Assembly (NCBI GenBank): GCA_051294905.1
Contig: CM119371.1
Coordinates: 932,001 to 996,000 of the forward strand
Direction: 5' to 3'
Length of the DNA: 64,000 nucleotides
Origin: Botryllus schlosseri
Taxonomy: Eukaryota
Part shown: positions 1 to 64,000 of the stretch, piece after piece
Layout of the letters: the number at the start of each line of letters is the position of its first letter
How positions within the stretch are numbered: the stretch's first letter is position 1
Position numbers and translations under genes: made by a program
The notes under the pieces: model-generated
Seen by the model: the letters and a program-made list of their open reading frames with translations, nothing else
What the model was told of the DNA's origin: nothing
The model's database searches: none

Positions 1-1664
1 GCCAAATCAAGCAAAATAATCAAGCCTACTAATCATGAAACAAATGAAACATGCCTACGTATGGAAAATCTTTATGTAATAATTGCATATGATGTTTGAT
101 CGCTATAACAAGGTATTTGGAAGTCACACTGTCGATTTTCGGGCAATATGTATGTACCCTCAAATTTATAAGTCCGAGCCTGAATCGAATCGTGATTTTA
201 TGACAACATTTGAGTTAATATTTATTTTATTTTTTGACGGTTGCGATCAAACATTCTTCGTTGGCTTGCTGTAGCTTGGATTATTGTACTGAGCAAGAAA
301 AGTTGTCACATCGGAGTTTTTTAGTGTATATGTGTCATAGGTCCCCGGGTCGTGTGCCATTGGACCCACCGGGTGGGGACCGATGACACGTTCGAGCAAC
401 AAATTTTGAACGTCTATAAATATTTTTTGAAAAGACGGATATTCATGTATATGTGCGCGAAAGGTAGAGCTTGTATCACAGTGCTGAGCCAGCAAAAAAT
501 CTGCTGTTTTGGGCTGAAAATTTTGGGATCAGCGATCATTTTCCAATTTTTGATCCATCAGTACCACATCTCCCCTACCTCGGTTTCAGACTTCAGTGAT
601 AACACTTGTTGACCCTGGCAATGTTCCACCTTAATTTTCACGAATATGCGCGCCTGCGTGGTCCATTGGACAACAGTGCGCAACAACTATAAAAAAAATC
701 ATTTCTGATTTTTTGTGCGCAGCGTAGATTTTCTGTGCGCAGAGACCGTCTCAGCACTGCGCATTTGCGCACGTGCGCAGCTTAGAGGGAACATTGATTA
801 TAATCAATTATCTTTAAGCTGTAAGACGATGGAGTACATTCATTTTATCCCGGTTTTCGATTCTACCTTGCGAATCAATCATTATAATAGCAAAAAAATC
901 GACATATGACGACTCGAACTCTACTGTAGTAAAAGCATCTGCACATTCAAATCACCATGAAACCTTCATTTCAGAAATATTTAGGATGGACGTGACGTTT
1001 GCGGTATTACCATTGTTTTCGTCGAGTTGTGATTTTTTTTTTGCAACTGTTTTGGTTACCTAATTGTGAAGTGCAATATGCACAATATAAATAGCATCGC
1101 TAAATTTCATCAATTAAACATGAAATAGCCAGTTTAAATTATTAGATGAAACGCGGTAATTTTACACTCCTAATTTCAATTTTGATGAGGGAATTGTAGA
1201 CGTCTGTAGTTGCATCCAAGCCCTTGTCCTCGACTCCCTGAAAAACAACTACCGCTGAATAAATCAATATCCTAGTTCATCAATCACGTCTGCATGCTAG
1301 TCGGAGATGGACTGTTCACGCTGGTACGTCATTGCACTGCACAAAATAGAATTGGACTTTTTGTAGACGACCTGGGATCATAATCGGATAGATTTCAGGG
1401 ATTTAATCTACAGGTGGATTGTAAATTTATATTTTCGCAATACGATTCTCAAGCATCTTGTGCACACAATTCAATATACTGTAACATAATCTATTCGGTA
1501 TTCCCATTTCGTGAAAATGAACCTGCAGGCAACACATCGTATTCCAGGGAACGGTATTGGCTGGGACGGTGTACTTGCTAGAGGACATTTTGACAGGTTA
1601 CATTTCAATTAGGGACATTGTGGTGCAGTTAACAATGTCAAGTACCAATTACACTTAAAAAGTA

Positions 1665-2665
1665 GCTCTATAACTTGTTTGAAGGATGTTATATTGTTAT
1701 TGCCACAAGGATCATCCGTATGAGTGGAAAATGCATCAAAACTAGGTACGTATGTTTCTCCTTCAAGGTAGCCTAAAATAGGTGACGATAAGCGCACTAC
1801 TATCATACTTTGATAATTAGACAATCCTAGTTGTCTAATTAGACTAGTTTGAGCGAAATGCCGGTAATCTAATTTGAATCTATTTTGTGAAACGATTCTC
1901 TGCACTAATTCTAATCTAATTTGTCAAATTTTTATATGTTCTCATTTTAATTCAAACCCTGTATATGCTCCTGAGAGAACTGTATAGTGCGAAACGAGCC
2001 AAACTTGTTTCACAGACATTTTCTATTATCATGCTCATAAGTATAAACCATGATTTGATAATAATGGAACTAGATTCAATGACCTGGTTTTTGCGGATTC
2101 AGTAAGTTTTATTCCAATCTAATTTGGAAAAATTTATAATTATACCTGCAGTTTTAATGTATTTTAACAGCTTGTTTCATGAAAGGTATATTTTTAATGC
2201 CACTAGGACCATCTGTATGAGTGAAAAATTCATCAAAAATAGGTGTGTGCATTTTATCTTAAAGGTTGCCTAAAATAGGTGACGATAAGTGCACTCCTAT
2301 CAGACTTGGATAATTAAATAATTCTAGTTGTCTAATTAGACTAAATAGAGCTAATTGCCTGTAATCTAATTCGAATATAATTTGTGAAAGGATTCTTTGC
2401 CCTGATTCTGTGAATTTTTTAGATGTTCTCATTTCAACGCAAAGCCTATCTCTGGTTTTCCTGTAAATGCTACTGATAGAATTGTATAGTGCGAAACGAT
2501 CCAATAAGCTTGTTGTACAGACATTTGCTATTATCATGCTCATGATATTGAACCATGATTTGATAGTAACGAAACTGGATTCAATGACCTAGTATTTGCG
2601 GATTCAATTTTATTACAATCTAATTTGGAAAAATGTATAGCTCTAACTATAGTTTTTATGTATTT
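1665..2665. repeat. Two diverged tandem copies of a ~500-bp unit
   Basis: The block GCCTAAAATAGGTGACGATAAG(C/T)GCACT...CTAGTTGTCTAATTAGACTA occurs at ~1770 and ~2268. ORFs 1609-1905 and 2259-2543 share the peptide LIRQL.L.NY.S.I.V.LSSPILG. Confidence 0.85.
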
Positions 2666-4110
2666 TCAGAAAATTACTGCGATAATTATAATTCTACAAT
2701 AATTTTGAAATTTTATTCTACTATATGTTGGAAAAAAATTGTAACTGTAATTCCAGTTTGAATTCGAATTTGCAAAAGCAGGATATCTTTTAGATGACCG
2801 AGTCTGACTGAAAATTAATCTGAAATCTTGTCGATTTGCAGTGAAACTCTCGCGCACATTTTGTTCAAGAGCAATGGGTACGGAAAATTTGTAAGTGGCC
2901 ACTTAAGATTACTCAATAAAAGGACTCGGCAACCAGTCCCAGCAATAACATTTGAAATTCAGATACTCTGGTGCCTTTCAACCCTTCATTTAATCTATTG
3001 CTACTTGCCACCCGAGTCAAAAATTGACTGGATCACTCCAACTTCTGTTCGAGTCGATTCAATGACTAATTGGATAGTTTCTAGAAAAATTATGCGACAA
3101 CATATTACGACCATAAACTCTATTTATTTCACCTCCAGCAGCTAAACAATCCAGACTGATTAATTTTCGACCGACGCCGTATTAACAAATAAATTTTTCG
3201 AGTATCTCATCAAATCTCAGTTTTGTAATATAACAAATAATTTTCCTAAGAATATGAAATCTGCTTGGTCCGAACGCAGGAGGTAATCATGCATTGAAGT
3301 GACGCATTACTGCCGAAGATCAACTTTACTATTGCACATTAGCGGAGGTGGTCAGTAACCAACTACTTCTACTTTTTCAAAGTGCAGAAGTACGTGTTGT
3401 CCACTTTCACTACTAACCGAAGTAGTTATTACTTTAGACTACTTTTACTTCTACTTGACAACTTTCATTTTTTCAGCAAAACTAGGAGTGATGTGAAAAG
3501 TATGCTACGTTTTGATGTAAATGATGCATGACAGCACTATTATATTCTTGCAGAATAAACAAAGTCTTTTTTAAACAAAGCTACGTGTGATGCTCCCCGT
3601 GTCAATGTTATGACATCACTATCCGACATCACATCAGTTAATATTGTATATTAATTTGATTAATACACAGAGGGTGTCACGATATTTCTAGGATGTTGTT
3701 TGAAACCGAATGCGCACGAGAATGGATCAACGATGTAATGGAAGGATAAATCTCAACTCTCATTTAAGAACGGTCAGACTTCGCAACATCTACTCACCTC
3801 CGATGAAAATCCCAGCCGAGTCGCTTCCAGGCATCCGTTCCTCGGCGCACTGAAATAAGAAATAAGTTATATAGCTGAAAATGCTTGTTAGCAAAAGATG
3901 TATGCATCCTATGAATTGGGCGCTGTTGCTGAGCCTATTGCATATTATCTGATACAGTCATCAGGCTCAAAGAGAGTTGTAATCTTCAAAAATATAAATG
4001 AATTGTGTCCTACGATACACAGTGTCACATTAAAATGAAAGTTACGTGAAATTCTATGTCAAAGTACGGATGAAAATCCATCTTCGAACGAATCATAAAC
4101 CATTTTAAAG

Positions 4111-4444
4111 CAGTGGTTCCCAACATGAGCGATTTGGCGGTCTAGGGGGGCGAAATGTACAAAGGGTGCGAAAATAGTGAAGGGGACGATAGAGGGGCGA
4201 TGACGCTTTAAAACGGATATATTGGAGTCAAGTCAGAAATGACTTTTTTTTATGCAACTCACGAAAATTTAGCTGCAAAAGTGTAAAACTTCGCTATCGA
4301 GCCGAAAAGTTGACCATTTTTTTATTCAACCCGCTGGTGATTACAGTTTGCATGCCCCTTTTTCGGTTCACTAAATTTGGGGGGCGATGATCGCTGTGAT
4401 GCTTGAAAATTGGGCGTTGAGTCGAAAAAGGTTGGGAACCACTG
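4111..4444. mobile_element. hAT-type MITE
   Basis: Terminal inverted repeats CAGTGGTTCCCAAC / GTTGGGAACCACTG. The same terminus starts again at ~63958. Confidence 0.8.
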
Positions 4445-5093
4445 ATCTACAGCCAGGCAAAAGAGATGACACGTGACCTCAATACCATATAGATGCATGG
4501 AGTGGATTCGTAAAATCGTGATATCATTTGTTATACTTTCGGTTCAAAAGCGGTGGCTTTCAAAGGGAACATTGCTGCCGCCAAAATGTTTTTTACACTC
4601 TCCACTTTCATTTTAGACAACATTGTATTTAGAGCGCAGTGTCGTTTTAATATCACACACAATATGATGCCCCGACAGTACAATGCATATTACATATATC
4701 TAATTCAATTAGATATGCGAATGAGTGAAAGTAACTTTACTCCATTTGTAAAACATTCCCTGCAATATGCAGGTAATTATTCACGTATCGATTCAAATCA
4801 CTAAATTCATATTCAATTTATAATCGCACCTGATCCACATTATGTGAGATACTTTCACAGAAGGAATATGTTTTGGTATCAAAGGTAAATCGAATAAAGT
4901 AATCCCGAATGCTATTTTAGGATTTATAGTACTTGATTAGGTTGGACAAAACGATTTCGGATTTTATGCAATATTGTTGATTATAATTCATTTCTACCTA
5001 AAAGAATGCACAATGCACATGAATGATGAAATGATTCGTATCAACGCCAATATGAAAAGTGGGATGCTGTATGACATAAAACCACGAATCCTA

Positions 5094-5651
5094 CAGAGAG
5101 GAGGTCAGTAACGGAGTAACTCTACTTTATCAGACAACTCAAGTAGTGCTGTCTACTTGCATCGCTTAATCAAGGGGTTATCATTTTAGACTACTTATGT
5201 TTCTACTTCTTGTCACAGTTGTTAGTCAAAACTACTTACTTTATACAATATGGATTTTGAAAGTACCAAGTTGTTCGTTTTCAGTGAAATTATTATAGGA
5301 GCCGCCTTAAATAGCCCATGTACCACGGTGACCGCATGAACATATTTGCAAAGATTCCACTCACTTGCAGTGTCATTATTAGTCATTTTGCATTAGCCGC
5401 GAAGACATATCTTGCAATTTCGAAAGTAGATATCTCCTATAAATTTCTAAAAGTATGCGGCCCTTCGACCAAATCTACTTTTTGAAACTACTTATTTCAC
5501 TACATTTCAGACTAATACACTTTCTACTTCCACCTCAAGTCAATTTGTTATTTCTTGGAAAATGATACATCTACTTGTATATCAGCGGCAGCTTACGACG
5601 CTATTTATAGTTCTACATGAGTCTTAACTCTGACTACTCTGACTACCTCTA
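5094..5651. mobile_element. AAGTAG/CTACTT-rich MITE family copy
   Basis: Ends resemble CAGAGG(T)GGTCAGTAAC ... GACTACCTCT. Related copies or fragments lie at ~3343, ~10100-10356 and 34075-35370. Confidence 0.6.
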
Positions 5652-6275
5652 ATCATTCATGAACTCGTGTTAGCAACTCTCAGAACCGATCGGAGTCCGC
5701 TTGGTCACCAGATGTTGTAAATAAGCTGCATGAAGTATTAAAGTTGTTCCGAAGTTATATAAGTATATGAAAGTGGTTTACGAGTTTATTGGACTTATCG
5801 TCCCTATAACGGTAGAAGTACTATCAGCGAAGTAGTTGTGCTTTTCTGTAGTACTTATTATTATATACTTGTTTCGCTTACTCAAGTTGTTTTGTTCGTA
5901 TACTACCTCTACGTCAACAATTTTTATATGGTGAATACTAATTTATGCCTACTTGAAATTGTCAAGTGAAGCAGATTTTTACGAACTTCAACGATGCCTT
6001 GCTTCGAAATTGATATGCAAGCTCACAATCAGCAACGTGTGAGAGACCATGTCTGAAATTCGTACAACTATTAATCGTATTAAGTATGGGATATCGAAGG
6101 AAACTAAAATTCACGAATACCGCGCGTTATCACATAACCCTGGTAAGGACACTACATCATGCAGGAAACTAAAGCCTCATGATTTCTGGCATTAGTAACG
6201 AATTGGACCTGTTACGTGAATTTACCATTTCATTTAAAGTAATCGAGCTTATTTAATATACCTAATAAAACGTAT

Positions 6276-6497
6276 TTAAGACACGATGCAACCAAACAAT
6301 GACTCACATTCTAAAACTTCCAACTCAGTCTCAAGATCATTTGCAATCTTCTGGACTTTCTGCAATTCGTCTCCTTTCAAAATATCATCTCTATTCCAGT
6401 ATAACAATGTTACTTTCTGTAAATTGGAGTTGTTGACGAGAGACGAAATGTCATCGAGTGAAACAGGATACCGTAATATGCATCGGATATATTCGAC
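6276..6497 (-). CDS. NLR-like gene, terminal coding exon (VEYIRCILRYPVSLDDISSLVNNSNLQKVTLL...CIVS*)
   Basis: Minus-strand acceptor ttctcactgcag|GTC, phase 0, 74 codons ending in TAA. The spacing is degenerate LRR-like. Confidence 0.7.
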   Translation of the reverse strand, partial: VEYIRCILRYPVSLDDISSLVNNSNLQKVTLLYWNRDDILKGDELQKVQKIANDLETELEVLECESLFGCIVS

Positions 6498-6864
6498 CTG
6501 CAGTGAGAAATTATGACTATTAATATTGTGTATCACAATGATACTTACCACTATTGTTGACAATTTCACCAAGGGCCATCATGTATTTCAAAATACTTTG
6601 GATCACCAGTTTGGAAGGTTTATTCTGGCCCGCTAGGCGATGCTGAAAAATGGCCATAATATCCGACACATTTATACATGTTGAGATTTCTAGTAGGAAA
6701 CACTTCTATTCTCTCAAGACAGAAAATGTTGAGCATTTTCTGTTCAGGTTAAACTATAACCATCAGACCGTGGTGTTTGAGGTTGCACTGCAGTCACTGC
6801 CATTGACACTAGTGTCACTATACTTCCTGTCTTCTGATATTTTTGATAGCGCTCTAGGAGCACA

Positions 6865-8483
6865 GGGGGTGTTCATATAAAACTTTTATTTTCAAATTTC
6901 ATTGGCTTGGTTGTAATATCTTCAGGCTACCTGAAAAACGTTGCGCACCAAATTTTACTCAATTCCAACCAGTAGAAGCCGAAGTCACTCAAATTGAAAT
7001 TTCGGTAATTTTTAAAGTAATAGTATTTACGGTGAACAACTTCTTCACACCGACATGACCGAATATCGTGTTCCAGGTATGCCCGAAGTGGCAGGGATGT
7101 CTTTTTCACTTGTTTTGATCTTGATACGGGCCTAGGGTGGGGTTTGGATGGAGAAATCACAAGTAAACGAAAAAATATACGACACAGACTACCTGGAAAT
7201 TGATCCACTTCATTAAAATAGACATATTAAAACGATGGTGAGATAATTTTCAAATAGAGTATGCCTACTTACACACTGAAATTAAGACCACGAAAAGAAA
7301 ATGAACTGACAAGCAGGTAAAATACAGGTAAATACATTTCTCTAGTTATCTATATACTTATTCGGTCCAATGTAAATTTCTTCACATTACAATTTGATAT
7401 TCTATGATATTTTATTATTTGCTCTACACCACTTCTACAGTACTATCACAGGCAAATTATAAGACTTATGGACATGGTGACAGATGTTCTTCCTATCAAA
7501 AGTTATACTCCTCTATTCATGTCATCCTCCTCCTCCATATTCGGTTACTATAATCTAATTGCATCCATATATCGTGGTAAAACACCAATGCCTTTTATAA
7601 CTCTATGACTAGGGGGTCCTGGTGATATTGAAAGACCAGAAAATGACCAATGTGCTTTATAAGCTCACTGGGTTACCATTTGGTATCCCCGAATCTCGCA
7701 TATGTGAAGTATCAGAAATGTTTTTCAACTCATAAATACTATTCAGGGGCATAGCCCATTCTAAATTGCAATTAGTACCATTTTCAGGGCCCTGGATCAG
7801 TCAATGTCAAACAGCAGAGAACTATTCGAACACTGAGCTGCGGAGGAATGCAACAGATGTCTCTGTGGATGAGGTTTTGGGAATGGCGACTTTGCAATCT
7901 GTAAAAACTTTGAATCAAAGCAGAGAGTATGCCCTGCATAACTGGGATAGATTTCGTCAAATCTAAATATATCCGACAAAAAATACTTCTAGATATGACT
8001 ATCACTTGAGAACTATATTTACATGTATTTTACCTGCTTGTCCGTTCATTTTCTTTTTGTGGTCGTTAATTTTAGTGTGTTAAGTACTCTATTGGAAAAT
8101 TTTCTCACCATCGTTTTAACATGTCTATTTCAATAAAGTGGACCAATTTCCAGGTAATCCGTGTCATATATTTTTTTCCTTCACCGACGATGTCTTCATT
8201 CAAACCCAACCCTAGGACCTTGTCAAGATCAAAACAAGTGGAAAGACATCCCTGCCACTTCGGGCATACCTGAAACACGATTTTTGGTCATGTCGGTGTG
8301 ACGAAATTGGTCACCGTAAATATAATTATTTCAAAAATGACTGAAATTTCAATTTGACTGACCTCGGCTTCTACTGGTTGGAATTGAATCGAATTCGGTG
8401 TGCAACGTTTTTTTTAGGTAAGCTGATGATTATACAACTAAGCCGATGAAATTTGAAAAAAAGAAGTATTTTTTCAACACCCC
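6865..8483. mobile_element. Foldback/MITE with ~480-bp inverted arms, in an NLR intron
   Basis: 6865-7350 is the reverse complement of ~8020-8483 (e.g. CCAGGTATGCCCGAAGTGGCAGGGATGTC vs GACATCCCTGCCACTTCGGGCATACCTG). Confidence 0.85.
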
Positions 8484-9504
8484 TAAGGAGCACGCTCAAA
8501 TGAGCTCTTTTTTAGAATTTGTCCTCTTTTTTGAAAATTTTAGTAAAATGTACGTGAAAATTCAACTGAGTAATTTGAAATAAGTACTGAAGTAACTCTC
8601 CGGCAGGTCTTTGAGCCAGAATGGTGACCAACTACAAAATTGGAACAAATTTGCCATTTTTTTTAAATTTCACTCCTGTATTGCAAGTCTGAATTTTATT
8701 TAAATGGTGTCCTCTTTTCAGATTCCCAAAACATGGCAGCCCTAATCGACACTCAATTCTGAGAAGGCGAAAAAGTGCTCAGTGAGTTCACAGTTTCATG
8801 CAAAAACGGACCACAAAGTAGTAATATGTAGAAGTGGATAATATAATTATGACACCAAAATATAATTCAAATATCTGTGGTCGCACTCCTTTTGCGCTTA
8901 TGAGTCAACATCTCCATGGCTTCCAGAGAAACCCGAATCAAGATGTAAAAATGATGAAGCAAATTTCAACGTCTACGTTTACGGTTAAATCGCTTGTATT
9001 CCTCACAACGCTGACACAGGATTGTCAGATGCAGACTAAAACAAAGCAGGCATGGCAATTTGCCAACGTATATCGTCGGTCCCGCCATTCATCGTAATTT
9101 CGTCAATTCGGTTGTTTGCGAATAATAAAGGTATTGATGGAATAGAACCAGATGGAGGTGATATAACGTGATTATTATAATGCGTATAAGCTTTATAATC
9201 AAGTATTCAAGTGAAAAACAAGGGCGTGGATTTTAAGGAAATACTTTGGAATCATTTGACAGGTCCGGCCCGCGAGTGCTCTGAAAGTTTGACTCTGACC
9301 CGCGACCCCAGTTGAGTTTGACAACCCTGCTTTAGATTAACAATTAACCAGGAATCTCGAACTCCACAACTGCGGTGGATATCTCGGGTTAATTCATTTG
9401 GAGGGGACTCGTACTGTGCGGCATAATTCTAGGATAAACGTGCGATGGTTGGAGAAGAACGTTCAATATATCCAATGCAACTAATACTGGATGATAAGTA
9501 CTAC

Positions 9505-9672
9505 CTTCTTTTGCTGACAAGCTTCTAACGTCTTCCTGAATGCATCCGCTCTATCAACGTAAAACATTGCATGGATATTGCCAAAAACGGAAATTGCTGT
9601 CCTGCGCTCCCAAATTCGGCTGTAATCCTGGTCAAGTATCAGGCCATTCACTGCAATATCCAGGAGATCCAA
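9505..9672 (-). CDS. NLR-like gene internal exon (LDLLDIAVNGLILDQDYSRIW...ACQQKK)
   Basis: Acceptor ttcacattttag|TTG, donor AAG|gtagta, 168 nt, phase 0-0, open. Confidence 0.7.
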
Positions 9673-11730
9673 CTAAAATGTGAAAGCAGGTATTTCCAGA
9701 CTTTAAGACAGCCGCCGAAGATATGATAGGGTTCGATGTCATATAAAATGATAGGTAAATATAAATGCGTGTAAAATACTTTGGGAATAGAATCAGGAAT
9801 CATACTTGATACTTTTTCCAGCAAGTCTCAATCAACGACCAATCGATGTTTTCTTCTTCTTCTGTGCAATCGAGCAGGATCTTGCTTATCTGAACACAAT
9901 ATTGATTTCATTAGGTAATATGACGTAATTGTCTCGATGTTTTCCCATTTGAATAATTATTCATATTGGTAAAGTTCAATACTGATTCGTTGGAATTCTT
10001 CGGTTCTCCATAATGCATATGCTACATCAATTTCAGTCTCATTCCAGAGTTTGCTATCTTTTAAAAATATACTTCTATCCATTGTACAAACGTATCATAT
10101 AGAAGGTGGTGGTCAAACCAGTTACCGTCGGTACTCAAGTAGAAGTAAAAGTAGCGATATACAATTAAGTGAAACATAATTATTGTAGGCCTAGTTTTGC
10201 GTAAAAATGATAACTGCGTAATAGAAGTAGTCTGAAATCTTATCTGCTTGACTACGTAGGACAAGTAGATAAATCTACCTGACTACGTTGGACAAGTAGA
10301 TAAATCTACCTGAAGTACTACGACAAGTAGAAGTACTTGGTTACTGACCACCTCTAGATAAATGATGTAAGGAACGCTGGATAGCCTATGTAACGATGTC
10401 GCTTATGTTTACGCAAAGGTTGAATTTTACCCGAACAGTAAAACATATTGGAAACTGCGTAAAAACTGGCACGGACAGAAGCATACCCTTTTTAAAATTT
10501 TAGCTACCTGCTTTCGAAACCTAGATTTTGAGCAGGCATTGTTGCTTTTCACCTCAGACTACACCAATGCGTGAGCGCACATTACGAGATGATCAGTAAC
10601 AATCTGCTTCTACTTCTTAAAAGTATGTGGTTAATATAATGTTTTCACTTATGAAATTGATGCAAAATTGTGCCTGAAAGGGGCACTGCACTCTAAAAAT
10701 GATGTGGTCTCAAATTGAAGGGCAAAACGAAAATAAAATTTGGCCGCAGCCATTTTCTTCAGAACGCCGCCGTAATGGAGCAGCAATTTATTGAAATTTC
10801 CGCAGGACCGTCACGCTCCAGCAGTCATGCTGACATCGAACTTTATATAGTTGTCAGCCAATGTTATGAAGGAAATATGTCGTACACGTCAAAGTGGTTT
10901 AGATACCGCGTTCAACGGAAGATGTCCAGTGAGGAGATTTATGTCAAAATTGGGCCTAATGTCTTCTATTTCTTTGGGACAGAAATAGATCATGTCTAAC
11001 AATGTTTTATACATAAACAATGTTTTATGCATAAGAATAGGACATGATTTTAGACTTCTTTCACGCAAAATTACTTATTTTTCACGGATTGGAATTTGAG
11101 AAATAGAAAGTAGTTTTGTGTAACGTTTGTATCACTGTGATGCGTGAAATAGTCTTAAGAAATCATGGTAACTGTTGAATCTAATTTCCAAGATTATACA
11201 AAATTGCAATAATAATCATTTTTAGTTACTCGCAGAGACTCATCTTTTAATTTGCAAATTAACCGCTAGCGATAAATCACCAAACACTTACGAACGATCG
11301 ACCAAAACTACTTTTCGAAACTCAAGTACTTACATCGGTACTTTTCAAACTTGTCACTTTCTACCTCCACTGGAAGTAGTTTTAACACATCGTGGACACA
11401 TCTATTTCTACATATAATTGCATATAAAATTAAAACGTATCTTCACAATTATCAAGGCTGACTACTTTCACCACATCTACGTACCATCGAGACTCGACTC
11501 GAAATACTAGAAATGCAAGTAGAGTAGAAATTGAGAATGGAAGTTTTTGTCGAACAGTGACGAGCGGATTTGAAATTTCAAAATACAAATCCTCTTTAAA
11601 TCCAGAATTAATTTTGTCTTAACTCCAAGTCCAAATCCGATAACGGCTGAAATTTGTCCAAAAGTTTCATGGAAATTGAACAATATCAGGAAATATTTTA
11701 CAATAATATAATAGGAAATGTATCTAATAC

Positions 11731-11886
11731 CTTGTTTAATTTACACTCAGATAACTTCTGCAAATCATCCTGCTTGGCGAATAGTTGTATTTGTTCTTCA
11801 AATTTGATAAATTCAGTATCAAAAAGTATTCCAAGAAATACAACGTTTGCTACGGCATGAACCCGGTTGAACGATAGATTGGAATC
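11731..11886 (-). CDS. NLR-like gene internal exon (DSNLSFNRVHAVANVVFLG...ECKLNK)
   Basis: Acceptor ttttcattttgcag|GAT, donor AAG|gtatta, 156 nt, phase 0-0, open. Confidence 0.7.
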
Positions 11887-13704
11887 CTGCAAAATGAAAA
11901 TGTCAGTTACGTCACAATCTGCACCAATAAGAAACACTCGGAGGCGCGATCATGCTTGAGCATATTATTGTTACTACTGAAGACTAGTGCAAGTGAAGCG
12001 ATGGCCATGATGCTTGTCTGTTGGAAAATGCGATGTGAAAGAAACACAATCCTTGTATTTTTTGAAAGATTTAACGTAACATTTCGAGCGGACTTGATAA
12101 TTAAAGTACAGTGCCGACATTTTTTTAAAAATTCATCATGTAAAAACTCTTTACTTATAAAATCATCACAAGTTGTTAGCTTACTATTCTCAACAAAAGC
12201 ATCTCGTCTTCATGACGCTCATCAATACGTCATAATCTACATCCTGGCTATACTAAACCGCAAGGTCATCGTTGTACGTGCCTAGTGTGGCTGACAGCTC
12301 CGTACAGTAAAGTCAGTGAAATGAGAGAAACTTCATTCCAATCATTAGTATGGACTCGTTATCGAAGTTGATTCATCTTGATAACCAACCTTGATGGTGA
12401 AGTGCCCATCAACCATTGTACCACTTATCGCGATGAGGTCTTCTTCGTTCTTCAATTCAACATCCCCTCCATCTACAATCAGCCAGACAACCTGAATATT
12501 ATCCAGATGTGAAACTTCAGATTGTGCATTGTATCGATCATCCACCATCTATCGTGACGTCATATCTCACATACAGTGACGACCGCATCATCACAGATCA
12601 TCATGTGCTATACTTCTTTGATACGGTTCACTGATTTTAGTGACGTTTTTGCCGGTGGTAGCATTTTGCTACTTTAGTGGCTCGATATCTCTGAAAATAC
12701 TGGTTTATATGAGGTGAGAAGTATCATGGCGGAATCCATAGAAAAAGTATAAGTATGGAGACGAAAATATTCTGGGCAATATAGTGAATCTTTAATCAAA
12801 TCGTAAGCACCCAGAACCATAACCTGCATTGACACGAATTCATGAGATAATTTCGTCTTTCTAGTCATGGCGCGAAAATGGACAGTTTCCTGTTGTGAGC
12901 ATGTAAATCAGAATTACGCCATGGACATCATAGCGAGTCCTATATTGCAAGGGAAATAAAACACTGCAGTCAAAAACGCTGTTATAATTAGGGCTGGGCA
13001 CAATCATTCGAGTGCTCAAATCTGAATCGAATAACAATTTTAATGATCCAGGCCGAGTAGTAAAAATCGATTTTCTCAAGTACCGAAATTGTGCGTTCGT
13101 TGACACGGAAAGTTACTTTATTGACAAAAATTGTAGTTTTGACAGCTTTATATGTGATTTAGAATCGAATTCAGATACTCGATTTTTCCAGCCCTAGTTA
13201 ATCAGTGAACAATTTCGCTATGCAATGTCGAAATCATTGTGTTGGCCTGAAAACCAGATGCGCATCGTGTTGATTAGCAGTGGTAATATTCTGTTGAGCA
13301 CAAATTCATGTCGACATGCACACTCCTGAATTGTGACGATGCTGACTATGTTACTTTTTATTTACGAAGTGCATTTTGTAGGGGCACGTGCCATTTTTTT
13401 ACGTAAATGAGACATAATTTTTCAAAATATTGATGAACAATTCGATCATCGCCAGACTGACTGGTATCGATCACACCAATGTCAAATTTCATTACATCAC
13501 ATTCATTGTCAATGTAGTAGAAAGTTGTTATTTGTTGATGAGGTCGTGACATTAGCTCAGCGCTCTTATTGCTGCCACTACTTTACATAATCCCCCATTT
13601 CACCAAATTCGATTACATAGCTCGATGTTAATGACACAGTGCAGATATGAAAACAGCATATCGGTGGGTAAATACTCTACGACTTCTGGATGAAAGCAGA
13701 GTGG

Positions 13705-14490
13705 GACTGTTAAAAAATTTCTTCAGAATTCACTGGCTATGTGATAAAATTGTTAAGTTGGCAGAAACAACGCTGTAAAGCAAATTTGGGTTCAAGTCCA
13801 ATCAGTAGAAGCAATATTCTTGCTGTAAAAAGCTTTGAATTTATAATTAAAATAAAACTGTAAATTCTTCTTTCAACCCCACAAAATTGTTAGGCGATCA
13901 GTAGAGATGATGCATACCAAATTTGGCTCAATTCCAACCGCTAGGAGCGAAGTTATTGCCGTAGTAAAATTTCCATTTCCATGATTTTATAGGAGACGGC
14001 TTTCAGTACAACATCCATTGTAATACAATATTTAAACTCAAATACTTTCTGCCACACTGAAGGAATTTAAATGGATTTAGAAGCAAAACCAAATCTGTTT
14101 AACTCCCTTCAGTGGGCTGTTAACTCTTGAAAGAGGCAACAAAAAGTCTTCGAGTTTAATAAATATTCTACTACAATGGATTTTGTATTGAAAGCTATAT
14201 TCAAGTTGTGTACCACGAATCAGCTATTTGAATAAAAATTTAAATTATTCTAGGGGTTAGAATTGAGCCACATTTGGTGTGCATCGTCTCTACTGACAGC
14301 CCAACAATTTTACGTTGTTGACAGAAAAATTTTAAAATATAATTTTGTATTGATAAATCAAAAATTTTGTACTGCAAGAAAATCGCTTCTACTGGTTGCA
14401 ATTGACCCTAAGTTGGCATGCAGTGTTGTTTTCGCCAACCTGACAATTTTATAACATAGCCGAAGAAATCTGAAAGTTTTTTGAACAGCT
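13705..14490. mobile_element. Near-palindromic MITE
   Basis: Left half (CTGTTAAAAAATTTCTTCAGA...GGCTATGTGATAAAATTGTTAAGTTGGC) is the diverged reverse complement of the right half (GCCAACCTGACAATTTTATAACATAGCC...TTTTGAACAG). The centre is near 14085. Confidence 0.8.
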
Positions 14491-14630
14491 CTAATGCAGA
14501 GAATGTGCGTATATTGCTTTCTATCACGAATCACCAATCACCTGCGATTGTGACGTCATAAGTCTCCGCATACTCACATAAAAAAATAATGGCTTGTTAG
14601 TACAAAGCTAAATCATAGAATCGATCTCAC

Positions 14631-14735
14631 TTCCCAATCCAATTTTCCAGATAGCGATACAATATGAAGATGTCCGAAAAGTGAACGCAGTGCTGTAGCT
14701 GAGAAATTATTGTCACGCAAATCCACTTTCTTCAC
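14631..14735 (-). CDS. NLR-like gene LRR exon (VKKVDLRDNNFSATALRSLFGHLHIVSLSGKLDWE)
   Basis: Too short for the ORF track, so translated by hand. Acceptor ttcatcattccag|GTG, donor GAA|gtgaga, 105 nt, phase 0-0, with an LxxLxLxxNxF LRR pattern. Confidence 0.75.
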
Positions 14736-16009
14736 CTGGAATGATGAATGAAATATGAATACAATGTCTGCCAATATTATGTCAAACTAGCAGAGCTTTG
14801 CACAGACTTATTCAGGGCATATTTTGGAAGCTGAGTATGTTCAACATCATTGCGTTCCCCATAATGAAGGCAAACGTCCCTAGGTTTAGAGCCGCGGTCT
14901 TTTACTAATCCATTCAAACGGCTTCAATCAATTCTAGGAATACACCGTACTCTATAATTGATATTACGATTTGATTACAGTAAATGATGGCTAATTTTAA
15001 TCACTTTCGATTTCATTTTTGCGAGCGAGGCGGCCACAGTAGGATCAACTGTAATTTTTAATTGAGCTGCATGTAATTAATTATATTTTTTCATGTTATT
15101 TTAATTGGCATTGAAGCATTTCTATTCTGTGTAATTGTAATTTGATAAAAATTTACTAATTACAATTTCAATTACATTGTTATTGAAACCTGACAATCAC
15201 AACATAAAATATTTAGCCCATTAACATGGGTGTTCTATGCGTACCTCGTTAACTAATTCAGCCATACTAAACTGTTTCCCATAGGCCAACTTCAGCTCCA
15301 ACAGAAAACTTGGTGAATTACAATATAAGCTATTGAACAAAATCTTACTATTTCATAAATGGACGAAAAGCAAATAAACTCTTCTGTAACCTGTGCTGAA
15401 CCATTTCCTACACCACGGTCAGTGTTTTTTTAAATCTCTTTCCAGTACTGAGGTTTGCTGCAGCAATTGCAAAAAGAAATTCAAGTTTTCAACCAAGACT
15501 TCATCACGTTAGATCACACATTTGTAGAGATGTTATCCCAGCCTTACCTCCTATCTTAGCTTAATTTACTGAAACCAGAAACTTTCCGCATCCTAATGTT
15601 CATCAAATGCAGTCGAACAGTTTTGAGCAAGTGAAAATATGTAACTGCGAACCAAAATTTTATAATTGGTAGTTATCGGGAGCTTCTTTGCTTTTGCATT
15701 TATTTTAATTTTACACGCCTTGTCGGTATCATCTCTATTGCCTTACCAATTACATTTCATTCACCTTACTCAGCTCAGAGTATTCGTTTGAGTACATTTC
15801 ATTGACTGTCTTGTACCCTATTCGCTATTACCCGTTGCCAGTCGCTCGAACTTTTGATTGTTAGTAGTCGCTCATAAAAAAAAATTTTTTTTCTATTTTT
15901 CAGTGCTCATGATTGGGAATAGTAATTGGAATTATAATTGTACTTACTTACATGTTTAACAGTAATTGTAATTGTAGTCACGGTTCTGAAGACTACAGTT
16001 ACGATTTTC

Positions 16010-16505
16010 CGATGACTCGACTTGACTCGAGTCATTTTCGCAAGATTCGGAAATAACTCATTGCAACTCTAGTCAATCTGTGTATTGACTCGACTTGGAT
16101 TCGAGTCATTACGCATGACTCGAACCAAGTCATATGACTCGAGACTCAGATGGCCAAGATCGACATTTCATTGTAACTTCAAAGAATAGTAAAGTGACCA
16201 CACTATTGGGATTTCGTCTATTTGTACTGGTACTTAAAATGCGACCAGAAACTGCTACAAATGAGGAAAATTAATATATTAACATGCGAACCATTCGATA
16301 TCAACAAACTGGGTTAGCAAGACTTTAACTGGAAGCTGAGCCGTCGACACAATGACTTGGACTCGAGTCATGGTCATGGACTCCACCCTCTGATCGCTGA
16401 CTTGGACTCGGTCGTGAGTTGAAAATGACTCGACTTGACTCTAGTCAAAACTATGAAAATGAGATTAACTTGTTACTCAGATCCTTGATGACTAGGTTAC
16501 AACTC
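16010..16505. repeat. GACTCGAGTC/TGACTCGAC-rich dispersed element
   Basis: Clustered GACTCGA(C/G) motifs. Related copies at ~32390-32550 and, inverted, ~62550-62712. Confidence 0.65.
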
Positions 16506-19432
16506 TGATCGTAGTTGTAATTTGATATTTTTAGCATAGAGTAATTTTAATCATAATGTAATTAAAACATGCAATAAAGTAATTGTAATTGAATTGAATT
16601 AATGCAATTATTCCAACTCTGGAGGTGGCTCTATATTTTAATTAATACACAGTGTAGGCCTACTAAAGAAAAAATTTCAGTAGCATGAATCTGCTATTAT
16701 TGTTTATGTTTATTTGGAAAAGATTTTGAGCGTACTTCAAGCCTTCAAAATTGTGGACCTAGAGCCATATATTAGAATTTCCTTCCGGACACAACTTTAA
16801 CAGTGAAGTTCCGAACATGTCCGGGAAAATCCGGACGTATGGCAATCGGAATGTAGGCCTATACCTCAATCCACAATCGCGGCAATACACGTTCTACTGT
16901 TCGGGAACATGTCCCATATTCGAAATAACTTGGAAATTTCGGACAATCATCCCTGCGCACTTTTTTCCACAAAAGCAATGTTATTGTGATGCAACGATGC
17001 GTTCAGAATATATCCACACAGCACTGTGATGATCGAAATCAGTGTTTTCGAAGAAAACGAATGTTGAGTAATATTGATAGGCCAAAGTATACCCAGTCTA
17101 GTGGCAAAATGTGCGCAGAGTTTACAGGTTTATGTAAAATGTATAGCTATGTAGTTCTTCATAGGAGCAAAAACGCAATGGGAAACTGTTATATTCAGGT
17201 CACACGGAGAATAACAAGTGACAAAAATATAGTTATGATATCTTTTTTCGCAGCGCTATGTCAGTTTTGGGTCAAACGGTCCCTGCCCCCCAAAGAAACC
17301 TGAAATGGGTTTGAATATTGTTGAACCAAATTCCAACGTCACCGTTTATAGTTAAATCTATCTAATTCCCCACAACGTATAGTCACTACAGTTTTCACAA
17401 CTCCGACTCCATCGCGAGAAAATTAGCCAAACTCCGACTCCGACTTCACAGCCCTGGTTACAACCTTGTCATAATCCCGACTCAAATTATCCCATGATCC
17501 ATGTTATATCGACTTTATTGTGATTATAGACATAGCATGCAACGAACGTAGGCTAACCCCGATGAACAGATTAACACTAAACAGCCAATAAAGTAAACGC
17601 AATTTATATATATCGCATAGTTTTAGTACGCATTGAAATGTTTAATTACAAATTCCAAGCAACTTTTTGCCGTCCGTATATTTCGCCCGTGGCCCGTCAA
17701 ATGCCAAGGTCTGCTCTAAGATAATATACAAGCTTTGAGGGAACCCCTAATTTTCAATCAGTCACTACAACCAAACCAACCACATTACACAATCAGCAGA
17801 TATTTATTACATTACTTACATCGTGTGTCCGGTAAGTTGTGTTTTAGCTAGTTGCGGATTTTCAAAGGTCATTAGTTCTCGTTGGGGTTGCATTTAAAAC
17901 CAACGGTGTTTTAAAAAACATTGTATAAAACATGTTTTAAAGTTAAACAATGTTGTAAACAGAAGTCGTTAGAAATAAAATTGTGTAAAGGTATGCCATA
18001 GGTGCGTAAATACTTTCCAAAAAACATTGTATGAGCCGAAGAGCAATTACGACCCAATATAGCCGACGTATATCGATATTGGATGGTTGGAACTCTAGAA
18101 ATAGGCGGTTCAACAGTAATAGTACATACATTTCGTCAAAGGAACTATATTCATCCTATATTTTCAATTGTCGATCCCGATCCATTACGACGTCACAATT
18201 GAATGTTCGTGAAGTCGTGACTTGAAAAAAAATAAAAAAACATGCTTTAAACAAGGGTTTTGTTTAAATCATGTTAGTTTTGAATTGATTTTTGTTTTAA
18301 CTGCAACGCTAGTTTTAGTTATAGTTCTAGTTGTCGGTTTTGAGAGTGAGTTGTCAGGATAAGTGAACTAATTTTTTTAAACTTCAAAAATGATTATATA
18401 GGTATTATATGTCGATTCTCATGAATGACAAGATCTTGATCCAGCCTTCAAAGCAATATGTCGTTGAAAGCGAACTACGGTTAGATATTGATTGCCTGCA
18501 TGACCGCAATTTGATTTGTCAAATATACAAACTTCACATCAAACTCGATTTAGATTATTGATCGTTTGCTACAGACTAGACATATTTTGCGTAGAATTTC
18601 AAAATTTGACGAATCTCTCGCGGCACCCTCGCGAGACGTGAATGACACAAAAGTGTGCCGCAGCACACCGGTTGTAAACCACTGCCCTAGTCGTTCGTTT
18701 ACTCTTTGAATCCAAACAACTAGGTCGTCTAAATTCACTGTTGCAATTGTTAGGCCACTTGGACCTGTATATTGGATCACATATTTGCTGTGGGTGCGAC
18801 GTTACTAGTTCCCGAACATTCAGAAAACAATCTGGCTATCAGGTTGTGGGATAATTTTCCCCAATAGCAGGGCTCTAATGACAAGAGTCATTACTCGACT
18901 CGAATCACGATCAAGCCAATGTGACGTCTGCTAACGTCATATATTGCGCACAATTTGCCAATTTTTGGCGCCCATCAATTAAATTAGGTCAATCGTCATA
19001 TGATTGACTCTGGATTACCGTAGTTTTTTTTGAGACAGCAGTGGATGTCTATGCTAATCCAATCCAGTATTTAGAGAATCTACGCTTCGAGGTACGGTAT
19101 TAACTTCAGCCATCGCTTTCGGTTCGTGATATTGATGAAAATACTCCTGATACAGGCTATTCATAAATCATGTATGTTCACTGAGCAGGTTGCTACTATA
19201 TCGTTCCCATCGAATATGATTTTGAAAATTGCTACCTTTCCCGCAATAGGCCTAAGCGACGTGAAATTATGACACCAAAGCGATGGCTACGAACAGTGCA
19301 TCGCCGCGAAAAGATGTGAATATTATTGCATCATATCGGAAGAGGATAGACTTCACAATGACATGAATTCCAGATTAAAACATAATATAGTTTTCGTACG
19401 AAAGGAATCATTTAAAAAAAAGTATGACTCAC

Positions 19433-19740
19433 TTGTATTCGATTTACCAGACACCTTGCAATGATGCCCAAAAGCTCGTCGTTGATACTGCAGTTGAATA
19501 AATTCAAAGAACGAAGGCTTTGATTCCTTGCTGCAAGCGATCCAACGATGTGAGCTTCATCGCGATTGAATGAGATCCAAGATGCGTCGATGACGGAAAG
19601 ATCTTTCATCAGATTGTCGTCTCCCGATTCGTAGATTGCTGTATAGAGTTCCATGCGAACGTATCCGTCTCCAGTCTTATCGTGAAGTTGTGAACGGATC
19701 GATTGATATAAAGCTTGTTGCTTCTGTTTTTGATCCGAGA
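19433..19740 (-). CDS. NLR-like gene exon: post-NACHT helical region plus first LRR (ELYTAIYESGD...SLRSLNLFNCSINDELLGIIARCL)
   Basis: Acceptor tgtattgcttcacag|TC (phase 1, matching the NACHT exon), donor CAA|gtgagt (phase 0). Contains the RNI-like LRR LRSLNLFNCSI. Confidence 0.8.
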
Positions 19741-20381
19741 CTGTGAAGCAATACACAATGTCATTGTCGTTGTACCGGTATTCGTAATGTTTGCCTAATC
19801 GTTTACGTAACAATTGAATAATTCACGCGACTGTGATGAGACAGGGTTCAAATGGAGTCATTGAACTTTAATGACTAGTTCACAATAACAAGATCATTTC
19901 ATGCGCATCAATATCGCATGTTCGACTAAGATCGGCTCCAGAATTCATACCTAAGTTTTGGAGGTTTATTTAGGCTCACCCTCCGGAAGCTGTATATTTC
20001 AAAAAGCTTAGAAGTAGGCCGTGCTACAAGTCGGCGGATGCGAAACCAAAAATGCAAAAAATCGGCCTGGTGCAAATGACACCTTTAGTCGACAGACACC
20101 ATAAATACCCGAAAAAAAAATGTCACATAGTGATCATCGATGGGCCCTGGTAGCGCTCACGTTCAATACTCTGCGAACTTATGCAGATATTAGATGTAAA
20201 GGTTTTATTTAGCCGACTGAATGTAAAGACTTATTTACAGCCGTGTATGAATTTAAGATCTTTCGACTATTTCACCCCTTCGATTATGACAATACCATCA
20301 AAGTCGTGATAAACCATAGGCGACCCATAATAATCAATCTGTGCTGCGGCAGAATAGCCGCAGAAAACCATGATTACTCAC

Positions 20382-21926
20382 CGCTGTGAAGATCGTTATT
20401 GGATTTTATGAAAACGATGCCTGTAACGAATCTTCGAACCACAGACCATCGTTTCTCGTGTAGATGTTGGCCATCAAAGCGAGAGAACCTTTCGAGCTCC
20501 ATTTCCGAGATAAAACTAGCCGCCAGAAATTCTTGCATGCTTTGATGACAGAAGAAGAATGTAAAGTCGCCTTCCATCAAGTGACGGCTGAGGATGTTGT
20601 TGCCAGGCACTTTCGTCATCAAATCCTGTACTTCCTCCGTGGATATTCCAAACCGATCCAAATCCACCTTGTAGAATACGACTCGTCCCTCTTTCATGCC
20701 TTCAAACGCCATTTCCTTCAATTTGTGGATAATCGAGAGGATTTGCTTACGGTTTCGGATATTTTCCACACTCCGTAAGATTAACAGGATCTTGCTGTAA
20801 AGTTCTGTCACGGTAGACGGAGGAGGTTTATCTGGATTAATTCCCATCACCACTGCTATCAATATCAGGAAAACCGGGACCGATACAAGTTGTAATAATC
20901 GCGGTGACATGATTTCAATCTTTTTCCAGAGACGCTGCCCGTTCTCACAGAGCAGAAAAGTAAACAGTTTATAAGCGTCTTGCAGTGTGAGACCATTGAG
21001 TGTGATTATTTCTTCTGGACGTGCCTCTGCCGGTAACTCGGAGACTTTGAATTCACGTGACGCCACTATGATTTTGACATGGCGAAGGATTCTGCGTGAT
21101 AGGATGTTGTACATGATGGTTGAGATGCTCGCTTTATCAAAGGTTTTGATATTTCGTATGGTAGACTCCTCAAAGTCCCACTTTACTTGATCAAGCCCGT
21201 CAAAAATGATAAGTGCTTCGGATTGATTCTCGAGCAGCCATTTGAAAGATTCATCCTCTTCATACTCAGTTTCAAACAGACCGCCGAATAGAAATTTGGA
21301 TGCTTTCATACAGTTCTGTTCTTTCATGTTCTTCAATTCGACGTAATGTATCATTTTTTGCTTCGGTTTCGGTTCGGAAGAAGATTGTTTACCTTTTTCA
21401 ATACCAGAAGAACGTCTGAGAGCCATTCGGACAAGTCTACGGAAGAGATTAGATTTCCTTAACGGAACCGTTTCATACTTTTCCTTCTCAGAGGGAATTT
21501 CAAGCGCTTTCCGTGCAATTCTACGCACAAGAGTAGTTTTGCCCGATCCTGCAGAGGCGACAATTGCAGTGTAACCAACTTTATTGTCAGGAGGTAATTT
21601 CTCGGACTTTGACAGCCATTCCATTATCTCTTCTATTGTTATCGGTTTACCGACATTTTCGGATTGACGGTAAAACCCGACTTCCTCTATCAACTGACTT
21701 TTAAAAGCTTTCCTTCTAGATTCAAGAACAGATTCATCATTTGAAGATTTTTGTTCGCGAAGACGACCTTTGTAGTAGTCATCTACATTGAACTTTTTCA
21801 TCTGCGGGAAAACTTCGAAGTCAGGTTCGTGACGAAATTCATTCTTGAAGTCTTCGCGAATGCCATTTGCCGTTTCTTGTCGAGTATGGTCGTTTATAAC
21901 CTTTATCAATTTCCAGTAATCTACGC
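20382..21926 (-). CDS. NACHT NTPase exon of an NLR-like receptor
   Basis: Walker A ASAGSGKTT, Walker B LIIFDGLDQ, sensor IIVASRE, VSVPVFL and winged-helix FFFCHQSMQEFLAA. Acceptor tttttctgcag|GC, donor G|gtgagt, 1545 nt, phase 1-1. Confidence 0.93.
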
Positions 21927-22253
21927 CTGCAGAAAAATAAAATTATTGTAACGTTTATCAAGTATTGCGCACAATTTAAAGAAGTAATTACAATAAAATG
22001 CTAAGAAACTATTGCTGGTATGGTTCTCTTTCGGTTCAGTTTGTTAGCAATTTTTATCAGTTCAATACACCAAGAAATTGCGATACAATGAAAGCATAGG
22101 AACGGGGCCTACAATACTCACCCGATAGAAAGGTGTCGAAACCAATTGGAGTAATCTTTGGAATCAGACACCCACCTCACCTTGGCCTAGGTCAGGCCTG
22201 GCCTACCCTTTCGGCTAAAGGGCCACATGCGATTTACTAAGCATTGCCCACTG

Positions 22254-23900
22254 TAGGGTGGAGTGAAAATGACTTTTTTTTTTCAAATCAAAAAAGGCCT
22301 TCCTCAATCCTGACAAATGACCTACAACTTCAATTAAAAGTGACTTCAGGGTGTTGCCCCCATTTTCCAGCCGGCAACCCCCCAATTTCTGCATGTGGGG
22401 GTTAAAATGGCCCATCTCGGCAACCGCTGGTCGTAGAGTCATGATATATAGCTCAAAATCTGCGGAAGCATCATGTTTCTATCTGTCTTCTGAAGAAAGT
22501 TTTCTCCATTGTGAACACAAAATGAGTTATAGCCAAAAAAACTATATATACGCACATTTTTGTTGAAATTCAGCATTTATTCTGACGAATTGTGATCTGT
22601 CATTAGTTTTTTTTTAAAGTAAAGTAACACAGTGGCAATACCGAATATTGGGCCCATATTACAAATATATTAACAACACAGTCCTTTTAAAATCGGTTCA
22701 AAACATCATAATGAAACACCCACATTTAACGACTTTTATTAAAAATGCATTCTTTTGTCAAGTTTTTTTATCAGTTTACGAGACTTAATTTTTCGGCGAA
22801 TGAGGCCATCTCGTCTTTGAAATCCCGAAACTAGTGCTGATGCTTCTGTTACGAGCTTTACATGTCGTTCCACTTTTTGATTGTGGCATGGATGAAACAA
22901 AATTAGAGGCTTCTCGCGGCATTCTTCTAACTCTGCATCAGTTAAGTGCTCAATCGTTGGAGGAAGTCGTTGATAAGGTTCAATATCAACCAATTCGTGG
23001 TATCCCTTGGCTTTGGGACACAGAATAAGCGAATAGGACCCCAGTTCAATTGGTTGGAACTGCTATGACTTTCAATGTCCACAAGTGAATTTTATTCAGC
23101 GGCATGTTTTCGAAACGCAAGCACCTTGGTCACACCCTTATTTCTTCATTATCATCTACCAGCATTGCAATCATAATATTTTTGGGGTGTGCGGAATAAC
23201 CGTTTCTTATCACTACATTTGGAGCAATTTTTCGAACGTTTCGGTCAGAGAAATTCAAAACCTGTTTAATCAAGTTGAAGATGTTTCTGGGTCCATGTGT
23301 TATATGTTTGTTTCCCTTGATCTCAAACCAAGTTGGAAAATATACTTCAAGGCAAAAACGAACCAGAATCTCCAGGTTTAAAGGCGGTTCATTAACTGTT
23401 ACATAATACCGTAAAACTCTGCACTGCATCCTAAAGTTAGCCATCTTGAATGCGCAACCGGTGGTACAACCTCCAAGTAAGCCAGATCATCATCAGCATT
23501 TCCTTGAATAATTGCCCAGCACATTTATAAGCATATAACTGGTCCTTACTTAAGTCACTAACAATTTCCTATGGGAGCTTTTGAAAGGCCATAAGTGGTG
23601 GCGAGAGCTTTTTGAATTGAGTAACTGGCCAACAAGATACACTTCCACGTAGTTTTTTTCAATTGGGTGTGACCAAGGTGCTGGCGATTCGTAAAACATG
23701 CCGCTGAATAAAATTCACTCCTGGACATTGAGAGTCATAGCGGTTCCACCCAATTGAACTGCGGTCCTGTTCGTTTATTCTGTGTCTCAAAGTTGAACTT
23801 GGAAGCAAAGGTATACCACGAGTTGGTTGATATTGAACCTTATATCAACAACTTTCTCCAGCGATTGAGCACAGGGGGCACTTCTATTTAGAAATAATAT
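22254..23900 (-). pseudogene. Decayed DNA-transposase 3' part with TAGGGTG terminus (hAT-related, probably hATm-like)
   Basis: Fragments VLRYYV...YFPTWFEIK...GPRNIF...RNGYSAHPKNIMIAMLVD (23130-23444) and PCHNQKVERHVKLVTEAS (22739-22993), broken by frameshifts. The terminus TAGGGTGGAGTGAAAATGAC is at 22254. Confidence 0.7.
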
Positions 23901-24417
23901 TTTGGTGTTTTTTTTTCTTCATCGATCTAGAACGGAAATTTCACGCTCTTTCCAAATATGTCCTTATTTTTATGATATTACAACTCCTTCTTATTCAAAA
24001 CTAGTTTTATTTGGGGACCATTTTATAAAAAAAAAGAATTACAGCCCAATTTTTGCTGCAGTCATGTTCATTCTAATCCAACATTCGCGTTTGCTGGTTG
24101 AAATAGCGCCACCTGGCGAAATCTCTCTTGTAGAGCTCGAAATGAGTGTTCTAGCCAGTCTGCCTTCATAAACTTGGCTGCTTCACAGACTCAGTAAACA
24201 GGCGAGGTGAGGCTGTTTTTTTTTCATTTATTTTTTGATTTGTTGACTGATAACTGACCATATTGGGTAGTATTTATTGTATGCTTATAAATAAGGAAGT
24301 GTCTACTCGTCCGGACCCGGACGAATAAAGTTCCTCAGGCTATTCGTCCGGTGTAAGCATGCCGCAACTGCAGAATGGGTGCCGGCGATTTCCGGAACTG
24401 TGGGCCGTAACTGCGGC

Positions 24418-24656
24418 ATGAATTCCGAGAGTAGGTTCGCCTCTTATGAAGACTTAAAAAGTGCTTTGGAGAAATACCAGAAAGAAAATTACGTCCAGCT
24501 CTACAAGAGAGATTCACGTACGCTCGATGCAGTAAGAAAGCGAACCACTCGGCGAAATTTCAATGATGCGCTCAAGTATGGCCAGATATCTTTTCACTGC
24601 ATCCACGGCGGCCGTAGATTTCAGAGCTTATCTAAGGGTCTACGACCTAACCAACG
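24418..24656 (+). CDS. MULE first exon, ZSWIM3-N/FAR1-like DNA-binding domain
   Basis: RFASYEDLKSALEKYQKENYVQLYKRDSRT...LKYGQISFHCIHGG...GLRPNQ, followed by donor gtaagt. Confidence 0.7.
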
Positions 24657-24784
24657 GTAAGTAAGCGTTACGTATGATACGGAATTTCCACCGGGTCCAC
24701 AACCACATGAACATGAAGAAGCAATGTTCCCCATGAGCATTTTGTAGTCTTGGTATCGTGAAATTAGGGTTAAATTAGCCTCAG

Positions 24785-25840
24785 CCTAAACCCCAACCCA
24801 TTCCTATGACACCCCACCACCTCATCTTACGACACCCTAATCCTAACCCACACGTGCTGACACCCCAATCCCTAACCCCACACATGCAACCGCAACCCCT
24901 ATCCTAACCCCGCACACGCAACTGCAACCACACCCCCACCCTAATCCTAACCCCACACATGCAACCTCATCTTACGACACCCTTCTAACCCCACACATGC
25001 AACCGCAACCCGGCCACCCCTATCCTAACCCCGCATACGCAACCCAACACATGCAAACCCCACACATGCAACTGTAACCCCACCACCTCATTTTACGCAT
25101 ACGCAACCCGCACACCCCACCACCTCATCTTACGACACCCTAATCCTAACCCACACGTGCTGACACCCCAATCCCTAACCCCACACATGCAACCGCAACC
25201 GCTATCCTAACCCCGCACACGCAACTGCAACCACACCCCCACCCTAATCCTAACCCCATCTACGACACCCTTCTAACCCCACACATGCAACCGCAACCCT
25301 GCCACCCCTATCCTAACCCCGCATACGCAACCCAACACATGCAACTGTAACCCCACCACCTCATTTTACGCATACGGAACCCCGCACACGCAACTGCAAC
25401 CACACCCCCACCACCCCACCCCACACATGCAACTGCAACCCCACCACCTCATCTTACGACACCCTAATCCTAACCCCACACATGCAACCTCATCTTACGA
25501 CACCCTTCTAACCCCACACATGCAACCGCAACCCTGCCACCCCTATCCTAACCCCGCATACGCAACCCAACACATGCAAACCCCACACATGCAACTGTAA
25601 CCCCACCACCTCATTTTACGCATACGCAACCCCACACGTGCAACCCTGCCACCCCTATCCTAACCCCGCATACGCAACCCCCACACATGCAACTGTAACC
25701 CCATTTTACGCATACGCAACCCCACACATGCAACCTCATCTTACGACACCCTAATCCTAACCCACGCGTGCTGACCCCCCAATCCTAACCCCACACATGC
25801 AACCACAATCCCGCCACCCCAATCCTAACCTAACCTAATG
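24785..25840. repeat. C/A-rich compound minisatellite with telomere-like CCTAACCC motifs
   Basis: Shuffled modules CCCTAATCCTAACCCC, CACACATGCAAC and CCTCATCTTACGACACCC. Confidence 0.9.
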
Positions 25841-28714
25841 TGAATATACTCCACATCAAGAATTACTTCGCATATGATGGATGATATGATGTTCCCAGTG
25901 AAAACACGCTATCAATGCTTGAATATCTTGAAAGCAGCAAATTGTATGCACAGCATTTACTGTCACCTGCAATAAGGAATGTGCGGAAATGCCAGCATGC
26001 ATACCAGATTAACACCCAATGATCATATATACATTGAAAGTTATACACAAATATTTTTCGAACAGTTTGTCGTATGTGTTCGATGACTTTTTCATACCTG
26101 CTTAAGTTGTTCACTCCCTTAATACAGGACCCTCACCGAAGGGAAATATCTACTTGGGCCCATTTAATAGTTACCTAACCAAGAGATCTATCGACTGACC
26201 GATCATTTTGAATGGATTACCATCTGTGAACTGCTGTATGGCAGATTATAAAAAAAATTACCTCATTACCTCTTGTCACCGTAATAACACTCTTGCCATA
26301 CCTAATTACCTCTGATAGTCCTATTAACACTCTTGACCTACCTGATTACCTCTGATAGTCGTATTAACACTGTTGCCCTACTTTGCCCAGACATTGCTTC
26401 ATTCATTTATTCATTTGCCATCATTTAATTTTTCTTCATCTTTTCAGCTACAATTCGTTACAGACGGATGATGCAGAGACAATGTAGGCATATACTCGTT
26501 TCATGGGGTTTTTATCAGACCACTTGACTTCCAAGGCTGTATCGATCTCTCCTATCCGACACCAAATACTGGTATTTTTCTCCTATTAACACTGTTGCCC
26601 TACTTCGCCTAGACATTGCTTCATTCATTCATTTGCTATCATTTAATTTTTCTTCATCTTTTCAACTACGATTTGTTACAGTCAGATGATGCAGAGACAA
26701 TGTAGGCATACTTGTTTCATGCGGGTTTTATCAGACCACTTGACTTCCATGGCTGTATCGATCTCTTCTATCCGACATCAAATACTGTGCATGCACATGT
26801 TTTCTGTATGATCATTGCTGCTGTCCATTTGTTCTGTATTTCTGTTGTATGAAAATAAAGACGCACAGTCTCTCTCAGTTGGTATTCCAATCATTACTGC
26901 ACAGCAACATCAAGTATGAGTACTCGTAGTACAGCAGAGGTGACAATTCCGTCTTAGCTGTGCAAGTTCACGTACAATTGGTTAGGTCAATGGCGCTTGC
27001 ATGAGTTCAGAAATAGGTGGAGACAGCAAGAATTTCAGCGAATCGTTCGTGTTCTGACTGCATCCGGTTATTTAACGATAGCACTTTGGAGCTCTTCGTA
27101 TGGCGCAAACATTCCCTCGGAGCTCCAATTATGAGCTTACAAATCACTATCCTACTTGTTCTCACTACATTAAGCGTAGGTAAACATCTCTTGTAAAGGT
27201 AAAGGTGGGCGTCAAGTTCTGGTACTTTCAACACAGCTATTTGCAATTATTAGTATGGCGTAAACTTTCCCTCGGAGCTATAATTATGAGCATACAAATC
27301 AGTAACAGTAACCATTGAAATCAGTAACCAGAAGGGCGAATAAATAATGTACAAAACCGAAGCCTGTCAAAAACGCATACAGTCTCCATAGTAACGGGCC
27401 TACGTCACACGGTGCCGGACGAATAGCCTGAGAAAATTATTCGTCCGGGTCCGGACGAGTAGCCACTGCCTATAAATAAGTGTTCTAGCATGTATGCTTT
27501 CATATACTTGGCTGCTTCATTTATTCAGTACCAAGGAAATGGTCGAGATGGAGGTTGTGTGTTTTCCTATTTCATCTGTTTTTATTCATTGACTGCTGAC
27601 TGACAATATTGGGTAATATTTATTGTTTCAGGATAACTGTCTTGGATTGGTTTTCATTTCTAGCTCTCAATTTGCCTAGAATGAGTCGATCAAGGAAATT
27701 TAGAGTATAGAAGAATCTTTGAAATGGAAAGATGCATTGGTGGATTCACCAAATCCCAAAATGAGTCATTCGTCGTGACCATAGGGACAAGGTGCCTGAA
27801 GAATAAGTACTTATGAACTATGGCAGTAAAACGTGCTGTAGCTACGTCCGTACTGAACTGGAATATTGGATGTAGTGGGTACTTGAGTGTTCTTGAAAGC
27901 CTAAACTTGCCAGTGAACACTTTCACAAAAATGAAACTGGTTTGAAGGACAAAAAAAGTAAGACTGCATCTCGATGGTCTTTCGCTGTGAAAAATTGAAA
28001 GAGTTCAAGACTCCTAAGACACATCAGACTATGTGCCTGGCGGCTATTAATGCTCAGGTTGTGTTATATATGGTTCAATGTGTGATGCAAATCAACTAAT
28101 ATTGTCATTGATGTCATGATCAGAGTTCTTATCCTTGTTTTTCGAAGTTATTGTGGTTTTATTTTTTCAAACGCGATTTTCTCAAATATACTTTTTCTGC
28201 ACAAAAATTGTATCTCCTCTGCACCTGCTTGTTCGATTCATCTGAAATTTTGTACAAATGATGGTTACGGTATGTATAATAAAATGATTGAGCGTTTTCT
28301 CAAAATTTTGTCCAGAAAAATTTTTACAGAGGAAAGAATTTTGAAAAAAAATGAAAATTTAGGGTTCGCTGACAAAAAATATCATAAATTTTGTTAGAAG
28401 ACCTATTTTTGAAAATCCCTCAATTGTTTTGTAGATATATATATGTACTATTACTACAGAAATATTTGAAGGAAAATCTTGAAAGACCTTTGAGTTTTTA
28501 GGATTTTTAATACGCGTGTTCAATATTTTCATTATTTTTTGAGTAAGTGTACCGGTCGGGTACATGATCATGGTACAACATAAAGACCATATTTGGAAAG
28601 GAAATTTCCTGCCCTTTCCAGCAATGTATGAATCATGGGGCTCGCATCTACCTTTACGAATTTATGACTACGAACGTGAACACCTAAAAAAATCATTTTC
28701 AAATAGAAGTGCCC

Positions 28715-29405
28715 CCTTAACTGATGCAGAGTTAGAAGACTGCCGCGAGAAGCCTCTGATTTTGTTTCATCCATGCCGCAATCAAACAGTGCATGGAACA
28801 TCATGTAAAGCTCGTAACAGAAGCATCAGGGCACGTTTCGGGATTTCAAAGACGAGATGGCCTCATTCGCCGAAAAATTAAGTCTCGTAAACTGATGAAA
28901 AAACTTGACAAAAGAATGCATTTTTAATATAAGACGTTCAATGTGAATGTTTCATTATGATGTTTTGAACCGATTTTAAAAGGACTGTGTTGTGAATAAA
29001 TTTGTAATATGGGGCCAATATTCGGTATTGCCAGTGTGTTACTTTACTTTAAAAAAAACTAATGACAGATCACAAATAAATGCTGAATTTCAACAAAAAT
29101 GTGCGTATATATAGTTTTTTGGCTATAACTCATTTTGTGTTCGCAATAGAGAAAACTTTCTTCAGAAGACAGATAGAAACATGATGCTTCCGCAGATTTT
29201 GAGCTATATATCATGACTCTACGACCAGCGGTTGCCGAGATGGGCCATTTTACCCCCCCCCCACGCGCATAAATTGAGGGGTTGCCGGCTGGAAAATGGG
29301 GGCAACACCCTGAAGTCACTTTTAATTGAAGTTTTATGTCATTTGTCAGGATTGAGGAAGGCCTTTTTTGATTTGAAAAAAAAAAGTCATTTTCATTCCA
29401 CCCTA
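28715..29405 (+). mobile_element. Inverted second copy of the 3' end of the TAGGGTG-terminal transposon
   Basis: Reverse complement of ~22254-22950 (LTDAELE.CREKPLILFHPC; GVKWPISATAGRRVMIYSSKSAEASC), ending CATTCCACCCTA. Confidence 0.85.
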
Positions 29406-30597
29406 TAATGCCCAGGCCACTTGGATGTCGATGTTATTTTAGTCGTGTGTTACGAGCGAACCGGATTAGGAAAAGGTAAAAAGGAATTATATTACTAGAA
29501 ACAACAAAAACACGTATGTCACGAAAATTCTGTGTAGGTACATGTCGTAGCCGCGCGAAGAGCGAATTTTCTCAAAAGTAATAAAACATAGGTCAATAAA
29601 ATAATGTTAGTTGCACATATTGTGGTGGTTCGTTCCTGTATACTGCTGGGCTCATTTGGCCAGGACATGATCAATCAGCGCTTGGGCATATCAATATCGA
29701 AGGTTTGCCTGAACATGCGTCTATCACTTAGTGCAAAGTTTCATCGCCAACGATCTTTCCGCGAGCGCAGACGCCCATCAGTCGCACGTCGGACCACACA
29801 TTCTCGCGTAATTGCCGATATAGTTACACTCACTTCCGTAAATTAGGCGGATTTTGGATTTCCATGAGAAGGCAACAATACTAAAAGCAATAAATCACAC
29901 GCAGTGCTGAAAAATATTAAGTCAAATAATCTGATAAATCTGAAATATTCTAGTTTATGGTCATATACAAAGATCTACGAAAATGTGGATGACCCCTGGC
30001 TACGCCAACACGTCGGAACTGATATTTTAGTCCTGAACGCTCCAATGTCCAGTGTGCACACGGATGCAGGGGATGAATTACAAAAAAAAGTTGCCAGAAT
30101 TTGTTTTTAAGGTATAAGACATGGGAAACGGACTGAAAACCTAGACTTTTTGAAAGTCGGTCAATTCTGAACAACCCTAATATACGTATAACTGCTAAAA
30201 TACGTAAGCAACTGCATAGTCTCAGTTTATAGTTTCCAGCCAAAATAGACAATAGAGAAAAGAATTGATAAGATGCAATACATTACCTATTAGAATATGG
30301 ATATGATACAATTCGAACCTGCGCCAATCGTTTTGGACTATATAAACTAGATTCGAATTCAATTTCATTAAAATAAAAGCTTTGATCAGGGTAAGAACAG
30401 AAAACAGAAATAGACATTTCGCTAATAAATTACTTCACTATACCATTTTACGACAACGTAAGCTGTAAGCTTCGATCACCTCGTTTGCTGTCGATTTATT
30501 TTAGCAATTGAGGCTCAGTAAAACGCACAATCATTGAGTGATAGGTCGCTATCACAGATTACACCAGCGTTTTGCGAACAATCCGAACATATGCAAG

Positions 30598-32355
30598 CAG
30601 GGCATGGTATGGTATGGTATGGTATGGAAGTAGGGTATGGTATGGATCGATATTTTGGTATGGAATATGGAACAATGCAACTATGGTATGGAATGGAAGA
30701 TTTTAATCTATGGTATGGAACGACATTTCCATACTTCCATACTTTGGTATTTCATACATTTTATCGTGATCTGTGCAAGCTTCATGAAGCGTACGTCGTT
30801 CGCCGTTCACGGATTACGATCGCTTTTGTTATGCGTGAACGTGAACTATTGAACGCTGTGTAGGATCAAATACACGCTTGTGCAACGGTTTTATGAGCAC
30901 TTGGAATGGCATGATTTTGTGATGTAATAATCACAACAGTAATGTTGATCCGATATTCTATTGAGTCTAGACATGACGTCTCCGAGCATAGTCTATCATG
31001 TGACGCAATAATTGGTAATGTTGGCTACTCCAACTACCTCATTCCTTGAGTGACGAGAGCTTACAAGCAATCATGATGCAACTTACTTAATGCTCAATGT
31101 GATTAATAATTGAATTTCTTCTGAAACATCCGCACATTTATACTTATCGGTCATATTTCAAACCCTCTCGCATTAGGATTATAGATCAGGAAGTGGGGTA
31201 GATTTAGTTTGAAATTCTCGCCACACTAACCCCAACCAAATACTGTATTAATGATCACGCAGATCGCTGCAGTATTGATCGCCTGCAGCTGGGATATTTT
31301 ATGGGTGCGTCTATATTATAAATTATTTTGCGAGTATTTACTTCAAACTTGCATGTGCCTCCTGCCAATGTACCGGAAATGCGACGATATTTTTATGGGG
31401 CAGGGGCGTGCAACTTCTCTAGTCGGCGAGCCGGATATAGGAAAATTAAGTACTTGGCGGGCCGGATTGCTGAATGAATAAATTATTCGCCCATATATAC
31501 AAGGAATAAATCGTATTTATTGAATGTGTATGTTATCGACAGCAATGTCACTTCAAAGCTATTTCTCGCTGATGATGAAAATACAATGTAGATTTGAGAA
31601 CAGCATTGTCATACAGGTGCCGCCATGTCTGCTTCTCTCTGATCAACTAACTCACAGTGCAATTCTTAATTAAGATTTCAAAGCGTTTGATCAGCCCCTT
31701 TACCCAAAAATTACCAAGATATCAATTCATCAGGGTTGAGTTCATCGTAAATGCCGAAAATGCAAGTCTTCTCGCTTTGAAGAACTTACCAGTAAGCTCC
31801 ACTCTCGCACGCTGCGCAGTGCGCAGACCTATGTAATCACATGTGTTCACTAAAATTTGACGTTTAGGCAAGTAGTGGGGAATCTCGGCAGACTGGGGCC
31901 GCAGGCCACATTATCATGTAAGACGGGAAACTGTCCGCGGGCAGGACAAAATCTCGTTGCGGGCCGTATGTTGCCAGTCCCTTTTATGGACGGTCCTAGA
32001 TAACAATTTGCTGACTATCTCAATTTGCTCGCGGAAGCTGGAGAGTAGAGGTACACGGCATAGCACCAATGTGAACTAAACCTCACAAAACAGACTCTTT
32101 GAAACTTTTACCAGGAGTTAGATTCGCATCATGGCTAGTTTAAGCAATAATGACTTCCAAAATATCAATAATATAGGTGCTAGAAAAGGTACTATACTTA
32201 TGATATTGATGTATTTGAAAGTATGGAATATGTATCAAGTATGGTATGGAATAATGTTGGTATGGTATGGAAAATTGCAAGTATGGTATGGAGAGAGTAA
32301 GGCAAGTATGGAGTATGGAAAATTCTCGTTCCATACCATACCATACCATGCCCTG
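30598..32355. mobile_element. Non-autonomous hAT element with (GGTAT)n subterminal repeats and a nested MITE at ~31400-31985
   Basis: TIRs CAGGGCATGGTATGGTATGG / CCATACCATACCATGCCCTG, with an 8-bp TSD TATGCAAG at 30590-30597 and 32356-32363. Confidence 0.9.
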
Positions 32356-32690
32356 TATGCAAGATACCGTGATTTTTGTCGACACCGATTACTCATTACT
32401 CGATGACTTGAAATTGACTCGTGAATTCTGCTCCGAGTCACGAGTCAATCCAGATTTTCGATACGCCGAGTCAAGTCAAGTCAAGTCATTTTAGCAAATA
32501 TCTCGATTCAAGACAAGTCCTACGAGAAAGGTGACTCGAGTCATCCCAACACTGATACCTGCTCATCATGCCATATAATGTGGTCGTACGGATTCATAAA
32601 ATTACACAACACATTCATTAAGCTGCGTTCGATTTATGTTCAATAAATCCTCTGTCCAAATACCGGTGAATGCCTCAACAAATAGACTTT

Positions 32691-33349
32691 TAGGGCGGAG
32701 ATAATAAAGTAGGATTAGCAATTAAGTCGATTATCCCCTTCGTCAGGATTTATCAACCCAGGATTAAGGAAACCGTTTGATCGCAGCGCATAAAGTTAGT
32801 GTTAATCTCTTCATTTAACTAGCTGGGACAAACTATAGATTACTAGTTAGAAACTAGGTACACTGCGTAACATTCCTACGCCGAATTATTTCCGACAATT
32901 CCGATTGTCTCCTAGCCTGGGTAATGGATTCACCATGTTAACATTATATCTATAGCTTCACTAAGCAATCAACGAATTATTAAGGCCTAACCACCATTGC
33001 AGAGCGATATCCGTTTCTTAGTTGTATCGAATAGGACACGACTTTCATTTGGCGATGAAGGATTGTGGAATCTATATAGTTTTATAGTTTCTATAGTTTT
33101 TATAGTTTATATAGTTTCGCATTATAACGCGCGCCGCTTGATTGAAAACTCTGGAGACCTCGACTAACCATCGCGCGAAACCTTCTTCAACTTTATGCGT
33201 CGCCATTAGCAGTATTTGATCATACGATTAGCATTCTTCCGGATCTGCAAACTTTACCATCTCCGCCTAAAATGGGTCCCAATCTACAGTTTCCTTATCA
33301 CATGATTAGCATTCTCCCAGATCCGTCAACTTTATTATCTCCGCCCTTA
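32691..33349. mobile_element. MITE
   Basis: TIRs TAGGGCGGAGATAATAAAGT / ACTTTATTATCTCCGCCCTTA. Confidence 0.75.
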
Positions 33350-34074
33350 GTGCTTTATAATGATTATGGGCTACTCGTCAGTGAATTCTTGGAAGTTTCT
33401 GATATTGGTAATTCTCGATTAAACTCAAACTCGACCACATCGGTATGACGAGCCAGATATCAGCATCACTCTATGTAGCCTAAAAACCTGCAGTGTTCCT
33501 TGTTCATTCCCATTCTAATCCAGGCTACGAGTTTAAAATTTATGAGGCATATTTATCCATCACTCTCTCCTGCCTCATATCACTATTCCCCTGAAACATT
33601 TTCGTTCTATCCTAGCTCTTGTTGAAAGAAGCTTCCGACCCCGGCGGCAGATCAGTCTCCTCCACTGCAAAACCATTTCTTTGAACTGCTATAAGCAGGT
33701 TGTTGCTATTGTTGTTGCCAGTACGGTACTCTCGAGTTATTGGATTATGACGTCACTCAGTTCACCGGGGGGTTTAACCTTAGGCCACGGGAAAGTGATG
33801 CGGCGACCATTCATTGCGCATAAATCACTTAGTTTGTAGATCAAACTCTATGCCAGGGCCGGCAACCCGTGGCCCGCGAGAAGGTTTTTGAGTGGCCCGC
33901 GAGGTAATTTCCGAAATTTATAATATCATCCAAAATGGATTGCTCAGATTGTGAACTTGCAAGGTCAACCAAAAATCTGATTATTCTGGCCGCAGCACTT
34001 GAGATGGGATGACTGAAATATCAGTTCCGACGCATTGGCAGATCCATCAGCCAGTCACATATTGGTATATCTTC

Positions 34075-35370
34075 CAGAGGTGGTCAAAGTAGTCAAGAAA
34101 GCTACTCAAGTAGAAGTAGAAGTAGCGACGAAAAAAATCTACTCAAGTACAAGTAGAAGTACTTCTTTCATGAGCAACCTAAAACTACTTGAAGTAGAAG
34201 TAGAATTGACTGACTCTAGAAGTACTCAAGTAAGTAAGTAGTTGTGAAAATGATCCTGATTGGATGGATTATAAAAAGGTGCAAATTGAGCTATGTGATA
34301 GGTGACGAGCTTGATTGATATTGATGCATACCAGCAGGTATCCAATTTTCGATAGCAGAAGCATTCGTCCACATCATGGGATGAAAATGATAGTATTGGC
34401 AAGGAAATGCGATACTAATCCTCTGTTTTCTCGAACAATACGTTTTGGAAAATAGCATGGTATGGCGTCATCCCCCATATTATAAGGCCCGTAGTTTAGT
34501 CGAAGAGCAATAAGGAGAAGTTGTATAGGATACGGTCTAAACACTTTGTGCGATTAGTAAACGTTAATAAAAAATATGGTGGACCGTAAAATAGCCATAT
34601 TATGTAGCTTTATTTCCAAAAATTTAAGGCATTACTGCACTTACTTTTATACTTCAACATGTATGTTATTCGGATAACAGAACTGATATTAATTATAACT
34701 CAAAGTATATGACACTGGGAATTGAAAGTGAAATATAAATACTACTTCTAAAAGTAGAATATGTATTTCATGTTTTTAGTCAAGAAAGTATCAAAGGTAG
34801 TATGCTAAAACAGCTCTAAAATTTTAAAAAAAAGTCCACTCTTCCAGATTAGGACACGCCATGGACATATTTGCTAGATTACGATATGACAAGAAAATGC
34901 TAGATTGCGAAACATCAGCTTCAAAGTTTATGATGAGCCATACATACTGTGATGAATTATTTCATATGGGCGAAGGGCGACAGTGTGGTGTGAACGGAAC
35001 CACGCCAACCCTCCATCTAAATTATATTCACCGATACTTTCGTGAAATCATACTGCATGGTCACTCCGTATCCACTGGGCGCGAAGCGTGACGGAAATTC
35101 TGTGCTTTACTAAACTTTTATGAAAATTAGATGGCAATACTCCTTGAAAACAGCCCCGAAATTCCTCAGGCTATCTTCCTGATTGGAAGATTGAACTACT
35201 TCTACTTGACAAACTGAAAATAGCGAAAAGTAAGTAAGTAGATCACAAAATATTAACAAGTAGAAGTAGAAGTAGCGAAAATCAGATCTACTTGAGTAAG
35301 TACCAGAAGTAGATGAAAACTACTTGAGTACTTCGAAAAAGTAGAAGTACTTCGTTACTGACCACCTCTG
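34075..35370. mobile_element. Non-autonomous hAT element (AAGTAG-rich ends)
   Basis: TIRs CAGAGGTGGTCA / TGACCACCTCTG, with an 8-bp TSD ATATCTTC at 34067-34074 and 35371-35378. Confidence 0.9.
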
Positions 35371-35510
35371 ATATCTTCGTACACTACAATAAAGCAGAAT
35401 AATTTGCGATAGATTTATCAAAAGTAAAAATTTTCTACAATAGCTTAGTAGCGCAACATGTTGTCACTCGATTTCTTGTTTTTAATATTGTTGCCTAGGC
35501 TTACCATACG

Positions 35511-37324
35511 ATGAGTCAAGAGAATACAGGCAAGGCCTGGGGAGCGGAAGTCCGTCAATTCGTGCTAGCAGAAGACGAAGAATCTACTCTAAAACAGGAC
35601 TTGGAAAGAACAGCTGCTGAAGCGCTTATACTTGCAAATGAAGATTATAAACCACCAGATATTGAAGACCCTGAGAATCAATGGGAAGGGCTGAAACCTG
35701 AGATTTGGTTACCAATCTTCGAAAAATAGAAGAACGAAATAGGCAGTCTGGAAAAGAATCTATCACGTGATTCAGGTTTACCCTACAAGTTCACGCTTGA
35801 GCTCAAAGACGAGACAGTCGACCCATTCGTAGGAAAGGCGTATACCTTACGAAATGACGTACATACAAGGGGATTGGAAAAAGAACTGGACAGATATCTA
35901 CAATTGGGCGTTATTGAAGTGGGTAACTCTGAATGGAAAACCTCACCCTTTGTAGTGGCTCAAAAACAGAACAACAGACAGAAGGAGGAAGCATTGAAAC
36001 GGCACCTTGAACAAGGATTAACGGGGGAACCGGATCCGCCTATGAGAGTAGTTCAAGATTTCGTACCTCTCAACAACAATACTAAAGCTACAAATGTAGT
36101 ACCACCTCTGATATCTGATTTGATACATAAAGCATCGGGAAGGACGAAGAAAACGCTGATAGATCTCACCAAGGCATATTATCACGTGCAGGTGCCAGAA
36201 CAATATCGCAAATATCTGGGAATTGCAGTACGAAATAGAGAACTACGTTGGAAACGTTTAGCTATGGGCCTCAAAAATGCTGTGGCAATATTCCAGCAAT
36301 CGATGAATGAAGGATTGGTAGAACCAGTAACGCGAGAATACAGAAAGCTTGCAAAAACCCATGGATGGGGAGAAGAAGAGGAAAAAGCGTGCCCTATATT
36401 CGCATACATTGATGATATTCTACTCATAACAAAGACAGATGAACAGCATCTAGTATTACTAGATCTGGTGTTTGCTCAACTTGCTGAACTTCGACTCACC
36501 ATCAGTATCAATAAGTGCTTTGTGGGAAAGAAGAAAATAAATCTACTTGGCGTGTTGCTGGATGAAGATACGGTCAAAGTACAACCTGAAAGGATCAGGG
36601 CCTTGCGTGAAATGCCACCACCCAGGAATATATTCGAACTACGCGGATATATTGGAGCTTTAAGATATTTGGCAGCGCACTTTGAAGATATGGCGATGAT
36701 ACTGGCGTGTTTTGATAGCCAGACAGGATGTGTACCAGCGTCACAAAGCAGGCGAGTACCTGTTAAATGGACACGAAAATTGCTTGAACATTACACGAAA
36801 ATGCGTGATGTTCTACTACGACCGAAAACGCTCTTTCATATACGAATGGGGCTACCAATCTTCGTACAAACAGACGCAGCGTTGGACGGGATGGGTGCAG
36901 TTCTATACCAAACGGAGAACGCAGAGCCCATTCCCACAAACAGATATATCCCGTGGCTTACTACTCAAAGAAATGGAAACCTAATGAAAAAAGTTCATAC
37001 AGTGCGTGTAAAAAAGAAATTTTGGCGGTGGTACGAGCTTTCGAGAAATGGGGTTCTATACTTCTGGGTAGACCCGTATCAATACTTACGGACAAAGGAG
37101 TAATGGGAATATTGAAGAAAGTCACTGAGGGTAACAAACAAGCTTCAGATGACCCGCAAATGATGAGATGGGTAGCTGTGATCAGCGCCTACAATATCAG
37201 AAACGTGGTTCATATTTCTACATCAGAAATATTCACGGCGGATGCACTATCAAGAATGTTTGTAGAAAACACGGCAGTGGAAGAAGGTGACCCACTGGCC
37301 TGGATAGCTATCAAGAAAGGCGGA
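35511..37324 (+). pseudogene. pol: pol: reverse transcriptase and RNase H (Ty3/gypsy- or caulimovirid-like)
   Basis: RT motifs MRVVQDFVPLN, IDLTKAYYHV, LAMGLKNAVAIFQ, AYIDDILL, INKC and NLLG. RNase H motifs QTDAALDGMGAVL, AYYSKK, KEILAV, LTD and ADALSR. In-frame TAG at 35727 and a frameshift near 36950. Confidence 0.93.
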
Positions 37325-37822
37325 ATGACAAAAAATGAGAAGGAAAAGCTTAACAGAAAATTGATTAAACATCTCAGGCATACAGAATGTATGCTACAGA
37401 AGAAGGGTTGGCACCCTATGGCATGTGCTATGAAATATGGCTATGATGATCCGAAGGAATGGATTGAGAATGACAGAATAATGATCTCGGAGCATGGGAT
37501 TGCGGCAAAACAAGGACATACTAAAGGACAGAATCCGCAAATGCAGCAGTGGCTTAACCCGGAAGGGCTAACAACATTGTTTCATGCTACTCGAAAGAAC
37601 CGAGTATCCCCTATTATGGCAGAAGGCATAGCTAAAATGGGAAGACGTTTTGTACATCTATACACGGACGAAAGAGATGCGAAGCAAAAGGGAGAAGTCT
37701 GCATCTGCGTTGACATAGAAAGACTCAAACCGCAATCACTATGGTCCTTGAATGACGCGTCGAAAGTTGTACTATCATCGGACATAATTCCTAATGATTG
37801 TATATCTATTTCAGATGAATAG
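37325..37822 (+). CDS. Tpt1/KptA-like RNA 2'-phosphotransferase domain, in frame with RNase H
   Basis: Motifs in the correct order: KLIKHLRH...GW, NDRI, IAAKQGHT, LFHAT, GIAKMGRRFVHL, ICVD, VVLSSDIIPNDCI. Confidence 0.82.
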   Translation: MTKNEKEKLNRKLIKHLRHTECMLQKKGWHPMACAMKYGYDDPKEWIENDRIMISEHGIAAKQGHTKGQNPQMQQWLNPEGLTTLFHATRKNRVSPIMAEGIAKMGRRFVHLYTDERDAKQKGEVCICVDIERLKPQSLWSLNDASKVVLSSDIIPNDCISISDE

Positions 37823-39732
37823 GAATCTACCATATTACCCTAGTAAGTCGGCTAATGCTGCTATGCATCTGAGACTGAGGGAATATGGAATGATACGACA
37901 TGGATGGAATACGAAACCTACCGCATCAGGAAATAATTACGTGAACCGTCTGGCGCTTATTACTGTGTGGCCTCTACCCAGTAACTCACGGCTAAATCCA
38001 CTACAATTAAGTATAACCAATGAAATGCAAGGAAATGACTGAAGAAAACAAAGGCCGGGGTTTGAAGAAAGCTTGAGTGAAGTTTGGAGAATGTTTCGAT
38101 CCTATGAGATACATCCTAATGTGGATAAGCTATACGCTTACTTCACTGATGGAGAATACCGTAAAGCAGGGGTTCTCAACTTCCCTTGTATCGCGGGCCG
38201 CATTTTAACAGCAAAAGACGCTGCGGGCCGCAAAACATTATTGCCATGTAATTGTGGGCTACTATTAAATTTAGGCTACTGTAGCCTATTTACCAGTCAT
38301 ATACAGGCCGATATATTCCCCTTTAAACCCTTTCAACAGAGAACCGAACTCTCTGCTTCAAACCGGAAGAGAGCAAGTATAAAATTACGGTAACTTTTGC
38401 GTTAGAGAAGCCATTATCACATTGAGCTCTCAGTCATATATAAATTAGTTAGCTTTGTCAAGTTGGTGTTTTTCGCTGGTTCCCCTCCCACGTTGGCCCA
38501 GCCTGCATTTTCTCTATGTTCACTCTGACAAAATGCACCCAGATAATTAGATATGCAGAGTCTGTGGAGTCGGTGAATTCATCCAATGCTAGGATAAAGT
38601 AGTCTACGTGACTACGTGTTTCAGAACATGCGATAAAAGATCGACTGACATTGCTGTAACTCTTTTGGTCATGGTTGAATCAGACAACTGTAGTTTCGAC
38701 ATATGCCAGGTGCTGTTGTAATTGCTGCTAAGTTCCGGAAACATCAAATACTCGCAGAATTTTATTGAAAACACACTTTCTCTAGCAAATTTCTTGGGTT
38801 TAGCGATATTCCCAGCAATTTTGAACGATTTGTCTGCAACGTCGTCGGCAATCTTAAATGCCTCGAAATATGGATTACTGGGCTTGAAACCTAGCTAGCA
38901 ACGTTATTTATAAGATCAGGCGATCTGAATAACTCCAAACGTTATGCCATACGAAAACGGTTCTTCGACAAGTATGATACAACGGTCTTCTATTTATTTC
39001 TGAGAAAACAAATTCATTGTTCCACGCTGAGTCACAAACCCAGTTTTTGCCGTTTTATTGCCCATTCCGTGCTCTTGTTTCTGTTCAAACCATTCGCGGT
39101 GAGTAAAACACTCTTTAAAAAATGTACTACGTATAGCGGGATTGTCGTGAACCAGAGTCCAACCGAATACGGATTCAAAACAATAACAATCTAAACTCGA
39201 GCATATATCAAGAAACCAGAACACATCAAAAATGATTAATTAAACGAAAGAGAGATAAGAGAGCTAAGCAGCTAAATTAATATGTAACAATACCGTGTCA
39301 GTAATAATTGCGTTCATAATGAAAGATGTCGCGGGCCGCAAAATAAACGTCTGCGGGCCGCATGCGGCCCGCGGGCCGCGGGTTGAGAACCCCTGCCGTA
39401 AAGCATTGGACAATGGAGTATTGCCGATGAAACAAAAATATTTGCAGGGATATAAATACAAATTCGGTATACTCACTACTTGTGAGTTGGCGCCTAAAGG
39501 TTGGGAAAAGAGACACAGAATATCTGTTACACTACCTAGTGTACAGAGTAAATCCAAGTACCCTCGTAAGGAGGTCCTGAAAAATTGGAACAATACTGAA
39601 CAATGTCAGCCATTACATCTATGGCAATGGAATGGAAGCAAAAACTGGTTATGGGCGAGCAAACACTTTATACCTAACGAGTTGAGAGATGATAATGTGA
39701 TTTTCGTTGGGACTGCGACATTGATAGACTGA
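37815..39732 (+). pseudogene. ORF3 of the retroelement (~225 aa), possible divergent Tpt1-like paralogue, split by a hAT insertion
   Basis: Its ATG overlaps the pol end (gATGAATAG). One TGA at 38040. The frame rejoins across the 38167-39395 insert as ...FTDGEYRK|ALDNGVLPMKQKY... Confidence 0.65.
38167..39395. mobile_element. Non-autonomous hAT element inserted in ORF3
   Basis: TIRs CAGGGGTTCTCAAC / GTTGAGAACCCCTG, with an 8-bp TSD CCGTAAAG at 38159-38166 and 39396-39403. Confidence 0.93.
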
Positions 39733-39775
39733 TATTTGTGCAACTGAACATTTAGCACTGAATACAATACTAACA

Positions 39776-41040
39776 ATGGTATACGCTTTACAGATAATAG
39801 TTACAATACCTATGTCGGAAGTGAACATATCGAGTGTGACTGAAACAACCACGGTGGAAAAGAACAACATATTTGAAATATACATACCACCTGTGAACTC
39901 GGAATGGGCCACGTTCGCATTGCTTCTGTTGTCTATTGCTGGATTATCATGGTCATTTATTGCGTTCTGCTGGACGCGGAGGATCGAAAACGAATCAGAC
40001 GGATGAAAAACAACCTATAATCCCGAGCTCGGATCTACAATTGTTGGCATAGAAGACAAGGTACACTGGTTACAGACTGAAGTCTATGATGAATCGTTAC
40101 ACGGCAATAACTCCACTCATAAATGGATACCTATAGCCGGATGGGAGGAAGTCAAGTACAACATGACATCAGAATGCGACGAAAAAGATGACACTCTTTC
40201 GAATTTTCCAACTAGTACATATGGAATAGTAAGATCGAGATCTGTGAATTATGTGGAAAAATACTTCCATAATACAACAATATTCTCGTCCCATGACGAA
40301 TATATCTCCGAATGCAGAACAAACAATGCGACAACATACCGGAAAAGATCTGAGATATTGCCTGAATTGCATCCTCTAGTGTTTGATCGGAGCGTGATTT
40401 ATGTTCGAGACAATAAACCATACCAATGGCATCATTGGAATTGGGATCCGGTATCGAATAATGCGAGGTCATGGAATGAAGAAGATATTACAGTCCTCAA
40501 TTTGGTGGAATTCTTCACGGCATATCGCATACAAGTTTCATTGCTATTCCAAGAATTTGCCGAAGTTCATGCTAATTGTACGACTAAGAAAGAAGCTAGA
40601 GAAGCTAGTGCAATTTAAAGAGGGGAGAATTAGGTGGCAACTCAGCCGAATAAGTTGGTCATATTCAATCAATTATTCCTATGACAGTAGGCTAAAGTAC
40701 CTTTGTGGCAGGGATTTTTCGACAAATGGCATCACCATGCGCTGAAAATAAGGACAGAATGGACCATAGATTGTTCGTTCTATGGCAAAGAATCGTCCCG
40801 AATACGACCCGAGACACTAAAGGCCGATCCGTATCTAGTCATGACCTGGGGAAAAACAGATAAGCGATTTAGTAAAACGAGCCCTAAAAGAATGCATGAA
40901 GAAATGAAATGCATTACTGGAAGTGCGGCAATACCAAGCGGTGCGCATCTCGCATTCCCAATGTTGTCTCCAGCGGAGACAATTGAAGCGTAGCCATTTT
41001 GTCTCCTTGGCTACCTAGTCGTCGGAAATTTTACCTGGGC
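39776..41040 (+). pseudogene. env: env-like glycoprotein, 5' part (signal/anchor and surface subunit)
   Basis: ORFs 39776, 40163 and 40703 share one frame, and 40007-40162 is open after TGA 40004. Hydrophobic segment WATFALLLLSIAGLSWSFIAFCW, several NxS/T sequons, Trp/Cys-rich. Confidence 0.65.
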
Positions 41041-41639
41041 GCTTATGGGTTTACGCATTGTACCTTCATAAAACGGACTAATAATCAGGTACTGTTAGTT
41101 ATCAGCCGTTTATCTTTTGATATTGCGTTTATACTAAACCATTTATTCCTATAACTTACAGATTATAACATCGGGAATTCTGGGAATAGAATAAGAAGTA
41201 CGATAGAAACAGGATATAACTCAGATGTCAGAACAGCAGTTAGCTATCGAAGTAAGATTCACAACTCTGAACTAATATCACTGATCACTGGGTGATCCTT
41301 TTAAATTTTTCATCCATATGCATTTTCACATCCATGTACACTGTACAGGTGATTCCAAGATAATGTCGAGGGGGGTGGGGATCAGTCGGTCAGGTGTGCT
41401 GTGCTTATAATATAAGTTATAAGCTTATGGCTGTACAAAACGTTTGAAGGCAGTATCGAGTTTGTGAGGAGTTATAGCGAGGATGAGGAAATACAGTGTA
41501 AGCGGCGATATCCACTTACTTTTTATCTGTGAGATTTTAGCATTTATAAGGGAGACAATTTTTCATCTAACATTTTGCTTGATGCCAGCTTGACACTTTG
41601 AAAAATTTTCTATTTACAGATACATGAACAGATGATTGT

Positions 41640-41810
41640 ATTATGCATTATGCATTGCAGCTGAAGGAATGCTTAAGAACACCTGATTATTACTATGGTA
41701 TGTGTTCAGTTTCCCTTGGTAGCAATGATGCTCTAAAGAACGAATGGATTGGAGACATCAAGAGAGAAAATTGGAAGCCCTCAAAATATTAAAGGATCTG
41801 CTCCAAAGAA
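41640..41810 (+). pseudogene. THAP-domain fragment in a non-retroviral insert (~41050-43870) that interrupts env
   Basis: Hand translation gives LKNEWIGDIKRENWKPSKY*RICSK, the THAP W...R..WxP....ICS signature. Insert ends are not resolved. Confidence 0.6.
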
Positions 41811-42148
41811 TGGAAAGAGCTCTGAAACAATGGAATGAGCTAGAAAGATCCGCGGAATAGAGACTGACACTGAAAGAAACTGTGACATCGAGCAGACGAG
41901 CACTAGGCCAAGGTGGATGCCAGTTTAAGAAACTGCAACTGGTCGTTCGGCATGCTCCTATCTGTGTGTGTCTTGTTCAGATGAAAATATAATCTGACGA
42001 TTTTTGATTTATTTTCACCAGCGGCCTGACTTTTCCGTGCTTAGTAGCAATTTGGTCGAAAAGCTGTCACAGACCCAATGAAATCGTCTCGAGACCCTCA
42101 CTTAACTAGGGGGTGGAATTTCTACAGAAATCATTTATGTATAATTAT

Positions 42149-42979
42149 TAGGGCGGTTTTTTTTGACATGTCAAAATTGTAGCGTTAGGTCAAAATTTGT
42201 CAAAATTTTTCATCAAGTCAAAATTTTTTCGACATCTGCATTTCGTTTGTATCGTAGATTCTGCACTGTCGGTGTACATATCATTTGATATTTTAAAGCT
42301 TGTAGCCTATTTTATAGGACTACCGTTGTAAACGGCTAATTGTCTGCTCATTGTGAACCGTAAACGGTCAAATAAAACAAATAGGTAGACATGGTGTTAT
42401 GGTCAACATACCGCAATATCCTAACTGAAGAAAGACTTCTTGGACATTGCATCATTCTTACATTAGGAAGCGCACGATGAAAAATTGTGATGTAGACAAC
42501 ATTGTCAGAATAAAGCAACACGGTGTGTCACCAGCAGTGTACGCACAACTTGAGTGTTGTCAGCCAACAACTGCTGCTGTTAAACGTCCTTGGCAAGCTT
42601 CTTAGTAAGGACATGCACTTTCTACCCAAGAATGTAGGAAAGTATCTCTCGTTGTACTACAACATCTTTCAATTATTTCTACCATAATACATATTGTAAC
42701 CACTGGAATTCTTCATAGGGCCAGATTTCGTTAAAATATTGTTTTTTTCATGTAAAAAGTTGCCTGTTTCTAAGCCAAAAACGTTTTTTTTCAGGCCAAA
42801 CTGCGTCGTTAGGACAGTCAGTTCCAGCCGGAAATGAAGATTGAGTGGTACAATTTTAACATTATGTGGGAAAACACCTAATTTGCATATGTTAGGCCAA
42901 TATTTGGTCAAGATTCAGTTCAAAATTTTGATTTTTTAGGTCAAAATTTCCCTTTTTTTTAGGTAAAAAAAACGCCCCA
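42149..42979. mobile_element. MITE
   Basis: Ends TAGGGCGGTTTTTTT / AAAAAAACGCCCCA, with an 8-bp TSD ATAATTAT at 42141-42148 and 42980-42987. Confidence 0.75.
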
Positions 42980-44016
42980 ATAATTATACATACATACATC
43001 TAGCTAAAAATCGCCAAAAGAAAATACTATTGTAAAGAACTATTTCCATATATTTTAACAGTTCTACCATAAAAATCTTAAAACCTCGTATACCCTAACC
43101 TAAAGCCAGATTTCACCCAAAAGATTTCAATGTTGACAATCGGCAACTATATCAACTCCACCAGGAATTATTTCAGTAGCATCAATGTCAACATGTTTCT
43201 TTCTTGGCTAGTTCTGTTTTAAATGCAAGTGTTCAGCATTCCTGACACACAAGCAATTACATGAATTAGTTTTGTTGTTCTGTTTCTGATATTTTGGTTT
43301 TACAGGGTACCGTATTCAATGACAAGCCTATTTGGTCATCTCAATCTGCAAGAAACTAATTATCCTTCTTTATTTCGGTGGCACAAAAGACTGGCATATT
43401 TCCGGCAACGTTGAAAACTATTTATGAATTGCCCAGTTGAACCATACTCTTTCTATGTCCATATGTGGATCGCTGAAATAAAAATACCGTATATCACAAT
43501 GATCTCGTTGATATATTTCTGGTGCATAGAACCGTATAGTCATAGTACAATTACAGTTTAATAACCGTGGCAAAATCATGGACAGGGCAGAAGCAGTTTA
43601 GGTTTAGATGACTTCTTTGAGACATCGAGAGCAAACTTGATGTGTTCCTGCACTCGCAAGCAAACATCACCGAAGGCGATTAGCATCAGTGCTACTCAAG
43701 ACTGCTTCACGTTGAGTTTGATGTAGTCAGAAGCTAATCGTTGAAATATTCGCGTCGGAATGTCGTTGCAATGCAGTATCCCTTGAAGTTACACACGAGT
43801 CTTCGCCGTTTTAGATCCATCTATGGATACTGAAGTCGCAAATGCAATCCATGGCGTCATTCAAGGCTGACATACCTATTAGAAAGGGTATACTATAGTT
43901 CATTAATATGGTCTGTGTTAGTTTTGTGATAAAACATACTTATTCCAGACGAAAACCCCTCGAAAAGCGTAAAACACGGAGAATCCCAGTAGTTCACCAT
44001 AAGCACCAGTGCGCAA

Positions 44017-46573
44017 CAGTGATGAGCGGATGTTGGATTTTGAGAATCCGAATCCGTCCGACAGTTTTGGTGTCTGCGGAACTATCCATCCGACTCCGGA
44101 TAATCTCATCCAACTATCCGAATTTATCCACAAATCTCTTACAAGAATCCGAAAAATCCTTATCGAATAATGATATCGCAGAATATCAATTGTAAAGCTG
44201 AGCTTAGTTACAGTTCTGCACTAGAAGATCACGAATTGTATCTATGGAATGAACGAAAATTGGAATTTTAATTATAGGAAAGTTAACGCAAAGAAACAAA
44301 GCTACTAATTTGAAGTAAGTGTGCGAATGAAAGTGGAATCTCGATCAAAAGCAAATGAAAAATGACAAAGATTATTAGGCCATGGCCATATGTAACAATC
44401 AGGCATTTAACCATATTACCAAATATATATCAAGAAGTAATAGTAGCAAGTTGTGACCATGGAATTTTACAATCGGGAGATGGTCAATATTGGATGCGGA
44501 TAAGCCACATTTTACCGACAAGTGCTGGAAGGCGTGAAGGCCTGTTTAGAAGCAACTTGCTGATGCTTATAATGCCTTTGGTCAATCAGTTCAAAGCTTC
44601 GAGCATAACGCTTATAGTCGAGTCACACGAAATGTCAATAATAGCACCATCCTGAATGTCCCTCAATCTGTCCAAATTTCCTCTCCAGTAGCTGGTCAGT
44701 AGTTGTCTTGCCAACTTGTTTATTGGAAGAGAAGAAACTCATCTTCAACTGTGCTGCATCCTTGGCCTTTCGGATATGGTTTGTAAGGTTCATTGTACCA
44801 CTTGAAAACGTGTGGTGTTTACTTGAACATAGTAATTGTAGCATTCAGCAGAGCCAGTGTCCCATAAATCCGGATGCAATCCCTCCACACTTCACTATTG
44901 CTGTGCTATCTCTCAAGACGTCGACTTTCTTCAATCCATTATAATGGAGAAACGAAACTCCGACAGTACGGAATCATAGCTCAAATTGACACTCAGACGA
45001 GGAGTTTGACAACATTCAAGGTCTTCAAATAATGCAATACACTAGTTGATAGAGCTCCACTCAAGAGACATGACGCATCACTAACGCACTGATCGACACT
45101 CCTTGGGATTGACTTTCAAACTGTTTGCATGGTCTCTCGTTGAAATCATATCGAAAAGCACCATAATCACGACAAAGTCTTTTTTCACAATTCTTCAACT
45201 GAAATCAAATTTACTTAAACAGACCATTGCCTGACAAAAAAAAACTAACAGCTTTTTCTTGTATGGCTCAGTGGTTCTGGATGATTGATTCCGTCAATCA
45301 TATTGGAGAAAATATAGCAGCTGAAGGAAGGGAAGAGTAAGCAGGAGAGTTGAGTAGGTTTGCTTTCGTTGTAACGGTATATAGGAATTATGGATTTTAT
45401 AGCCTTGTTATATGTTATTAGTTTGCCTTAATATGACATGCATGTATCTTGAATGATTTCAAACAGGCTGGTAGGCTACTGTACCGTCAAGGCATCATTA
45501 TATTAATTATCATATATTTTATCTGTGTATATATCTTCTTACATAATGTTCTATATAATTTTCTGACTACAGAAAGTTACTTGTACATGTTTGTATGCAT
45601 ATTCTTATTTGAGTGACCGGGCTGCAAGTGTGTGAATAGCTGTTAACTCGACGTGCTAAGCTGACGAGAAGTCCAAGTCCACACGGGGAATACCTTCTCA
45701 CGGAACGGAGTTATTACATTGTTAAACGTCATCAGGATATATTCCGTTATGATCATGAACTGCTGGAAGACTCATGGTAGCTAAAGATTGTGCCGTAGCA
45801 CAAGCACCGCGGTATAGTGTTGATCGAAAGGGTATCATACAACTACTGTGGCAGCATGAAAATCATTCATGCTACAAGTACGCAAAGAGGGATTTGACTT
45901 ACCGGTATATTAATCTACAGAAGACTGCCACAACAACAACTTTGAAGATTCTAGAAATTGCATGCCCTATTGTGACATTCATCAGCAATGGGCTCAAAAA
46001 CTACATGTGAAGGCGGGAAGCAAACGCAGTTCTGTGACTGATGTTGAAACTATACCTTCAATTTTGCGAACTTCAGACACTGCTCTGCGAGCATACCGTA
46101 CTGATGATGACCATGTCAGGCGAGCTCATGTCCAATCATACCATCGTTTATCAGTTCACATATTATAAATCGTTAGATTGGCAAGTATGGTATGCTTGAT
46201 GTGTTTTAGCTAATAAATCTGATAACATCGCTGATCTTATAGTATTGTCTACTCTTGAATGGTTAGAATGGTAGTGGTAATAGTTTATCTATATTATTTT
46301 GGACTCTTGACAAACATTTTTAGACTGCTACCTGTCATATCGTAAGGTGTCAGCTGTCTGTTTTTGGTTATTGAATTGATGACTTTTTTTATAGGCCTGT
46401 AATCAAATCTCACATCTGGTTACAACTATCCGGAAATATCCTATCAAAAGTTACAACTATCCGACAATATCCGAAAAAATATTTGTGATAATATCCGAGT
46501 CCTATCCGACTGCCACAAAATCGTCTAATATCCGGTCCGAATGCTATCCGAGTCCGTCCGATGCTCATCACTG
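44017..46573 (-). mobile_element. Deleted hAT element (BED-finger remnant) inserted in env
   Basis: TIRs CAGTGATGAGC / GCTCATCACTG, with an 8-bp TSD GTGCGCAA at 44009-44016 and 46574-46581. SSGTMNLTNHI remnant at ~44770-44840 on the minus strand. Related to 49561-51867 in the opposite orientation. Confidence 0.88.
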
Positions 46574-46581
46574 GTGCGCAA

Positions 46582-48510
46582 GTAGGTAGCCAGAGCTGTT
46601 TTTCAATTTTCTCCGCCGTCACGGTAAGTTGCGCACTCCAGTGTTTATATAGCTCAGTGGGCAATACACATACAACGGACCGGTGCTGAATTTATATTTG
46701 AGGATTTGGCAAGGATAAAGTTGGCGTTGATGGAAGAATACGTTGACAATATCTGGGCAACCCGAATATATCCAGTATAAAAAAGGATGACATCAATAGT
46801 ACATTGACAGAAACGCGACAATACTATAAGACATGAGCAGTAAAGACGGTCAAAAGATTTAAACCGTTCGCTACGTTTCACATGCTACATAGATGGGGAT
46901 CTGTTGTGTACACGGGAGTCCATGGAAGAGTCTGGAATAATCGACTAAGGTTGAAAGTAACTAATGGAATACCTAACAAGACCATATCCGGAACTCCTTT
47001 ATGTCGCTTGGGACTACCGAGAAGAGGAATTAATGAAGGCAACGCATCTATTATGGATACATATTGGTCGGACTACGAAACCGATTGGCCGCCAAGATCC
47101 GGAGGTTACGATGGAGTTTTAGAAGAAGAGTTAATACTGTTGCAAACGGAAAACACCAAGAAAGCACGACAATCTAAGTGCGACCATCCTTTTGTTCCCC
47201 TAATTACAAAACTTGAGTACTGGAATGATACACGTTACTATGTGAATCTGCAAGAAAGATATCCTGTGCAACCTTTTTGTTTCAAGACAATGACAGGAAA
47301 ATCGGACTCTACGAACAACCAGACAAGGTCAAAGAGGCAAGTACTAGCGGTGGGTTCCCGATTTATACGATTGGCAACTACAGGACAATGGGGTTCCACT
47401 AAAATGGAATCGGCCGCCAATGCACATGTGGCAAGCCTGGAAAGAGAAATCAGAGACAGGTTTCGTAATGATGCAAAGAATCTAGCAAAAACTGCGGTTG
47501 GGCTTCGGCGTTTACACAAAATTACGCCTGAACTAATGAAAGTGTTAACCAGGGTACAAGCAATGTTACTTGAAAAAGGTCGGCTAGCAGACAAAGATGA
47601 CAGAACTCATTCGACCTTAGTGCAGATGGGAAATGGAGATGGTTCCATTACATTGAAGAACCTAGTTTCCGAAATACACATGTTGGAAAGAATGGCGCGA
47701 GTTCAACTAGCAGCGGATGATATGGTTAGCAGGGAACTGCTGCGAGTGAACATACATGTGCCCAGTGATGTCAAATTTGAATTGATTATCATAGAGGGTA
47801 TAATACAACTGAAAACACTTGCAAGAAGAATGAAAATACCTGTGGAAAATGTCAATATTGAAGAATTCGAAAAGCCGCTAGAATCATTTGTCAACGACAC
47901 CAATAGCAATCTGACGATTAGAAAAATCGAGAACAGTGCTATACACCGAGAATTGAAAAAGATCAAGAATGCAAGTATGACTATGAAACATGAAGAAAAA
48001 ACATGGTATGGTCGAAGATAGGGAATTGAACGAGTGCCTGACGCGTCAGGTAAAATTGCTAAAGGTCTCGGAAAGACAATTGTCAAAACTGCTAAAGGTG
48101 TCGGAACTGGGTTGGAAACAGTTGTTAATGAAGGCGAGAAGATAGTAAATGGCGTTGGTAAAACAGTCGGATGAATATTCGGAAGCGTATTCGGATCCCT
48201 GTTAAAGCCATTATTGATTCCAGTAGCCATTGGTATAGCAGTGCTAATTGTGATATGTATCCTATTACAATGCCACCCGCAGTGCCATGAAAACAAACAG
48301 AGATTACATCCGTCATTGAGGTGGGGAAGTAATAAAAAAGAACGTATGTGGTCAATCAAGAATAGCAATTTGATTCACGAAGGCAAAAAGATACTACCCG
48401 AAGCCGTTAAAATGGCGACAATAGCCCTGCCGGCATATCAAGCCAAACCAACGAAGGGCGTAAAGTGGGCCGACGATGTTGAATGTGAGAAAGAAAATAG
48501 TGGGATGTAA
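46582..48510 (+). pseudogene. env: env-like glycoprotein, 3' part (furin site, fusion-peptide/heptad region, membrane-proximal region, TM and tail)
   Basis: RSKR at 47326-47337, then QVLAVGSRFIRLATTG and a heptad-like stretch. The Gly-rich GLGKTIVKTAKGVGTGLETVV...IFGSVFGSLLKPLL precedes TM IPVAIGIAVLIVICILL. ORFs 46882 and 48214 are in one frame, separated by TAG 48019 and TGA 48172. Confidence 0.8.
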
Positions 48511-48833
48511 AACAGATTGTAGCATACAATAGTTAAAATGGAATCCATAACGACGACTCATGTAAAACAAATTTGTGTGACATTGAAATGAATCTGAAAC
48601 AACACTACATGATATTCATTGGTAATCAAGGAAGGATATTAGCGCCGATTTTGTCGTATTTCACATGCCATGGTACATGAGATCTATGGATATTCCAGGA
48701 AGGTGTCTGAACAGATATCGCCTGATGATGCAATAAGCACATGCTACCCATTCGGTAACAGAATCTGGTACTGACAAGAGGTATGGCCAGAGCAGTTGGA
48801 AAGAACGAGTCCCCATCAATCATGAAGTAGATT

Positions 48834-49493
48834 TTGACGAGTAATGCATCACCAAAGGGAGTCATAACGCCTGCGAGACCAGCAAATAGTCGGCCGTCGA
48901 CAAGTGCAGAAGAAGATCAGGCTATCGAAACTGTGGACAAATCGCAATTATCGCAGAGAGCTCGAAAAAGTTACAATCGAATGCTTCGAGAAAAGTCTAA
49001 TTCATCGATCAAAATGTCCAAAGAAACGAAGGCGGCGTTCGAAAGATATAAGCGTATGAAGATACGAAATGATCCTGAACATTGGCAGGATGTCAGAATG
49101 TGTGAAATTTTAATGCATATGACGGAGCCTAATTACCAACAACTTTTCAAAAAAACGCGAATGATGAGACACAATGAACAAAAGGCATTGAAGGAGGAAA
49201 CGAAGCAAGAATTGCCCAAAGGAGTTATGCTTGCTAGCAAAGAAATACTGGGAGGAAATAACATCCCGAAAGGTGCTTTGCAATCTGACGAACGAATTCT
49301 AACGCCTGGAAATGCTATTTCCATTGGTAAAAAGACGAAAAGAGAGCTGCGAGCAGCATTGAAGAGAACACGAGTCTGTGTTTTAGCCGCAACGCACTGC
49401 GATTTGTGCCACGAGGAAGACGAAAACTGCATATTACATCAGACTATAGACTGCAATAGCACAAGGATTAAAGGCCGAAAGACAAAGATTTAA
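48834..49493 (+). CDS. Accessory ORF of the retroelement: basic, helical, with a Cys/His cluster (HCDLCH...C..H...C)
   Basis: 219 open codons, co-oriented and downstream of env. No recognised family, and no integrase HHCC or DDE motifs. Confidence 0.5.
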   Translation: MTSNASPKGVITPARPANSRPSTSAEEDQAIETVDKSQLSQRARKSYNRMLREKSNSSIKMSKETKAAFERYKRMKIRNDPEHWQDVRMCEILMHMTEPNYQQLFKKTRMMRHNEQKALKEETKQELPKGVMLASKEILGGNNIPKGALQSDERILTPGNAISIGKKTKRELRAALKRTRVCVLAATHCDLCHEEDENCILHQTIDCNSTRIKGRKTKI

Positions 49494-49560
49494 ACTAATA
49501 TGTTCAATTAGTTTCCCCGGCTTTTAGGGTGATTAGCGTGCGCCAAACGCTGCTATGAAC

Positions 49561-51867
49561 CAGTGATGAGCACCGGAGCGGAGTCGGAGTGGATTCGGAG
49601 CGGAGTTTTGCCAATTTTGTGATACCCGGAGTGGAGTCGGAGTTTACAACAGAAATTTTTCCGGAGTTTTACGGAGTATTGTGAGTTTTGCCCCCGATAT
49701 CTTTCGATAGCTTTGACCAGAAGACACTATTGATTACAAACCAAAACACAGACAGTTGACACCTTGTAAAGTTGTAATATGACTGGTAACATGCAAAAAT
49801 GATTGACAAGTGCATAAAAATCAGCCATCTGCACTGCAATTGGGGACTGGAGAGTAACCTAGTGATCTAGCAAGGCATTTCCGCTGAGCAGTGTCTGTAG
49901 TTCACAAACTTGAAGACACCCAATATCGTTCGCAGCGCATCATTTTCTCCCTGCAATGAGATGCAGTCTTTGAATCCACTGCTGAATGTCACCATATTAT
50001 GAGATAAGATCTCCAGAATCTTCCACGTTGCTGTCATTGCAGTCTTCTATAGTCACATCATATTTCTCCTTGCGTATTTGTTTCGTAACTAATTTTCATG
50101 CTGCCCCAGTAATTGTGCGAAACATTTACAATCAGCCACATACAGCGGGGCTTCCCTATGGTACAGCCTTTGGCTACCCTGATTCTTCCAGCAAGTTGAT
50201 GATCATAACGGAATATATCCCATTATCCTGATGACATTCAATATAGTAATAGGTCCATTTTGTGAAAATGTATTCCCAACGTTGGTATCAGTTGTAAGAT
50301 AACATCCGATACCACTTTTGTGATAACTTTTCGCAACTTTCATCGTACTTGCAATTTGCAGTGAGAGATATCGATAATAAGTGTTACATCAATATTACCT
50401 TTATATCTGTGAGAAATATACATACAACCAGCAAGTATCTGGATGGAAACAATAACAATAACTTATGCAATGTGTTACATGATTTAATGACATTGCGATG
50501 AATTTTCGCTAGTAAGATCCGTTCACAGAGGCATACCAGCATCTAAGCCCGTTTTAAAGATTTCAACAATACATAAATCACTAAGGTAAGCTGATCTTAC
50601 CCTGTAAAAACAGAATATTCCGAATTTCTGAACAGCCACACTAAATAACTACAACCGTCTGCTTTGCTCTGCTCGCATCAACTCAACTACGCTTCCTTCA
50701 ATATTGATTGACGTAGTCAGTCATCCAGAACTCTTCTGAATTTTCGTCATGTAATGTTTGGTTTGATTGAGAAGTGACTTTGATGTGATGTGAAAAATCA
50801 GCACCGCAATCAAGTTTCTGCTGCTGGTCTGTCTCAGACTCCAAATTCCAGATATCATGTATCAGCTTCAAAATTGGAAGTCACTAGTCATTTAGTCAAC
50901 TTCAAGGAGCGTCGATCGGTGCGTCAGTGATGCATCATGTATGTTTAGTGCAGTGCAGTTCCATCAACTGTCTCATGGCGATGCAGAACTTAATTTACTG
51001 AAACCTGTGATGTAATCGTCGATTTCAGTGGTGTTAGTGGTAGTTAGTTCGAACTGACTGGTCTTCCTTCGTCGTTTTAATATAATGGCTGAAGCACCGT
51101 CGACGTCAAGTGGGTTACTCACTAAGACGCAGAAAAAGAGTGACGTGTGGAAGGATTTCACTCTGATGCTGCATGATAATAACGGCCAGTATACTGGGTT
51201 TGCGAGATGTCAAAATTGCAATGTTCAGCTAAAGCATCACAAGTTGACAAGTGGTACGTCGCATCTTCGAAGACATATCGAAGCTTGTAAGAAGAATTGA
51301 TTGCAGTTGAAATGCAAGTAAGCGAGTAATCAAAGGAGAAGGTGGTCATGGGGAACACTGATCGCCGGGTGGAGAATACCGAAGAAGTGCCGGTTTGCCG
51401 TGGTGTTGTGCAGAAGACGTTTTGCCATCCAGATTTACGGTGAGACGTAAGTTCGATGAGGAGGCTTCATCTTTGAAGCAGAAGCTGTCAGAGGAACTAA
51501 GAGTTGCTATCAAGTGTTATGGGCTGGCTGGCATCACCACAGATATGTGGACCGATCTAAAGGGTCGCAGTTCTATTAGCTTGACTGTCCATTTTGTTGG
51601 AGAGAACTTGACTCTCAGAAGTAATGTTGCGACTGTTCGGCAATTCACGGATACTAAAAAAACTGGTATGAATATCAGACAGGCTATCGAAAACATCGAT
51701 TGGGATTCTTCGACAATGGTCTGAATATATTTCGGGGACTGGACAAGATTCTTCGGGTTATCTCGGAGTCTGGGATTGAGATCCCCGGAGTCGGAGGGAT
51801 TTTGCCTCAGAGACCAAAGTTGTCGGAGGGACTCGGAGTCTCGAAAAGCAGACTCCGCTCATCACTG
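49561..51867 (+). mobile_element. Internally deleted hAT element with BED finger and partial transposase
   Basis: TIRs CAGTGATGAGC / GCTCATCACTG, with an 8-bp TSD CTATGAAC at 49553-49560 and 51868-51875. BED finger KSDVWKDF...CQNC...GTSHLRRH (51085-51300) and catalytic TTDMWTD...SLTVHF (51395-51724). Confidence 0.92.
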
Positions 51868-52399
51868 CTATGAACCTCCGGTCGACATTCCCATCGACAG
51901 ACCTGTTCGAGAAGTGTACATATGTAATAACTTGTGGGGATTGGGTGGTCTTTATAGATAGGTCTAACTAGGTAGGAACATCTCATTGCCAACGGAGAAG
52001 GTTTTGCCTGCTGGAAAGGGGCTCAATTGGAAACCTGTTGTGCATAATGCATGGGCAATAACTATTGATATTTCCAATTGATTAGTAACAACATTTGGTT
52101 GTTTGGATAAAATTCGAAGTGGGGAATAAGGTGCGAATGGCGAGAGTTGGACTCCGTGTCCTTAAACGGCGTATCCCGACATTATGACTGGTGATGTTGT
52201 CGTCAAGACGACAGAAACCAGACATGGATGAAGGGCTGAATGCTGTGATGGGACGACTTGAGAAAAGCTTGAACTTGACACATCTTAGGACAAGAAACTG
52301 GCTTATGGCCATGTTTGGATCAATCTGTCAGCCTTGTTCCTCCTAGGTCTAAGTCAGTAAATGAGGGGTCTGAGCAACAGGTCATCGCGGCGATTAGGG

Positions 52400-55300
52400 T
52401 TTATGCTGTTTTGTGGTGTATGTCAATTGATGCATTTGTTGGTAATTTATTGTGTAGCGATCTGAATTTTGAAATTGAGCTGCATACACGTTAATTGTGT
52501 TGTGTCGCTTTCCAGACGATATGCCTAAGCGAAGTAGGGGGAGATAAATTAGAGAAAATGAACAATTTTGATTCTTGTTGGAAAATATTGCCGTTCTAAA
52601 TAAATTAATGGATAATTTGGATGGCAGTAAGAAAATCAAACATGATTCGGAAAGAAGAATAAAGAATTTTGTACCAATTACATAAGACGGGTATATTCGC
52701 TATCAAATGTTGAGACTTAAATGGAAAACGTTCTGGAATTGTTAAAAACAACCAGAATGTTTTGCGGGGGCAATGAGAACGTTTGGGCGGAAATGAAATT
52801 GATATTTATGTATGTTTGGTTAAGAAGGGAGAAAAAGTCAAAGCAATAAAAGATTGATCGAAAAATACTGATACAAAGTAATTCATGGCGAGAATTCGTG
52901 AATAAATAATAAATAAATAAACGCCGGCGAATAGTCTGGAGAGTCGAGGCAGCACAATAGCATGTGTGCAGACGTTGATGAGACATGAATTAACATTTGT
53001 GATGTGTAATGAGTTAATGATACATGAATTAACATTTGTGATGAGTAATGAAACGTGAATTAATATTTTGGGATATGAATTGATAATTGTGACGGTTGAT
53101 TTGTCAGTATAGTAACTGTACAATGTGTGTATTTGACACGATAACATGATAATGTATTACGATACTAAACAGGAAATACTTGCCTTGATGTATCCGAAAC
53201 ATAAATGGGGTCATACATACCAGTGTAACATGTGCCTTTGTATAGAACGAATTCATGAATTTAATGTGGCAATGCAGAGCGATTTGCTTCTGACACAATC
53301 ATAAGTAATGTGCCTACAATATGCAGTAATTAGTAAGCATACGACCCGGTTGGAATACACCTTATGCTGAAGTATGTTTATTGTTGGAGTAGTCATGTTA
53401 TGATTGTGAAATAAAGTGTCTATGATATATGGTAATAAGCATGTAACCCGGTTGGAATATACCTTTTGCTAAACACCGTATATTATTGATGTAATTGTTG
53501 AAGTAATTGTACTGTAGTTGCGAAGTAAAGTGCCTATTAGGGTTGTCCAAAATTTGGAAAATCTTACAAATCCTCCGTTGTAATGTCTTATTCTATAGAT
53601 TATTGATAAAAAACGACACTGAGCCAGAAAGAAGCTCACAGGAAGGCCGTTAAGATTTCGTGCAAAGCGTTTGAAAGTAGCTGCCGTAGAATGGGCGTGC
53701 CACCGACCATAGAACGGCGAGAAGACTAGCAATCACGAAACCACGGCTCTGGATTGGCTAATCGGCTATGCTTCAATGACCACGACAGCAGCAGCTTGCT
53801 GTGTAGGTGATCAAGGAGTCTGCTACCGGCGGCGATTCTGAAAGCCCATTGTATGTAGGTTGACAGATAATGATTTAGGATTGATTCAGGGTATGTTGAG
53901 GTACGAAATACATGATGAACAAACAACAGCTGCTTCACGAAAACGTCTAAAGCATGACCGCTTTATTATGAAGGGAACCGCCGTAGCCTGCATGCCTTGT
54001 TTTCAACGAGAGAAAGCATAGGCGCTTATGCAAGTAGCGACGGATTCCTAGTTTCAGAAAGATCTCCTTATTGAATACAAAGATAAAGCTTAACAATGAC
54101 ACTACAACTTGTGTGATCTTATTGGGCTCAGGTTGTAGTACATGGTTGAAGTTTTGAAAGCTCTAAGGATCGGCTGAATCAGCGGGTTATGCTTGGCACT
54201 TGTCAGATGCTTGCATCAAAATGTATTCACTTGCAAGTGTTGTCAAAGTCCTTGATGATGACGCAGAAAAGAGGTGTAAAAGTAAGCACATACTATGCTG
54301 GACATGATATGGCAAAGTCCTTAATGTCGCGCAGAAAAGGGGTGTAAAAGTAGGCACAGACAATGCTGCATAGTGCATAGCACCCAGCATAGTTTGTACA
54401 TCATATCAAGCATAGTCTGTGCTTGCATTTAGACATCGTTTCTGCGGCATCATTAGGGACTTTGAAAACACTTACAAGTGAATTCAATTTGCTGTAAACA
54501 TCTGACAAGTGCCAAGCCTAAGCGACGTTTGATTCAGCCGATCCCTAGAGCATTGAAAACTTCAATTATGTACTGCAACCTGAGCCCAATAAGATCACAC
54601 AAATTGTAGTGTCATTGTTAAGGTTTATCTTTGTATTCAATAATGATATAGCCTTTCTGAAAGTAGGAGTCCGTCGCTATTTGCATAAGCGCCCATGCTT
54701 TCCCTCGTTGAAAACAAGGCATATAGGCTACAGCGGTTTCCTTCACAATAAAGCGGTCACGCTTTAGACGTTTTTGTGAAGCAGCTGTTGTTGTTCATCA
54801 TGTATTTCGTACCTCAGCATACCCTGAATCAATCCTAAATCAATATCTGTCAACCTACATACAATGCGCTTTCAGAATCGCCGCCGGTAGCAGACTCCTT
54901 GATCACCTACACAGCAAGCTGCTGCTGTCGTGGTCATTGAAGCATAGCCGATTAGCCAATCAAGAGCCGTGGTTTCGTGATTGCTAGTCTTCTCGCCGTT
55001 CTATGGTCGGTGGCACGCCCATTCTTCGGCAGCTACTTTCAAACGCTTTGCACGAAATCATAACAGTCTTCCTGTGAGCTTCTTTCAGGCTCAGTGTCGT
55101 TTTTTATCACTAATCTATAGAATAAGACATTACAACGGAGGATTCGTAAGATTTTCCAAATTATGGACAACCCTAGTGCCTATGATATGCGGTAATGAGC
55201 ATGGAACCCGGTTGGAACATACCTTTTGCTTAATGCCGTATATTATTGATGTAATTGTGAAGTAAAGAGTCTATGATATGCAGTAATAAGCATGCGACCC

Positions 55301-55940
55301 GGTTGGAACATACCTTTTGCTGAATTCTGTATATTATTGATGTAATTGTGAAGTAAAGAGTCTATGATATGCAATAATAAGCATGCGACCCGGTTGGAAC
55401 ACACCTTATGCTGAAGCCTGTGTATTGTTGATGTAATTGTGTATTAATTGTTGAGTAATTGTGCTGTAATTGAGACGTAAACGCTGATTGGAGTATTTGG
55501 TTGTATTAAGGTGGATTGGCTTGATTGGATACTGATTAGCTACTAATTAGTAATAAATTCTGGTTGAAAGCTGTATGAGTTACGTCTGAAAAGTAACCAT
55601 ACGACGGAATTAAAGCTGTGTGTGAGCTACGCCTGAAAGGTAGCTACACACGACGGAAGAATTGGACACTACTTGTCATCACTACTTGTCGTATACTGGC
55701 ATCCCTGCCTGACAATTTACAAGTGATACTGCATACTACAAAGGAACTGGACACTATATTATCACAAATTGTTGCACACTGGCATCTTTGCCTGACAATT
55801 TACAAGTGATACGAAAGATATAGGTGACCCGTATGGAGGGCATTGTGTCTTCACAATCTATACGCTGTCATAGCTATATAAACAGGTGTAAACCCTGTGT
55901 AATTGGAGTTCCCACCGAGATAGAGAGAGATATAGAGAGA
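52400..55940 (+). promoter_or_regulatory. Long non-coding LTR-like/intergenic region of the retroelement with tandem repeats
   Basis: AATAAA cluster at ~52900-52921. Five ~90-nt units with core ACCCGGTTGGAA(C/T)A(C/T)ACCTT at ~53340, 53445, 55205, 55297 and 55387. Paired direct repeats at 55570-55660 and 55695-55812. Confidence 0.55.
53538..55175. mobile_element. Foldback hAT-type element with ~670-bp inverted arms
   Basis: Ends TAGGGTTGTCCA / TGGACAACCCTA, with an 8-bp TSD GTGCCTAT at 53530-53537 and 55176-55183. Mirror ORFs at 53469(-) and 54981(+). Confidence 0.93.
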
Positions 55941-55942
55941 AC

Positions 55943-58803
55943 ATGGACATTGGGCCAGAGTCCAAGTTAAAAAAATTGTGGAGGCGGACCAGATCTGCAG
56001 ATTCAAAAACCACTCGATCTCTGAGTAGCTCTCGTAGGACATCTCGCGAACATTCTGCTGACAAAGGTCATGTGTCGGAAGGAGAGGTCACGGTTTCTGG
56101 TGATGAAACTACCAGTGTTTATACTGTACGGCAGGGAAGGTCTGCGTCACGATCGGGCATGTTCAGCAGAAGTCGTACCCCTTCGAAAACTCGAGCAAAG
56201 AGCGTGGAGCGCATTGAAAAATTGAAAGATACAAGACAACAGATAAAAATAACTCAACAACGTTATAACGAGGTTGTTAAAAAACATTCGGACTTGATTA
56301 AAAAGGCGAAAACGGACGCTGATCTTCAAACAAATGGCGGGGAAGATATTGCCTCACGTCGAAAAAGAAATAAACAGGGCTTACAAGTCCATCTCTGAAA
56401 TACGGAAGGAGTTGGATGAGCTGAAGAAAATACATAAACGCCGGTTGAAAGGTATTGACCCCAAAGAACTAGCTAGATCATTGGAAACCGCTACAGTTAT
56501 GGGTGAACAAATAGCTCATGCTAGCATTCTTCGAAATACCTATGGGACACACCCAAGCTTCAGTATGACTCCCAAAACGCCACCGTCGTACCAAGAATCG
56601 ATGGAAGGAGATAACAGAAGTCAGGCGCCGTCTGCACCTGATGATAATGAGCTAGGATATCCCATTGTCCGCGAAGCCAACACTACAAAACAACAGTCGG
56701 TAGGAACATCAGTGGATACGGTGAACAGGGGGCATGTAAATATGCTAATTTCGGGAGAACCTGAACCGGGCGAGCCGGAATGGAAAGAATATGAAGAAAA
56801 TCAGTCCGAGTGGAGGGATAGAAACCCTGAACGTATACTATACCCTACCAGAACTAGGCGTATATTGGGAAGACAGCTTAATATTGGTAAAAGAGGCGCG
56901 CCGGGATATACACCAGGCATTGACCACGAGATAGTGGCCGAATGGGAAGATCCCTATGACGAAGACCCCATATTATATTCCACGAGAGACAAAAAAGAAG
57001 AATTAATATACAAATTGCAGACAGCAATAACAGGGATAGATGAGTTTCAAAAGGACTAGGAAAAGGAACGTAATGAACTGTGGATTGCCCATAAGGAAGA
57101 AAGGAGGCAAACCCAGAATTATCAGGAAGCCGATGACAGGGCGGAATATCTTGAGGGTCGAATTAAAGATTTACTCAACGAATTATCACAAATGCGAGTA
57201 AAGTTGCAACAATCAAAGAATTATGAGAACCAGGCAATATATCTTGCGTCACGATGGGAAGATGAATATCGCGGTGTTTGTTCGGATTTGAAACGAAATA
57301 AGAAAGGAAAAATGACTTACAAGCTAACCTAAAGCTGTCCGAATCGCGTGTGGCTGAGCAAGCAGCGGAGTTACTTGACAGATTGGAAGATACTGGACGT
57401 TCGCATGTACGTCTACCCTCATCGTTAGGTCCGGACAACAGCGATGTTCGCTCGACGCCTAATCGCGTCCACAATACAGCAGGTAGAAAAGAAATTCCAT
57501 GCGAAGACGAGTCACGACATAATCACGAATACAATATAGAAGGCAGAGATGAGGTTACACGCCGTGGTGCGTCACAACAACGCAACCCGAACTGTCCAGA
57601 AGGCAGGAATGAGTTTATGCGCGGCGGTGCGTCGCTACTACGCAACCCAGCCTATAATACAGCAGGCAGAGACGAGTTTCAACACGACGGTTGGTCACAA
57701 CAACGCAATCCTGGCTTTACTATACTTGGTGAAGAAGAATCTTACGAGCTTACCAGAGATCAGCTGAAATACCTAACACCAGGCAGACGTCAACACATGT
57801 TGCCGGATACGGATAAATTCAAAGAACTCGTACAACGCCTAGACGATCCTGAAGACAAACCCATAGTTACGTGGATATTAAAACAAATCAAGAACACCAA
57901 CACGGGCAGTGGCCATGAACCAAGATATAAATTATTCTACCAAGCTCTGCGTAGTAAACTCGAAAAGGCGGGCAGAATAGAACAGACGCTTAATTTATCT
58001 CGCGTCTACAATGCCAATGAACGGGACACTTGGAGAGATATGATGGATTCCCTTATACAATGGTATCCTAACAGTCGCACGGACAAAGAGGAAGTCATTG
58101 AGAATTTCGCTGAACGCTTCAGTTGGAAACAAATGCCAGGACCCCAACTTTACGAAGTTTTGAGAAAATTGTCAATGAATACGCATGAAGTGATAATGGA
58201 TTCTCCATTGGGCATGAAGTTATACAGAAAAATTAAAGCTGTACTACCCTTTATGTACAAAGGCACGCTACGCACTCAACCTTTAAATTCACGGATGGAT
58301 TGGAAAGAGTTTGGGTCCATGATGCAAGCATGGTGGCAAGATGAACAAAAAGATCGGGCTGCAAAACGGGCACGCGGATATATGACGGAAAGGCAAGATT
58401 TCACCGTGAGACGTTCTGCATACGAAAATGATGATAACAGGGGACGAGCCTATAATATTGGAACTCCAGTCGCAGCGCGAACTAGGGGAGCACAAAGCAA
58501 CAGACGTCCTTTGAACAGGCCGAACGCGTCAAGTGTACCAGCGGCAAAATTGCGCACTCTGAACCGAAACAACAGGCCGGAGTCGGCACCTCCAGTAATG
58601 ACACGTCAAGAAACACTGCAGCCCACCAGAAATAGGACAACTTCAACATTAGTAGGCAACCATAGTGCACCACGAACTGAACATAATCCGCAACCAATTT
58701 CAAGCTGGCCACAAGCTTTGAATGCTGAAGAAGCCAGGCGCATCTACGATGACGGGGGAGAAAAAGACCAATATCTGGTATTACCCAACATATTTGAACC
58801 ATT
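55943..58803 (+). pseudogene. gag: gag-like ORF (frameshifted): RS-rich N-terminus, coiled coils, late domains, helical capsid-like region, Arg-rich C-terminus
   Basis: Consecutive ORFs 55943, 56334 and 57350. PPSY at 56580-56591 and PSAP at 56628-56639. TWRDMMDSLIQWYP resembles the retrotransposon gag TW..L...F...F motif. Cut at ~58804 by a MITE. Confidence 0.7.
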
Positions 58804-58804
58804 G

Positions 58805-59225
58805 GGGTTATATACTGAGGATTTGTCCTCTTTTTTGACTTTTTTGAAAGTGTCCTCGGAGGACGACCTTTTGTCTCCTTTTTTGAGATTTTGTCCTCTT
58901 TTTGAAAATTTAGGCAGATTTAGAGCAAATTGCGAGTGATATGCCGCATATTAGCACAGAAGTGAAGCTCCGGCGGGTATTTCGGAGTGAAAAACGGTGA
59001 TTTTAGCTCTGAGCGAAAAGATGACATTTTTTTAAGTCATCCACCTGCCAATGTAGAGTAAAAAACGTTATTTTGAGCTCTGAGCAGAAGTGATGACCTT
59101 TTTTTAGTCAGCCGATCACAAAGTGGGAAAAATTAACCGGTTTTTCAGAATTTTACTCCGGTTTTGCAAGTTGCAAATTTCTGAAAAAGTGTCCTCTTTT
59201 TTTATTTCCAAAATAGGGTAAGCCT
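58805..59225. mobile_element. MITE (GTCCTCTTTTT-rich) truncating gag
   Basis: Similar to ~8490-8745 (TTTGTCCTCTTTTTTGAAAATTT...GCAAGT...GTCCTCTTTT). The last ~45 aa of ORF 57350 are read from it. Confidence 0.65.
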
Positions 59226-59311
59226 ATTGTTGCCCCTTTGTGAAAATGAAAGGACGCCTAATGTATCAGATTTAGTCTAACTATATTCGCGATTACGAGA
59301 CAAAGTGTCGT

Positions 59312-60798
59312 TCAACATATGCGGCCCTGCGTTTGCGCTCGCAGTAAGACCGTCGACGTCGATACATTATCCCCATATACAAGGAATAAATCGTATTTAA
59401 TGAATGTATTGAAACGACAGCAATGTTTCTTCAAATCCATTTCTCGCCGATAATGACGACGACAATGCGCCCGTGGATTTGAGAACAGCGTTGTCATACA
59501 GGCGCCTCCATGTCTACTTCTGTCTGATCAATCAACACACGGTGCAATCCTTGATTAGGATTTCGAGGCGTTCGACAAGCCCGGTACCCAAAATTTACCA
59601 AGATACCAATTCATTAGGGTTGATTACAGCGCAAATGCAGATAATGCAAGTCTTCTCGCTTCGACGAACTTACGCGTAAGCTCCACTCTCGTACGCTGCG
59701 CACACACTTATATAATAACGTACGGTCTGGAGCGTAACACCACTTTGTCAGCCCTTCCCCCCGAAACGTTGATATTGGGCCCCACTAAACGATCAATGAG
59801 CGAAGCGCGCAAAAATTTCTATAATTCATGATTGAATCGGTCAATATGACCGGAAATTGCATATATATTGTTATCATTTTTTATCTTATCTCTCTGTTAA
59901 CGTAATCATTTACCGGTAATAGAGCTGAGTGAGGTGTCTTGGAAAATGTAGGGCCCCTAAATAATAATTAATCATCTTCGGGCGGACAGTTGGTTTAATG
60001 ACTTCGTTACATGGTGCTATTTCGTGGCCTCCTATCTACTGTGTCAAAAGATATTGAAATCGCCCAAACTTACAAAACTAAATGACGCACACGATTTCAA
60101 ATTGATATTTCTTTACTAGCTAATAAGGTTTCCCTTTTGTATGGCATTTGTCTTGTGGGGTTCATAGTGCCAGGACAGGAACATTCGGCGACAGCCATTT
60201 AGGCGCAAATGGGCATTTAAACATATATGTCTAATAGTATATATTATATATATATCGAAGTTTTCGGCCAGCACAAAGGCAGTCCTTTTCGGCCAAGGTC
60301 TTCTCGCTGCTGATCGTTCCGGCGCACTTCTCGTAGTCGCATGTTACAGCATGGCCTACAATTTCATATGTCTTGGTGCGTCGTGGCGCGGTAATGGCCG
60401 ACGCCAAAGCGTCCATTTCTATATAATTCATGCGTATTTTTGTTGGGGGAACGGTACTCAATATTGAAGGTAATTGTCATTAAATCGCGCCCAGCCTAAT
60501 TCTTTTTTGAAAAAGTTGCATAAATTCAAGAGGAAATACTTCATAATTTATTTAAATTCGCGAAATAACTTTGACCCCCTTCGAGCTCGGCTCCCACCAA
60601 TTGGGGGTTTGGGTGTGGACCGGGTTACGGTCTTGCACACAGTCACTAAAATTTAACGTTCAAGCAAGAAGTGGGGAATCTCGGCAGACTGGGGCCGCGG
60701 GCCACATTATCATGTATGACGGGAAAACTGTCCGCGGACCGAACAAAATCTCGTCGCGGGCCGGATCCGGCCCGCGGGTGGTATGTTGCCCGCCCCTG
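59312..60798. mobile_element. hAT-type MITE (GCGGGCC family) with nested inserts
   Basis: 59370-59700 and 60640-60798 match 31490-31830 and 31845-31985. Ends GTTGCCCGCCCCTG. Confidence 0.65.
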
Positions 60799-60905
60799 CT
60801 ATACACGGAATATCGTCCCTGGAGCATTAAGCTATAATCACGGCATCATCCTGTAACATTTCAAACGCGGCGACGAGCAAAAACTTCAACTCAAACTTAA
60901 GGGGT

Positions 60906-60935
60906 CTAACCCTAACCCTAACCCTAACCCTAACC
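60906..60935. repeat. Interstitial telomeric tract (TAACCC)5
   Basis: ctaaccctaaccctaaccctaaccctaacc. Confidence 0.9.
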
Positions 60936-62827
60936 AAGAGTCCGATATGAGAAGCGAAATCGAGACAAACGTCGATTATCACGTTGAGAGTAATCGTTGT
61001 ATCAAAAATTTCGCCCATTATTACGTCAAGAGTAGTCGCGAATTTCTGTTTTGTGAGCATCGGCCTGTTAGCTCTTACAAGTGTAATGTAACAGATAAGG
61101 CCGTAAATATCTTAGGCCCCGGGTGCGTGTTCAAAAAAAGGTTGAGTACCACTGAACTAAATGGATAGTTTGTTCAAGCTTGTCTGTATTAGTTTTACTG
61201 GTAGTCTTACATATTACAACACGTATGGTATGCACACATGTAGTAGACTTTTGTGTTATGACTCCGAAGGCTTGTAGATTAGCGTAGGGCATACCTGGGC
61301 ATTTTACGGAACGCGGGTCAAATACAGAGAAATATAAATCCTGTCCCAAAAGACCCTATACTTCATGTTGATTTACGGAATAATTTGAATTCCACTTCGA
61401 GCCTTTTCCATGTTGAAAACTTTTGTTTCACTTTTTGCAAGAAACATGATTACAATATTGCACATCAAATCATTCAGCGTGCCATTAAAAATCATGTTGC
61501 ATGCCACTTTTGGCACGCGTGCCAGGGGTAGCCGATCCTAGGCGTATTCCACATTCCTAATAAAGTCGATATAACAGGTGTTAATTTATGTCAGGATTAT
61601 GACATAAACACGCATTCACTCGGCTGAAGCTGCGAGAAGACGAATTCGGAAAACCTGTCAGCGAAATTATCCAAACAACAAGACGATTTTATCAAGCTAC
61701 ACACCGCTCTGGATATTGACCAAGCAGTAACATCCAATACAGTTTGATGTCTTTTAGAAGGACGTGTCAATCGATTGGTGCGATTAAAAGGAGTTAACAA
61801 TGTTTCTTGATTACCATTGTTTTGAATATTTACGTGGAATAAATATTATATTTGTACTTTGACTCCAAAATCTCAATTGCCTAATATATAGTGATACATC
61901 CACTCATAGGCCTGTGTTAACCACGTAATTCATTGCTATCAATTTATAAATTATTAGAAATACAAACATTGCCGAATATATATATATATATATATATCCT
62001 ATAGTACAAACTTTTTACTTAGCTAGCCAATGTATTTCCTGCCTGTCATTATCAGAAAATAGTTGCCTATGTGTGACGTGGGCGTTCCCAAGTCATGAAA
62101 GGTTTAAAACCTTATAGAACTGGATTTCATTCTCCTAGTCAACACATTAATTTCACTTTCTCGGAAATATCAGACATTGAATCGAAATGTCAAAAAAGAC
62201 GGGGTTTTGAGTTTGAAATGGGAGAGATTCCTGCCCCAAAAAGTCACCTGCTGTTCGCAGTGAGGGCTCTAAGCGAGCAATGGCTGCACAAACATCGTTC
62301 AACAGAATACCGGCATGTCAATTCGCCTAAAGCAACGACATGTGTTTTCTAGTTGTTCGGCAGCTAATTTTTTTTTTTCAAAAGTGCAACTAGAACTAGA
62401 ACTACTAAATTTTTAAAATCTGCAACTACGGCTAGAACTAGAACTACTCTATTTTCCAAATCCGCAACTAGAACTAGACTATAACTACTCCAAAAATCGA
62501 TAGTTAGTTGTCCATCAACTAACTATATGTTTAGTTTGTACAAGTCCGATATGACTTGGTTCGAGTCATGCGTAATGACTCGAGTCTAAGTCGAGTCAAT
62601 ACACAGCTTGGCTCGAGTATAGTCGAGTCATTTCCGTATTTCAAGAAAATGGATCATGTCAAGTCTACTCATCAGAAAATCGCGATTCGAGTAATGACTT
62701 GAGTCATTACAACTTTGTCCCAGATATACAAGACCTATTTTGACTATGTGTGGGAGCTGCATTATGGGACATTTGACGACAATGACCATTGATTTTATAA
62801 AACAGGATGCACAGATAAAACACTCAC

Positions 62828-62968
62828 GTTGGTCAGGTGGAATTGCCTGAATTCCAGAATTCATATTGTAGTTGATGGTCTTGTGAATTTGATCTCCTGC
62901 CACAACGTTGACCGAGCTGTTTATGATCCGTTGATTGATGTTTTCGCCTTCCGCCAAACTTGCAGATC
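62828..62968 (-). CDS. Isolated phase 1-1 exon encoding SASLAEGENINQRIINSSVNVVAGDQIHKTINYNMNSGIQAIPPDQ (RHIM-like motif)
   Basis: Acceptor gcgtgtctcag|GA, donor C|gtgagt, 141 nt, open. Confidence 0.6.
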
Positions 62969-64000
62969 CTGAGACACGCGAGAATATTACGTCCGGTATT
63001 CCGATGCATATTCATTAGTAACCACCAAGTTACGATCATGGAAACTTTCCAGAATTTCATATTAATATTAGATTATGCAGCTCCCGAATATTATTATATA
63101 TTTGAAAAATTTAAATAGATGGTTCGTGGTACAGAACCTGAATATAGCTTTTAATTCATATATTGTAGTATAACATTTATTGAACTCAAAGACTTTGAGG
63201 GTGCCTTTTCAAAAGTAAACGGCACACCAAAAGGATTTAAACAGATTTAAAGGTAAAACCAAAAAGGCTAGGTATGACGATACAATCAAAATCACAGACC
63301 ATGAGATTCTCAAACACAATATTGGTAGTTGATTAAATAGTGAGGACATGCAGATAATTTATATGCTTATTTAAAATGATCCAAACATTGCTTTGATGAT
63401 ATCGCACACGCTTCAGAACAGTGGCGAGATTTCATAGGCTGGTAGACCTCAATAACCAATTTGTCAAAACTATAGAGATGAAAGTCGGTGGTCCCGCTTC
63501 TTAGAACATGATTGAAATTTAAATCTGTGCGCAGCAATCAGTTCATATATTTAGTAATCCCACTTTGGGTTCAGTTCCAGGACATAAAATGTCATCATAA
63601 CCAAATTAGCCCTGATAATACGCATACATAGAACGAATCTACGTAAGACACGCACTGAAATAATTAAAACTGGAGTGACCAATCTGAAATCACACCCGTG
63701 ATCCGAATTACGTCAATCTCGCCCCCCCCTCCTCTACCCTTGATGGTAAAAGATTTCGCGCTAATTTTATCGTCATAGCACAAAACGAAACCATGATGAT
63801 CGCAAACCTAACTGATAGTTTGATGGCATGGAAGATTACGACTGTGTATGAGAGTTTTTTAAATATGAAATTCAGAGTAAATACAGAGCATGAATGGGTT
63901 ATAAATCGAGGTGAGCGCGATTTTTTTAGTTGAGCTCAGCTTTGCGCTCAGCTTACATCAGTGGTTCCCAACGTGGGCGATATCGCCCCCCCCCCCCAGG

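Follow-up and report, generated by a model that had tools for sequence, protein, structure and literature searches.

A permuted, integrase-less copy of an env-carrying retroelement with a Tpt1/KptA-like domain in pol, enclosed in a hAT-like MITE of Botryllus schlosseri

The 64-kb stretch of Botryllus schlosseri DNA analysed here (the window) contains the genes of a retrovirus-like element with pol standing first and gag last, which raises the question of what element, and what form of its DNA, could have left such a copy. The order pol, ORF3, env, accessory ORF, non-coding region and gag was confirmed on the + strand at ~35.51-58.81 kb. The original prediction of this arrangement was borne out as RT-RNase H, ORF3, env, a basic ORF, a non-coding region of ~2.4 kb and gag, and the predicted coordinates (35500..58803) were right within tens of bases as judged by the start and stop of pol and gag homology. 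Subtracting the five hAT-like inserts, each with an 8-bp target duplication, leaves an element of ~12.4 kb. We consider it probable that 35.51-58.81 kb is a decayed genomic (germline) copy of a retrovirus-like element with env, belonging to an undescribed lineage and derived from circular or head-to-tail DNA. All genes described below, the non-coding region and the enclosing transposon are given on the + strand.

The pol gene (35510..37822), which is cut at its 5' side and was delimited by tblastn of relatives, consists of a pre-RT spacer, an RT in which YIDD is present, an RNase H and a C-terminal Tpt1/KptA-like domain. The RT and RNase H were recognised by Pfam (RVT_1, 1.2e-19; RT_RNaseH, 3e-15), and the gene is interrupted by a single in-frame stop (35727-35729) and a single frameshift (near 36930). 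Its homology starts at ~35510-35530, corresponding to aa ~210-220 of the relative P0058. The charged RT insertion predicted before RVVQDF is present, with a length of ~20 aa, and is common to the whole family. The proposed special kinship of this RT with caulimovirids was not supported, as the nearest RTs from outside the family are ordinary Ty3/gypsy polyproteins with 25-29% identity.

The predicted lack of an integrase and of a tyrosine recombinase agrees with our six-frame Pfam and integrase HMM scans. None of the 137 six-frame ORFs of at least 60 aa between 29.9 and 61.8 kb had any Pfam match at E<=0.01, and hence none to rve, Phage_integrase or RVP; a local integrase HMM matched no ORF of at least 40 aa across the whole window. 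The same HMM matched none of the 18 family proteins, as against 91 of the 165 proteins in the whole comparison set, and these sequences support the view that integrase is absent from the whole lineage. Neither a protease nor a CCHC knuckle is present in the 64-kb window.

The usual slot of the integrase, at the C-terminus of pol, is occupied by the Tpt1/KptA-like domain (~37334-37819), which has the fold of NAD+-dependent RNA 2'-phosphotransferases and ADP-ribosyltransferases. The original prediction overlooked this domain, which was found by Pfam, profile and Foldseek searches. The Pfam family PTS_2-RNA matched with 1.8e-9 (38.4 bits; cutoff 26), and a profile of six family sequences gave twelve matches at E<=0.01 among PDB sequences, all of them to Tpt1/KptA (best 1.2e-13). 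All 19 Foldseek matches of the AlphaFold model (pLDDT 82) to PDB at E<=0.001 were likewise Tpt1/KptA. The window copy retains the Arg/His positions conserved in the family and is ~10 aa shorter in the RNA lobe than that of P0012, while the tetrad His is replaced by F in P0017. A Tpt1/KptA-like domain in the integrase position of pol is a new feature; our literature search yielded no description of such a Tpt1 domain in the pol of any retroelement.

The domain most likely acts on the nucleic acids of the element itself during replication. It may remove 2'-phosphates that would block the RT, whether these remain at RNA ends or at junctions sealed by a ligase, or it may ADP-ribosylate 5'-phosphate ends. 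KptA/Tpt1 is reported to occur as an RNA-end clean-up enzyme inside a few animal RNA-virus polyproteins (PMC9503650), and Tpt1/KptA is reported to ADP-ribosylate 5' ends (PMC12678800). Under either option the predicted role is that of a replication or repair accessory and not of an integration enzyme.

The Tpt1-like domain is common to at least five relatives, and integrase was found in none of them. The relative L001 has the order gag-CCHC-protease-RT-RH-Tpt1. The pol gene stops after the Tpt1-like domain in the window, L001/P0001, P0012 and P0013; it continues into an AP-endonuclease-like domain in P0162, and the related P0122 has a dUTPase 3' of RNase H. In a tree of 115 tips, the window sequence forms a clade with P0012, P0013, P0016, P0017 and P0018 (support 0.996). 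The relatives lie on contigs of 246-451 kb, which marks them as integrated copies in several genomes, a pattern as compatible with a transposon as with repeated endogenisation. With the window copy and L001 combined, the canonical map would probably comprise a gag with a CCHC knuckle, a D(T/S)G protease, RT, RNase H, the Tpt1/KptA-like domain, ORF3, a class-I-type env, a small basic ORF and a regulatory region of ~2.4 kb.

The tight packing of ORFs noted in the original prediction was observed, as the ORF3 ATG (37815) overlaps the pol stop (37820-37822) and the env ATG (39776) lies 43 nt past the ORF3 stop when the MITE at 38167-39395 is set aside. ORF3 (37815..39732; ~235 aa) is split by this MITE into two pieces (37815-38166 and 39404-39732), contains one internal stop (38040-38042) and has no Pfam match or recognisable family. 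The decayed env (39776..48510; pieces 39776-40934 and 46668-48510) encodes ~1000 aa with an N-terminal hydrophobic segment, 14 N-glycosylation sequons, an RSKR furin-type site followed by a long helix, and a C-terminal membrane anchor. Its ESM Atlas look-alikes (0.90-0.91; a weak lead) are the class I fusion proteins hemagglutinin, Baculo_F/Gypsy and paramyxovirus F, and these features together fit the element having been described as enveloped. The accessory ORF (48831..49493; 220 aa from stop to stop) is basic with a C-terminal Cys/His cluster, and no family was found for it in Pfam.

The non-coding region (49494..55942) has ~2.4 kb of its own sequence (49494-49560, 51876-53537 and 55184-55942). 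It contains a 91-nt unit repeated in tandem ~5.8 times (53303-53537 and 55184-55481), a pair of bulged hairpins (55571-55655; z = -3.3), two direct repeats of ~65 nt (55655-55815) and TATATAAA at 55875, 68 nt upstream of the gag ATG. The region has the same read depth as the coding parts. We could assign no PBS, PPT or ribozyme in the element. The gag gene (55943..58812; pieces 55943-56398, 56298-57059 and 57302-58812) is cut at its 3' side and has two frameshifts. Among its Atlas look-alikes is Retrotrans_gag (0.87-0.88, under the 0.9 lead level of the tool). Gag homology ends at ~58812 after 'PLGLYT', just short of the position of the CCHC knuckle in L001, and gag aa 463-505 of the window match aa 73-113 of L001 gag (E 1e-5) directly before that knuckle. 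In the ~6% of the RNA run X23 that was read, the 11 bins falling entirely in element-specific sequence received almost no reads, with six at zero and five at a mean depth of <=0.8.

The entire fragment is held within one hAT-like MITE, TE_C (35496..59226), with the inverted ends TAGGCTTACC (35496-35505) and GGTAAGCCTA (59217-59226) and the 8-bp target duplication TTGTTGCC at 35488-35495 and 59227-59234. The right arm of the MITE (~58840-59226) begins ~30 nt past gag and matches another copy at 8469-8748. Another copy of the repeat around TE_C (30032-29735) joins the flanks (35373-35496 and 59225-59368) directly and has the duplicated word a single time. The fragment itself is real as predicted, but its surroundings are a MITE and not directly unique host DNA. 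A direct repeat of ~490 nt (31478-31969 and 59362-60766) flanks the region, but both of its copies are outside the MITE and the non-coding region contains none. No LTR pair of the element was found.

Nested inserts, all bounded by clean 8-bp duplications, were observed in ORF3, env and the non-coding region. The MITE in ORF3 (38167..39395), of hAT-like type, has the inverted ends CAGGGGTTCTCAAC and GTTGAGAACCCCTG and the duplication CCGTAAAG, and is of high copy number (depth 1e4-1e5). A 5.7-kb insert in env (40935..46659; duplication GGCAATAC) contains another hAT-like element (44017-46573; inverted end CAGTGATGAGC, duplication GTGCGCAA), to which the hAT-like element at 49561..51867 (duplication CTATGAAC) in the non-coding region is an inverted relative. 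The last is a foldback (palindromic) hAT-like MITE at 53538..55175 (inverted end TAGGGTTGTCC, duplication GTGCCTAT). The insert-free joints 40926>46660 and 49549>51865 were found on contigs from three DNA runs of two samples.

The copy is a single permuted fragment, slightly under genome length and without integrase. Since the order running from pol through the regulatory region to gag is impossible from linear cDNA, circular or head-to-tail concatemeric DNA would be needed. Such DNA would have undergone a single break before host end-joining linked it to the chromosome. We take this as the best and a fairly probable reading, drawn from one locus and one junction pair with no extrachromosomal form observed. 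The fragment lies wholly inside one MITE and therefore entered as a single piece; the five hAT-like elements landed in it later. As predicted, both ends fall in the gag/protease/RT junction, with gag stopping before the knuckle and pol starting in the pre-RT spacer, and they lie 1.2 kb apart on the map between C-terminal gag and the pre-RT spacer, not at one point; by the order of L001, ~1.2 kb (knuckle and protease) is missing from the window copy. Two separately truncated tandem proviruses sharing one LTR, brought about by unequal recombination and later chromosomal deletions, would give the same order. Tandem arrays of LTR elements are known, and we estimate that two independent truncations would coincide this closely in about 1 in 5 cases (~0.2). 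This origin is nevertheless very improbable, because each outer end lies within tens of bases of an arm of one and the same MITE, so that the deletions would need exact stops at the MITE on both sides, and neither a flanking LTR of the element nor an integrase was found. That the gene order is an assembly artefact from a repeat misjoin is scarcely credible: the region is repeat-rich and the longest contigs among those listed, none identical to the window, are 85-96% like it, but the MITE ends and the 8-bp duplication agree across 23.7 kb, the internal joints were seen in independent runs, and the nested inserts have clean duplications. The other three to eight copies suggested by the reads might have spread as DNA, as passengers of the MITE.

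The nature of the source DNA leaves more room. The non-coding region could be a single LTR, and the source circle could therefore equally be a by-product (e.g. a 1-LTR circle) of an LTR-type element. The original prediction of a fossil episomal pararetrovirus accordingly stands for the integrase-less lineage, the single permuted fragment and env, but not for an episomal circle as the normal genome, which a by-product circle fits equally. An LTR-type retroelement whose integrase was lost or supplied in trans, with one LTR and leader as its non-coding region and a dead-end 1-LTR circle caught at a chromosome break as the fragment, would make the lineage a retrotransposon and not a pararetrovirus. 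We regard this as somewhat unlikely. The Ty3/gypsy-like RT and RNase H, with ordinary integrase-bearing polyproteins as nearest outside relatives, argue for it, as do the LTR-like contents of the non-coding region (tandem enhancer-like repeats, a TATA box and AATAAA motifs) and the large genomic contigs of the relatives, whereas the missing integrase in the window and in the 18 family proteins, the lack of a second copy of the non-coding region or of any TG...CA-bounded repeat, the TATA box lying so near the gag ATG, at 68 nt, that little space is left for R-U5-PBS, and the absence of a recognisable PBS argue against it. A circular RNA template is improbable, despite tying together the missing integrase, the Tpt1 domain and the permuted copy. 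Here the genomic RNA would be cut and sealed by a postulated host 5'-phosphate (Trl1-type) RNA ligase, Tpt1 would clear the 2'-phosphate for the RT, and rolling reverse transcription would yield concatemeric cDNA of which a piece was captured. Such a ligase junction is the textbook substrate of Tpt1 (PMC6333775), and the two bulged hairpins of the non-coding region have a conserved shape; however, their loops fit no nameable cleavage motif, and a search of the window for ribozymes and other known RNA families gave no match at E<=1.

Under our preferred reading, a circular or concatemeric source joined in by the host, the element can be compared with several known systems. It resembles Caulimoviridae in a protease-RT-RNase H pol without integrase and in a capsid protein with a zinc knuckle. 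Plant EPRV copies are often permuted or tandem because the host joins in circular DNA. Unlike Caulimoviridae, the element has an env, no movement protein (no Pfam match) and, judging by the kinds of sequencing run, an animal host; closeness of its RT to caulimovirids over Ty3/gypsy is unsupported, and the Tpt1 domain was not found in that family as far as the searches reach. Hepadnaviridae and Nackednaviridae, which are reverse-transcribing viruses of animals, also lack integrase and persist as circular DNA, and hepadnaviruses are enveloped. Their genome is only ~3 kb, their P protein is protein-primed and carries a terminal-protein domain, and they have neither a protease nor a knuckle-bearing gag, as against a gag-pol-env layout of ~13 kb with a Ty3/gypsy-like RT. 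The tyrosine-recombinase retroelements DIRS, Ngaro and PAT share a Ty3/gypsy-related RT/RNase H, lack a DDE integrase and have a circular DNA intermediate, but the element has no tyrosine recombinase in any frame and no split or inverted terminal repeats of its own, and a protease (in relatives) and env are present.

Env-carrying Ty3/gypsy elements (Metaviridae, errantivirus-like) are similar in the CCHC gag (in L001), the D(T/S)G protease, an RT followed directly by a Ty3/gypsy-type RNase H (PF17917/PF17919), a separate env 3' of pol with class-I (F-type) features, and in providing the closest outside RTs. The element departs from them in that it lacks an integrase and any detectable LTR pair and has a Tpt1/KptA-like domain in the integrase slot, an extra ORF3 between pol and env, and the charged insertion of ~20 aa in the RT fingers. 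Such elements have been surveyed across metazoans with an intact integrase as an inclusion condition (PMC13524379), and the present group would therefore be missed. KptA/Tpt1 has been described in a picorna-like virus, a nidovirus, sawfly nucleopolyhedroviruses and a mimivirus, none of them reverse-transcribing, and neither 'reverse transcriptase' nor 'retrotranspos' occurs in the text of that survey (PMC9503650). The element is nevertheless like the viruses covered in that text, in which a cellular RNA-end clean-up enzyme has been acquired by a virus, sometimes within its polyprotein.

The retrovirus-like element at about 35.51-58.81 kb of the window belongs to a gag-pol-env lineage without an integrase, the place of which in pol is occupied by a domain of the fold of Tpt1/KptA, the NAD+-dependent RNA 2'-phosphotransferase, and the window's copy is a single permuted fragment. 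The DNA around it is eukaryotic and transposon-dense, with a GC content of about 0.40. The genes were all found on the plus strand in the order given in the original prediction, namely pol, ORF3, env, accessory ORF, non-coding region and gag. The pol gene runs from about 35.5 kb and contains reverse transcriptase (RT) and RNase H (Pfam RVT_1, 1.2e-19; RT_RNaseH, 3e-15). It is followed by ORF3 of about 235 aa, whose ATG at 37815 overlaps the pol stop, and by an env-like gene starting at 39776, so that the tight packing of ORFs noticed earlier was also observed here, with 43 nt instead of 44 between the ORF3 stop and the env ATG. A basic accessory ORF of 220 aa lies between env and a long non-coding region, which separates it from a decayed gag-like gene of about 950 aa starting at 55943.

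Five inserts are nested in the element, and each has inverted ends and is bounded by an 8-bp duplication without mismatch. They are located at 38167-39395 (duplication CCGTAAAG), 40935-46659 (GGCAATAC), 44017-46573 within the preceding insert (GTGCGCAA), 49561-51867 (CTATGAAC) and 53538-55175, the last being a foldback element (GTGCCTAT). Subtracting them leaves about 12.4 kb of the element's own sequence, within the 12-13 kb previously estimated. Three DNA runs, which come from two samples, gave contigs with the insert-free joints 40926>46660 and 49549>51865, and therefore env and the junction of the accessory ORF with the non-coding region are uninterrupted in other copies or alleles. The sequences at 45.7-46.6 and 49.6-50.3 kb, which form an inverted repeat around env, belong to two members of a single hAT-like family that lie in opposite orientations and have separate duplications. 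The dated insertions (38167-39395, 44017-46573, 49561-51867, 53538-55175 and 35496-59226) are all hAT-like with intact 8-bp duplications, a sign that hAT-type elements of the B. schlosseri genome may have been active in a long or recent burst. Depth in element-specific bins was far below that of the nested MITEs, and single contigs suggest a few copies of the element, roughly 3-8, that are 85-96% identical to the window's copy. In the one RNA run used, of which about 6% was read, six of the 11 wholly element-specific bins had no reads and five had a mean depth of at most 0.8.

Relatives of the window's pol are few. An exhaustive protein search found P0012, P0013, P0016/P0162, P0017, P0018, P0001 with P0058, and fragments, at 32-49% identity, and the matches outside this family were ordinary Ty3/gypsy polyproteins at 25-29% identity (46 at <=1e-30 of 31,859 at <=1e-3). 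Five of the relatives group with the window in a single clade, with a support of 0.996, in a midpoint-rooted tree of 115 RT-RNase H stretches, which was made from the window and the stored search matches without reference families; 50 of the 165 proteins, whose match does not span RT positions 130-380, were left out, and P0162 was omitted as a near-duplicate of P0016. A metagenome scan yielded four loci, with L001 and the 1.4-kb L002 as the only family members; L003 and L004 were rejected since both are integrase-bearing, ordinary gypsy-like elements. Scanning IMG/VR with the pol alignment gave 17 pattern matches, none of them confirmed, and the search for longer fused forms of pol returned only P0016 and three ordinary integrase-bearing polyproteins.

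Both enzymes whose absence had been proposed, integrase and tyrosine recombinase, are missing from the element by these searches. None of 137 six-frame ORFs (at least 60 aa, 29.9-61.8 kb) gave a Pfam match of any kind at E<=0.01, and so none to an integrase or a tyrosine recombinase. A local integrase HMM matched no ORF in the window, L001 or L002 and none of 18 family proteins; the same HMM did match L003, L004 and 91 of the 165 stored proteins.

The last 160 or so residues of the window's pol match PF01885, the Tpt1/KptA family (38.4 bits, cutoff 26, E 1.8e-9). Among the relatives, P0012, P0016 and P0162 also score above this cutoff (42.5, 30.3 and 29.9 bits) and P0013 falls under it with 22.3 bits, whereas P0017 and P0001 have no Pfam match at this domain yet can be aligned with the family. 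A profile of six family C-termini found Tpt1/KptA in 12 of 12 matches in the PDB, with the best at 1.2e-13, and these matches are nearly full length (chain residues 26/36-178 of about 180). The model built from the family alignment (pLDDT 82) has the predicted two-lobed Tpt1 fold, with a winged-helix RNA lobe and an NAD+ lobe, and Foldseek ranks 1-19 at E<=0.001 for this model were all Tpt1/KptA (TM about 0.47-0.50). The catalytic tetrad of Tpt1 is described as Arg-His-Arg-Arg in part of the text of PMC6333775. The candidate arginines R190, R223 and R279 or R280 (window ORF) are invariant in all six family sequences, and the candidate histidine H191 is kept in five, with F in P0017. R223 and the arginine of RRFVHL line up with Tpt1 arginine residues; the LRH motif lies outside the local alignments, and the first tetrad pair is equated with that of Tpt1 by spacing only.

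What follows this domain differs among the relatives. Pol terminates after the Tpt1-like domain in the window, L001, P0012 and P0013, and after RNase H in P0018. In P0162 (and P0016), on a 361-kb contig, the ORF stays open beyond the Tpt1-like domain and continues through a complete Exo_endo_phos domain (AP-endonuclease-like, E 1.9e-18), which may provide an alternative DNA-entry route or a cDNA repair function. In a related RT-RNase H protein of 435 aa, P0122, RNase H is immediately followed by a dUTPase (E 3.1e-32), which is the last domain, and an integrase is absent.

The natural gene order is given by L001, a locus of 4776 nt and a relative readable as DNA, where a gag-like ORF with a canonical CX2CX4HX4C knuckle is followed by a D-S-G protease, RT, RNase H, the C-terminal domain and a stop. 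Pol homology in the window starts at about 35510-35530, which corresponds to residues 210-220 or so of P0058 in the protease-RT spacer, and gag homology stops at 58812 directly after 'PLGLYT', about 15 residues ahead of the knuckle position in L001. Compared with the order gag-pol-env, the copy is thus a circular permutation and, as had been claimed, both ends fall within one short stretch of the gag/protease/RT map. The part with knuckle and protease, which takes up about 1.2 kb in L001, was found nowhere across the 64 kb of the window; the protease is known from the relatives only, by a D(T/S)G motif and a weak Pfam match in P0018 (E 0.0087). Likewise, no LTR pair was seen at the flanks and no repeat pair of the element's own in the window; a permuted copy would carry one LTR at most.

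The fragment is enclosed by a further transposon. An inverted end, TAGGCTTACC, lies at 35496-35505 immediately left of the retro fragment, and its inverted copy, GGTAAGCCTA, at 59217-59226, about 410 nt right of the gag end; both are flanked by TTGTTGCC. A further copy of the surrounding repeat (30032-29735) has the sequences outside this duplication joined directly, with a single occurrence of the duplicated word, and hence a hAT-like MITE (35496-59226) sits in an older repeat with the retro fragment inside the MITE. The MITE arm at 58840-59226 resembles another small element at 8469-8748. The retro fragment begins about 15-35 nt from the left end of the MITE, and the search for a target duplication at the retro/MITE junctions gave at most 3-4 ambiguous shared bases, the MITE copies being too diverged for a base-exact break.

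Outside the MITE, a direct repeat of about 490 nt (31478-31969 and 59362-60766, 80-90% identity), the right copy of which consists of 59362-59719 and 60643-60766 split by an insertion of about 920 nt, was considered as the element's LTRs and rejected because it lies beyond the MITE and the non-coding region contains no counterpart of it. This repeat brackets the older repeat holding the MITE and the retro fragment and might represent the two LTRs of an old, non-autonomous host element. A very high-copy element at 34075-35370 reached a depth of 1e5-1e6 in three runs and is present in RNA reads too; loose ends were seen by the hundred at either border, and some forms have an internal deletion (joints 34066/34068 > 35371/35373). 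A C-rich satellite with CCCTAA-like (telomere-type) units, a GC content of 0.50 and a strong GC skew was observed at 24800-25800, between inverted repeats of about 700 nt (22249-22946 and 28716-29410, 94-98% identity) that are some 6-7 kb apart.

The proposal of an enveloped element agrees with the predicted features of the env-like gene, which encodes a hydrophobic segment at the N-terminus, 14 N-glycosylation sequons, an RSKR site with a long predicted helix after it, and, at the C-terminus, a strong membrane anchor. No homologue of this ORF was found among 2010 candidates, its AlphaFold model made without an alignment was unusable (pLDDT 31.9), and its language-model look-alikes, class I fusion proteins at 0.90-0.91, serve as a lead only. 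The look-alikes of gag in the ESM Atlas, at 0.87-0.89, were under the lead level. The non-coding region contains about 5.8 copies of a 91-nt repeat and, 68 nt upstream of the gag ATG, TATATAAA. At 55571-55655 there are two tandem units of about 45 nt, each folding into a hairpin (z = -3.3) whose stem of 10-12 bp has a bulge of one base and whose loop of 9 nt reads G(U/C)CUGAAA(A/G), then GACGGAA; the stems differ between the units and pairing is retained through changes on both strands. The Rfam scan of all 64 kb found no ribozyme at E<=1 and only one weak miRNA-like match, a hairpin at 14054-14115 whose resemblance to the mir-1252 model is probably due to chance (35 bits against a gathering score of 70, E 0.034). 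The window has no tRNA genes, and the scan for PBS, PPT and poly(A) motifs gave two unconvincing candidates, a polypurine run (52822) and a tRNA-like complement (52096).

Since the retro fragment lies within the MITE, its DNA must have come in, or been carried along, in a single piece that already had these very ends. The ends could otherwise be those of a tandem pair trimmed by later chromosomal deletions, but on either side such deletions would need to end at the MITE. We lean towards a circular source, in which the fragment would derive from DNA in circular or head-to-tail form that suffered a single break with loss of 1.2 kb, and host repair would have joined the broken circle or concatemer into the chromosome. 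The source circle could have been a by-product of an LTR-type element and not the normal genome of a virus. A fully episomal virus, that is, a pararetrovirus, has an indirect basis in the single permuted fragment and the lack of integrase, and we regard it as rather unlikely.

The Tpt1 domain would most likely serve replication. Part of the text of PMC9503650 assigns viral KptA domains an RNA-repair role, in which 2'-phosphates are removed from the ends of RNA or from ligase junctions, and ADP-ribosylation of 5'-phosphate ends is given as a second role of Tpt1/KptA in part of PMC12678800. It is a doubtful possibility, put forward tentatively, that the element is a fossil from enveloped animal reverse-transcribing viruses that form a new lineage of family rank, never integrated themselves, had circular DNA and replaced integrase by a pol-linked Tpt1/KptA readying nucleic acid for replication. 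In such a lineage Tpt1 might strip 2'-phosphates from repaired or ligase-circularised genomic RNA or, alternatively, cap 5'-phosphate ends with ADP-ribose, and its place would be taken in sister lineages by different repair modules (AP endonuclease, dUTPase).

What is new here is the MITE enclosing the retro fragment and the Tpt1-like domain in the place of the integrase. No retroelement pol with an ADP-ribosyltransferase domain, whether Tpt1/KptA or another, was found described in the literature searched, as judged from titles and abstract starts, and the only KptA domains mentioned in at least part of the text of a 2022 survey of viral NAD+/ADP-ribose domains are those of a few RNA viruses and large DNA viruses (PMC9503650). 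Elements of this kind would be invisible to surveys demanding integrase or LTR pairs; a 2026 survey of metazoan errantiviruses, according to part of its text, required integrase for inclusion (PMC13524379).

The nearest known kind are the env-carrying Ty3/gypsy elements, whose defining integrase was sought in this element and not found. The gag-protease-RT-RNase H type of the Metaviridae (Ty3/gypsy) is common to it, the protease from relatives only, but Metaviridae carry a DDE integrase (HHCC and rve) in pol. DIRS/Ngaro elements require a tyrosine recombinase ORF, which is absent from the element in the six-frame Pfam search. Caulimoviridae lack integrase as the element does but differ in genes and build, being non-enveloped plant viruses with a movement protein, whereas the element has an env-like gene and no Pfam match to a movement protein. 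Hepadnaviridae also have no integrase; however, they have a P protein with a terminal protein domain, a core protein and a genome of about 3 kb, in contrast to gag, protease, RT and RNase H of Ty3/gypsy type in about 13 kb. To our knowledge, every known animal gag-pol-env retroelement has an integrase, and the known reverse-transcribing viruses without one (caulimovirids, hepadnaviruses and nackednaviruses) are of a different build. A Ty3/gypsy-like, env-bearing clade with an RNA 2'-phosphotransferase for integrase would be a new organisation of the retroviral life cycle and, in the literature as searched, the first retroelement found to link reverse transcription to the NAD+/ADP-ribose RNA-repair system.

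Follow-up and report, generated by a model that had tools for sequence, protein, structure and literature searches.

We analysed a 64,000-nt stretch of Botryllus schlosseri DNA (GCA_051294905.1, contig CM119371.1, 932,001-996,000 of the forward strand), here called the window, which holds a retroelement on its plus strand at positions 35507-58817. Its parts are, in order, pol (reverse transcriptase, RNase H, and a Tpt1-like domain), ORF3, env, an accessory ORF (acc), a promoter region, and gag. A preliminary description of this DNA gave the same gene order but overlooked the Tpt1-like domain. Four sister loci with 93-95% identity to the window copy define how far the element extends: homology starts at about 35507, stops at 58817, and leaves the window copy truncated at both ends. 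Specifically, similarity to sister copies C1, C2, and C3 begins, next to unrelated flanking DNA, in a remnant of the pol linker between the G-patch and the reverse transcriptase (RT) (35507..35729, + strand). Upstream of this point the C terminus of gag, the protease, and the G-patch are all absent, and the pol of an uninterrupted paralog extends 422 codons further; in total, the window copy is short of 1,777 bp, including the whole protease and G-patch. The preliminary description had the element start just upstream of the RT, as the homology does, but end at the end of gag, which is in fact cut at codon 976 of 1147. A pair of direct repeats at 31.5 kb and 59.4 kb (83-90% identical) falls outside the element, at distances of 3.5 kb and 0.6 kb. 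A NACHT/NOD-type gene adjoins the element.

The RT reading frame (35730..37103, +; 457 aa) matches Pfam RVT_1 with an E value of 1.2e-19, carries a YIDD motif and, in the alignment, has clade-specific insertions. It is followed by RNase H and a C-terminal Tpt1/KptA-like domain (36809..37822, +; Pfam RT_RNaseH 3e-15 and PTS_2-RNA 1.8e-9, above the curated cut-off), whose frame is shifted relative to that of the RT in the window copy. The uninterrupted pol has a DTG protease (Pfam RVP 4.8e-5) with a G-patch behind it (E 5.7e-13) and ends in the Tpt1-like domain, with no space left for an integrase. This domain is conserved across the whole clade, is found in three of the four closest outside relatives, and occupies the position in pol where an integrase normally sits. 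Its homology to Tpt1/KptA is evident from PF01885 scores of 38.4 and 35.2 bits (cut-off 26) and from matches to Tpt1 chains in the PDB (E 2.8e-6). The catalytic tetrad of Tpt1/KptA is Arg-His-Arg-Arg. In the alignment of the Fa-type relatives described below, R-H and the fourth R are kept and the third Arg is replaced by Ala. The same two states, Ala for the third Arg and an intact fourth R, are seen in the window type, whose N-lobe did not align. The literature we searched contained no report of a Tpt1-like domain in a retroelement.

Downstream of pol, ORF3 (37788..39732, +; 235 aa in the uninterrupted paralog) is split by a transposon into pieces at 37788-38168 and 39397-39729 with 90% identity by tblastn, and it had no match to a known family in Pfam, the Atlas, or hhalign. 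The env gene is likewise in two parts. Its N-terminal part (39728..40934, +), with several frame breaks and five stops, is 83% identical to residues 40-354 of the paralog, and its C-terminal part (46656..48510, +), which spans an RSKR site, a helical region, a glycine-rich stretch, a membrane anchor, and the tail, is 90% identical to residues 380-962 and has four stops. The full product, 962 aa on the map drawn from the sister copies, combines a signal peptide and 17 N-X-S/T sequons with a single furin-type site (RSKR) and a membrane anchor at the C terminus, features that bear out the proposal of an env gene. An env ATG 44 nt past the ORF3 stop had also been proposed; the start is ambiguous, and in the uninterrupted copy the first ATG of the long env frame lies at 175 nt. 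The basic acc product (48759..49493, +; 244 aa in the paralog, tblastn identity 91%) matched no known family in Pfam, with nothing below E 0.08.

Three transposons, each with an 8-bp target-site duplication (TSD), interrupt the window copy, as had been suspected of its TSD-bounded inserts. The first, recognised by comparison with C3, is a small element with terminal inverted repeats (38169..39395; TIR CAGGGGTTCTCAAC, TSD CCGTAAAG). The second, a 5.7-kb transposon (40935..46655; TSD GGCAATAC), was delimited by comparison and self-comparison, and shares inverted similarity with the third, which is hAT-like (49562..51864; TSD CTATGAAC, TIR CAGTGATGAGC). By eye, the hAT-like insert also contains a BED-finger-like ORF, which has no Pfam match. 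Because three TSD-flanked transposons lie inside the window copy, and because it differs from its sisters by about 5-6%, it is both old and genuinely genomic.

The region 3' of acc (51865..53339, +) is homologous to the sister copies (89% identical to C3) and leads into tandem 91-102-bp repeats (53303..55481), which self-comparison and the sister copies resolve into one block at 53303-53529 and another at 55175-55481, with a 1.6-kb palindrome (53538-55175; arms 89% alike) between them. What had been described as one long noncoding region is therefore made up of the hAT-like insert (about 2.3 kb) and this palindrome. Nor is the region noncoding in every copy: in two of the four sister copies examined it holds two ORFs of 200 and 151 aa (n200 and n151), which are conserved in a related family and missing from the window copy. 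Next comes a cis-motif, TGATTGGAGTATTTGGTTGTATTAA (55482..55509, +), common to both related families and kept identical over 25-32 nt across all three families, although their RTs are only about 47% identical. A 20-mer of the motif occurs 522 times in the genome, and its reversed control not once. A TATA box (TATATAAAC; 55875..55945, +) stands 68 nt 5' of the first gag ATG (55943). The gag gene itself (55892..58817, +) is in four broken frames and, owing to the cut at 58817, has no CCHC knuckle.

Our searches agree with the earlier claim that the element has no integrase. Every stop-to-stop ORF of 60 aa or more in the six frames of 35000-59500, 110 in all, was compared with Pfam; the matches were to RVT_1, RT_RNaseH(_2), and PTS_2-RNA only, with none to rve, a tyrosine recombinase, or a DDE domain. 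The uninterrupted versions of pol, ORF3, env, acc, and gag likewise gave no integrase (rve, Integrase_H2C2), tyrosine recombinase, or DDE match. In hhalign comparisons of ORF3, acc, n200, and n151 with two profiles, one built from 19 integrase sequences and one for DDE, no probability reached 1%, and tblastn did not find the DDE gene of the relatives in the window-type element. A methyltransferase domain was absent from every frame, as was a movement protein domain from the Pfam results for the uninterrupted genes and the 110 window ORFs. Self-comparison confirmed that no LTR pair flanks the window copy.

Near-complete copies of this low-copy type number five (the window, C1, C2, C3-A, and C12, spread over four chromosomes), and there are fragments besides. 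All five read pol, env, gag between unrelated flanks, so the circular permutation proposed for the window copy is common to every one. Each is a linear piece of a circular map, opened at differing points within a 3.4-kb arc. The map closes because gag and pol are contiguous in C1 and C3-B. Its unit of 15,312 bp, measured in the sole copy that holds a whole one and longer than the 12-13 kb first estimated, comprises gag (CCHC), pol in the -1 frame relative to gag (protease, G-patch, RT, RNase H, Tpt1-like), ORF3, env, acc, the two small conserved ORFs, the tandem repeats, the conserved motif, and the TATA box, and then returns to gag. Counted from the start of the gag frame, the window copy runs from 4702 to 2925, C2 from 4115 to 1952, C12 from 5400 to 2281, C1 from 2883 through the gag/pol border to 2265, and C3-A, which exceeds one unit by 62 bp, from 3461 to 3523. 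All ten end points differ, yet they lie in a single arc around the gag/pol border. We simulated sets of five random openings that had the observed sizes and kept the RT; 185 of 200,000 sets were confined to 3,448 bp or less (p about 0.001), a value for clustering among just five copies. The junctions are blunt, or have filler or microhomology, and a TSD was found in none of the four copies examined. Copies with variable permutation points and no TSD were what the preliminary description had named beforehand as support for its model.

The same copies bear on the possibility that each locus consists of two truncated tandem LTR proviruses that share one LTR and have lost integrase. A shared LTR would account for the order pol, env, repeat and promoter region, gag, and the enhancer-like 91-bp repeats and TATA box 5' of gag fit it as well. 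Yet the same truncated arrangement would have to have arisen independently at all five loci, a second LTR is present in no copy, not even the one of a unit plus 62 bp, pol ends in the Tpt1-like domain where integrase would need room, and the termini of a full-length relative of 18 kb share no direct or inverted repeat as long as 13 nt. Relatives of the form LTR-gag-pol(IN)-env-LTR with TSDs, which the preliminary description had named as decisive against its own model, were looked for and not found. We consider the tandem arrangement improbable.

Still less probable, in our judgment, is an artefactual origin of the permuted structures, through misassembly or through segmental rearrangements that later altered ordinary colinear insertions. 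The C3 locus gives some reason for caution. Copy A there is nested in copy B, with 100% identity between them. C3-B repeats a 4.1-kb U-gag-pol-start sub-circle in tandem over 1.2 units; this sub-circle is a deletion derivative joined at an 11-of-12-nt homology, and the A/B junctions show a 3-bp duplication and 8 bp of filler. The locus also has inverted duplications, 2.75 and 1.65 kb long and 100% identical, of the kind that the assembly of long reads can create, and the perfect identity of these pieces could be an assembly artefact. An artefact would nevertheless have to produce sharp and different junctions at five loci on four chromosomes, and is at odds with the three transposons whose intact TSDs interrupt the window copy and with contigs from an independent DNA run that span the C2 copy from acc to gag.

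The RT clade is new, rare, related to Ty3/gypsy, and marked by the Tpt1-like domain. In a tree rooted on a badnavirus (P0023), the one caulimovirid included, and containing no references from Retroviridae, Belpaoviridae, or DIRS, it forms a separate clade among Ty3/gypsy-type RTs (SH-aLRT 99), and its best outside matches are gypsy pols with integrase (26-28% identity). The charged insertion between SPF and RVVQDF noted earlier exists. Its supposed resemblance to caulimovirid RTs does not hold, in that the insertions are specific to the clade and the single badnavirus compared lacks them and falls outside it. DIRS-like elements, in which a tyrosine recombinase acts on a circular intermediate, would have in common with the window type a circular map and a lack of both LTRs and TSDs, but the grouping of the RT, the varying end points with no fixed recombination site, and the absence of any Phage_integrase-type or methyltransferase match in any frame make this the least credible of the alternatives.

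Among known systems, env-bearing Ty3/gypsy elements (Metaviridae, errantivirus-like) are similar in their CCHC Gag, DTG protease, RT and RNase H of the same type (PF00078/PF17917/PF17919, within a limited reference set), and env 3' of pol. The window type differs from them in having a Tpt1-like domain and a G-patch, permuted TSD-free insertions in place of 4-6-bp TSDs, an RT on a long separate branch, and neither LTRs nor an integrase of the HHCC and DDE rve type. The nearest Atlas clusters of its env are viral class III fusion glycoproteins, a likeness that we treat as a lead only; PMC13524379 reports two env types, and the class III (gB/G-type) is the one these clusters match. The text of that paper has none of the terms Tpt1, phosphotransferase, DDE, circular, or "without integrase." Retroviridae are matched in gag, protease, RT, RNase H, and env, and not in integrase and LTRs. 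In pol of the betaretrovirus type, a G-patch stands behind the protease as it does here, whereas the window type has no integrase or LTRs and an RT of the Ty3/gypsy type. Caulimovirids and hepadnaviruses have no integrase; their insertions are permuted, truncated, or rearranged pieces of a circle that host recombination has inserted, with ends clustered near a particular genome region. The window type shows the same absence of integrase, the same permuted pieces of a circular map with variable junctions, and the same clustering of end points. It differs from both groups in having a retrovirus-type gag-frameshift-pol, env, and the Tpt1-like domain, and in having no movement protein or terminal-protein domain; its RT does not group with the one caulimovirid compared. 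Unlike that of the plant Caulimoviridae, its host looks to be an animal, given the adjoining NACHT/NOD-type gene.

The same genome contains two related families, Fa-type and Fb-type, of which we found no description in the literature searched. Their pol is 40% identical to that of the window type, including the Tpt1-like domain, and gag, the n200/n151 ORFs, and the conserved 25-nt motif are shared too. These relatives are abundant, high-copy elements of 18 kb to 25-30 kb or more, with DDE_Tnp_IS1595 ORFs (E 9e-13 and 9.5e-17) and fixed termini ending in CACTAGTTCC. Fb-type copies have the same left end at least 17 times and the same right end more than 30 times, and the Fa-type right end falls at the same query position in most of 40 scored matches. 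The one Fb-type copy whose ORFs were scanned has host-like genes (IAP, E2, LRR). The window type has env and lacks the IS1595-type DDE, the fixed termini, and the host-like genes. Fixed ends in more than 20 copies, together with a DDE gene, mark the whole clade as one of integrating mobile elements, and a reading of accidental fossils therefore does not extend to these relatives.

It follows that the window type might be a defective derivative, and not a virus with an episomal life style. It would then be a DDE-less offshoot of the fixed-end elements that normally uses their transposase in trans, and the five loci would be aberrant by-products that an intracellular retrotransposon left behind, either dead-end circles that were captured or intermediates that had broken. 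The shared pol, gag, small ORFs, and motif, the DDE gene and fixed ends of the relatives, and the low copy number of the window type all speak for this account. However, no window-type copy has fixed ends, the terminal motif CACTAGTTCC has no exact match in the window type and a single one-mismatch match, as expected by chance, and the type has an env gene and, in one paralog, only open long frames, which is unlike a parasitic derivative. We regard such an offshoot as unlikely, though it deserves more weight than the other alternatives.

The window contains an old, decayed insertion of a retrovirus-like element of about 15 kb without an integration enzyme of its own. The explanation that we favour, with some reserve, is that end-joining by the host captured pararetrovirus-like DNA that was circular or concatemeric. 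As in pararetroviruses, the replicative DNA would be a circle, a concatemer, or a linear molecule whose ends lie near the gag/pol border, and would enter the germ line through host end-joining rather than through integrase. An episomal life cycle would be part of this reading, which is drawn from the assembled genome and contigs. The favoured opening region would mark a discontinuity or an end of the reverse-transcribed DNA. Alternatively, selection against Gag-Pol-competent copies could have produced the clustering without any special DNA end. The Tpt1-like domain may act on RNA or DNA ends during replication.

A broader scenario, which we put forward tentatively, is an undescribed lineage of animal reverse-transcribing viruses of Ty3/gypsy stock, without integrase or LTRs, that replicates through circular DNA. 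The window branch would be an env-bearing pararetrovirus that entered the germ line by accident, the sister branches would have regained integration through an IS1595-type DDE cutting the circle at a fixed site, and the Tpt1-like enzyme would be a new replication function shared by all. To our knowledge, all animal gag-pol retroelements apart from hepadnaviruses and nackednaviruses integrate with an enzyme of their own. An element that has gag, protease, RT, RNase H, and env but neither integrase nor LTRs, and whose insertions are all permuted and end-joined, would be the first counterpart in animals of the endogenous pararetroviruses of plants. The clade would also be one with an interchangeable integration module, none in the window type and an IS1595-type DDE in its relatives, and a single genome would then allow a direct test of how integration strategies are exchanged among retroviruses, pararetroviruses, and LTR retrotransposons. 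One outside relative possibly has an EEP nuclease as its integration module.

The element in the window lies at ~35507-58817 (+ strand) within a 495-Mb eukaryotic assembly and carries its genes in the order RT, RNase H/Tpt1-like domain, ORF3, env, accessory ORF (acc), repeats, and gag. The RT frame (35730-37103, +) is accompanied by a single frame (36809-37822, +) that combines RNase H with a Tpt1/KptA-like domain, the latter matching PF01885 at 38.4 bits (cut-off 26). After it come, on the same strand, ORF3, two blocks of an env-like gene, the basic acc 3' of env, a repeat-rich region between acc and gag, and, as the last gene on the 3' side, a broken gag. An RT protein search recovered four more close copies, on contigs C3, C1, C2, and C12, along with older fragments. 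The window copy is 93-95% identical to these sister copies, which are 97-99% identical among themselves. By comparison with them, the window copy contains four foreign blocks. Transposon inserts at 38169-39395, 40935-46655, and 49562-51864 each have a clean 8-bp target site duplication (TSD), and inverted similarities on either side of the env C-terminal block arise because the second and third inserts are related transposons in opposite orientation. A 1.6-kb palindrome (53538-55175), whose arms are 89% identical and each hold one mirror-image ORF of ~90 aa, sits within an array of 91-102-bp tandem repeats. The window copy is missing 1,777 bp, comprising the last 171 gag codons with the zinc knuckle, the entire protease, and the entire G-patch. 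Two small conserved ORFs of 200 and 151 aa at the repeat region are present in the C3 and C2 copies and absent from the window and C1 copies.

Gene content was annotated on C3-A, the one copy with uninterrupted frames. Its gag encodes 1147 aa with one CCHC knuckle at 984-997, and its 1195-aa pol opens in the -1 frame, 42 nt ahead of the gag stop; no canonical slippery heptamer was seen by eye in the gag/pol overlap. Pol consists of a retroviral-type protease (DTG at 116), a G-patch (367-410, E 5.7e-13), an RT with YIDD followed by RNase H, and a Tpt1-like domain (1087-1181). ORF3 (235 aa) had no usable match in the Atlas search, and acc encodes 244 aa. The 962-aa Env has an N-terminal hydrophobic signal, 17 N-X-S/T sequons, and a single RSKR site at 574. 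Beyond this site, the protein is helical over a long region and then glycine-rich, and it ends in a membrane anchor (~860-893) and a tail of 70 aa. A word-based search for Env homologues gave no match at E <= 0.01, and an AlphaFold2 model from the single sequence reached a mean pLDDT of 32.9. Clusters in the Atlas hint at a viral class III fusion glycoprotein, which at such low recognition may serve as a lead only. Rfam gave no match at E <= 0.1 across 20 kb of the C3 locus.

Our results point to a circular map for this type of element. Two sequences, the C1 copy and a second C3 fragment, show gag continuous with pol, and in every copy env leads through acc and the promoter region into gag; therefore, the map closes as a circle, with a unit length of 15,312 bp in C3-A. 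The repeat region of the C2 copy is ~840 bp longer. With zero set at the start of the gag frame, the window copy runs from 4702 to 2925, the C2 copy from 4115 to 1952, the C12 copy from 5400 to 2281, and the C1 copy, which crosses the gag/pol border and has one internal deletion, from 2883 to 2265. C3-A runs from 3461 to 3523, that is, one unit plus a 62-bp overlap. The preliminary description had proposed a circularly permuted fossil, for which it expected variable permutation points and no TSDs, and the copies show both. The order pol-env-gag was found in all five copies and gag-pol-env in none, the ten end points all differ, the flanks are unrelated, and TSDs were absent from all four copies examined. 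These observations, together with the absence of an LTR pair in a self-comparison of the window, lead us to disfavor a reading of the loci as tandem LTR proviruses. Direct repeats at 31495-31969 and 59375-60766 (83-90% identical, with a 0.9-kb indel) lie 3.5 kb and 0.6 kb outside the element; we rejected them as its LTRs, since both their divergence and their distance are too great, and they are probably copies of a dispersed repeat. In the C2 copy, the RT is split by a 13.4-kb insertion (15313-28761 of the concatenated C2 sequence) with two inverted 6.25-kb arms that are 99.8% identical.

The end points are not spread over the circle. All ten fall within 3,448 bp of the 15.3 kb, between approximately gag codon 650 and the start of RT. 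In simulations that opened the circle at random five times, with gaps sized as observed and at least half of the RT query retained, 185 of 200,000 trials matched this clustering. The region could correspond to a DNA discontinuity or to the ends of a linear form, or it could reflect selection against inserts competent for Gag-Pol. At the C3 locus, copy A is inverted within a second fragment, C3-B, with a 3-bp duplication and 8 bp of filler at the A/B junctions. C3-B comprises 1.2 units, head to tail, of a 4.1-kb sub-circle that holds the upstream region, gag, and the first 256 nt of pol; the two ends of C3-B overlap by 825 bp, and the join lies at an 11-of-12-nt homology. Pieces longer than the unit can have come only from a circular or concatemeric template. 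A and B are 100% identical, which would also fit an assembly artefact at this locus; for the other four of the five loci, we disfavor an artefact as the source of the permuted structures.

We found no integration enzyme in the window type, as had been claimed earlier. Pfam returned no integrase, recombinase, or transposase match on the uninterrupted proteins, and when run on every ORF of 60 aa or more between stop codons in all six frames of 35000-59500 (110 in total), it recovered RVT_1, RT_RNaseH(_2), PTS_2-RNA, and no other family. A DIRS-like element is very unlikely, with no tyrosine recombinase among these matches. In hhalign comparisons with a 19-sequence gypsy integrase profile and a DDE profile, ORF3, acc, and the two small ORFs all had probabilities below 1%.

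Two abundant families in the same genome, Fa-type and Fb-type, have pol (40% identity), gag, two small ORFs, and a 25-nt motif in common with the window type, and both bear a DDE gene. The Fb-type element (L031-L032, G000:C7:24860005-24878119; ~18 kb) exists in more than 20 full-length copies with fixed ends, the left end being common to at least 17 copies and the right end to more than 30. Its pol is RT-RNaseH-Tpt1-like, and 5' of gag-pol it carries a separate DDE_Tnp_IS1595 ORF (E 9.5e-17) as well as host-like genes for an IAP (three BIR plus RING), a ubiquitin-conjugating E2, and an LRR protein. The four right ends that were read terminate in ...TATAC-T(G/T)-CA(C/T)TAGTTCC, and the termini contain no direct or inverted repeat of at least 13 nt, with no LTR or TIR. 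The Fa-type element (L028-L030, G000:C3:600001-625757; at least 25-30 kb) encodes gag, pol, a DDE protein (330 aa) directly 3' of pol, and then ORFs of 872 and 1049 aa. It has a fixed right end with the same terminal motif. The terminal 1,334 bp are also present on their own in ~40 scored places (2,873 candidates), and these could represent solo terminal units or a non-autonomous family. Both the DDE gene and the terminal motif are absent from the window type. The relatives' DDE protein had no tblastn match in the window or the C3, C1, and C2 loci, the motif CACTAGTTCC occurs once in the window-type unit with 1 mismatch, as expected by chance, and the Fb-type termini gave no significant alignment to the spacer between acc and the 200-aa ORF.

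The 20-nt core of the shared motif, GGAGTATTTGGTTGTATTAA (window 55490-55509), is perfectly conserved 5' of gag in the three families, whose proteins are 30-47% identical; it occurs 522 times genome-wide, and the reversed control does not occur. Two rearrangement junctions, those of C3-B and of the C1 internal deletion, coincide with this core. The motif could be a primer-binding site, a promoter element (ATTGG boxes), or a strand-transfer signal; ARAGORN detected no tRNA genes in the window or 24 further loci. Fb-type elements have a TATA-like box 12-17 nt ahead of the fixed right end and, ~40 nt in from the left end, an AATAAA; the two would make a promoter-plus-short-R unit only with the ends joined. 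Such an arrangement would fit a circular intermediate for the entire clade.

The RT appears to place these families near gypsy-type elements. In a word-indexed search, all matches were gypsy-type pols that include integrase (21-27% identity), apart from one badnavirus. Four nearer proteins (33-37% identity), three with a Tpt1 domain, turned up in an exhaustive search of 1.84 billion representatives. One of these three, P0032 (unnamed in ENA, 967 aa), continues from RT-RNaseH-Tpt1 into an endonuclease/exonuclease/phosphatase domain (E 4.7e-7); this is either another integration-type module in the clade or a chimeric gene model. We built a quick maximum-likelihood tree of 33 rows, 11 from the clade and its nearest relatives and 22 from outside proteins picked for known domain content, with other matches omitted. 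All Tpt1-bearing RTs and two shorter relatives formed one clade on a long stem (SH-aLRT 99), which, with badnavirus rooting and no retrovirus, BEL/Pao, or DIRS references, fell among gypsy-type RTs. The charged RT insertion noted in the preliminary description does exist; its supposed caulimovirid likeness is not supported, as it is clade-specific and missing from the one badnavirus compared. The same is true of a second insertion of ~18 aa between motifs B and C. The Tpt1-like domain matches solved Tpt1 structures at E 2.8e-6, and its retention across families that are ~40% identical indicates that it is under selection. The Tpt1 catalytic tetrad is Arg-His-Arg-Arg. In the related Fa-type family, R-H and the final R are retained but the third position is Ala, as it is in the window type. 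The chemistry may differ from tRNA 2'-phosphate removal.

Taken together, the most economical interpretation is that the whole clade replicates via circular or concatemeric DNA, which in the DDE-bearing families would be cut at a fixed site and then integrated. The env-bearing window type would enter the chromosome through host end-joining alone because it has no DDE-type enzyme of its own, and such capture would yield permuted, truncated fossils that lack TSDs and have ends gathered around one region. Alternatively, the window type could be a defective derivative of an intracellular transposon, a reading that differs from end-joining capture chiefly in life style and that we consider rather unlikely. 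In the literature covered by our search, where absence is no proof, we found no Tpt1-RT fusion, IS1595-DDE retroelement, or animal env-bearing pararetrovirus; a term search of PMC13524379, the most relevant paper, brought up no such element.

Transcription data were uninformative on expression. No RNA dataset was listed as containing the element. One bulk RNA run (~6% of reads) gave no cover on the acc-to-gag stretch of the C2 copy except for a spike of ~30 nt that was loose-ended on either side, and a second run, under another organism label, placed no reads there. For three other organism labels, sequencing runs contained 39-64% of the 31-mers sampled from the pol-env stretch, so copies nearly identical to this one exist beyond the species label of the window; they may reflect close relatives or horizontal spread. 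Elsewhere in the window, an NLR-type host gene (20377-21942, -) is open over 522 aa and encodes NACHT and NOD2 winged-helix domains. Taken with the transposon content, this gene suggests that the host is an invertebrate animal. Within 24000-26000, a tandem-repeat block (24809-25830) is GC-rich (0.50) and strongly C-skewed, and an adjacent ORF (24295-24657) encodes a ZSWIM3 N-terminal domain.

Follow-up and report, generated by a model that had tools for sequence, protein, structure and literature searches.

The window, by which we mean the whole 64,000-nucleotide stretch of Botryllus schlosseri DNA that was analysed, holds the remains of a retroelement pol gene. Within it, an open reading frame of 337 aa (36809-37822, +, stop-to-stop) runs in a single frame from an RNase H domain through a short linker into a two-lobed Tpt1/KptA domain. 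The features of the locus are given below, with P0020 denoting a related Pol from a public assembly and Tpt1 residues counted from position 37247.

35499..35729, + strand: pol remnant upstream of the reverse transcriptase (RT), terminating in an in-frame TAG at 35727-35729
35730..36929, + strand: RT, with YIDD, and the beginning of the RNase H/tether region, frame 0
36929..36932, + strand: frameshift, at which the homology to P0020 switches frame
36932..37255, + strand: RNase H domain (Pfam RT_RNaseH), with the C-terminal ADALSR at 37238-37255
37256..37330, + strand: linker (VENTAVEEGDPLAW...), which aligns with the same linker in P0020, P0001 and P0002
37331..37546, + strand: Tpt1 N-terminal (RNA/winged-helix) lobe, with R44-H45 at 37376-37381 and R77 at 37475-37477
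37547..37822, + strand: Tpt1 C-terminal NAD+ (ADP-ribosyltransferase) lobe, with H113-A-T115 at 37583-37591 and R133 at 37643-37645
39728..40618, + strand: hydrophobic stretch and, after it, an ORF containing five N-x-S/T sites, of low depth; tentatively, a possible part of the pol insertion
46837..48021, + strand: possible envelope-type ORF, RSKR spanning its residues 164-167; a lead only
55892..58939, + strand: gag-like region of three overlapping ORFs, about 20 kb downstream of pol

The window pol is a decayed relic that carries one in-frame stop and one frameshift and in which the Tpt1 part is intact up to its stop codon at 37820-37822. Because of the stop and the frameshift, this copy is unable to make a full Pol. 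Pfam recognised RVT_1 in the RT (E 1.2e-19) and RT_RNaseH in residues 43-128 of ORF 36809-37822 (E 3e-15), and tblastn against P0020 returned two blocks in differing frames, 35601-36929 and 36932-37717, the RT block being 41% identical to P0020 residues 222-655. The homology begins at 35601, equivalent to P0020 residue 222; the protease and everything earlier are missing from the window pol, and pol residues 1-387 of L001, a contig near-identical to P0020, found no match anywhere in the 64-kb window. Bulk RNA run X23, of which about 6% was read, gave no reads over 35870-37817, and no RNA run was among the listed sequencing runs that contain the sequence.

An earlier note on this DNA, made from the letters alone, had proposed that a Tpt1/KptA domain follows the RNase H, and the motifs that it quoted (ADALSR, LRH, ENDRI, IAAKQGHT, LFHAT, KMGRRFVHL, ICVD and IIPNDCI) are all there, in the quoted order and in the same frame. 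Profile, sequence and fold all identify the domain as a genuine Tpt1/KptA. It matched Pfam PF01885 with E-values of 1.8e-9 on the whole ORF 36809-37822 and 3.8e-10 on the domain alone, its 40.5 bits lying above the gathering cut-off of 26, and the C-lobe match covers positions 73-175 of the 177 in the profile. With phmmer, 12 PDB sequences matched at E ≤ 10; the ten best are Tpt1 chains (best E 2.6e-5, in register from query 66-176 to chain 66-178) and the remaining two unrelated (E 0.25 and 0.52), and no human, mouse or yeast chain is among the 12. In the ESM-Atlas, all 30 of the 30 nearest clusters carry PF01885, with a top score of 0.94.

The AF2 model of the domain reached a pLDDT of 81.7, the linker at residues 1-21 being disordered (pLDDT < 50), and every Foldseek match at E ≤ 0.001 is a Tpt1/KptA entry (best 7e-10), with PARPs starting only at E 0.06. 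VIA-align placed model residues 29-191 on Tpt1 chain residues 1-180 across both lobes (Z 13.1, 153-155 residues), whereas other ADP-ribosyltransferases matched the C-lobe only, with Z ≤ 8.2. Foldseek E-values of 7e-10 for compact archaeal/bacterial enzymes versus 1.9e-5 for human/mouse TRPT1 place the domain closer to the compact type, and its identity to solved Tpt1 enzymes is 22-27%. The Pfam search and the AlphaFold-plus-Foldseek comparison that the earlier note had suggested thus bear out its identification, as do the in-register PDB chains.

The four catalytic positions had also been assigned correctly: R142, H143, R175 and R231 counted from 36953 are R44, H45, R77 and R133 counted from 37247 (codons 37376-8, 37379-81, 37475-7 and 37643-5), and together they form the Arg-His-Arg-Arg tetrad in the window domain. 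For the third Arg the position was right and the motif was not; this residue belongs to the K-x-R motif and not to 'IRA' (PMC6333775 and our alignment A2). Alignment A2, of 19 rows, shows no variation at A87, G90, H91, H113, T115, G127, R133 or H137 and conservation of 90% or more at R44, H45, R77 and I123. In CthTpt1, R68-Y80 and H101-R121 have the same spacings as R77-Q89 (12) and H113-R133 (20) of the window domain (PMC6333775). In the window, the H-x-T motif for NAD+ reads H113-A-T115, its H and T being the same in every row of A2; the H-G-T motif contacts the adenosine ribose of NAD+, and its double alanine mutant is lethal (PMC6333775).

None of the seven retroelement domains has the K-x-R lysine (K66 in Cth, K63 in Tko), whose place two positions ahead of the third Arg is taken by N75 in the window and by C, S, C, G, C and C in six relatives. 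This lysine is non-essential in the Runella and yeast enzymes (PMC6333775), and the TkoTpt1 paper describes it as dispensable in vivo for the yeast, human and mouse enzymes and as needed by TkoTpt1 for step 2 on DNA (PMC12678800). Because it is dispensable in some Tpt1 enzymes and needed in step 2 of TkoTpt1, we regard its loss as a variant feature that is no bar to Tpt1 membership. The residue aligned with Tyr80/Gln78 varies among the seven retroelement domains (Q, A, H, Y, C, H and N), and the basic pair that cages the NAD+ phosphates (Cth R139/R140) falls in a loop that aligns with indels and reads K-Q-K-G-E in the window and R-G-R or R-R in other fragments.

An exhaustive search for the Tpt1 domain gave 21 matches, six of them of retroelement type. 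The P0020 Pol carries RVT_1, RNase H and PF01885 (42.5 bits) and ends after Tpt1, and the gene models P0006 and P0022 carry RVT_1, RNase H and PF01885 (30.3 bits in P0006) followed by an Exo_endo_phos domain C-terminal to Tpt1; the P0022 tail matched ExoIII/APE1 structures at 3.7e-42. Four further fragments match as well, one of them belonging to the tunicate Styela clava. Across its RNase H and Tpt1 parts, the window Pol is 28-34% identical to P0020 and P0006/P0022. The combination of RT and PF01885 that the earlier note had proposed to look for elsewhere is therefore present in P0020 and P0006/P0022. The RNase H-Tpt1 fusion is not specific to one copy; its occurrence in distant relatives rules out an insertion confined to the window copy.

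A tree of Tpt1 domains sets the seven retroelement members apart from 12 canonical domains (100/97), six of the latter having been checked by Pfam. This tree left out P0006, a shorter P0022, and the repeat proteins P0004, P0005 and P0014, which had spurious multi-stretch matches. On these three repeat proteins, Pfam gave AAA_12/PIN, weak unrelated matches without PF01885 or a retroelement domain, and ankyrin. In the RT tree (119 rows, with P0024, P0120 and P0127 left out for alignments that were too short or split), the window, P0020 and P0022 form one clade (100) with a stem of 0.97 among Ty3/gypsy-type Pols, and this clade does not group with the single caulimovirid in the tree. In its sister group, P0050 runs out in what resembles the beginning of a zinc-binding motif of integrase, and P0098 breaks off within RNase H; because both are truncated models, they give no evidence on integrase loss in that group.

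Word-indexed protein searches, whose index misses distant relatives, scored none of 85 candidates for the Tpt1 domain among longer proteins and, for P0020 residues 800-1003, returned only P0020 itself among 793 candidates. Locus scans with alignment A4 found no relatives from 106 pattern matches in viral contigs and nine loci from 289 matches in metagenome contigs; only L001 belongs to the Tpt1 clade, L002-L009 being 22-29% RT relatives outside it. With alignment A5, the corresponding counts were none of 68 in viral contigs and seven of 63 in prokaryote genome contigs, the seven being 28-36% archaeal or bacterial matches without sign of a retroelement form.

The Tpt1 domain stands directly after RNase H, in the position of integrase, as the earlier note had proposed, and no integrase was found in this window. 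Neither the pol ORFs nor 69 further ORFs between 30 and 62 kb matched rve (PF00665); these 69 had no Pfam match, and neither a tyrosine recombinase nor an Exo_endo_phos endonuclease was found. When 119 Ty3/gypsy-type Pols, 85 of them with integrase, were used in tblastn, all 165 matches fell within 35730-37570 of the window. PF01885 occurs in none and PF00665 in 85 of the 119 other RT-RNase H relatives of P0020 among the matches listed, and the RT of the clade is at most 29% identical to that of any integrase-bearing relative among those matches.

L001 encodes a gag with a CCHC knuckle (zf-CCHC E 5.6e-5) and then protease-RT-RNase H, the protease having a D-S-G motif and no Pfam protease match. 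In the window, ORF 57302-58939 of the gag-like region is colinear with and homologous to the L001 gag ORFs (tblastn E 2.5e-9; BLASTP E 3e-11 and 1e-4), and the gag ends in a decayed zinc-knuckle-like stretch at 58889-58933. The ORF at 39728..40618 has no Pfam match. For the envelope-like ORF, the nearest Atlas clusters are class I fusion proteins with scores of 0.90-0.91 at low recognition, Pfam at E ≤ 1 and phmmer against PDB gave noise only, and the single-sequence AF2 model (pLDDT 31.9) is unusable.

The window pol is embedded among high-copy repeats. Word depth is 65-87 over pol and 57-65 over 39766-40739, which is 2 to 4 orders of magnitude under that of the surrounding repeats, and the low depth of pol suggests a low copy number, depth itself not being a copy number; diverged copies exist as 83-98% pieces in runs X1, X13 and X14. 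A self-BLAST of the window, which covers one decayed locus, found no repeat pair that brackets gag-pol in the usual order. The one long direct repeat of the window, 31495-31969 and 59375-60766, was considered as a pair of LTRs and rejected, its depth being more than 1000 times that of pol. Rfam at the gathering threshold gave no match in the window or L001, so that neither a ribozyme nor a tRNA backs a circular-RNA or primer idea.

With a probability of roughly 55%, we favour a joint reading in which the window belongs to a deep-branching, undescribed clade whose Tpt1 domain was acquired once, took the place of integrase and modifies the ends of replication intermediates. The stretch at 35.5-37.8 kb would be the decayed, low-copy pol of marine-animal retroelements or endogenous retroviruses related to Ty3/gypsy, for which we propose the architecture gag(CCHC)-protease-RT-RNase H-Tpt1, with an added ExoIII/APE1-type nuclease in one branch. 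Because the active site has been kept through deep divergence, the Tpt1 domain is probably functional in live elements, where a phosphate on a replication intermediate would attack NAD+ in the Tpt1 site and become ADP-ribosylated.

The products of RNase H bear 5′-phosphates. The substrate that we would place first, at somewhat less than even odds, is the 5′-phosphate end left on cDNA or RNA by the adjoining RNase H; such an end might receive an ADP-ribose cap or be stripped to 5′-OH, and this modification would govern how host ligases, exonucleases and sensors act on the ends of an integrase-less element. A subset of Tpt1 enzymes caps RNA or DNA 5′-phosphates (PMC6182162), and TkoTpt1 moves the DNA 5′-phosphate to NAD+, its K63A mutant stalling at 5′-P-ADPR-DNA (PMC12678800). 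Because the K-x-R lysine is dispensable in several enzymes, its loss in the retroelement domains need not imply such stalling. In RslTpt1, the Arg equivalent to R77 matters mainly in step 2 of 2′-phosphate removal (PMC6333775), and the conservation of R77 together with this step-2 role fits a true 2′-phosphotransferase activity equally well. Against the favoured reading also count the K-Q-K-G of the window copy where other fragments have R-G-R or R-R, the failure to find LTRs, and the chance that intact relatives encode an integrase in a separate ORF.

It is possible, if on balance unlikely, that the domain serves to clean up RNA: Tpt1 would strip 2′-phosphates, either internal or terminal after opening of a cyclic phosphate, from the genomic RNA or the tRNA primer, and removal of these groups, left by host metal-independent RNase cleavage or by a yeast-type RNA ligase, would yield a template or primer that RT can use. 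Removal of internal RNA 2′-phosphates is common to all Tpt1 enzymes surveyed and 5′ capping is found in a subset (PMC6182162), a terminal 2′/3′ phosphomonoesterase activity occurs in a Tpt1 subset (PMC6573784), and the tetrad, step-2 Arg included, is conserved. KptA in picorna-like virus and nidovirus polyproteins has moreover been read as RNA-end processing (PMC9503650), and the retroelement Tpt1 family has its fragment from the tunicate S. clava. However, no source of RNA 2′-phosphates is demonstrated in the host, the Rfam search of the window and L001 was blank, and we found no publication showing that a 2′-phosphate blocks RT. Clean-up of RNA also explains neither the loss of integrase nor the repair-type ExoIII/APE1 nuclease in one branch.

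A tentative view of the locus itself, which we think doubtful, is that it is an endogenous viral element, derived from an integrase-less, envelope-bearing reverse-transcribing virus whose DNA entered by illegitimate recombination in tandem or circularly permuted form; entry of this kind would account for the position of pol (35.6-37.8 kb) ahead of gag (55.9-58.9 kb). The low word depth of pol and 39766-40739 suggests low copy number, although several diverged copies exist and depth is not a copy number. Pol begins at the counterpart of residue 388 of L001 pol and gag stops at the knuckle, making the two pieces nearly complementary and permuted, and all pieces lie on the + strand with purine-rich skews; however, two independent truncated copies or a nested-repeat rearrangement would look alike. 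No integrase was found in the window and no LTR pair brackets the genes, but the nuclease of the P0022 branch could serve integration. The nearby envelope-like ORF is a lead only, its assignment being weak with no Pfam match and a failed AF2 model. An origin as a viral element is compatible with either Tpt1 mechanism.

The favoured reading of an integrase-replacing, end-modifying Tpt1 can be carried further, to a version that we consider improbable: an enveloped, integrase-less lineage of marine invertebrates in which the end-phosphate chemistry of Tpt1 replaces integrase, the DNA persists in or enters genomes through host repair, the permuted pol...gag order is the footprint of circular or concatemeric DNA, and an ExoIII/APE1 nuclease was added in one branch. 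If true, this would give retroelements a replication and integration strategy not described before, and the puzzling 5′-phosphate chemistry of Tpt1 would for the first time have a clear purpose in a natural animal setting.

We see little chance that the domain has decayed or been repurposed, as a structural spacer, a protein-directed ADP-ribosyltransferase or an NAD+-consuming counter-defence factor, without phosphate chemistry on nucleic acids. The loss of the K-x-R lysine in seven of seven domains and the varying residue aligned with Tyr80/Gln78 would fit such a change, as would a C-lobe fold common to protein- and DNA-directed ADP-ribosyltransferases (Z 6.6-8.2); yet it is precisely the H-x-T motif and the four residues binding the RNA junction phosphates that show little or no change among sequences of 24-38% identity, and the RNA lobe is still there and can be aligned with solved enzymes. 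An accident of copy or assembly, in which a host TRPT1 exon or captured fragment ended up in frame after the RNase H of a Ty3/gypsy element, is hardly credible even for a degraded, repeat-embedded copy, given the same architecture in P0020 and P0006/P0022 at 28-34% identity with a linker alignable across members, the same group recovered by the Tpt1 and RT trees, and a domain nearer to compact archaeal/bacterial enzymes than to human/mouse TRPT1.

The window domain shares with cellular Tpt1/KptA/TRPT1 (9LD4 series, Thermococcus kodakarensis KptA; 8TFI, Pyrococcus horikoshii; 6E3A, Clostridium thermocellum) the size of about 165-180 residues, the two-lobe fold, the tetrad with its spacing and the H-x-T and M-x-R-x-x-V-H-L motifs. 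In contrast to these free-standing enzymes, which have the K-x-R lysine, it is the C-terminal part of a retroelement Pol and falls with other retroelement domains, carrying N, C, S or G at that position, in a clade of their own. With Ty3/gypsy elements (Metaviridae), the window shares RT and RNase H of the PF00078/PF17917/PF17919 type, and its relatives match their gag CCHC knuckle and D-S/T-G protease; however, Metaviridae have a PF00665 integrase, whereas the window clade has Tpt1 instead and no LTRs identified.

Among RT elements, integrase is also lacking in Caulimoviridae (protease-RT-RNase H), DIRS/Ngaro (tyrosine recombinase) and non-LTR elements (APE-type endonuclease), whose Pols are without a DDE integrase like those of the window clade, and we know of none of these that carries Tpt1. 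Caulimoviridae contributed one replicase to the distant RT relatives (P0126, E 1.8e-14), and the tyrosine recombinase of DIRS/Ngaro was not found in the window ORFs of 30-62 kb. Non-LTR elements and the P0022 branch both have a nuclease of the Exo_endo_phos superfamily, but the RT of the clade is not of non-LTR type, and the enzyme in P0022 belongs to the cellular ExoIII/APE1 repair class: the PDB entries that it matched at E ≤ 0.01 are named as ExoIII/APE-type repair nucleases and Crc, with none labelled a retrotransposon endonuclease.

KptA has been described in the polyproteins of Beihai picorna-like virus and of a nidovirus of the tunicate Botrylloides leachii, as well as in genes of some large DNA viruses, and is given in that study as absent or rare in eukaryotic viruses (Iyer, Burroughs and Aravind 2022, PMC9503650). 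As in the window clade, these polyproteins place KptA inside the replicase of a marine-animal replicon, with tunicates as a common host group; unlike it, the replicons are RNA or DNA viruses, and the available sections mention no reverse-transcribing element with KptA (PMC9503650). The possible class I fusion-type ORF near the window pol recalls envelope-carrying elements of the errantivirus type, and in the paper on these the terms phosphotransferase, Tpt1, ADP-ribos and endonuclease are all absent (Chary and Hayashi, eLife 2026, PMC13524379). In our full-text searches of the literature, which were confined to main texts outside subscription journals and did not extend to Repbase and similar repeat collections, no description of a fusion between RT and Tpt1 came up.

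A retroelement that keeps its own Tpt1 with intact catalytic residues provides a defined context, reverse transcription beside RNase H, in which the substrate of a Tpt1/KptA can be sought. The clade adds Pols that end in Tpt1, or in Tpt1 and an ExoIII/APE1 nuclease, in place of a DDE integrase, and makes one ask by what means elements of this type persist or integrate. On sequence grounds, the S. clava protein XP_039263204.1, named 'probable RNA 2′-phosphotransferase' in RefSeq, looks like a Pol fragment rather than a host gene, which flags an annotation problem for at least one RefSeq entry.

A decayed pol gene in the window encodes reverse transcriptase (RT) and RNase H, followed by a Tpt1/KptA domain at the usual place of integrase, and it is represented by two open reading frames.

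35730-37103, forward strand: stop-to-stop ORF of 457 aa, RVT_1 (Pfam, E 1.2e-19)
36809-37822, forward strand: stop-to-stop ORF of 337 aa, RT_RNaseH at residues 43-128 (Pfam, E 3e-15), then PTS_2-RNA (PF01885) at residues 229-323 (Pfam, E 1.8e-9)

An earlier note had claimed this RT-RNase H-Tpt1 order. The motifs that it quoted were all found in unchanged order in ORF 36809-37822, and its four catalytic residues correspond exactly, after renumbering, to R44, H45, R77 and R133 of 37247-37819. The profile and fold checks that it had proposed agree with the assignment. The last 179 residues of the ORF alone scored 40.5 bits against PF01885 (E 3.8e-10, profile positions 73-175 of 177), compared with a gathering score of 26 bits. 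A phmmer search of PDB sequences returned 12 matches at E≤10; the best 10 were all Tpt1 chains (top E 2.6e-5) aligned in register (query 66-176 with chain 66-178), and the other two were unrelated (E 0.25 and 0.52). PF01885 was present in all 30 of the nearest ESM-Atlas clusters. The AlphaFold2 model of the domain, calculated from a 19-row alignment, had a mean pLDDT of 81.7, and every Foldseek match at E≤0.001 was a Tpt1/KptA entry (best 7.1e-10), PARP domains appearing only from E 0.06. Because VIA-align matched model residues 29-191 to residues 1-180 of Tpt1 chains (Z 13.1, 153-155 residues aligned), both Tpt1 lobes are present in the model; for other ADP-ribosyltransferases, only the C-lobe was matched (Z 8.2 or less).

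The essential tetrad of Clostridium thermocellum Tpt1 is described as R18, H19, R68 and R121, with further contacts by K66, Y80, H101-G-T103 and R139/R140 (Banerjee et al. 2019, PMC6333775). In the 19-row alignment, A87, G90, H91, H113, T115, G127, R133 and H137 are invariant, and conservation reaches at least 90% at R44, H45, R77 and I123. The spacings R77-Q89 (12) and H113-R133 (20) equal those of R68-Y80 and H101-R121 as numbered for the C. thermocellum enzyme (PMC6333775), and phosphate-binding and NAD+-binding residues are kept across sequences that are only 24-38% identical. In contrast to canonical Tpt1, the window domain has N75 at the position of K66, which is also non-lysine in six of six relatives, and its loop reads K-Q-K-G in place of the R139/R140 pair (R-G-R or R-R in other fragments). 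The domain is a Tpt1/KptA family member whose single variant feature is the absence of this lysine, and judged by sequence, it looks catalytically complete directly behind RNase H.

When 1.84 billion representatives were searched exhaustively by HMMER with the window domain (E≤0.001), 21 proteins were retrieved: 12 ordinary Tpt1-sized proteins (PF01885 confirmed by Pfam in six), six of window type and three repeat proteins with spurious multi-stretch matches (P0004, P0005 and P0014). In P0020 (1003 aa), Pfam matched RVT_1, both RNase H models and PF01885 (residues 872-969). P0006 (967 aa) and its longer cluster-mate P0022 (1122 aa) carry RVT_1, RNase H, PF01885 and a full-length Exo_endo_phos (profile positions 1-225 of 225; all Pfam). 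In this one branch, Tpt1 is followed within the same protein by an entire repair nuclease of the ExoIII/APE1 type (P0022 residues 882-1122); the structures matched by the tail (5cfe at 3.7e-42, human APE1 at about 2e-31) were named as cellular ExoIII/APE-type repair nucleases rather than retrotransposon endonucleases. The short fragments P0001, P0002, P0003 and P0007 are also window-type, and P0001 and P0002 start with the RNase H-Tpt1 linker in the alignment. P0002 is the Styela clava (tunicate) RefSeq protein XP_039263204.1, named 'probable RNA 2'-phosphotransferase'; it clusters with the retroelement clade, and what was annotated here as a host gene is probably a piece of a retroelement.

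P0020 residues 222-946 align to window positions 35601-37717 with 41% (RT) and 28% (RNase H-Tpt1) identity. The maximum-likelihood tree of Tpt1 split seven retroelement-type rows from 12 canonical rows (support 100/97). In the RT FastTree of 119 rows, the window, P0020 and P0022 formed one clade (support 100, stem 0.97), the remaining 116 rows being mostly Ty3/gypsy-type polymerases. The earlier note had suggested looking for further RT plus PTS_2-RNA architectures; their recurrence in P0020 and P0006/P0022, together with the agreement of the trees, contradicts a copy-specific insertion. Its claim of a nucleic-acid end-modifying enzyme captured at integrase's place is supported by sequence, fold and comparative architecture.

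Among the relatives listed for the P0020 RT-RNase H, the nearest are only 28-29% identical (next best E 1.2e-34); among the 119 other listed relatives, PF00665 occurs in 85 (table count) and PF01885 in none. In the search for an integrase, 69 window ORFs (at least 75 aa, 30-62 kb) gave no Pfam match at E≤0.01, and all 165 tblastn matches of 119 Ty3/gypsy-type Pols to the window fell within 35730-37570. The P0020 protein stops 34 residues past its PF01885 match, and intact relatives may encode integrase in a separate ORF. A marine metagenome contig (L001, 4703 bp), 98% identical to P0020 residues 1-679, contains a gag-like ORF that is open (3-1517), another ORF that encodes a CCHC knuckle (zf-CCHC E 5.6e-5) and a pol ORF with a D-S-G protease motif at its start and RT after it. 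P0022 has D-T-G at the equivalent place; since Pfam protease models gave no score, the protease is recognised by its motif only. With gag, knuckle, protease motif and RT in this order, the clade resembles, by its sequence, an LTR retroelement or retrovirus in all but its C-terminus. The window element can be likened to Ty3/gypsy-type retroelements, but no integrase was found in it, which sets it apart from ordinary members. Full-text literature searches turned up no published RT-Tpt1 fusion; one may already be described in supplements, subscription journals or repeat libraries. None appears in the available text of surveys of viral NAD+/ADP-ribose systems (2022, PMC9503650), which describes KptA as absent or rare in eukaryotic viruses, or of envelope-carrying Ty3/gypsy elements (2026, PMC13524379).

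We propose that the Tpt1 domain would act on a replication intermediate by Tpt1 chemistry, in which a phosphate of the nucleic acid attacks NAD+ and is ADP-ribosylated in the process. The substrate to which we give the highest probability, about 35-40%, would be 5'-phosphate ends. RNase H, as is textbook knowledge, leaves products with 5'-phosphates; Tpt1 occupies the former place of integrase, itself a DNA-end enzyme, and one branch of the clade has added a DNA-repair nuclease. A subset of Tpt1 enzymes is reported to cap RNA or DNA 5'-phosphates (PMC6182162). TkoTpt1, the best sequence match of the window domain and among its top structural matches (statistically tied), is described as moving a DNA 5'-phosphate to NAD+, its K63A mutant stalling at 5'-P-ADPR-DNA (PMC12678800); the equivalent lysine is naturally absent from the retroelement clade. 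Somewhat less probably, the substrate would be RNA 2'-phosphates, which all Tpt1 enzymes surveyed are reported to remove (PMC6182162). The step-2 arginine is conserved in the window domain, and KptA in the polyproteins of two viruses, one picorna-like and the other a tunicate nidovirus, has been read as RNA-end clean-up (PMC9503650). Another activity, or none, takes the remaining probability.

The window copy has an in-frame TAG at 35727-35729, a frameshift between 36929 and 36932 and no counterpart in the window of L001 pol residues 1-387.

Word depth of contigs and reads over 31000-45600 in a host DNA run (depth is not copy number)
33922-35382: 250,000-600,000
35870-37817 (pol): 65-87
37818-39765: 12,000-19,000
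39766-40739: 57-65
41714-43174: 31,000-278,000

We read this contrast as a low-copy island amid high-copy repeats, nothing more. Pieces at 83-90% identity show that a few diverged copies exist, and runs whose labels name two other organisms also hold pieces, at 93-98% identity. No bulk RNA reads covered pol in the approximately 6% of the run that was read. The truncated 5' end of pol borders on a 1.3-kb high-copy element (34067-35370) that is nested in another high-copy repeat; in many host contigs and RNA reads, 34066 is followed directly by 35371.

ORF 57302-58939, 20 kb downstream of pol on the same strand, shows homology to the gag ORFs of L001 in colinear order (E 3e-11, residues 157-354; E 1e-4, residues 447-506) and terminates in a decayed knuckle-like stretch; the gag piece therefore ends about where the pol piece starts. 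This arrangement is compatible with a tandem array, with two truncated copies and with circular or concatemeric DNA that was inserted in permuted form. Direct repeats at 31495-31969 and 59375-60766 (83-90% identity, the second interrupted by about 940 bp) were rejected as LTRs of the element; they are very high-copy in the host run and constitute a dispersed repeat. The gag-like ORFs are preceded, at a distance of about 450 bp, by a tandem repeat with a 91-bp unit (55176-55481; 2.9 copies at 55180-55441). A related copy occurs another 1.9 kb upstream (53303-53529), and the element might have a promoter or an enhancer-like region here.

Candidate envelope pieces between pol and gag
39728-40618: ORF with a hydrophobic stretch and five N-x-S/T sites
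46837-48021: ORF with RSKR at residues 164-167

The nearest ESM-Atlas clusters of the second ORF are class I fusion proteins (0.90-0.91; a lead only). Together with ORF 48831-49493, it sits between inverted repeats of 69-70% identity (45686-46089 with 50277-49882, and 46398-46575 with 49738-49559), and 45686-50277 may belong to the same virus-like insertion or form a mobile unit of its own. Elsewhere, at 19412-21942 on the reverse strand, a leucine-rich-repeat ORF comes after a host-type NACHT ORF (PF05729 E 1e-16, NOD2 winged helix); the two are probably exons of an NLR-like immune gene. A C-rich satellite at 24800-25830 (GC 0.50, GC skew -0.42, units of 173-300 bp) lies between the two arms of a 700-bp inverted repeat (22254-22946 and 28716-29405), which are 93% identical.

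Follow-up and report, generated by a model that had tools for sequence, protein, structure and literature searches.

A Tpt1/KptA-type domain at the end of Pol in a Ty3/gypsy-like clade of Botryllus schlosseri

Why would the Pol protein of a retroelement end in a domain of the Tpt1/KptA family of RNA 2'-phosphotransferases, at the place where integrase is expected? The question is raised by a stretch of 64,000 nucleotides from Botryllus schlosseri (GCA_051294905.1, contig CM119371.1, positions 932,001 to 996,000), here called the window, to which all coordinates below refer. A first reading of these letters (the original prediction) had placed a Tpt1/KptA domain directly after the ADALSR motif of RNase H in the same open frame, with all four of its catalytic residues apparently present, and had added that no fusion of reverse transcriptase (RT), RNase H and Tpt1 was known to it from an animal Ty3/gypsy element or retrovirus.

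Identity of the domain after RNase H

In the window ORF 36809..37822 (+), RNase H ends in ADALSR and is followed by a linker and then, in the same frame, by the Tpt1 motifs quoted in the original prediction. PTS_2-RNA (PF01885) is matched at 38.4 bits (E 1.8e-9), against a curated cut-off of 26 bits, over profile positions 73-175 of 177, and phmmer with the window protein against the PDB returns 10 Tpt1 sequences (E 3.3e-5 to 6.4e-3). In Pol ORFs from seven divergent lineages of the genome, PF01885 is above cut-off every time (30.0-44.5 bits), and in four of them the match covers profile positions 4-6 to 177. A family profile made from these seven lineages aligns over its full length with the Tpt1 proteins of the PDB (E 4e-15 to 2e-13). 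The AF2 family model of the domain (pLDDT 79.6) contains the complete Tpt1 fold with its two lobes, a winged-helix one for RNA and an ADP-ribosyltransferase-like one for NAD+, and when it is compared with the PDB by Foldseek, ranks 1-22 are all Tpt1/KptA (for the best, E ~1e-10 and TM 0.71/0.78), most of them over about 175-185 aligned columns. The segment after RNase H is a genuine Tpt1/KptA-type domain, as the original prediction had it. The parts of the element in the window are the following.

35510..38168 (+), first segment of the defective copy: Pol from mid-protein onwards, with RT, RNase H and Tpt1, and part of the next ORF (blastn)
35730..37103 (+), RT open frame, continuing through the first half of RNase H; RVT_1 at about 36096-36554 (E 1.2e-19), with a YIDD motif
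36935..37192 (+), latter half of RNase H, in frame with Tpt1; Pfam RT_RNaseH, E 3e-15, residues 43-128 of ORF 36809..37822
36940..36960 (+), approximate place of a frameshift within RNase H by which Pol is divided between two frames, by comparison with the uninterrupted Pol on contig C3
37256..37339 (+), linker from RNase H (ending in ADALSR) to Tpt1, predicted to be disordered (model residues 1-28, pLDDT <50)
37340..37822 (+), Tpt1/KptA domain (coding part 37340-37819) and stop codon; Pfam, phmmer, family profile, AF2/Foldseek and residue columns
37790..39729 (+), homologue of the 235-aa ORF downstream of Pol, interrupted by a stop and a 1.2-kb insertion (38169-39395)
39877..48494 (+), env-like glycoprotein ORF, interrupted by a 5.7-kb insertion (40935-46655); its intact counterpart has 962 aa
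48770..53339 (+), further element ORFs: a 244-aa ORF (48831..49493), a 2.3-kb insertion (49562-51864) and a segment at 51865-53339
55180..58939 (+), repeat 'T' (~365 nt, 55479-55843), then a gag-like ORF (55892..58939) broken into three frame pieces

What the window holds is a dead copy from an env-bearing lineage: it is 5'-truncated, frameshifted and interrupted by four insertions. An intact copy on contig C3 encodes a Pol of 1195 aa with RVP, G-patch, RVT_1, RT_RNaseH and PTS_2-RNA; the window's similarity to intact copies begins at 35510, and protease and G-patch are missing from its Pol. In blastn against the C3 copy, identity is 94.8% over 2663 nt in the first segment, and similarity to that copy stops at 58817. 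The original prediction gave 36953 as the start, a position that lies just past the RNase H frameshift. The env-like ORF has no Pfam match; an Atlas lead to class III fusion glycoproteins (gB, rhabdovirus G; 0.90, 184 of 256 features) is to be read as a lead only. Repeat 'T' has many solo copies elsewhere in the genome. The zinc knuckle of the window lineage's gag falls just below the Pfam cut-off, and this gag is 28-33% identical to that of the giant sister lineage described below.

The catalytic Arg-His-Arg-Arg tetrad was defined for the Tpt1 of Runella (PMC6097658, in part), and residue equivalences were taken from an alignment of the seven-lineage profile to that enzyme (7kw8). They fall in the window as follows.

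37376-37381 (+), tetrad Arg-His, aligned to Runella Arg16/His17
37475-37477 (+), second Arg of the tetrad, aligned to Arg64
37583-37591 (+), His-Ala-Thr, the counterpart of HGT, with the His and Thr NAD contacts kept
37643-37645 (+), last Arg of the tetrad, aligned to Arg119

All four tetrad residues are therefore present where they had been claimed. The idea that the third of them is the Arg of 'IRAxQGHS', which is Ala here, was discarded, as the alignment identifies Arg64 with the Arg of K-x-R-F, and this is present. The His and Thr of HGT contact the adenosine of NAD+ (excerpt of PMC6333775); together with the tetrad they make six residues that are invariant in all seven genome lineages, and 10 of 14 outside sequences also have the full set. 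Of the other four, two are truncated fragments in which every key column that they cover is kept, and two, P0138 and P0274, have substitutions at key residues, P0274 lacking three of the six. The Gly of HGT is A, M, V, I or L across the seven lineages, and most of them have C, N or E in place of the Lys of K-x-R, which is found only in the intact copy from the window lineage. This Lys is dispensable in the Runella and yeast enzymes (PMC6333775, in part) and is required for step 2 on DNA in Tpt1 of T. kodakarensis (excerpt of PMC12678800). By the same alignment, the loop whose basic residues cage the NAD+ phosphates in Runella (Arg137/His138) is about five residues shorter; the giant lineage has Lys/Arg there, the window lineage Lys/Gln. 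The element Tpt1s have an extra invariant His/Cys/His-Pro pattern.

A clade of Pol proteins without retroviral integrase

Across the genome there are 104 matches to the Tpt1 domain, half of them (52) within open frames of at least 1000 aa, and all seven lineages encode protease, RT, RNase H and Tpt1; RVT_1, RT_RNaseH and RT_RNaseH_2 are found by Pfam in each of the seven Pol ORFs. The protease motif D-[TS]-G-[SA] is invariant across lineages (RVP in the window lineage scores 24.0 bits, with a cut-off of 20.7), zf-CCHC in gag is at or just under the Pfam cut-off, and ORF2 (pol) overlaps ORF1 (gag) in the -1 frame relative to it. At least eight public proteins have the RT-RNase H-Tpt1 architecture. 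The dN/dS of the Tpt1 domain is 0.16 (L027 versus L025) and 0.05 (L025 versus L031), to be compared with 0.03-0.10 for RT and 0.14-0.24 for protease, and the domain is under purifying selection. It is thus a C-terminal, inherited part of Pol in an old, many-copy Ty3/gypsy-like clade without retroviral integrase, and not an insertion specific to one copy. The broken state of the window copy might have suggested an artefact, such as an exon of host TRPT1 or a chance fusion beside a transposon. This reading is refuted by the long open frames, the seven lineages and the outside proteins with the same fusion, and its probability is negligible; the family profile also gives far higher scores to Tpt1s of archaea and bacteria than to that of yeast, and human and mouse are not reached at E 1 or below.

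A word-indexed search using the Tpt1 tail alone had no match, and IMG/VR and the JGI metagenomes returned solely ordinary Tpt1 genes (22-41% identity, 7 and 79 loci). When four RNA runs were aligned on L027, they gave 90-294 mostly partial reads on both strands, with a depth of 0-3 over gag-pol.

Integrase is absent where it would be expected. Retroviral integrase (rve, PF00665) is matched by Pfam in none of the seven Pol ORFs, and tblastn with 11 integrase-bearing Ty3/gypsy Pols against the window, a 40-kb sister locus and 27 kb of the giant lineage gives matches to RT-RNase H only. Long terminal repeats (LTRs) were likewise not found inside the 10-kb loci of four lineages. In how copies insert, the window lineage and the giant lineage look different. 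Five copies of the window lineage, found with a Tpt1 query, have ragged and differing ends. Their breakpoints all fall in a region of ~3.5 kb around the gag/pol junction, within a unit of 15.3 kb, and one copy has inverted duplications that are 100% identical. These insertions seem end-joining-like.

In the giant sister lineage the same gag-pol occupies the 3' end of a unit 37.7 kb long. This abundant lineage had been taken for a 6.9-kb two-ORF element without LTRs, a description that was dropped when the query copy proved to be an internal-deletion derivative. The unit has imperfect 23-bp inverted ends (matching at 16 of 23 positions), and seven of eight copies are flanked by perfect 8-bp target duplications. 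The similarity between the two ends of the unit is otherwise gapped and weak, and no LTRs were found in this lineage. It encodes two IS1595/Merlin-type DDE transposases (DDE_Tnp_IS1595, E 6.4e-18 and 3.6e-10), an IAP, an E2 and LRR genes, and nine ORFs with significant above-cut-off Pfam matches are all on one strand, gag being counted only by a borderline zinc knuckle. Judged by its sequence, with transposase, terminal inverted repeats and 8-bp duplication, the giant lineage is of the Merlin/IS1595 kind. Its end motifs and a PBS-like 17-mer were not found in the window, and neither an IS1595 transposase nor such inverted ends were found in the window or in its sister locus. It is worth noting that the transposases and inverted ends of this lineage, the defects of the window copy and the env-like gene had not been seen in the original prediction.

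What the domain may act on

Since Tpt1 is tied into one polyprotein with RT and RNase H, only a few substrates come into question. In the original prediction, healing or capping of ends, circularisation of the cDNA and concealment of ends from innate sensors were offered as possible roles. Retroviral-type RNase H leaves 5'-phosphates. The reading favoured here, held tentatively and at somewhat less than even confidence, is that the Tpt1 domain is catalytically active, is packaged along with Pol, in the way of an integrase, and modifies terminal phosphates on the replication intermediates of the element. The RNase H next to it would leave 5'-phosphate ends on cDNA and on RNA primers; Tpt1 with NAD+ would ADP-ribosylate these terminal phosphates or take them off; and the ends that integrase otherwise holds would thus be marked or protected until insertion, by the transposase in the giant lineage and by host end-joining in the window lineage. 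The domain is a candidate active enzyme because the six key residues are kept in all seven lineages and dN/dS is low, and there is a chemical precedent in the T. kodakarensis enzyme, which forms 5'-p-ADPR-DNA and can move a 5'-phosphate onto NAD+ (PMC12678800, in part). Several observations count against end modification: most lineages lack the Lys of K-x-R, another residue stands for the Gly of HGT, and the loop at the NAD phosphates is shortened. The Arg64 equivalent is invariant and yet would not be needed for simple one-step capping, which counts against capping of ends. A capped 5' end would also hinder the host ligation that the window lineage seems to use.

Removal of 2'-phosphates is a close rival. 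Here Tpt1 would have its canonical activity and remove a 2'-phosphate from RNA that the RT must copy or extend, making a template or primer usable; the phosphate could be internal, at the junction left by a yeast/plant-type ligase (acting at a 5'-phosphate), or terminal, after the opening of a cyclic phosphate. All Tpt1s surveyed remove internal 2'-phosphates and only a subset caps 5' ends (PMC6182162, in part), so the prior favours this rival. The whole tetrad is invariant, including Arg64, which in Runella is selectively needed in step 2 of the reaction (PMC6097658, same excerpt), and a subset of Tpt1s also strips terminal 2' and 3' phosphates (excerpt of PMC6573784). Against this, animals chiefly use a ligase that leaves no 2'-phosphate (PMC6333775, in part). 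There is also no sign of ligated or circular RNA, and the idea of a ribozyme or circular RNA was abandoned when Rfam gave no ribozyme or other family, neither in the window at gathering thresholds nor in six loci at E 1 or below. Further, a conserved 15-nt stretch upstream of gag resembles an ordinary tRNA primer-binding site, with a presumed match to a tRNA. On balance canonical activity is possible and somewhat doubtful, and end modification is preferred.

In two other readings the domain would do neither. It may be a host-directed accessory enzyme that acts on host RNA or on NAD+/ADP-ribose signalling and not on nucleic acids of the element; it might, for example, mend tRNAs after cleavage by a defence nuclease, or weaken a defence that depends on NAD. 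The giant lineage does carry other host-manipulating genes (the IAP and E2), and the Runella Tpt1 lies within an RNA-repair gene cluster (as stated in part of PMC6097658), but in these elements Tpt1 is fused to Pol, not a free accessory ORF like IAP and E2, and it is present in every lineage, including those without accessory genes, so this is unlikely. The domain might also be a non-catalytic remnant whose fold is kept for nucleic-acid binding or assembly, with no chemistry. The lost Lys of K-x-R, the replaced Gly of HGT and the shorter NAD-phosphate loop speak for this, as does the loss of three key residues in P0274, but the six residues are invariant in the genome lineages although aligned Tpt1 tails (alignment A2) are down to 33% identity to the first sequence, and a dN/dS of this size also speaks against it; we consider it improbable.

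If end modification is combined with the observations on insertion, the elements could form a new class of reverse-transcribing element without integrase or LTRs, in which a Pol-borne Tpt1 marks the element's own cDNA or RNA with NAD-derived ADP-ribose at the terminal phosphates, the mark serving as an end cap, a flag that attracts host end-joining or even a primer, and in one branch of which an IS1595/Merlin DDE transposase inserts the whole 37.7-kb genome. This is a speculative proposal that is rather less probable than not. If true, the 37.7-kb unit would be the largest retro-type genome known, and Tpt1 homologues of animals and bacteria would gain their first defined biological substrate beyond tRNA splicing; the role of Tpt1 where no 2'-phosphate splice junctions are made is described as an open question (PMC6182162 and PMC6333775, both in part).

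Relation to known elements

The literature search found no published description of an RT-RNase H-Tpt1 fusion. With cellular Tpt1/KptA/TRPT1 (PF01885) the element domain shares the fold, the tetrad, the His/Thr NAD contacts and a length of ~180 residues, and it differs in being fused to RT-RNase H in a polyprotein, in having mostly lost the K-x-R Lys, in reading H-[AMVIL]-T for HGT, in one shorter NAD loop and in the His/Cys/His-Pro pattern. With Ty3/gypsy elements (Metaviridae) the clade shares the CCHC-like knuckle of gag, a DTG protease, a YIDD RT, a gypsy-type RNase H and the -1 frame of pol, and the window lineage has an env-like ORF, as do env-carrying errantivirus-like elements (excerpt of PMC13524379). 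It differs in that no integrase was found, in the LTRs not found in the giant lineage and in the Tpt1 at the C-terminus of Pol; the nearest integrase-bearing Pols are ~27% identical, and scores fall from 455 to 118 bits. RT-RNase H without integrase is also known from DIRS/Ngaro, which have a tyrosine recombinase, and from pararetroviruses (Caulimoviridae, Hepadnaviridae; PMC11673190). The ragged, clustered breakpoints and inverted duplications of the window lineage may be likened to pararetroviral linear-DNA insertions, whereas the present clade has gag, protease and env like those of LTR elements and a Tpt1 that is peculiar to it, and neither a tyrosine recombinase nor a terminal-protein domain was found in it. 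The recently recognised Kuafuorterviruses/Troyka are likewise a deep animal reverse-transcribing lineage, but they have LTRs, integrase and an [IVL]ADD motif in RT (PMC11673190), not YIDD, and were rejected as a match; one supplementary file of that paper makes no mention of PTS_2-RNA.

The giant lineage in turn resembles Merlin/IS1595 transposons and virus-transposon fusions such as Teratorn (PMC10175614, in part) in its DDE_Tnp_IS1595 genes, short inverted ends, 8-bp duplications and large composite make-up, and differs from them in what it carries, a retrovirus-like gag-pol that is under purifying selection, and in having its nine Pfam-matched ORFs on one strand. The clade would thus have two routes past integrase, ragged end-joining-like insertion in the window lineage and a recruited DDE transposase with inverted ends in the giant one, and the latter, with its IAP, E2 and LRR genes, blurs the boundary between retroelement, DNA transposon and virus. 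There is also a consequence for annotation: such Pols are likely filed as plain gypsy, and the Tpt1 part could pass for a host gene.

A Tpt1 domain behind RNase H

In the window, the frame 36809..37822 (+) leads from the end of RNase H (...FTADALSR) through a linker of about 28 residues into the motif series of Tpt1. In Pfam, this frame matches PTS_2-RNA (PF01885) with 38.4 bits against a cut-off of 26 (E 1.8e-9) and RT_RNaseH with E 3e-15; the overlapping frame 35730..37103 matches RVT_1 (E 1.2e-19). When the last 203 residues were compared to the PDB with phmmer, ten Tpt1 sequences were matched (E 3.3e-5 to 6.4e-3), and just two non-Tpt1 chains were found, both with E > 0.3. The Tpt1 domain is genuine, far beyond chance expectation, and the original prediction of an in-frame Tpt1/KptA domain at the end of Pol is supported overall.

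A profile of seven tails from this genome finds the solved Tpt1 proteins of Pyrococcus horikoshii (E 4e-15), Runella slithyformis (6.6e-15) and Thermococcus kodakarensis (∼2e-13), with alignments over nearly their full length. The invariant Arg-His, Arg and Arg of the family correspond in the alignment with the Runella protein to Arg16/His17, Arg64 and Arg119, a tetrad where alanine mutants are lethal according to two studies (PMC6097658; PMC6333775). Aligning IAAKQGHT with IRARYGHS would suggest that the third tetrad arginine is missing; this was rejected, as Arg64 is the equivalent of the arginine in K-x-R-F, which is present and is the R175 originally proposed. All four tetrad positions are thus occupied, as predicted. 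An AlphaFold2 model based on the seven-sequence alignment has a mean pLDDT of 79.6, with values < 50 solely in the 28-residue linker, and in the Foldseek comparison to the PDB that had been suggested as a check, ranks 1–22 are all Tpt1/KptA (best E 8.6e-11, TM 0.71/0.78).

In a joint alignment, six key residues (the tetrad plus the invariant His and Thr of the HGT motif) are retained in all seven lineages from this genome and in 10 of 14 sequences from outside it. Two further outside sequences are fragments cut at the N-terminus, in which the remaining key residues are present; P0138 has Gln in place of the first Arg, and three of the six are gone from P0274. In most lineages, C, N or E takes the place of the ancillary Lys of K-x-R, the Gly of HGT is substituted, and the NAD-phosphate arginine loop is shortened compared to canonical Tpt1. 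For the Tpt1 domain, dN/dS is 0.16 (locus L027 vs L025) and 0.05 (L025 vs L031), next to 0.03–0.10 for RT and 0.14–0.24 for the protease, deeper pairs being mostly saturated at synonymous sites.

The Pol family within and outside the genome

A six-frame search of the same genome (495 Mb, 219 contigs) with the 203 Tpt1-end residues led to 104 matches. Five of these, including the window, are 93–100% identical and the others 28–40%; half of the matches (52) lie in open frames of at least 1000 aa. Seven divergent lineages were compared, and their long ORFs all contain RVT_1, both RNase H models and PTS_2-RNA (30.0–44.5 bits), with the Tpt1 match spanning essentially the entire Pfam profile in four. 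A protease D-[TS]-G-[SA] motif, YIDD in RT and 26 columns of the Tpt1 part are invariant. The upstream (gag) ORFs are 800–1150 aa long, have a CCHC knuckle at or just below the Pfam cut-off, and overlap Pol in the -1 frame. With this distribution, the Tpt1 segment is not an insertion specific to one copy.

The integrase domain PF00665 is absent by Pfam from every Pol of the seven lineages. A tblastn search with 11 integrase-bearing Ty3/gypsy Pols against seven gag-pol loci, the entire window, the sister locus of 40 kb and 27 kb from the giant lineage described below matched RT-RNase H only; Tpt1 is found where integrase was expected. We consider the identity, integrity and conservation of Tpt1, its place in Pol and the lack of integrase to be established.

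At least 10 loci in this genome (e.g. C7:23759026, C13:15715629, C3:18168239) have open frames of ∼160–165 aa whose similarity is confined to the C-terminal portion of the Tpt1 tail (within residues 41–200 at most, 30–38% identity). These may be a separate stand-alone gene family or element.

Among public proteins, a word-indexed search found the RT-RH-Tpt1 architecture in three of 101 matches (P0004–P0006; 699, 460 and 455 bits), the next best being an ordinary integrase-bearing Pol (118 bits, 27% identity). When the full set of 1.84 billion representatives was scanned in HMMER with the Tpt1 profile, 1423 matches were obtained, seven of them with E <= 1e-30. In Pfam searches of the long or fragmentary top matches, RT or RNase H is combined with PTS_2-RNA in P0136, P0141, P0142 and P0145 (above cut-off for PTS_2-RNA in P0136 and P0142 only), and P0274 has RT and RNase H with a tail that matches only the family Tpt1 profile. 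Altogether, at least 8 cluster representatives have the RT-RNase H-Tpt1 architecture, all from ENA records with contigs of up to 1.47 Mb; in scans of IMG/VR and JGI metagenomes, the matches were ordinary Tpt1 genes only. In P0153 (2056 aa), 13 separate stretches match Tpt1-tail profile positions 72–118, with no Pfam PTS_2-RNA match.

Two lineages of elements

The window copy is a defective member of a lineage with an env-like gene. By blastn, five segments of it align with the intact copy found on contig C3:

35510-38168, segment 1
39396-40934, segment 2
46656-49561, segment 3
51865-53339, segment 4
55180-58817, segment 5

The segments are separated by three inserts (1.2, 5.7 and 2.3 kb) and by a stretch of 1.8 kb (53340-55179). 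The window Pol lacks its first ∼420 residues (protease and G-patch), RNase H has a frameshift, and the downstream ORFs are broken. Within the 1.8-kb stretch, a near-perfect palindromic insert (53538-55175; outer arms of 385 nt, 97% complementary, with nested arms) occupies the expected site of the 200-aa and 151-aa ORFs.

The intact Pol has 1195 aa (RVP, G-patch, RT, RNase H, Tpt1) and is followed by a 235-aa ORF, a 962-aa ORF, three more ORFs (244, 200 and 151 aa), a repeat of ∼365 nt that has numerous solo copies, and gag. In two copies, gag runs straight into the beginning of Pol, so that the unit measures 15.3 kb when read in circular order. The 962-aa ORF (window 39877-48494; L023 1916-4801 (-)) has an atlas score of 0.90 to the fusion proteins gB (herpesvirus) and G (rhabdovirus), a lead towards a class III fusion glycoprotein. 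Five copies, all ascertained with the Tpt1 query, have ten different end points within ∼3.5 kb around the gag/pol junction, which may point to linear or opened-circle DNA inserted by host end-joining. Both ends of the C3 copy (C3:28660500-28680825, L022–L024) are 100%-identical inverted gag duplications (arms of 2754 and 1648 bp), suggesting that a fold-back rearrangement took place on insertion or later, or that the assembly is at fault here. Direct repeats ∼28 kb apart flank the window copy (31478-31966 and 59362-60763, 82–91% identical); as the C3 copy is without them, they probably belong to a dispersed repeat that has no relation to the element.

The sister (giant) lineage was considered as a 6.9-kb element with two ORFs, but this was rejected, since that is the 3' end of a far larger collinear unit. 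Walking upstream on C3, copies stay collinear for ∼31 kb and reach a 5' boundary common to at least 30 places; one copy (C3:29412695-29450352; loci L050, L049, L048, L047, L045, L036) measures 37,658 bp, and L027 is a further locus of this lineage. Perfect 8-bp target duplications are found in 7 of 8 copies, and the two ends, with one of them inverted, agree at 16 of 23 positions. The copy on which the 6.9-kb reading was based is a derivative of 14.7 kb with an internal deletion, and has a target duplication of its own. The genes, all on a single strand, are:

two DDE_Tnp_IS1595 transposases (E 3.6e-10 and 6.4e-18)
an LRR protein (E 5.4e-52)
an IAP (three BIR domains, one RING)
a ubiquitin-conjugating E2 (E 1.9e-47)
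small ORFs paralogous to those of the window lineage
gag, then the PR-RT-RH-Tpt1 Pol, after the other genes

A 1138-aa ORF near the 5' part (L049 322-3738) has an atlas lead to gB and rhabdovirus G (score 0.81) and a weak BLASTP match to the 962-aa ORF of the window lineage (E 0.002). Just upstream of gag, a 15-nt stretch starting with TGG is identical in two lineages with differing flanks, and looks like a tRNA primer-binding site:

L027 959-975, TGG 15-mer
L035 ∼779 (reverse complement), TGG 15-mer

A tract rich in purines, with GGGG as its last bases, is located ∼110–140 nt before the 3' end.

Possible roles and literature

Tpt1 is presumably catalytically active and would be packaged together with Pol. 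RNase H cleavage products carry 5'-phosphate ends, and the adjoining RNase H would leave such ends on cDNA and primers. Our tentative reading is that Tpt1 acts on terminal phosphates of the element's nucleic acids, and that in the place of integrase it would mark cDNA ends; an end-marking enzyme replacing integrase would make sense because the cDNA ends are unprotected without integrase. Some Tpt1 enzymes add an ADP-ribose cap to 5'-phosphate ends (PMC6182162), and T. kodakarensis Tpt1 makes 5'-p-ADPR-DNA, from which the phosphate can pass on to NAD+ (PMC12678800). The canonical activity, where a 2'-phosphate is taken off template or primer RNA, is within reach of every tested Tpt1, and is also favoured by the step-2 arginine, which is invariant in the family. 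The element sequences give no hint of circular or ligated RNA (no Rfam match in the window or six loci), and RNA reads are few. We regard this role as a close competitor of the first, and as somewhat less likely.

Full-text searches, with subscription journals and Repbase Reports mostly outside their scope, found no description of an RT-RNase H-Tpt1 Pol, in line with the original statement that no such fusion was known in an animal Ty3/gypsy element or retrovirus, nor of a retro-type gag-pol within an IS1595/Merlin-type unit. By search terms, neither architecture appears in studies on accessory domains of retrotransposons (PMC6338049), giant transposons (PMC6431247), env-carrying Ty3/gypsy elements (PMC13524379) or horizontal transfer between viruses of animals (bioRxiv 2024.03.25.586562), or in the main text and one supplement of the Kuafuortervirus study (PMC11673190). 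The element class belongs with LTR-like retroelements as a new variant, and is possibly more than that.

Elsewhere in the window, pieces of an NLR-type gene (NACHT with E 1e-16, NOD2 winged helix, LRR) are found at 19412-21942 (-), the best named relatives being NLRC5-like proteins of two ascidians, Styela clava and Clavelina lepadiformis (26–37% identity). By this lead, the host would probably be a tunicate. At 22249-29410, inverted arms of ∼600 nt (22249-22872 and 28794-29410, 94–98% complementary) surround a block of C-rich tandem repeats at 24.8–25.7 kb with a GC skew of -0.42 and telomere-like CCCTAA-type units.
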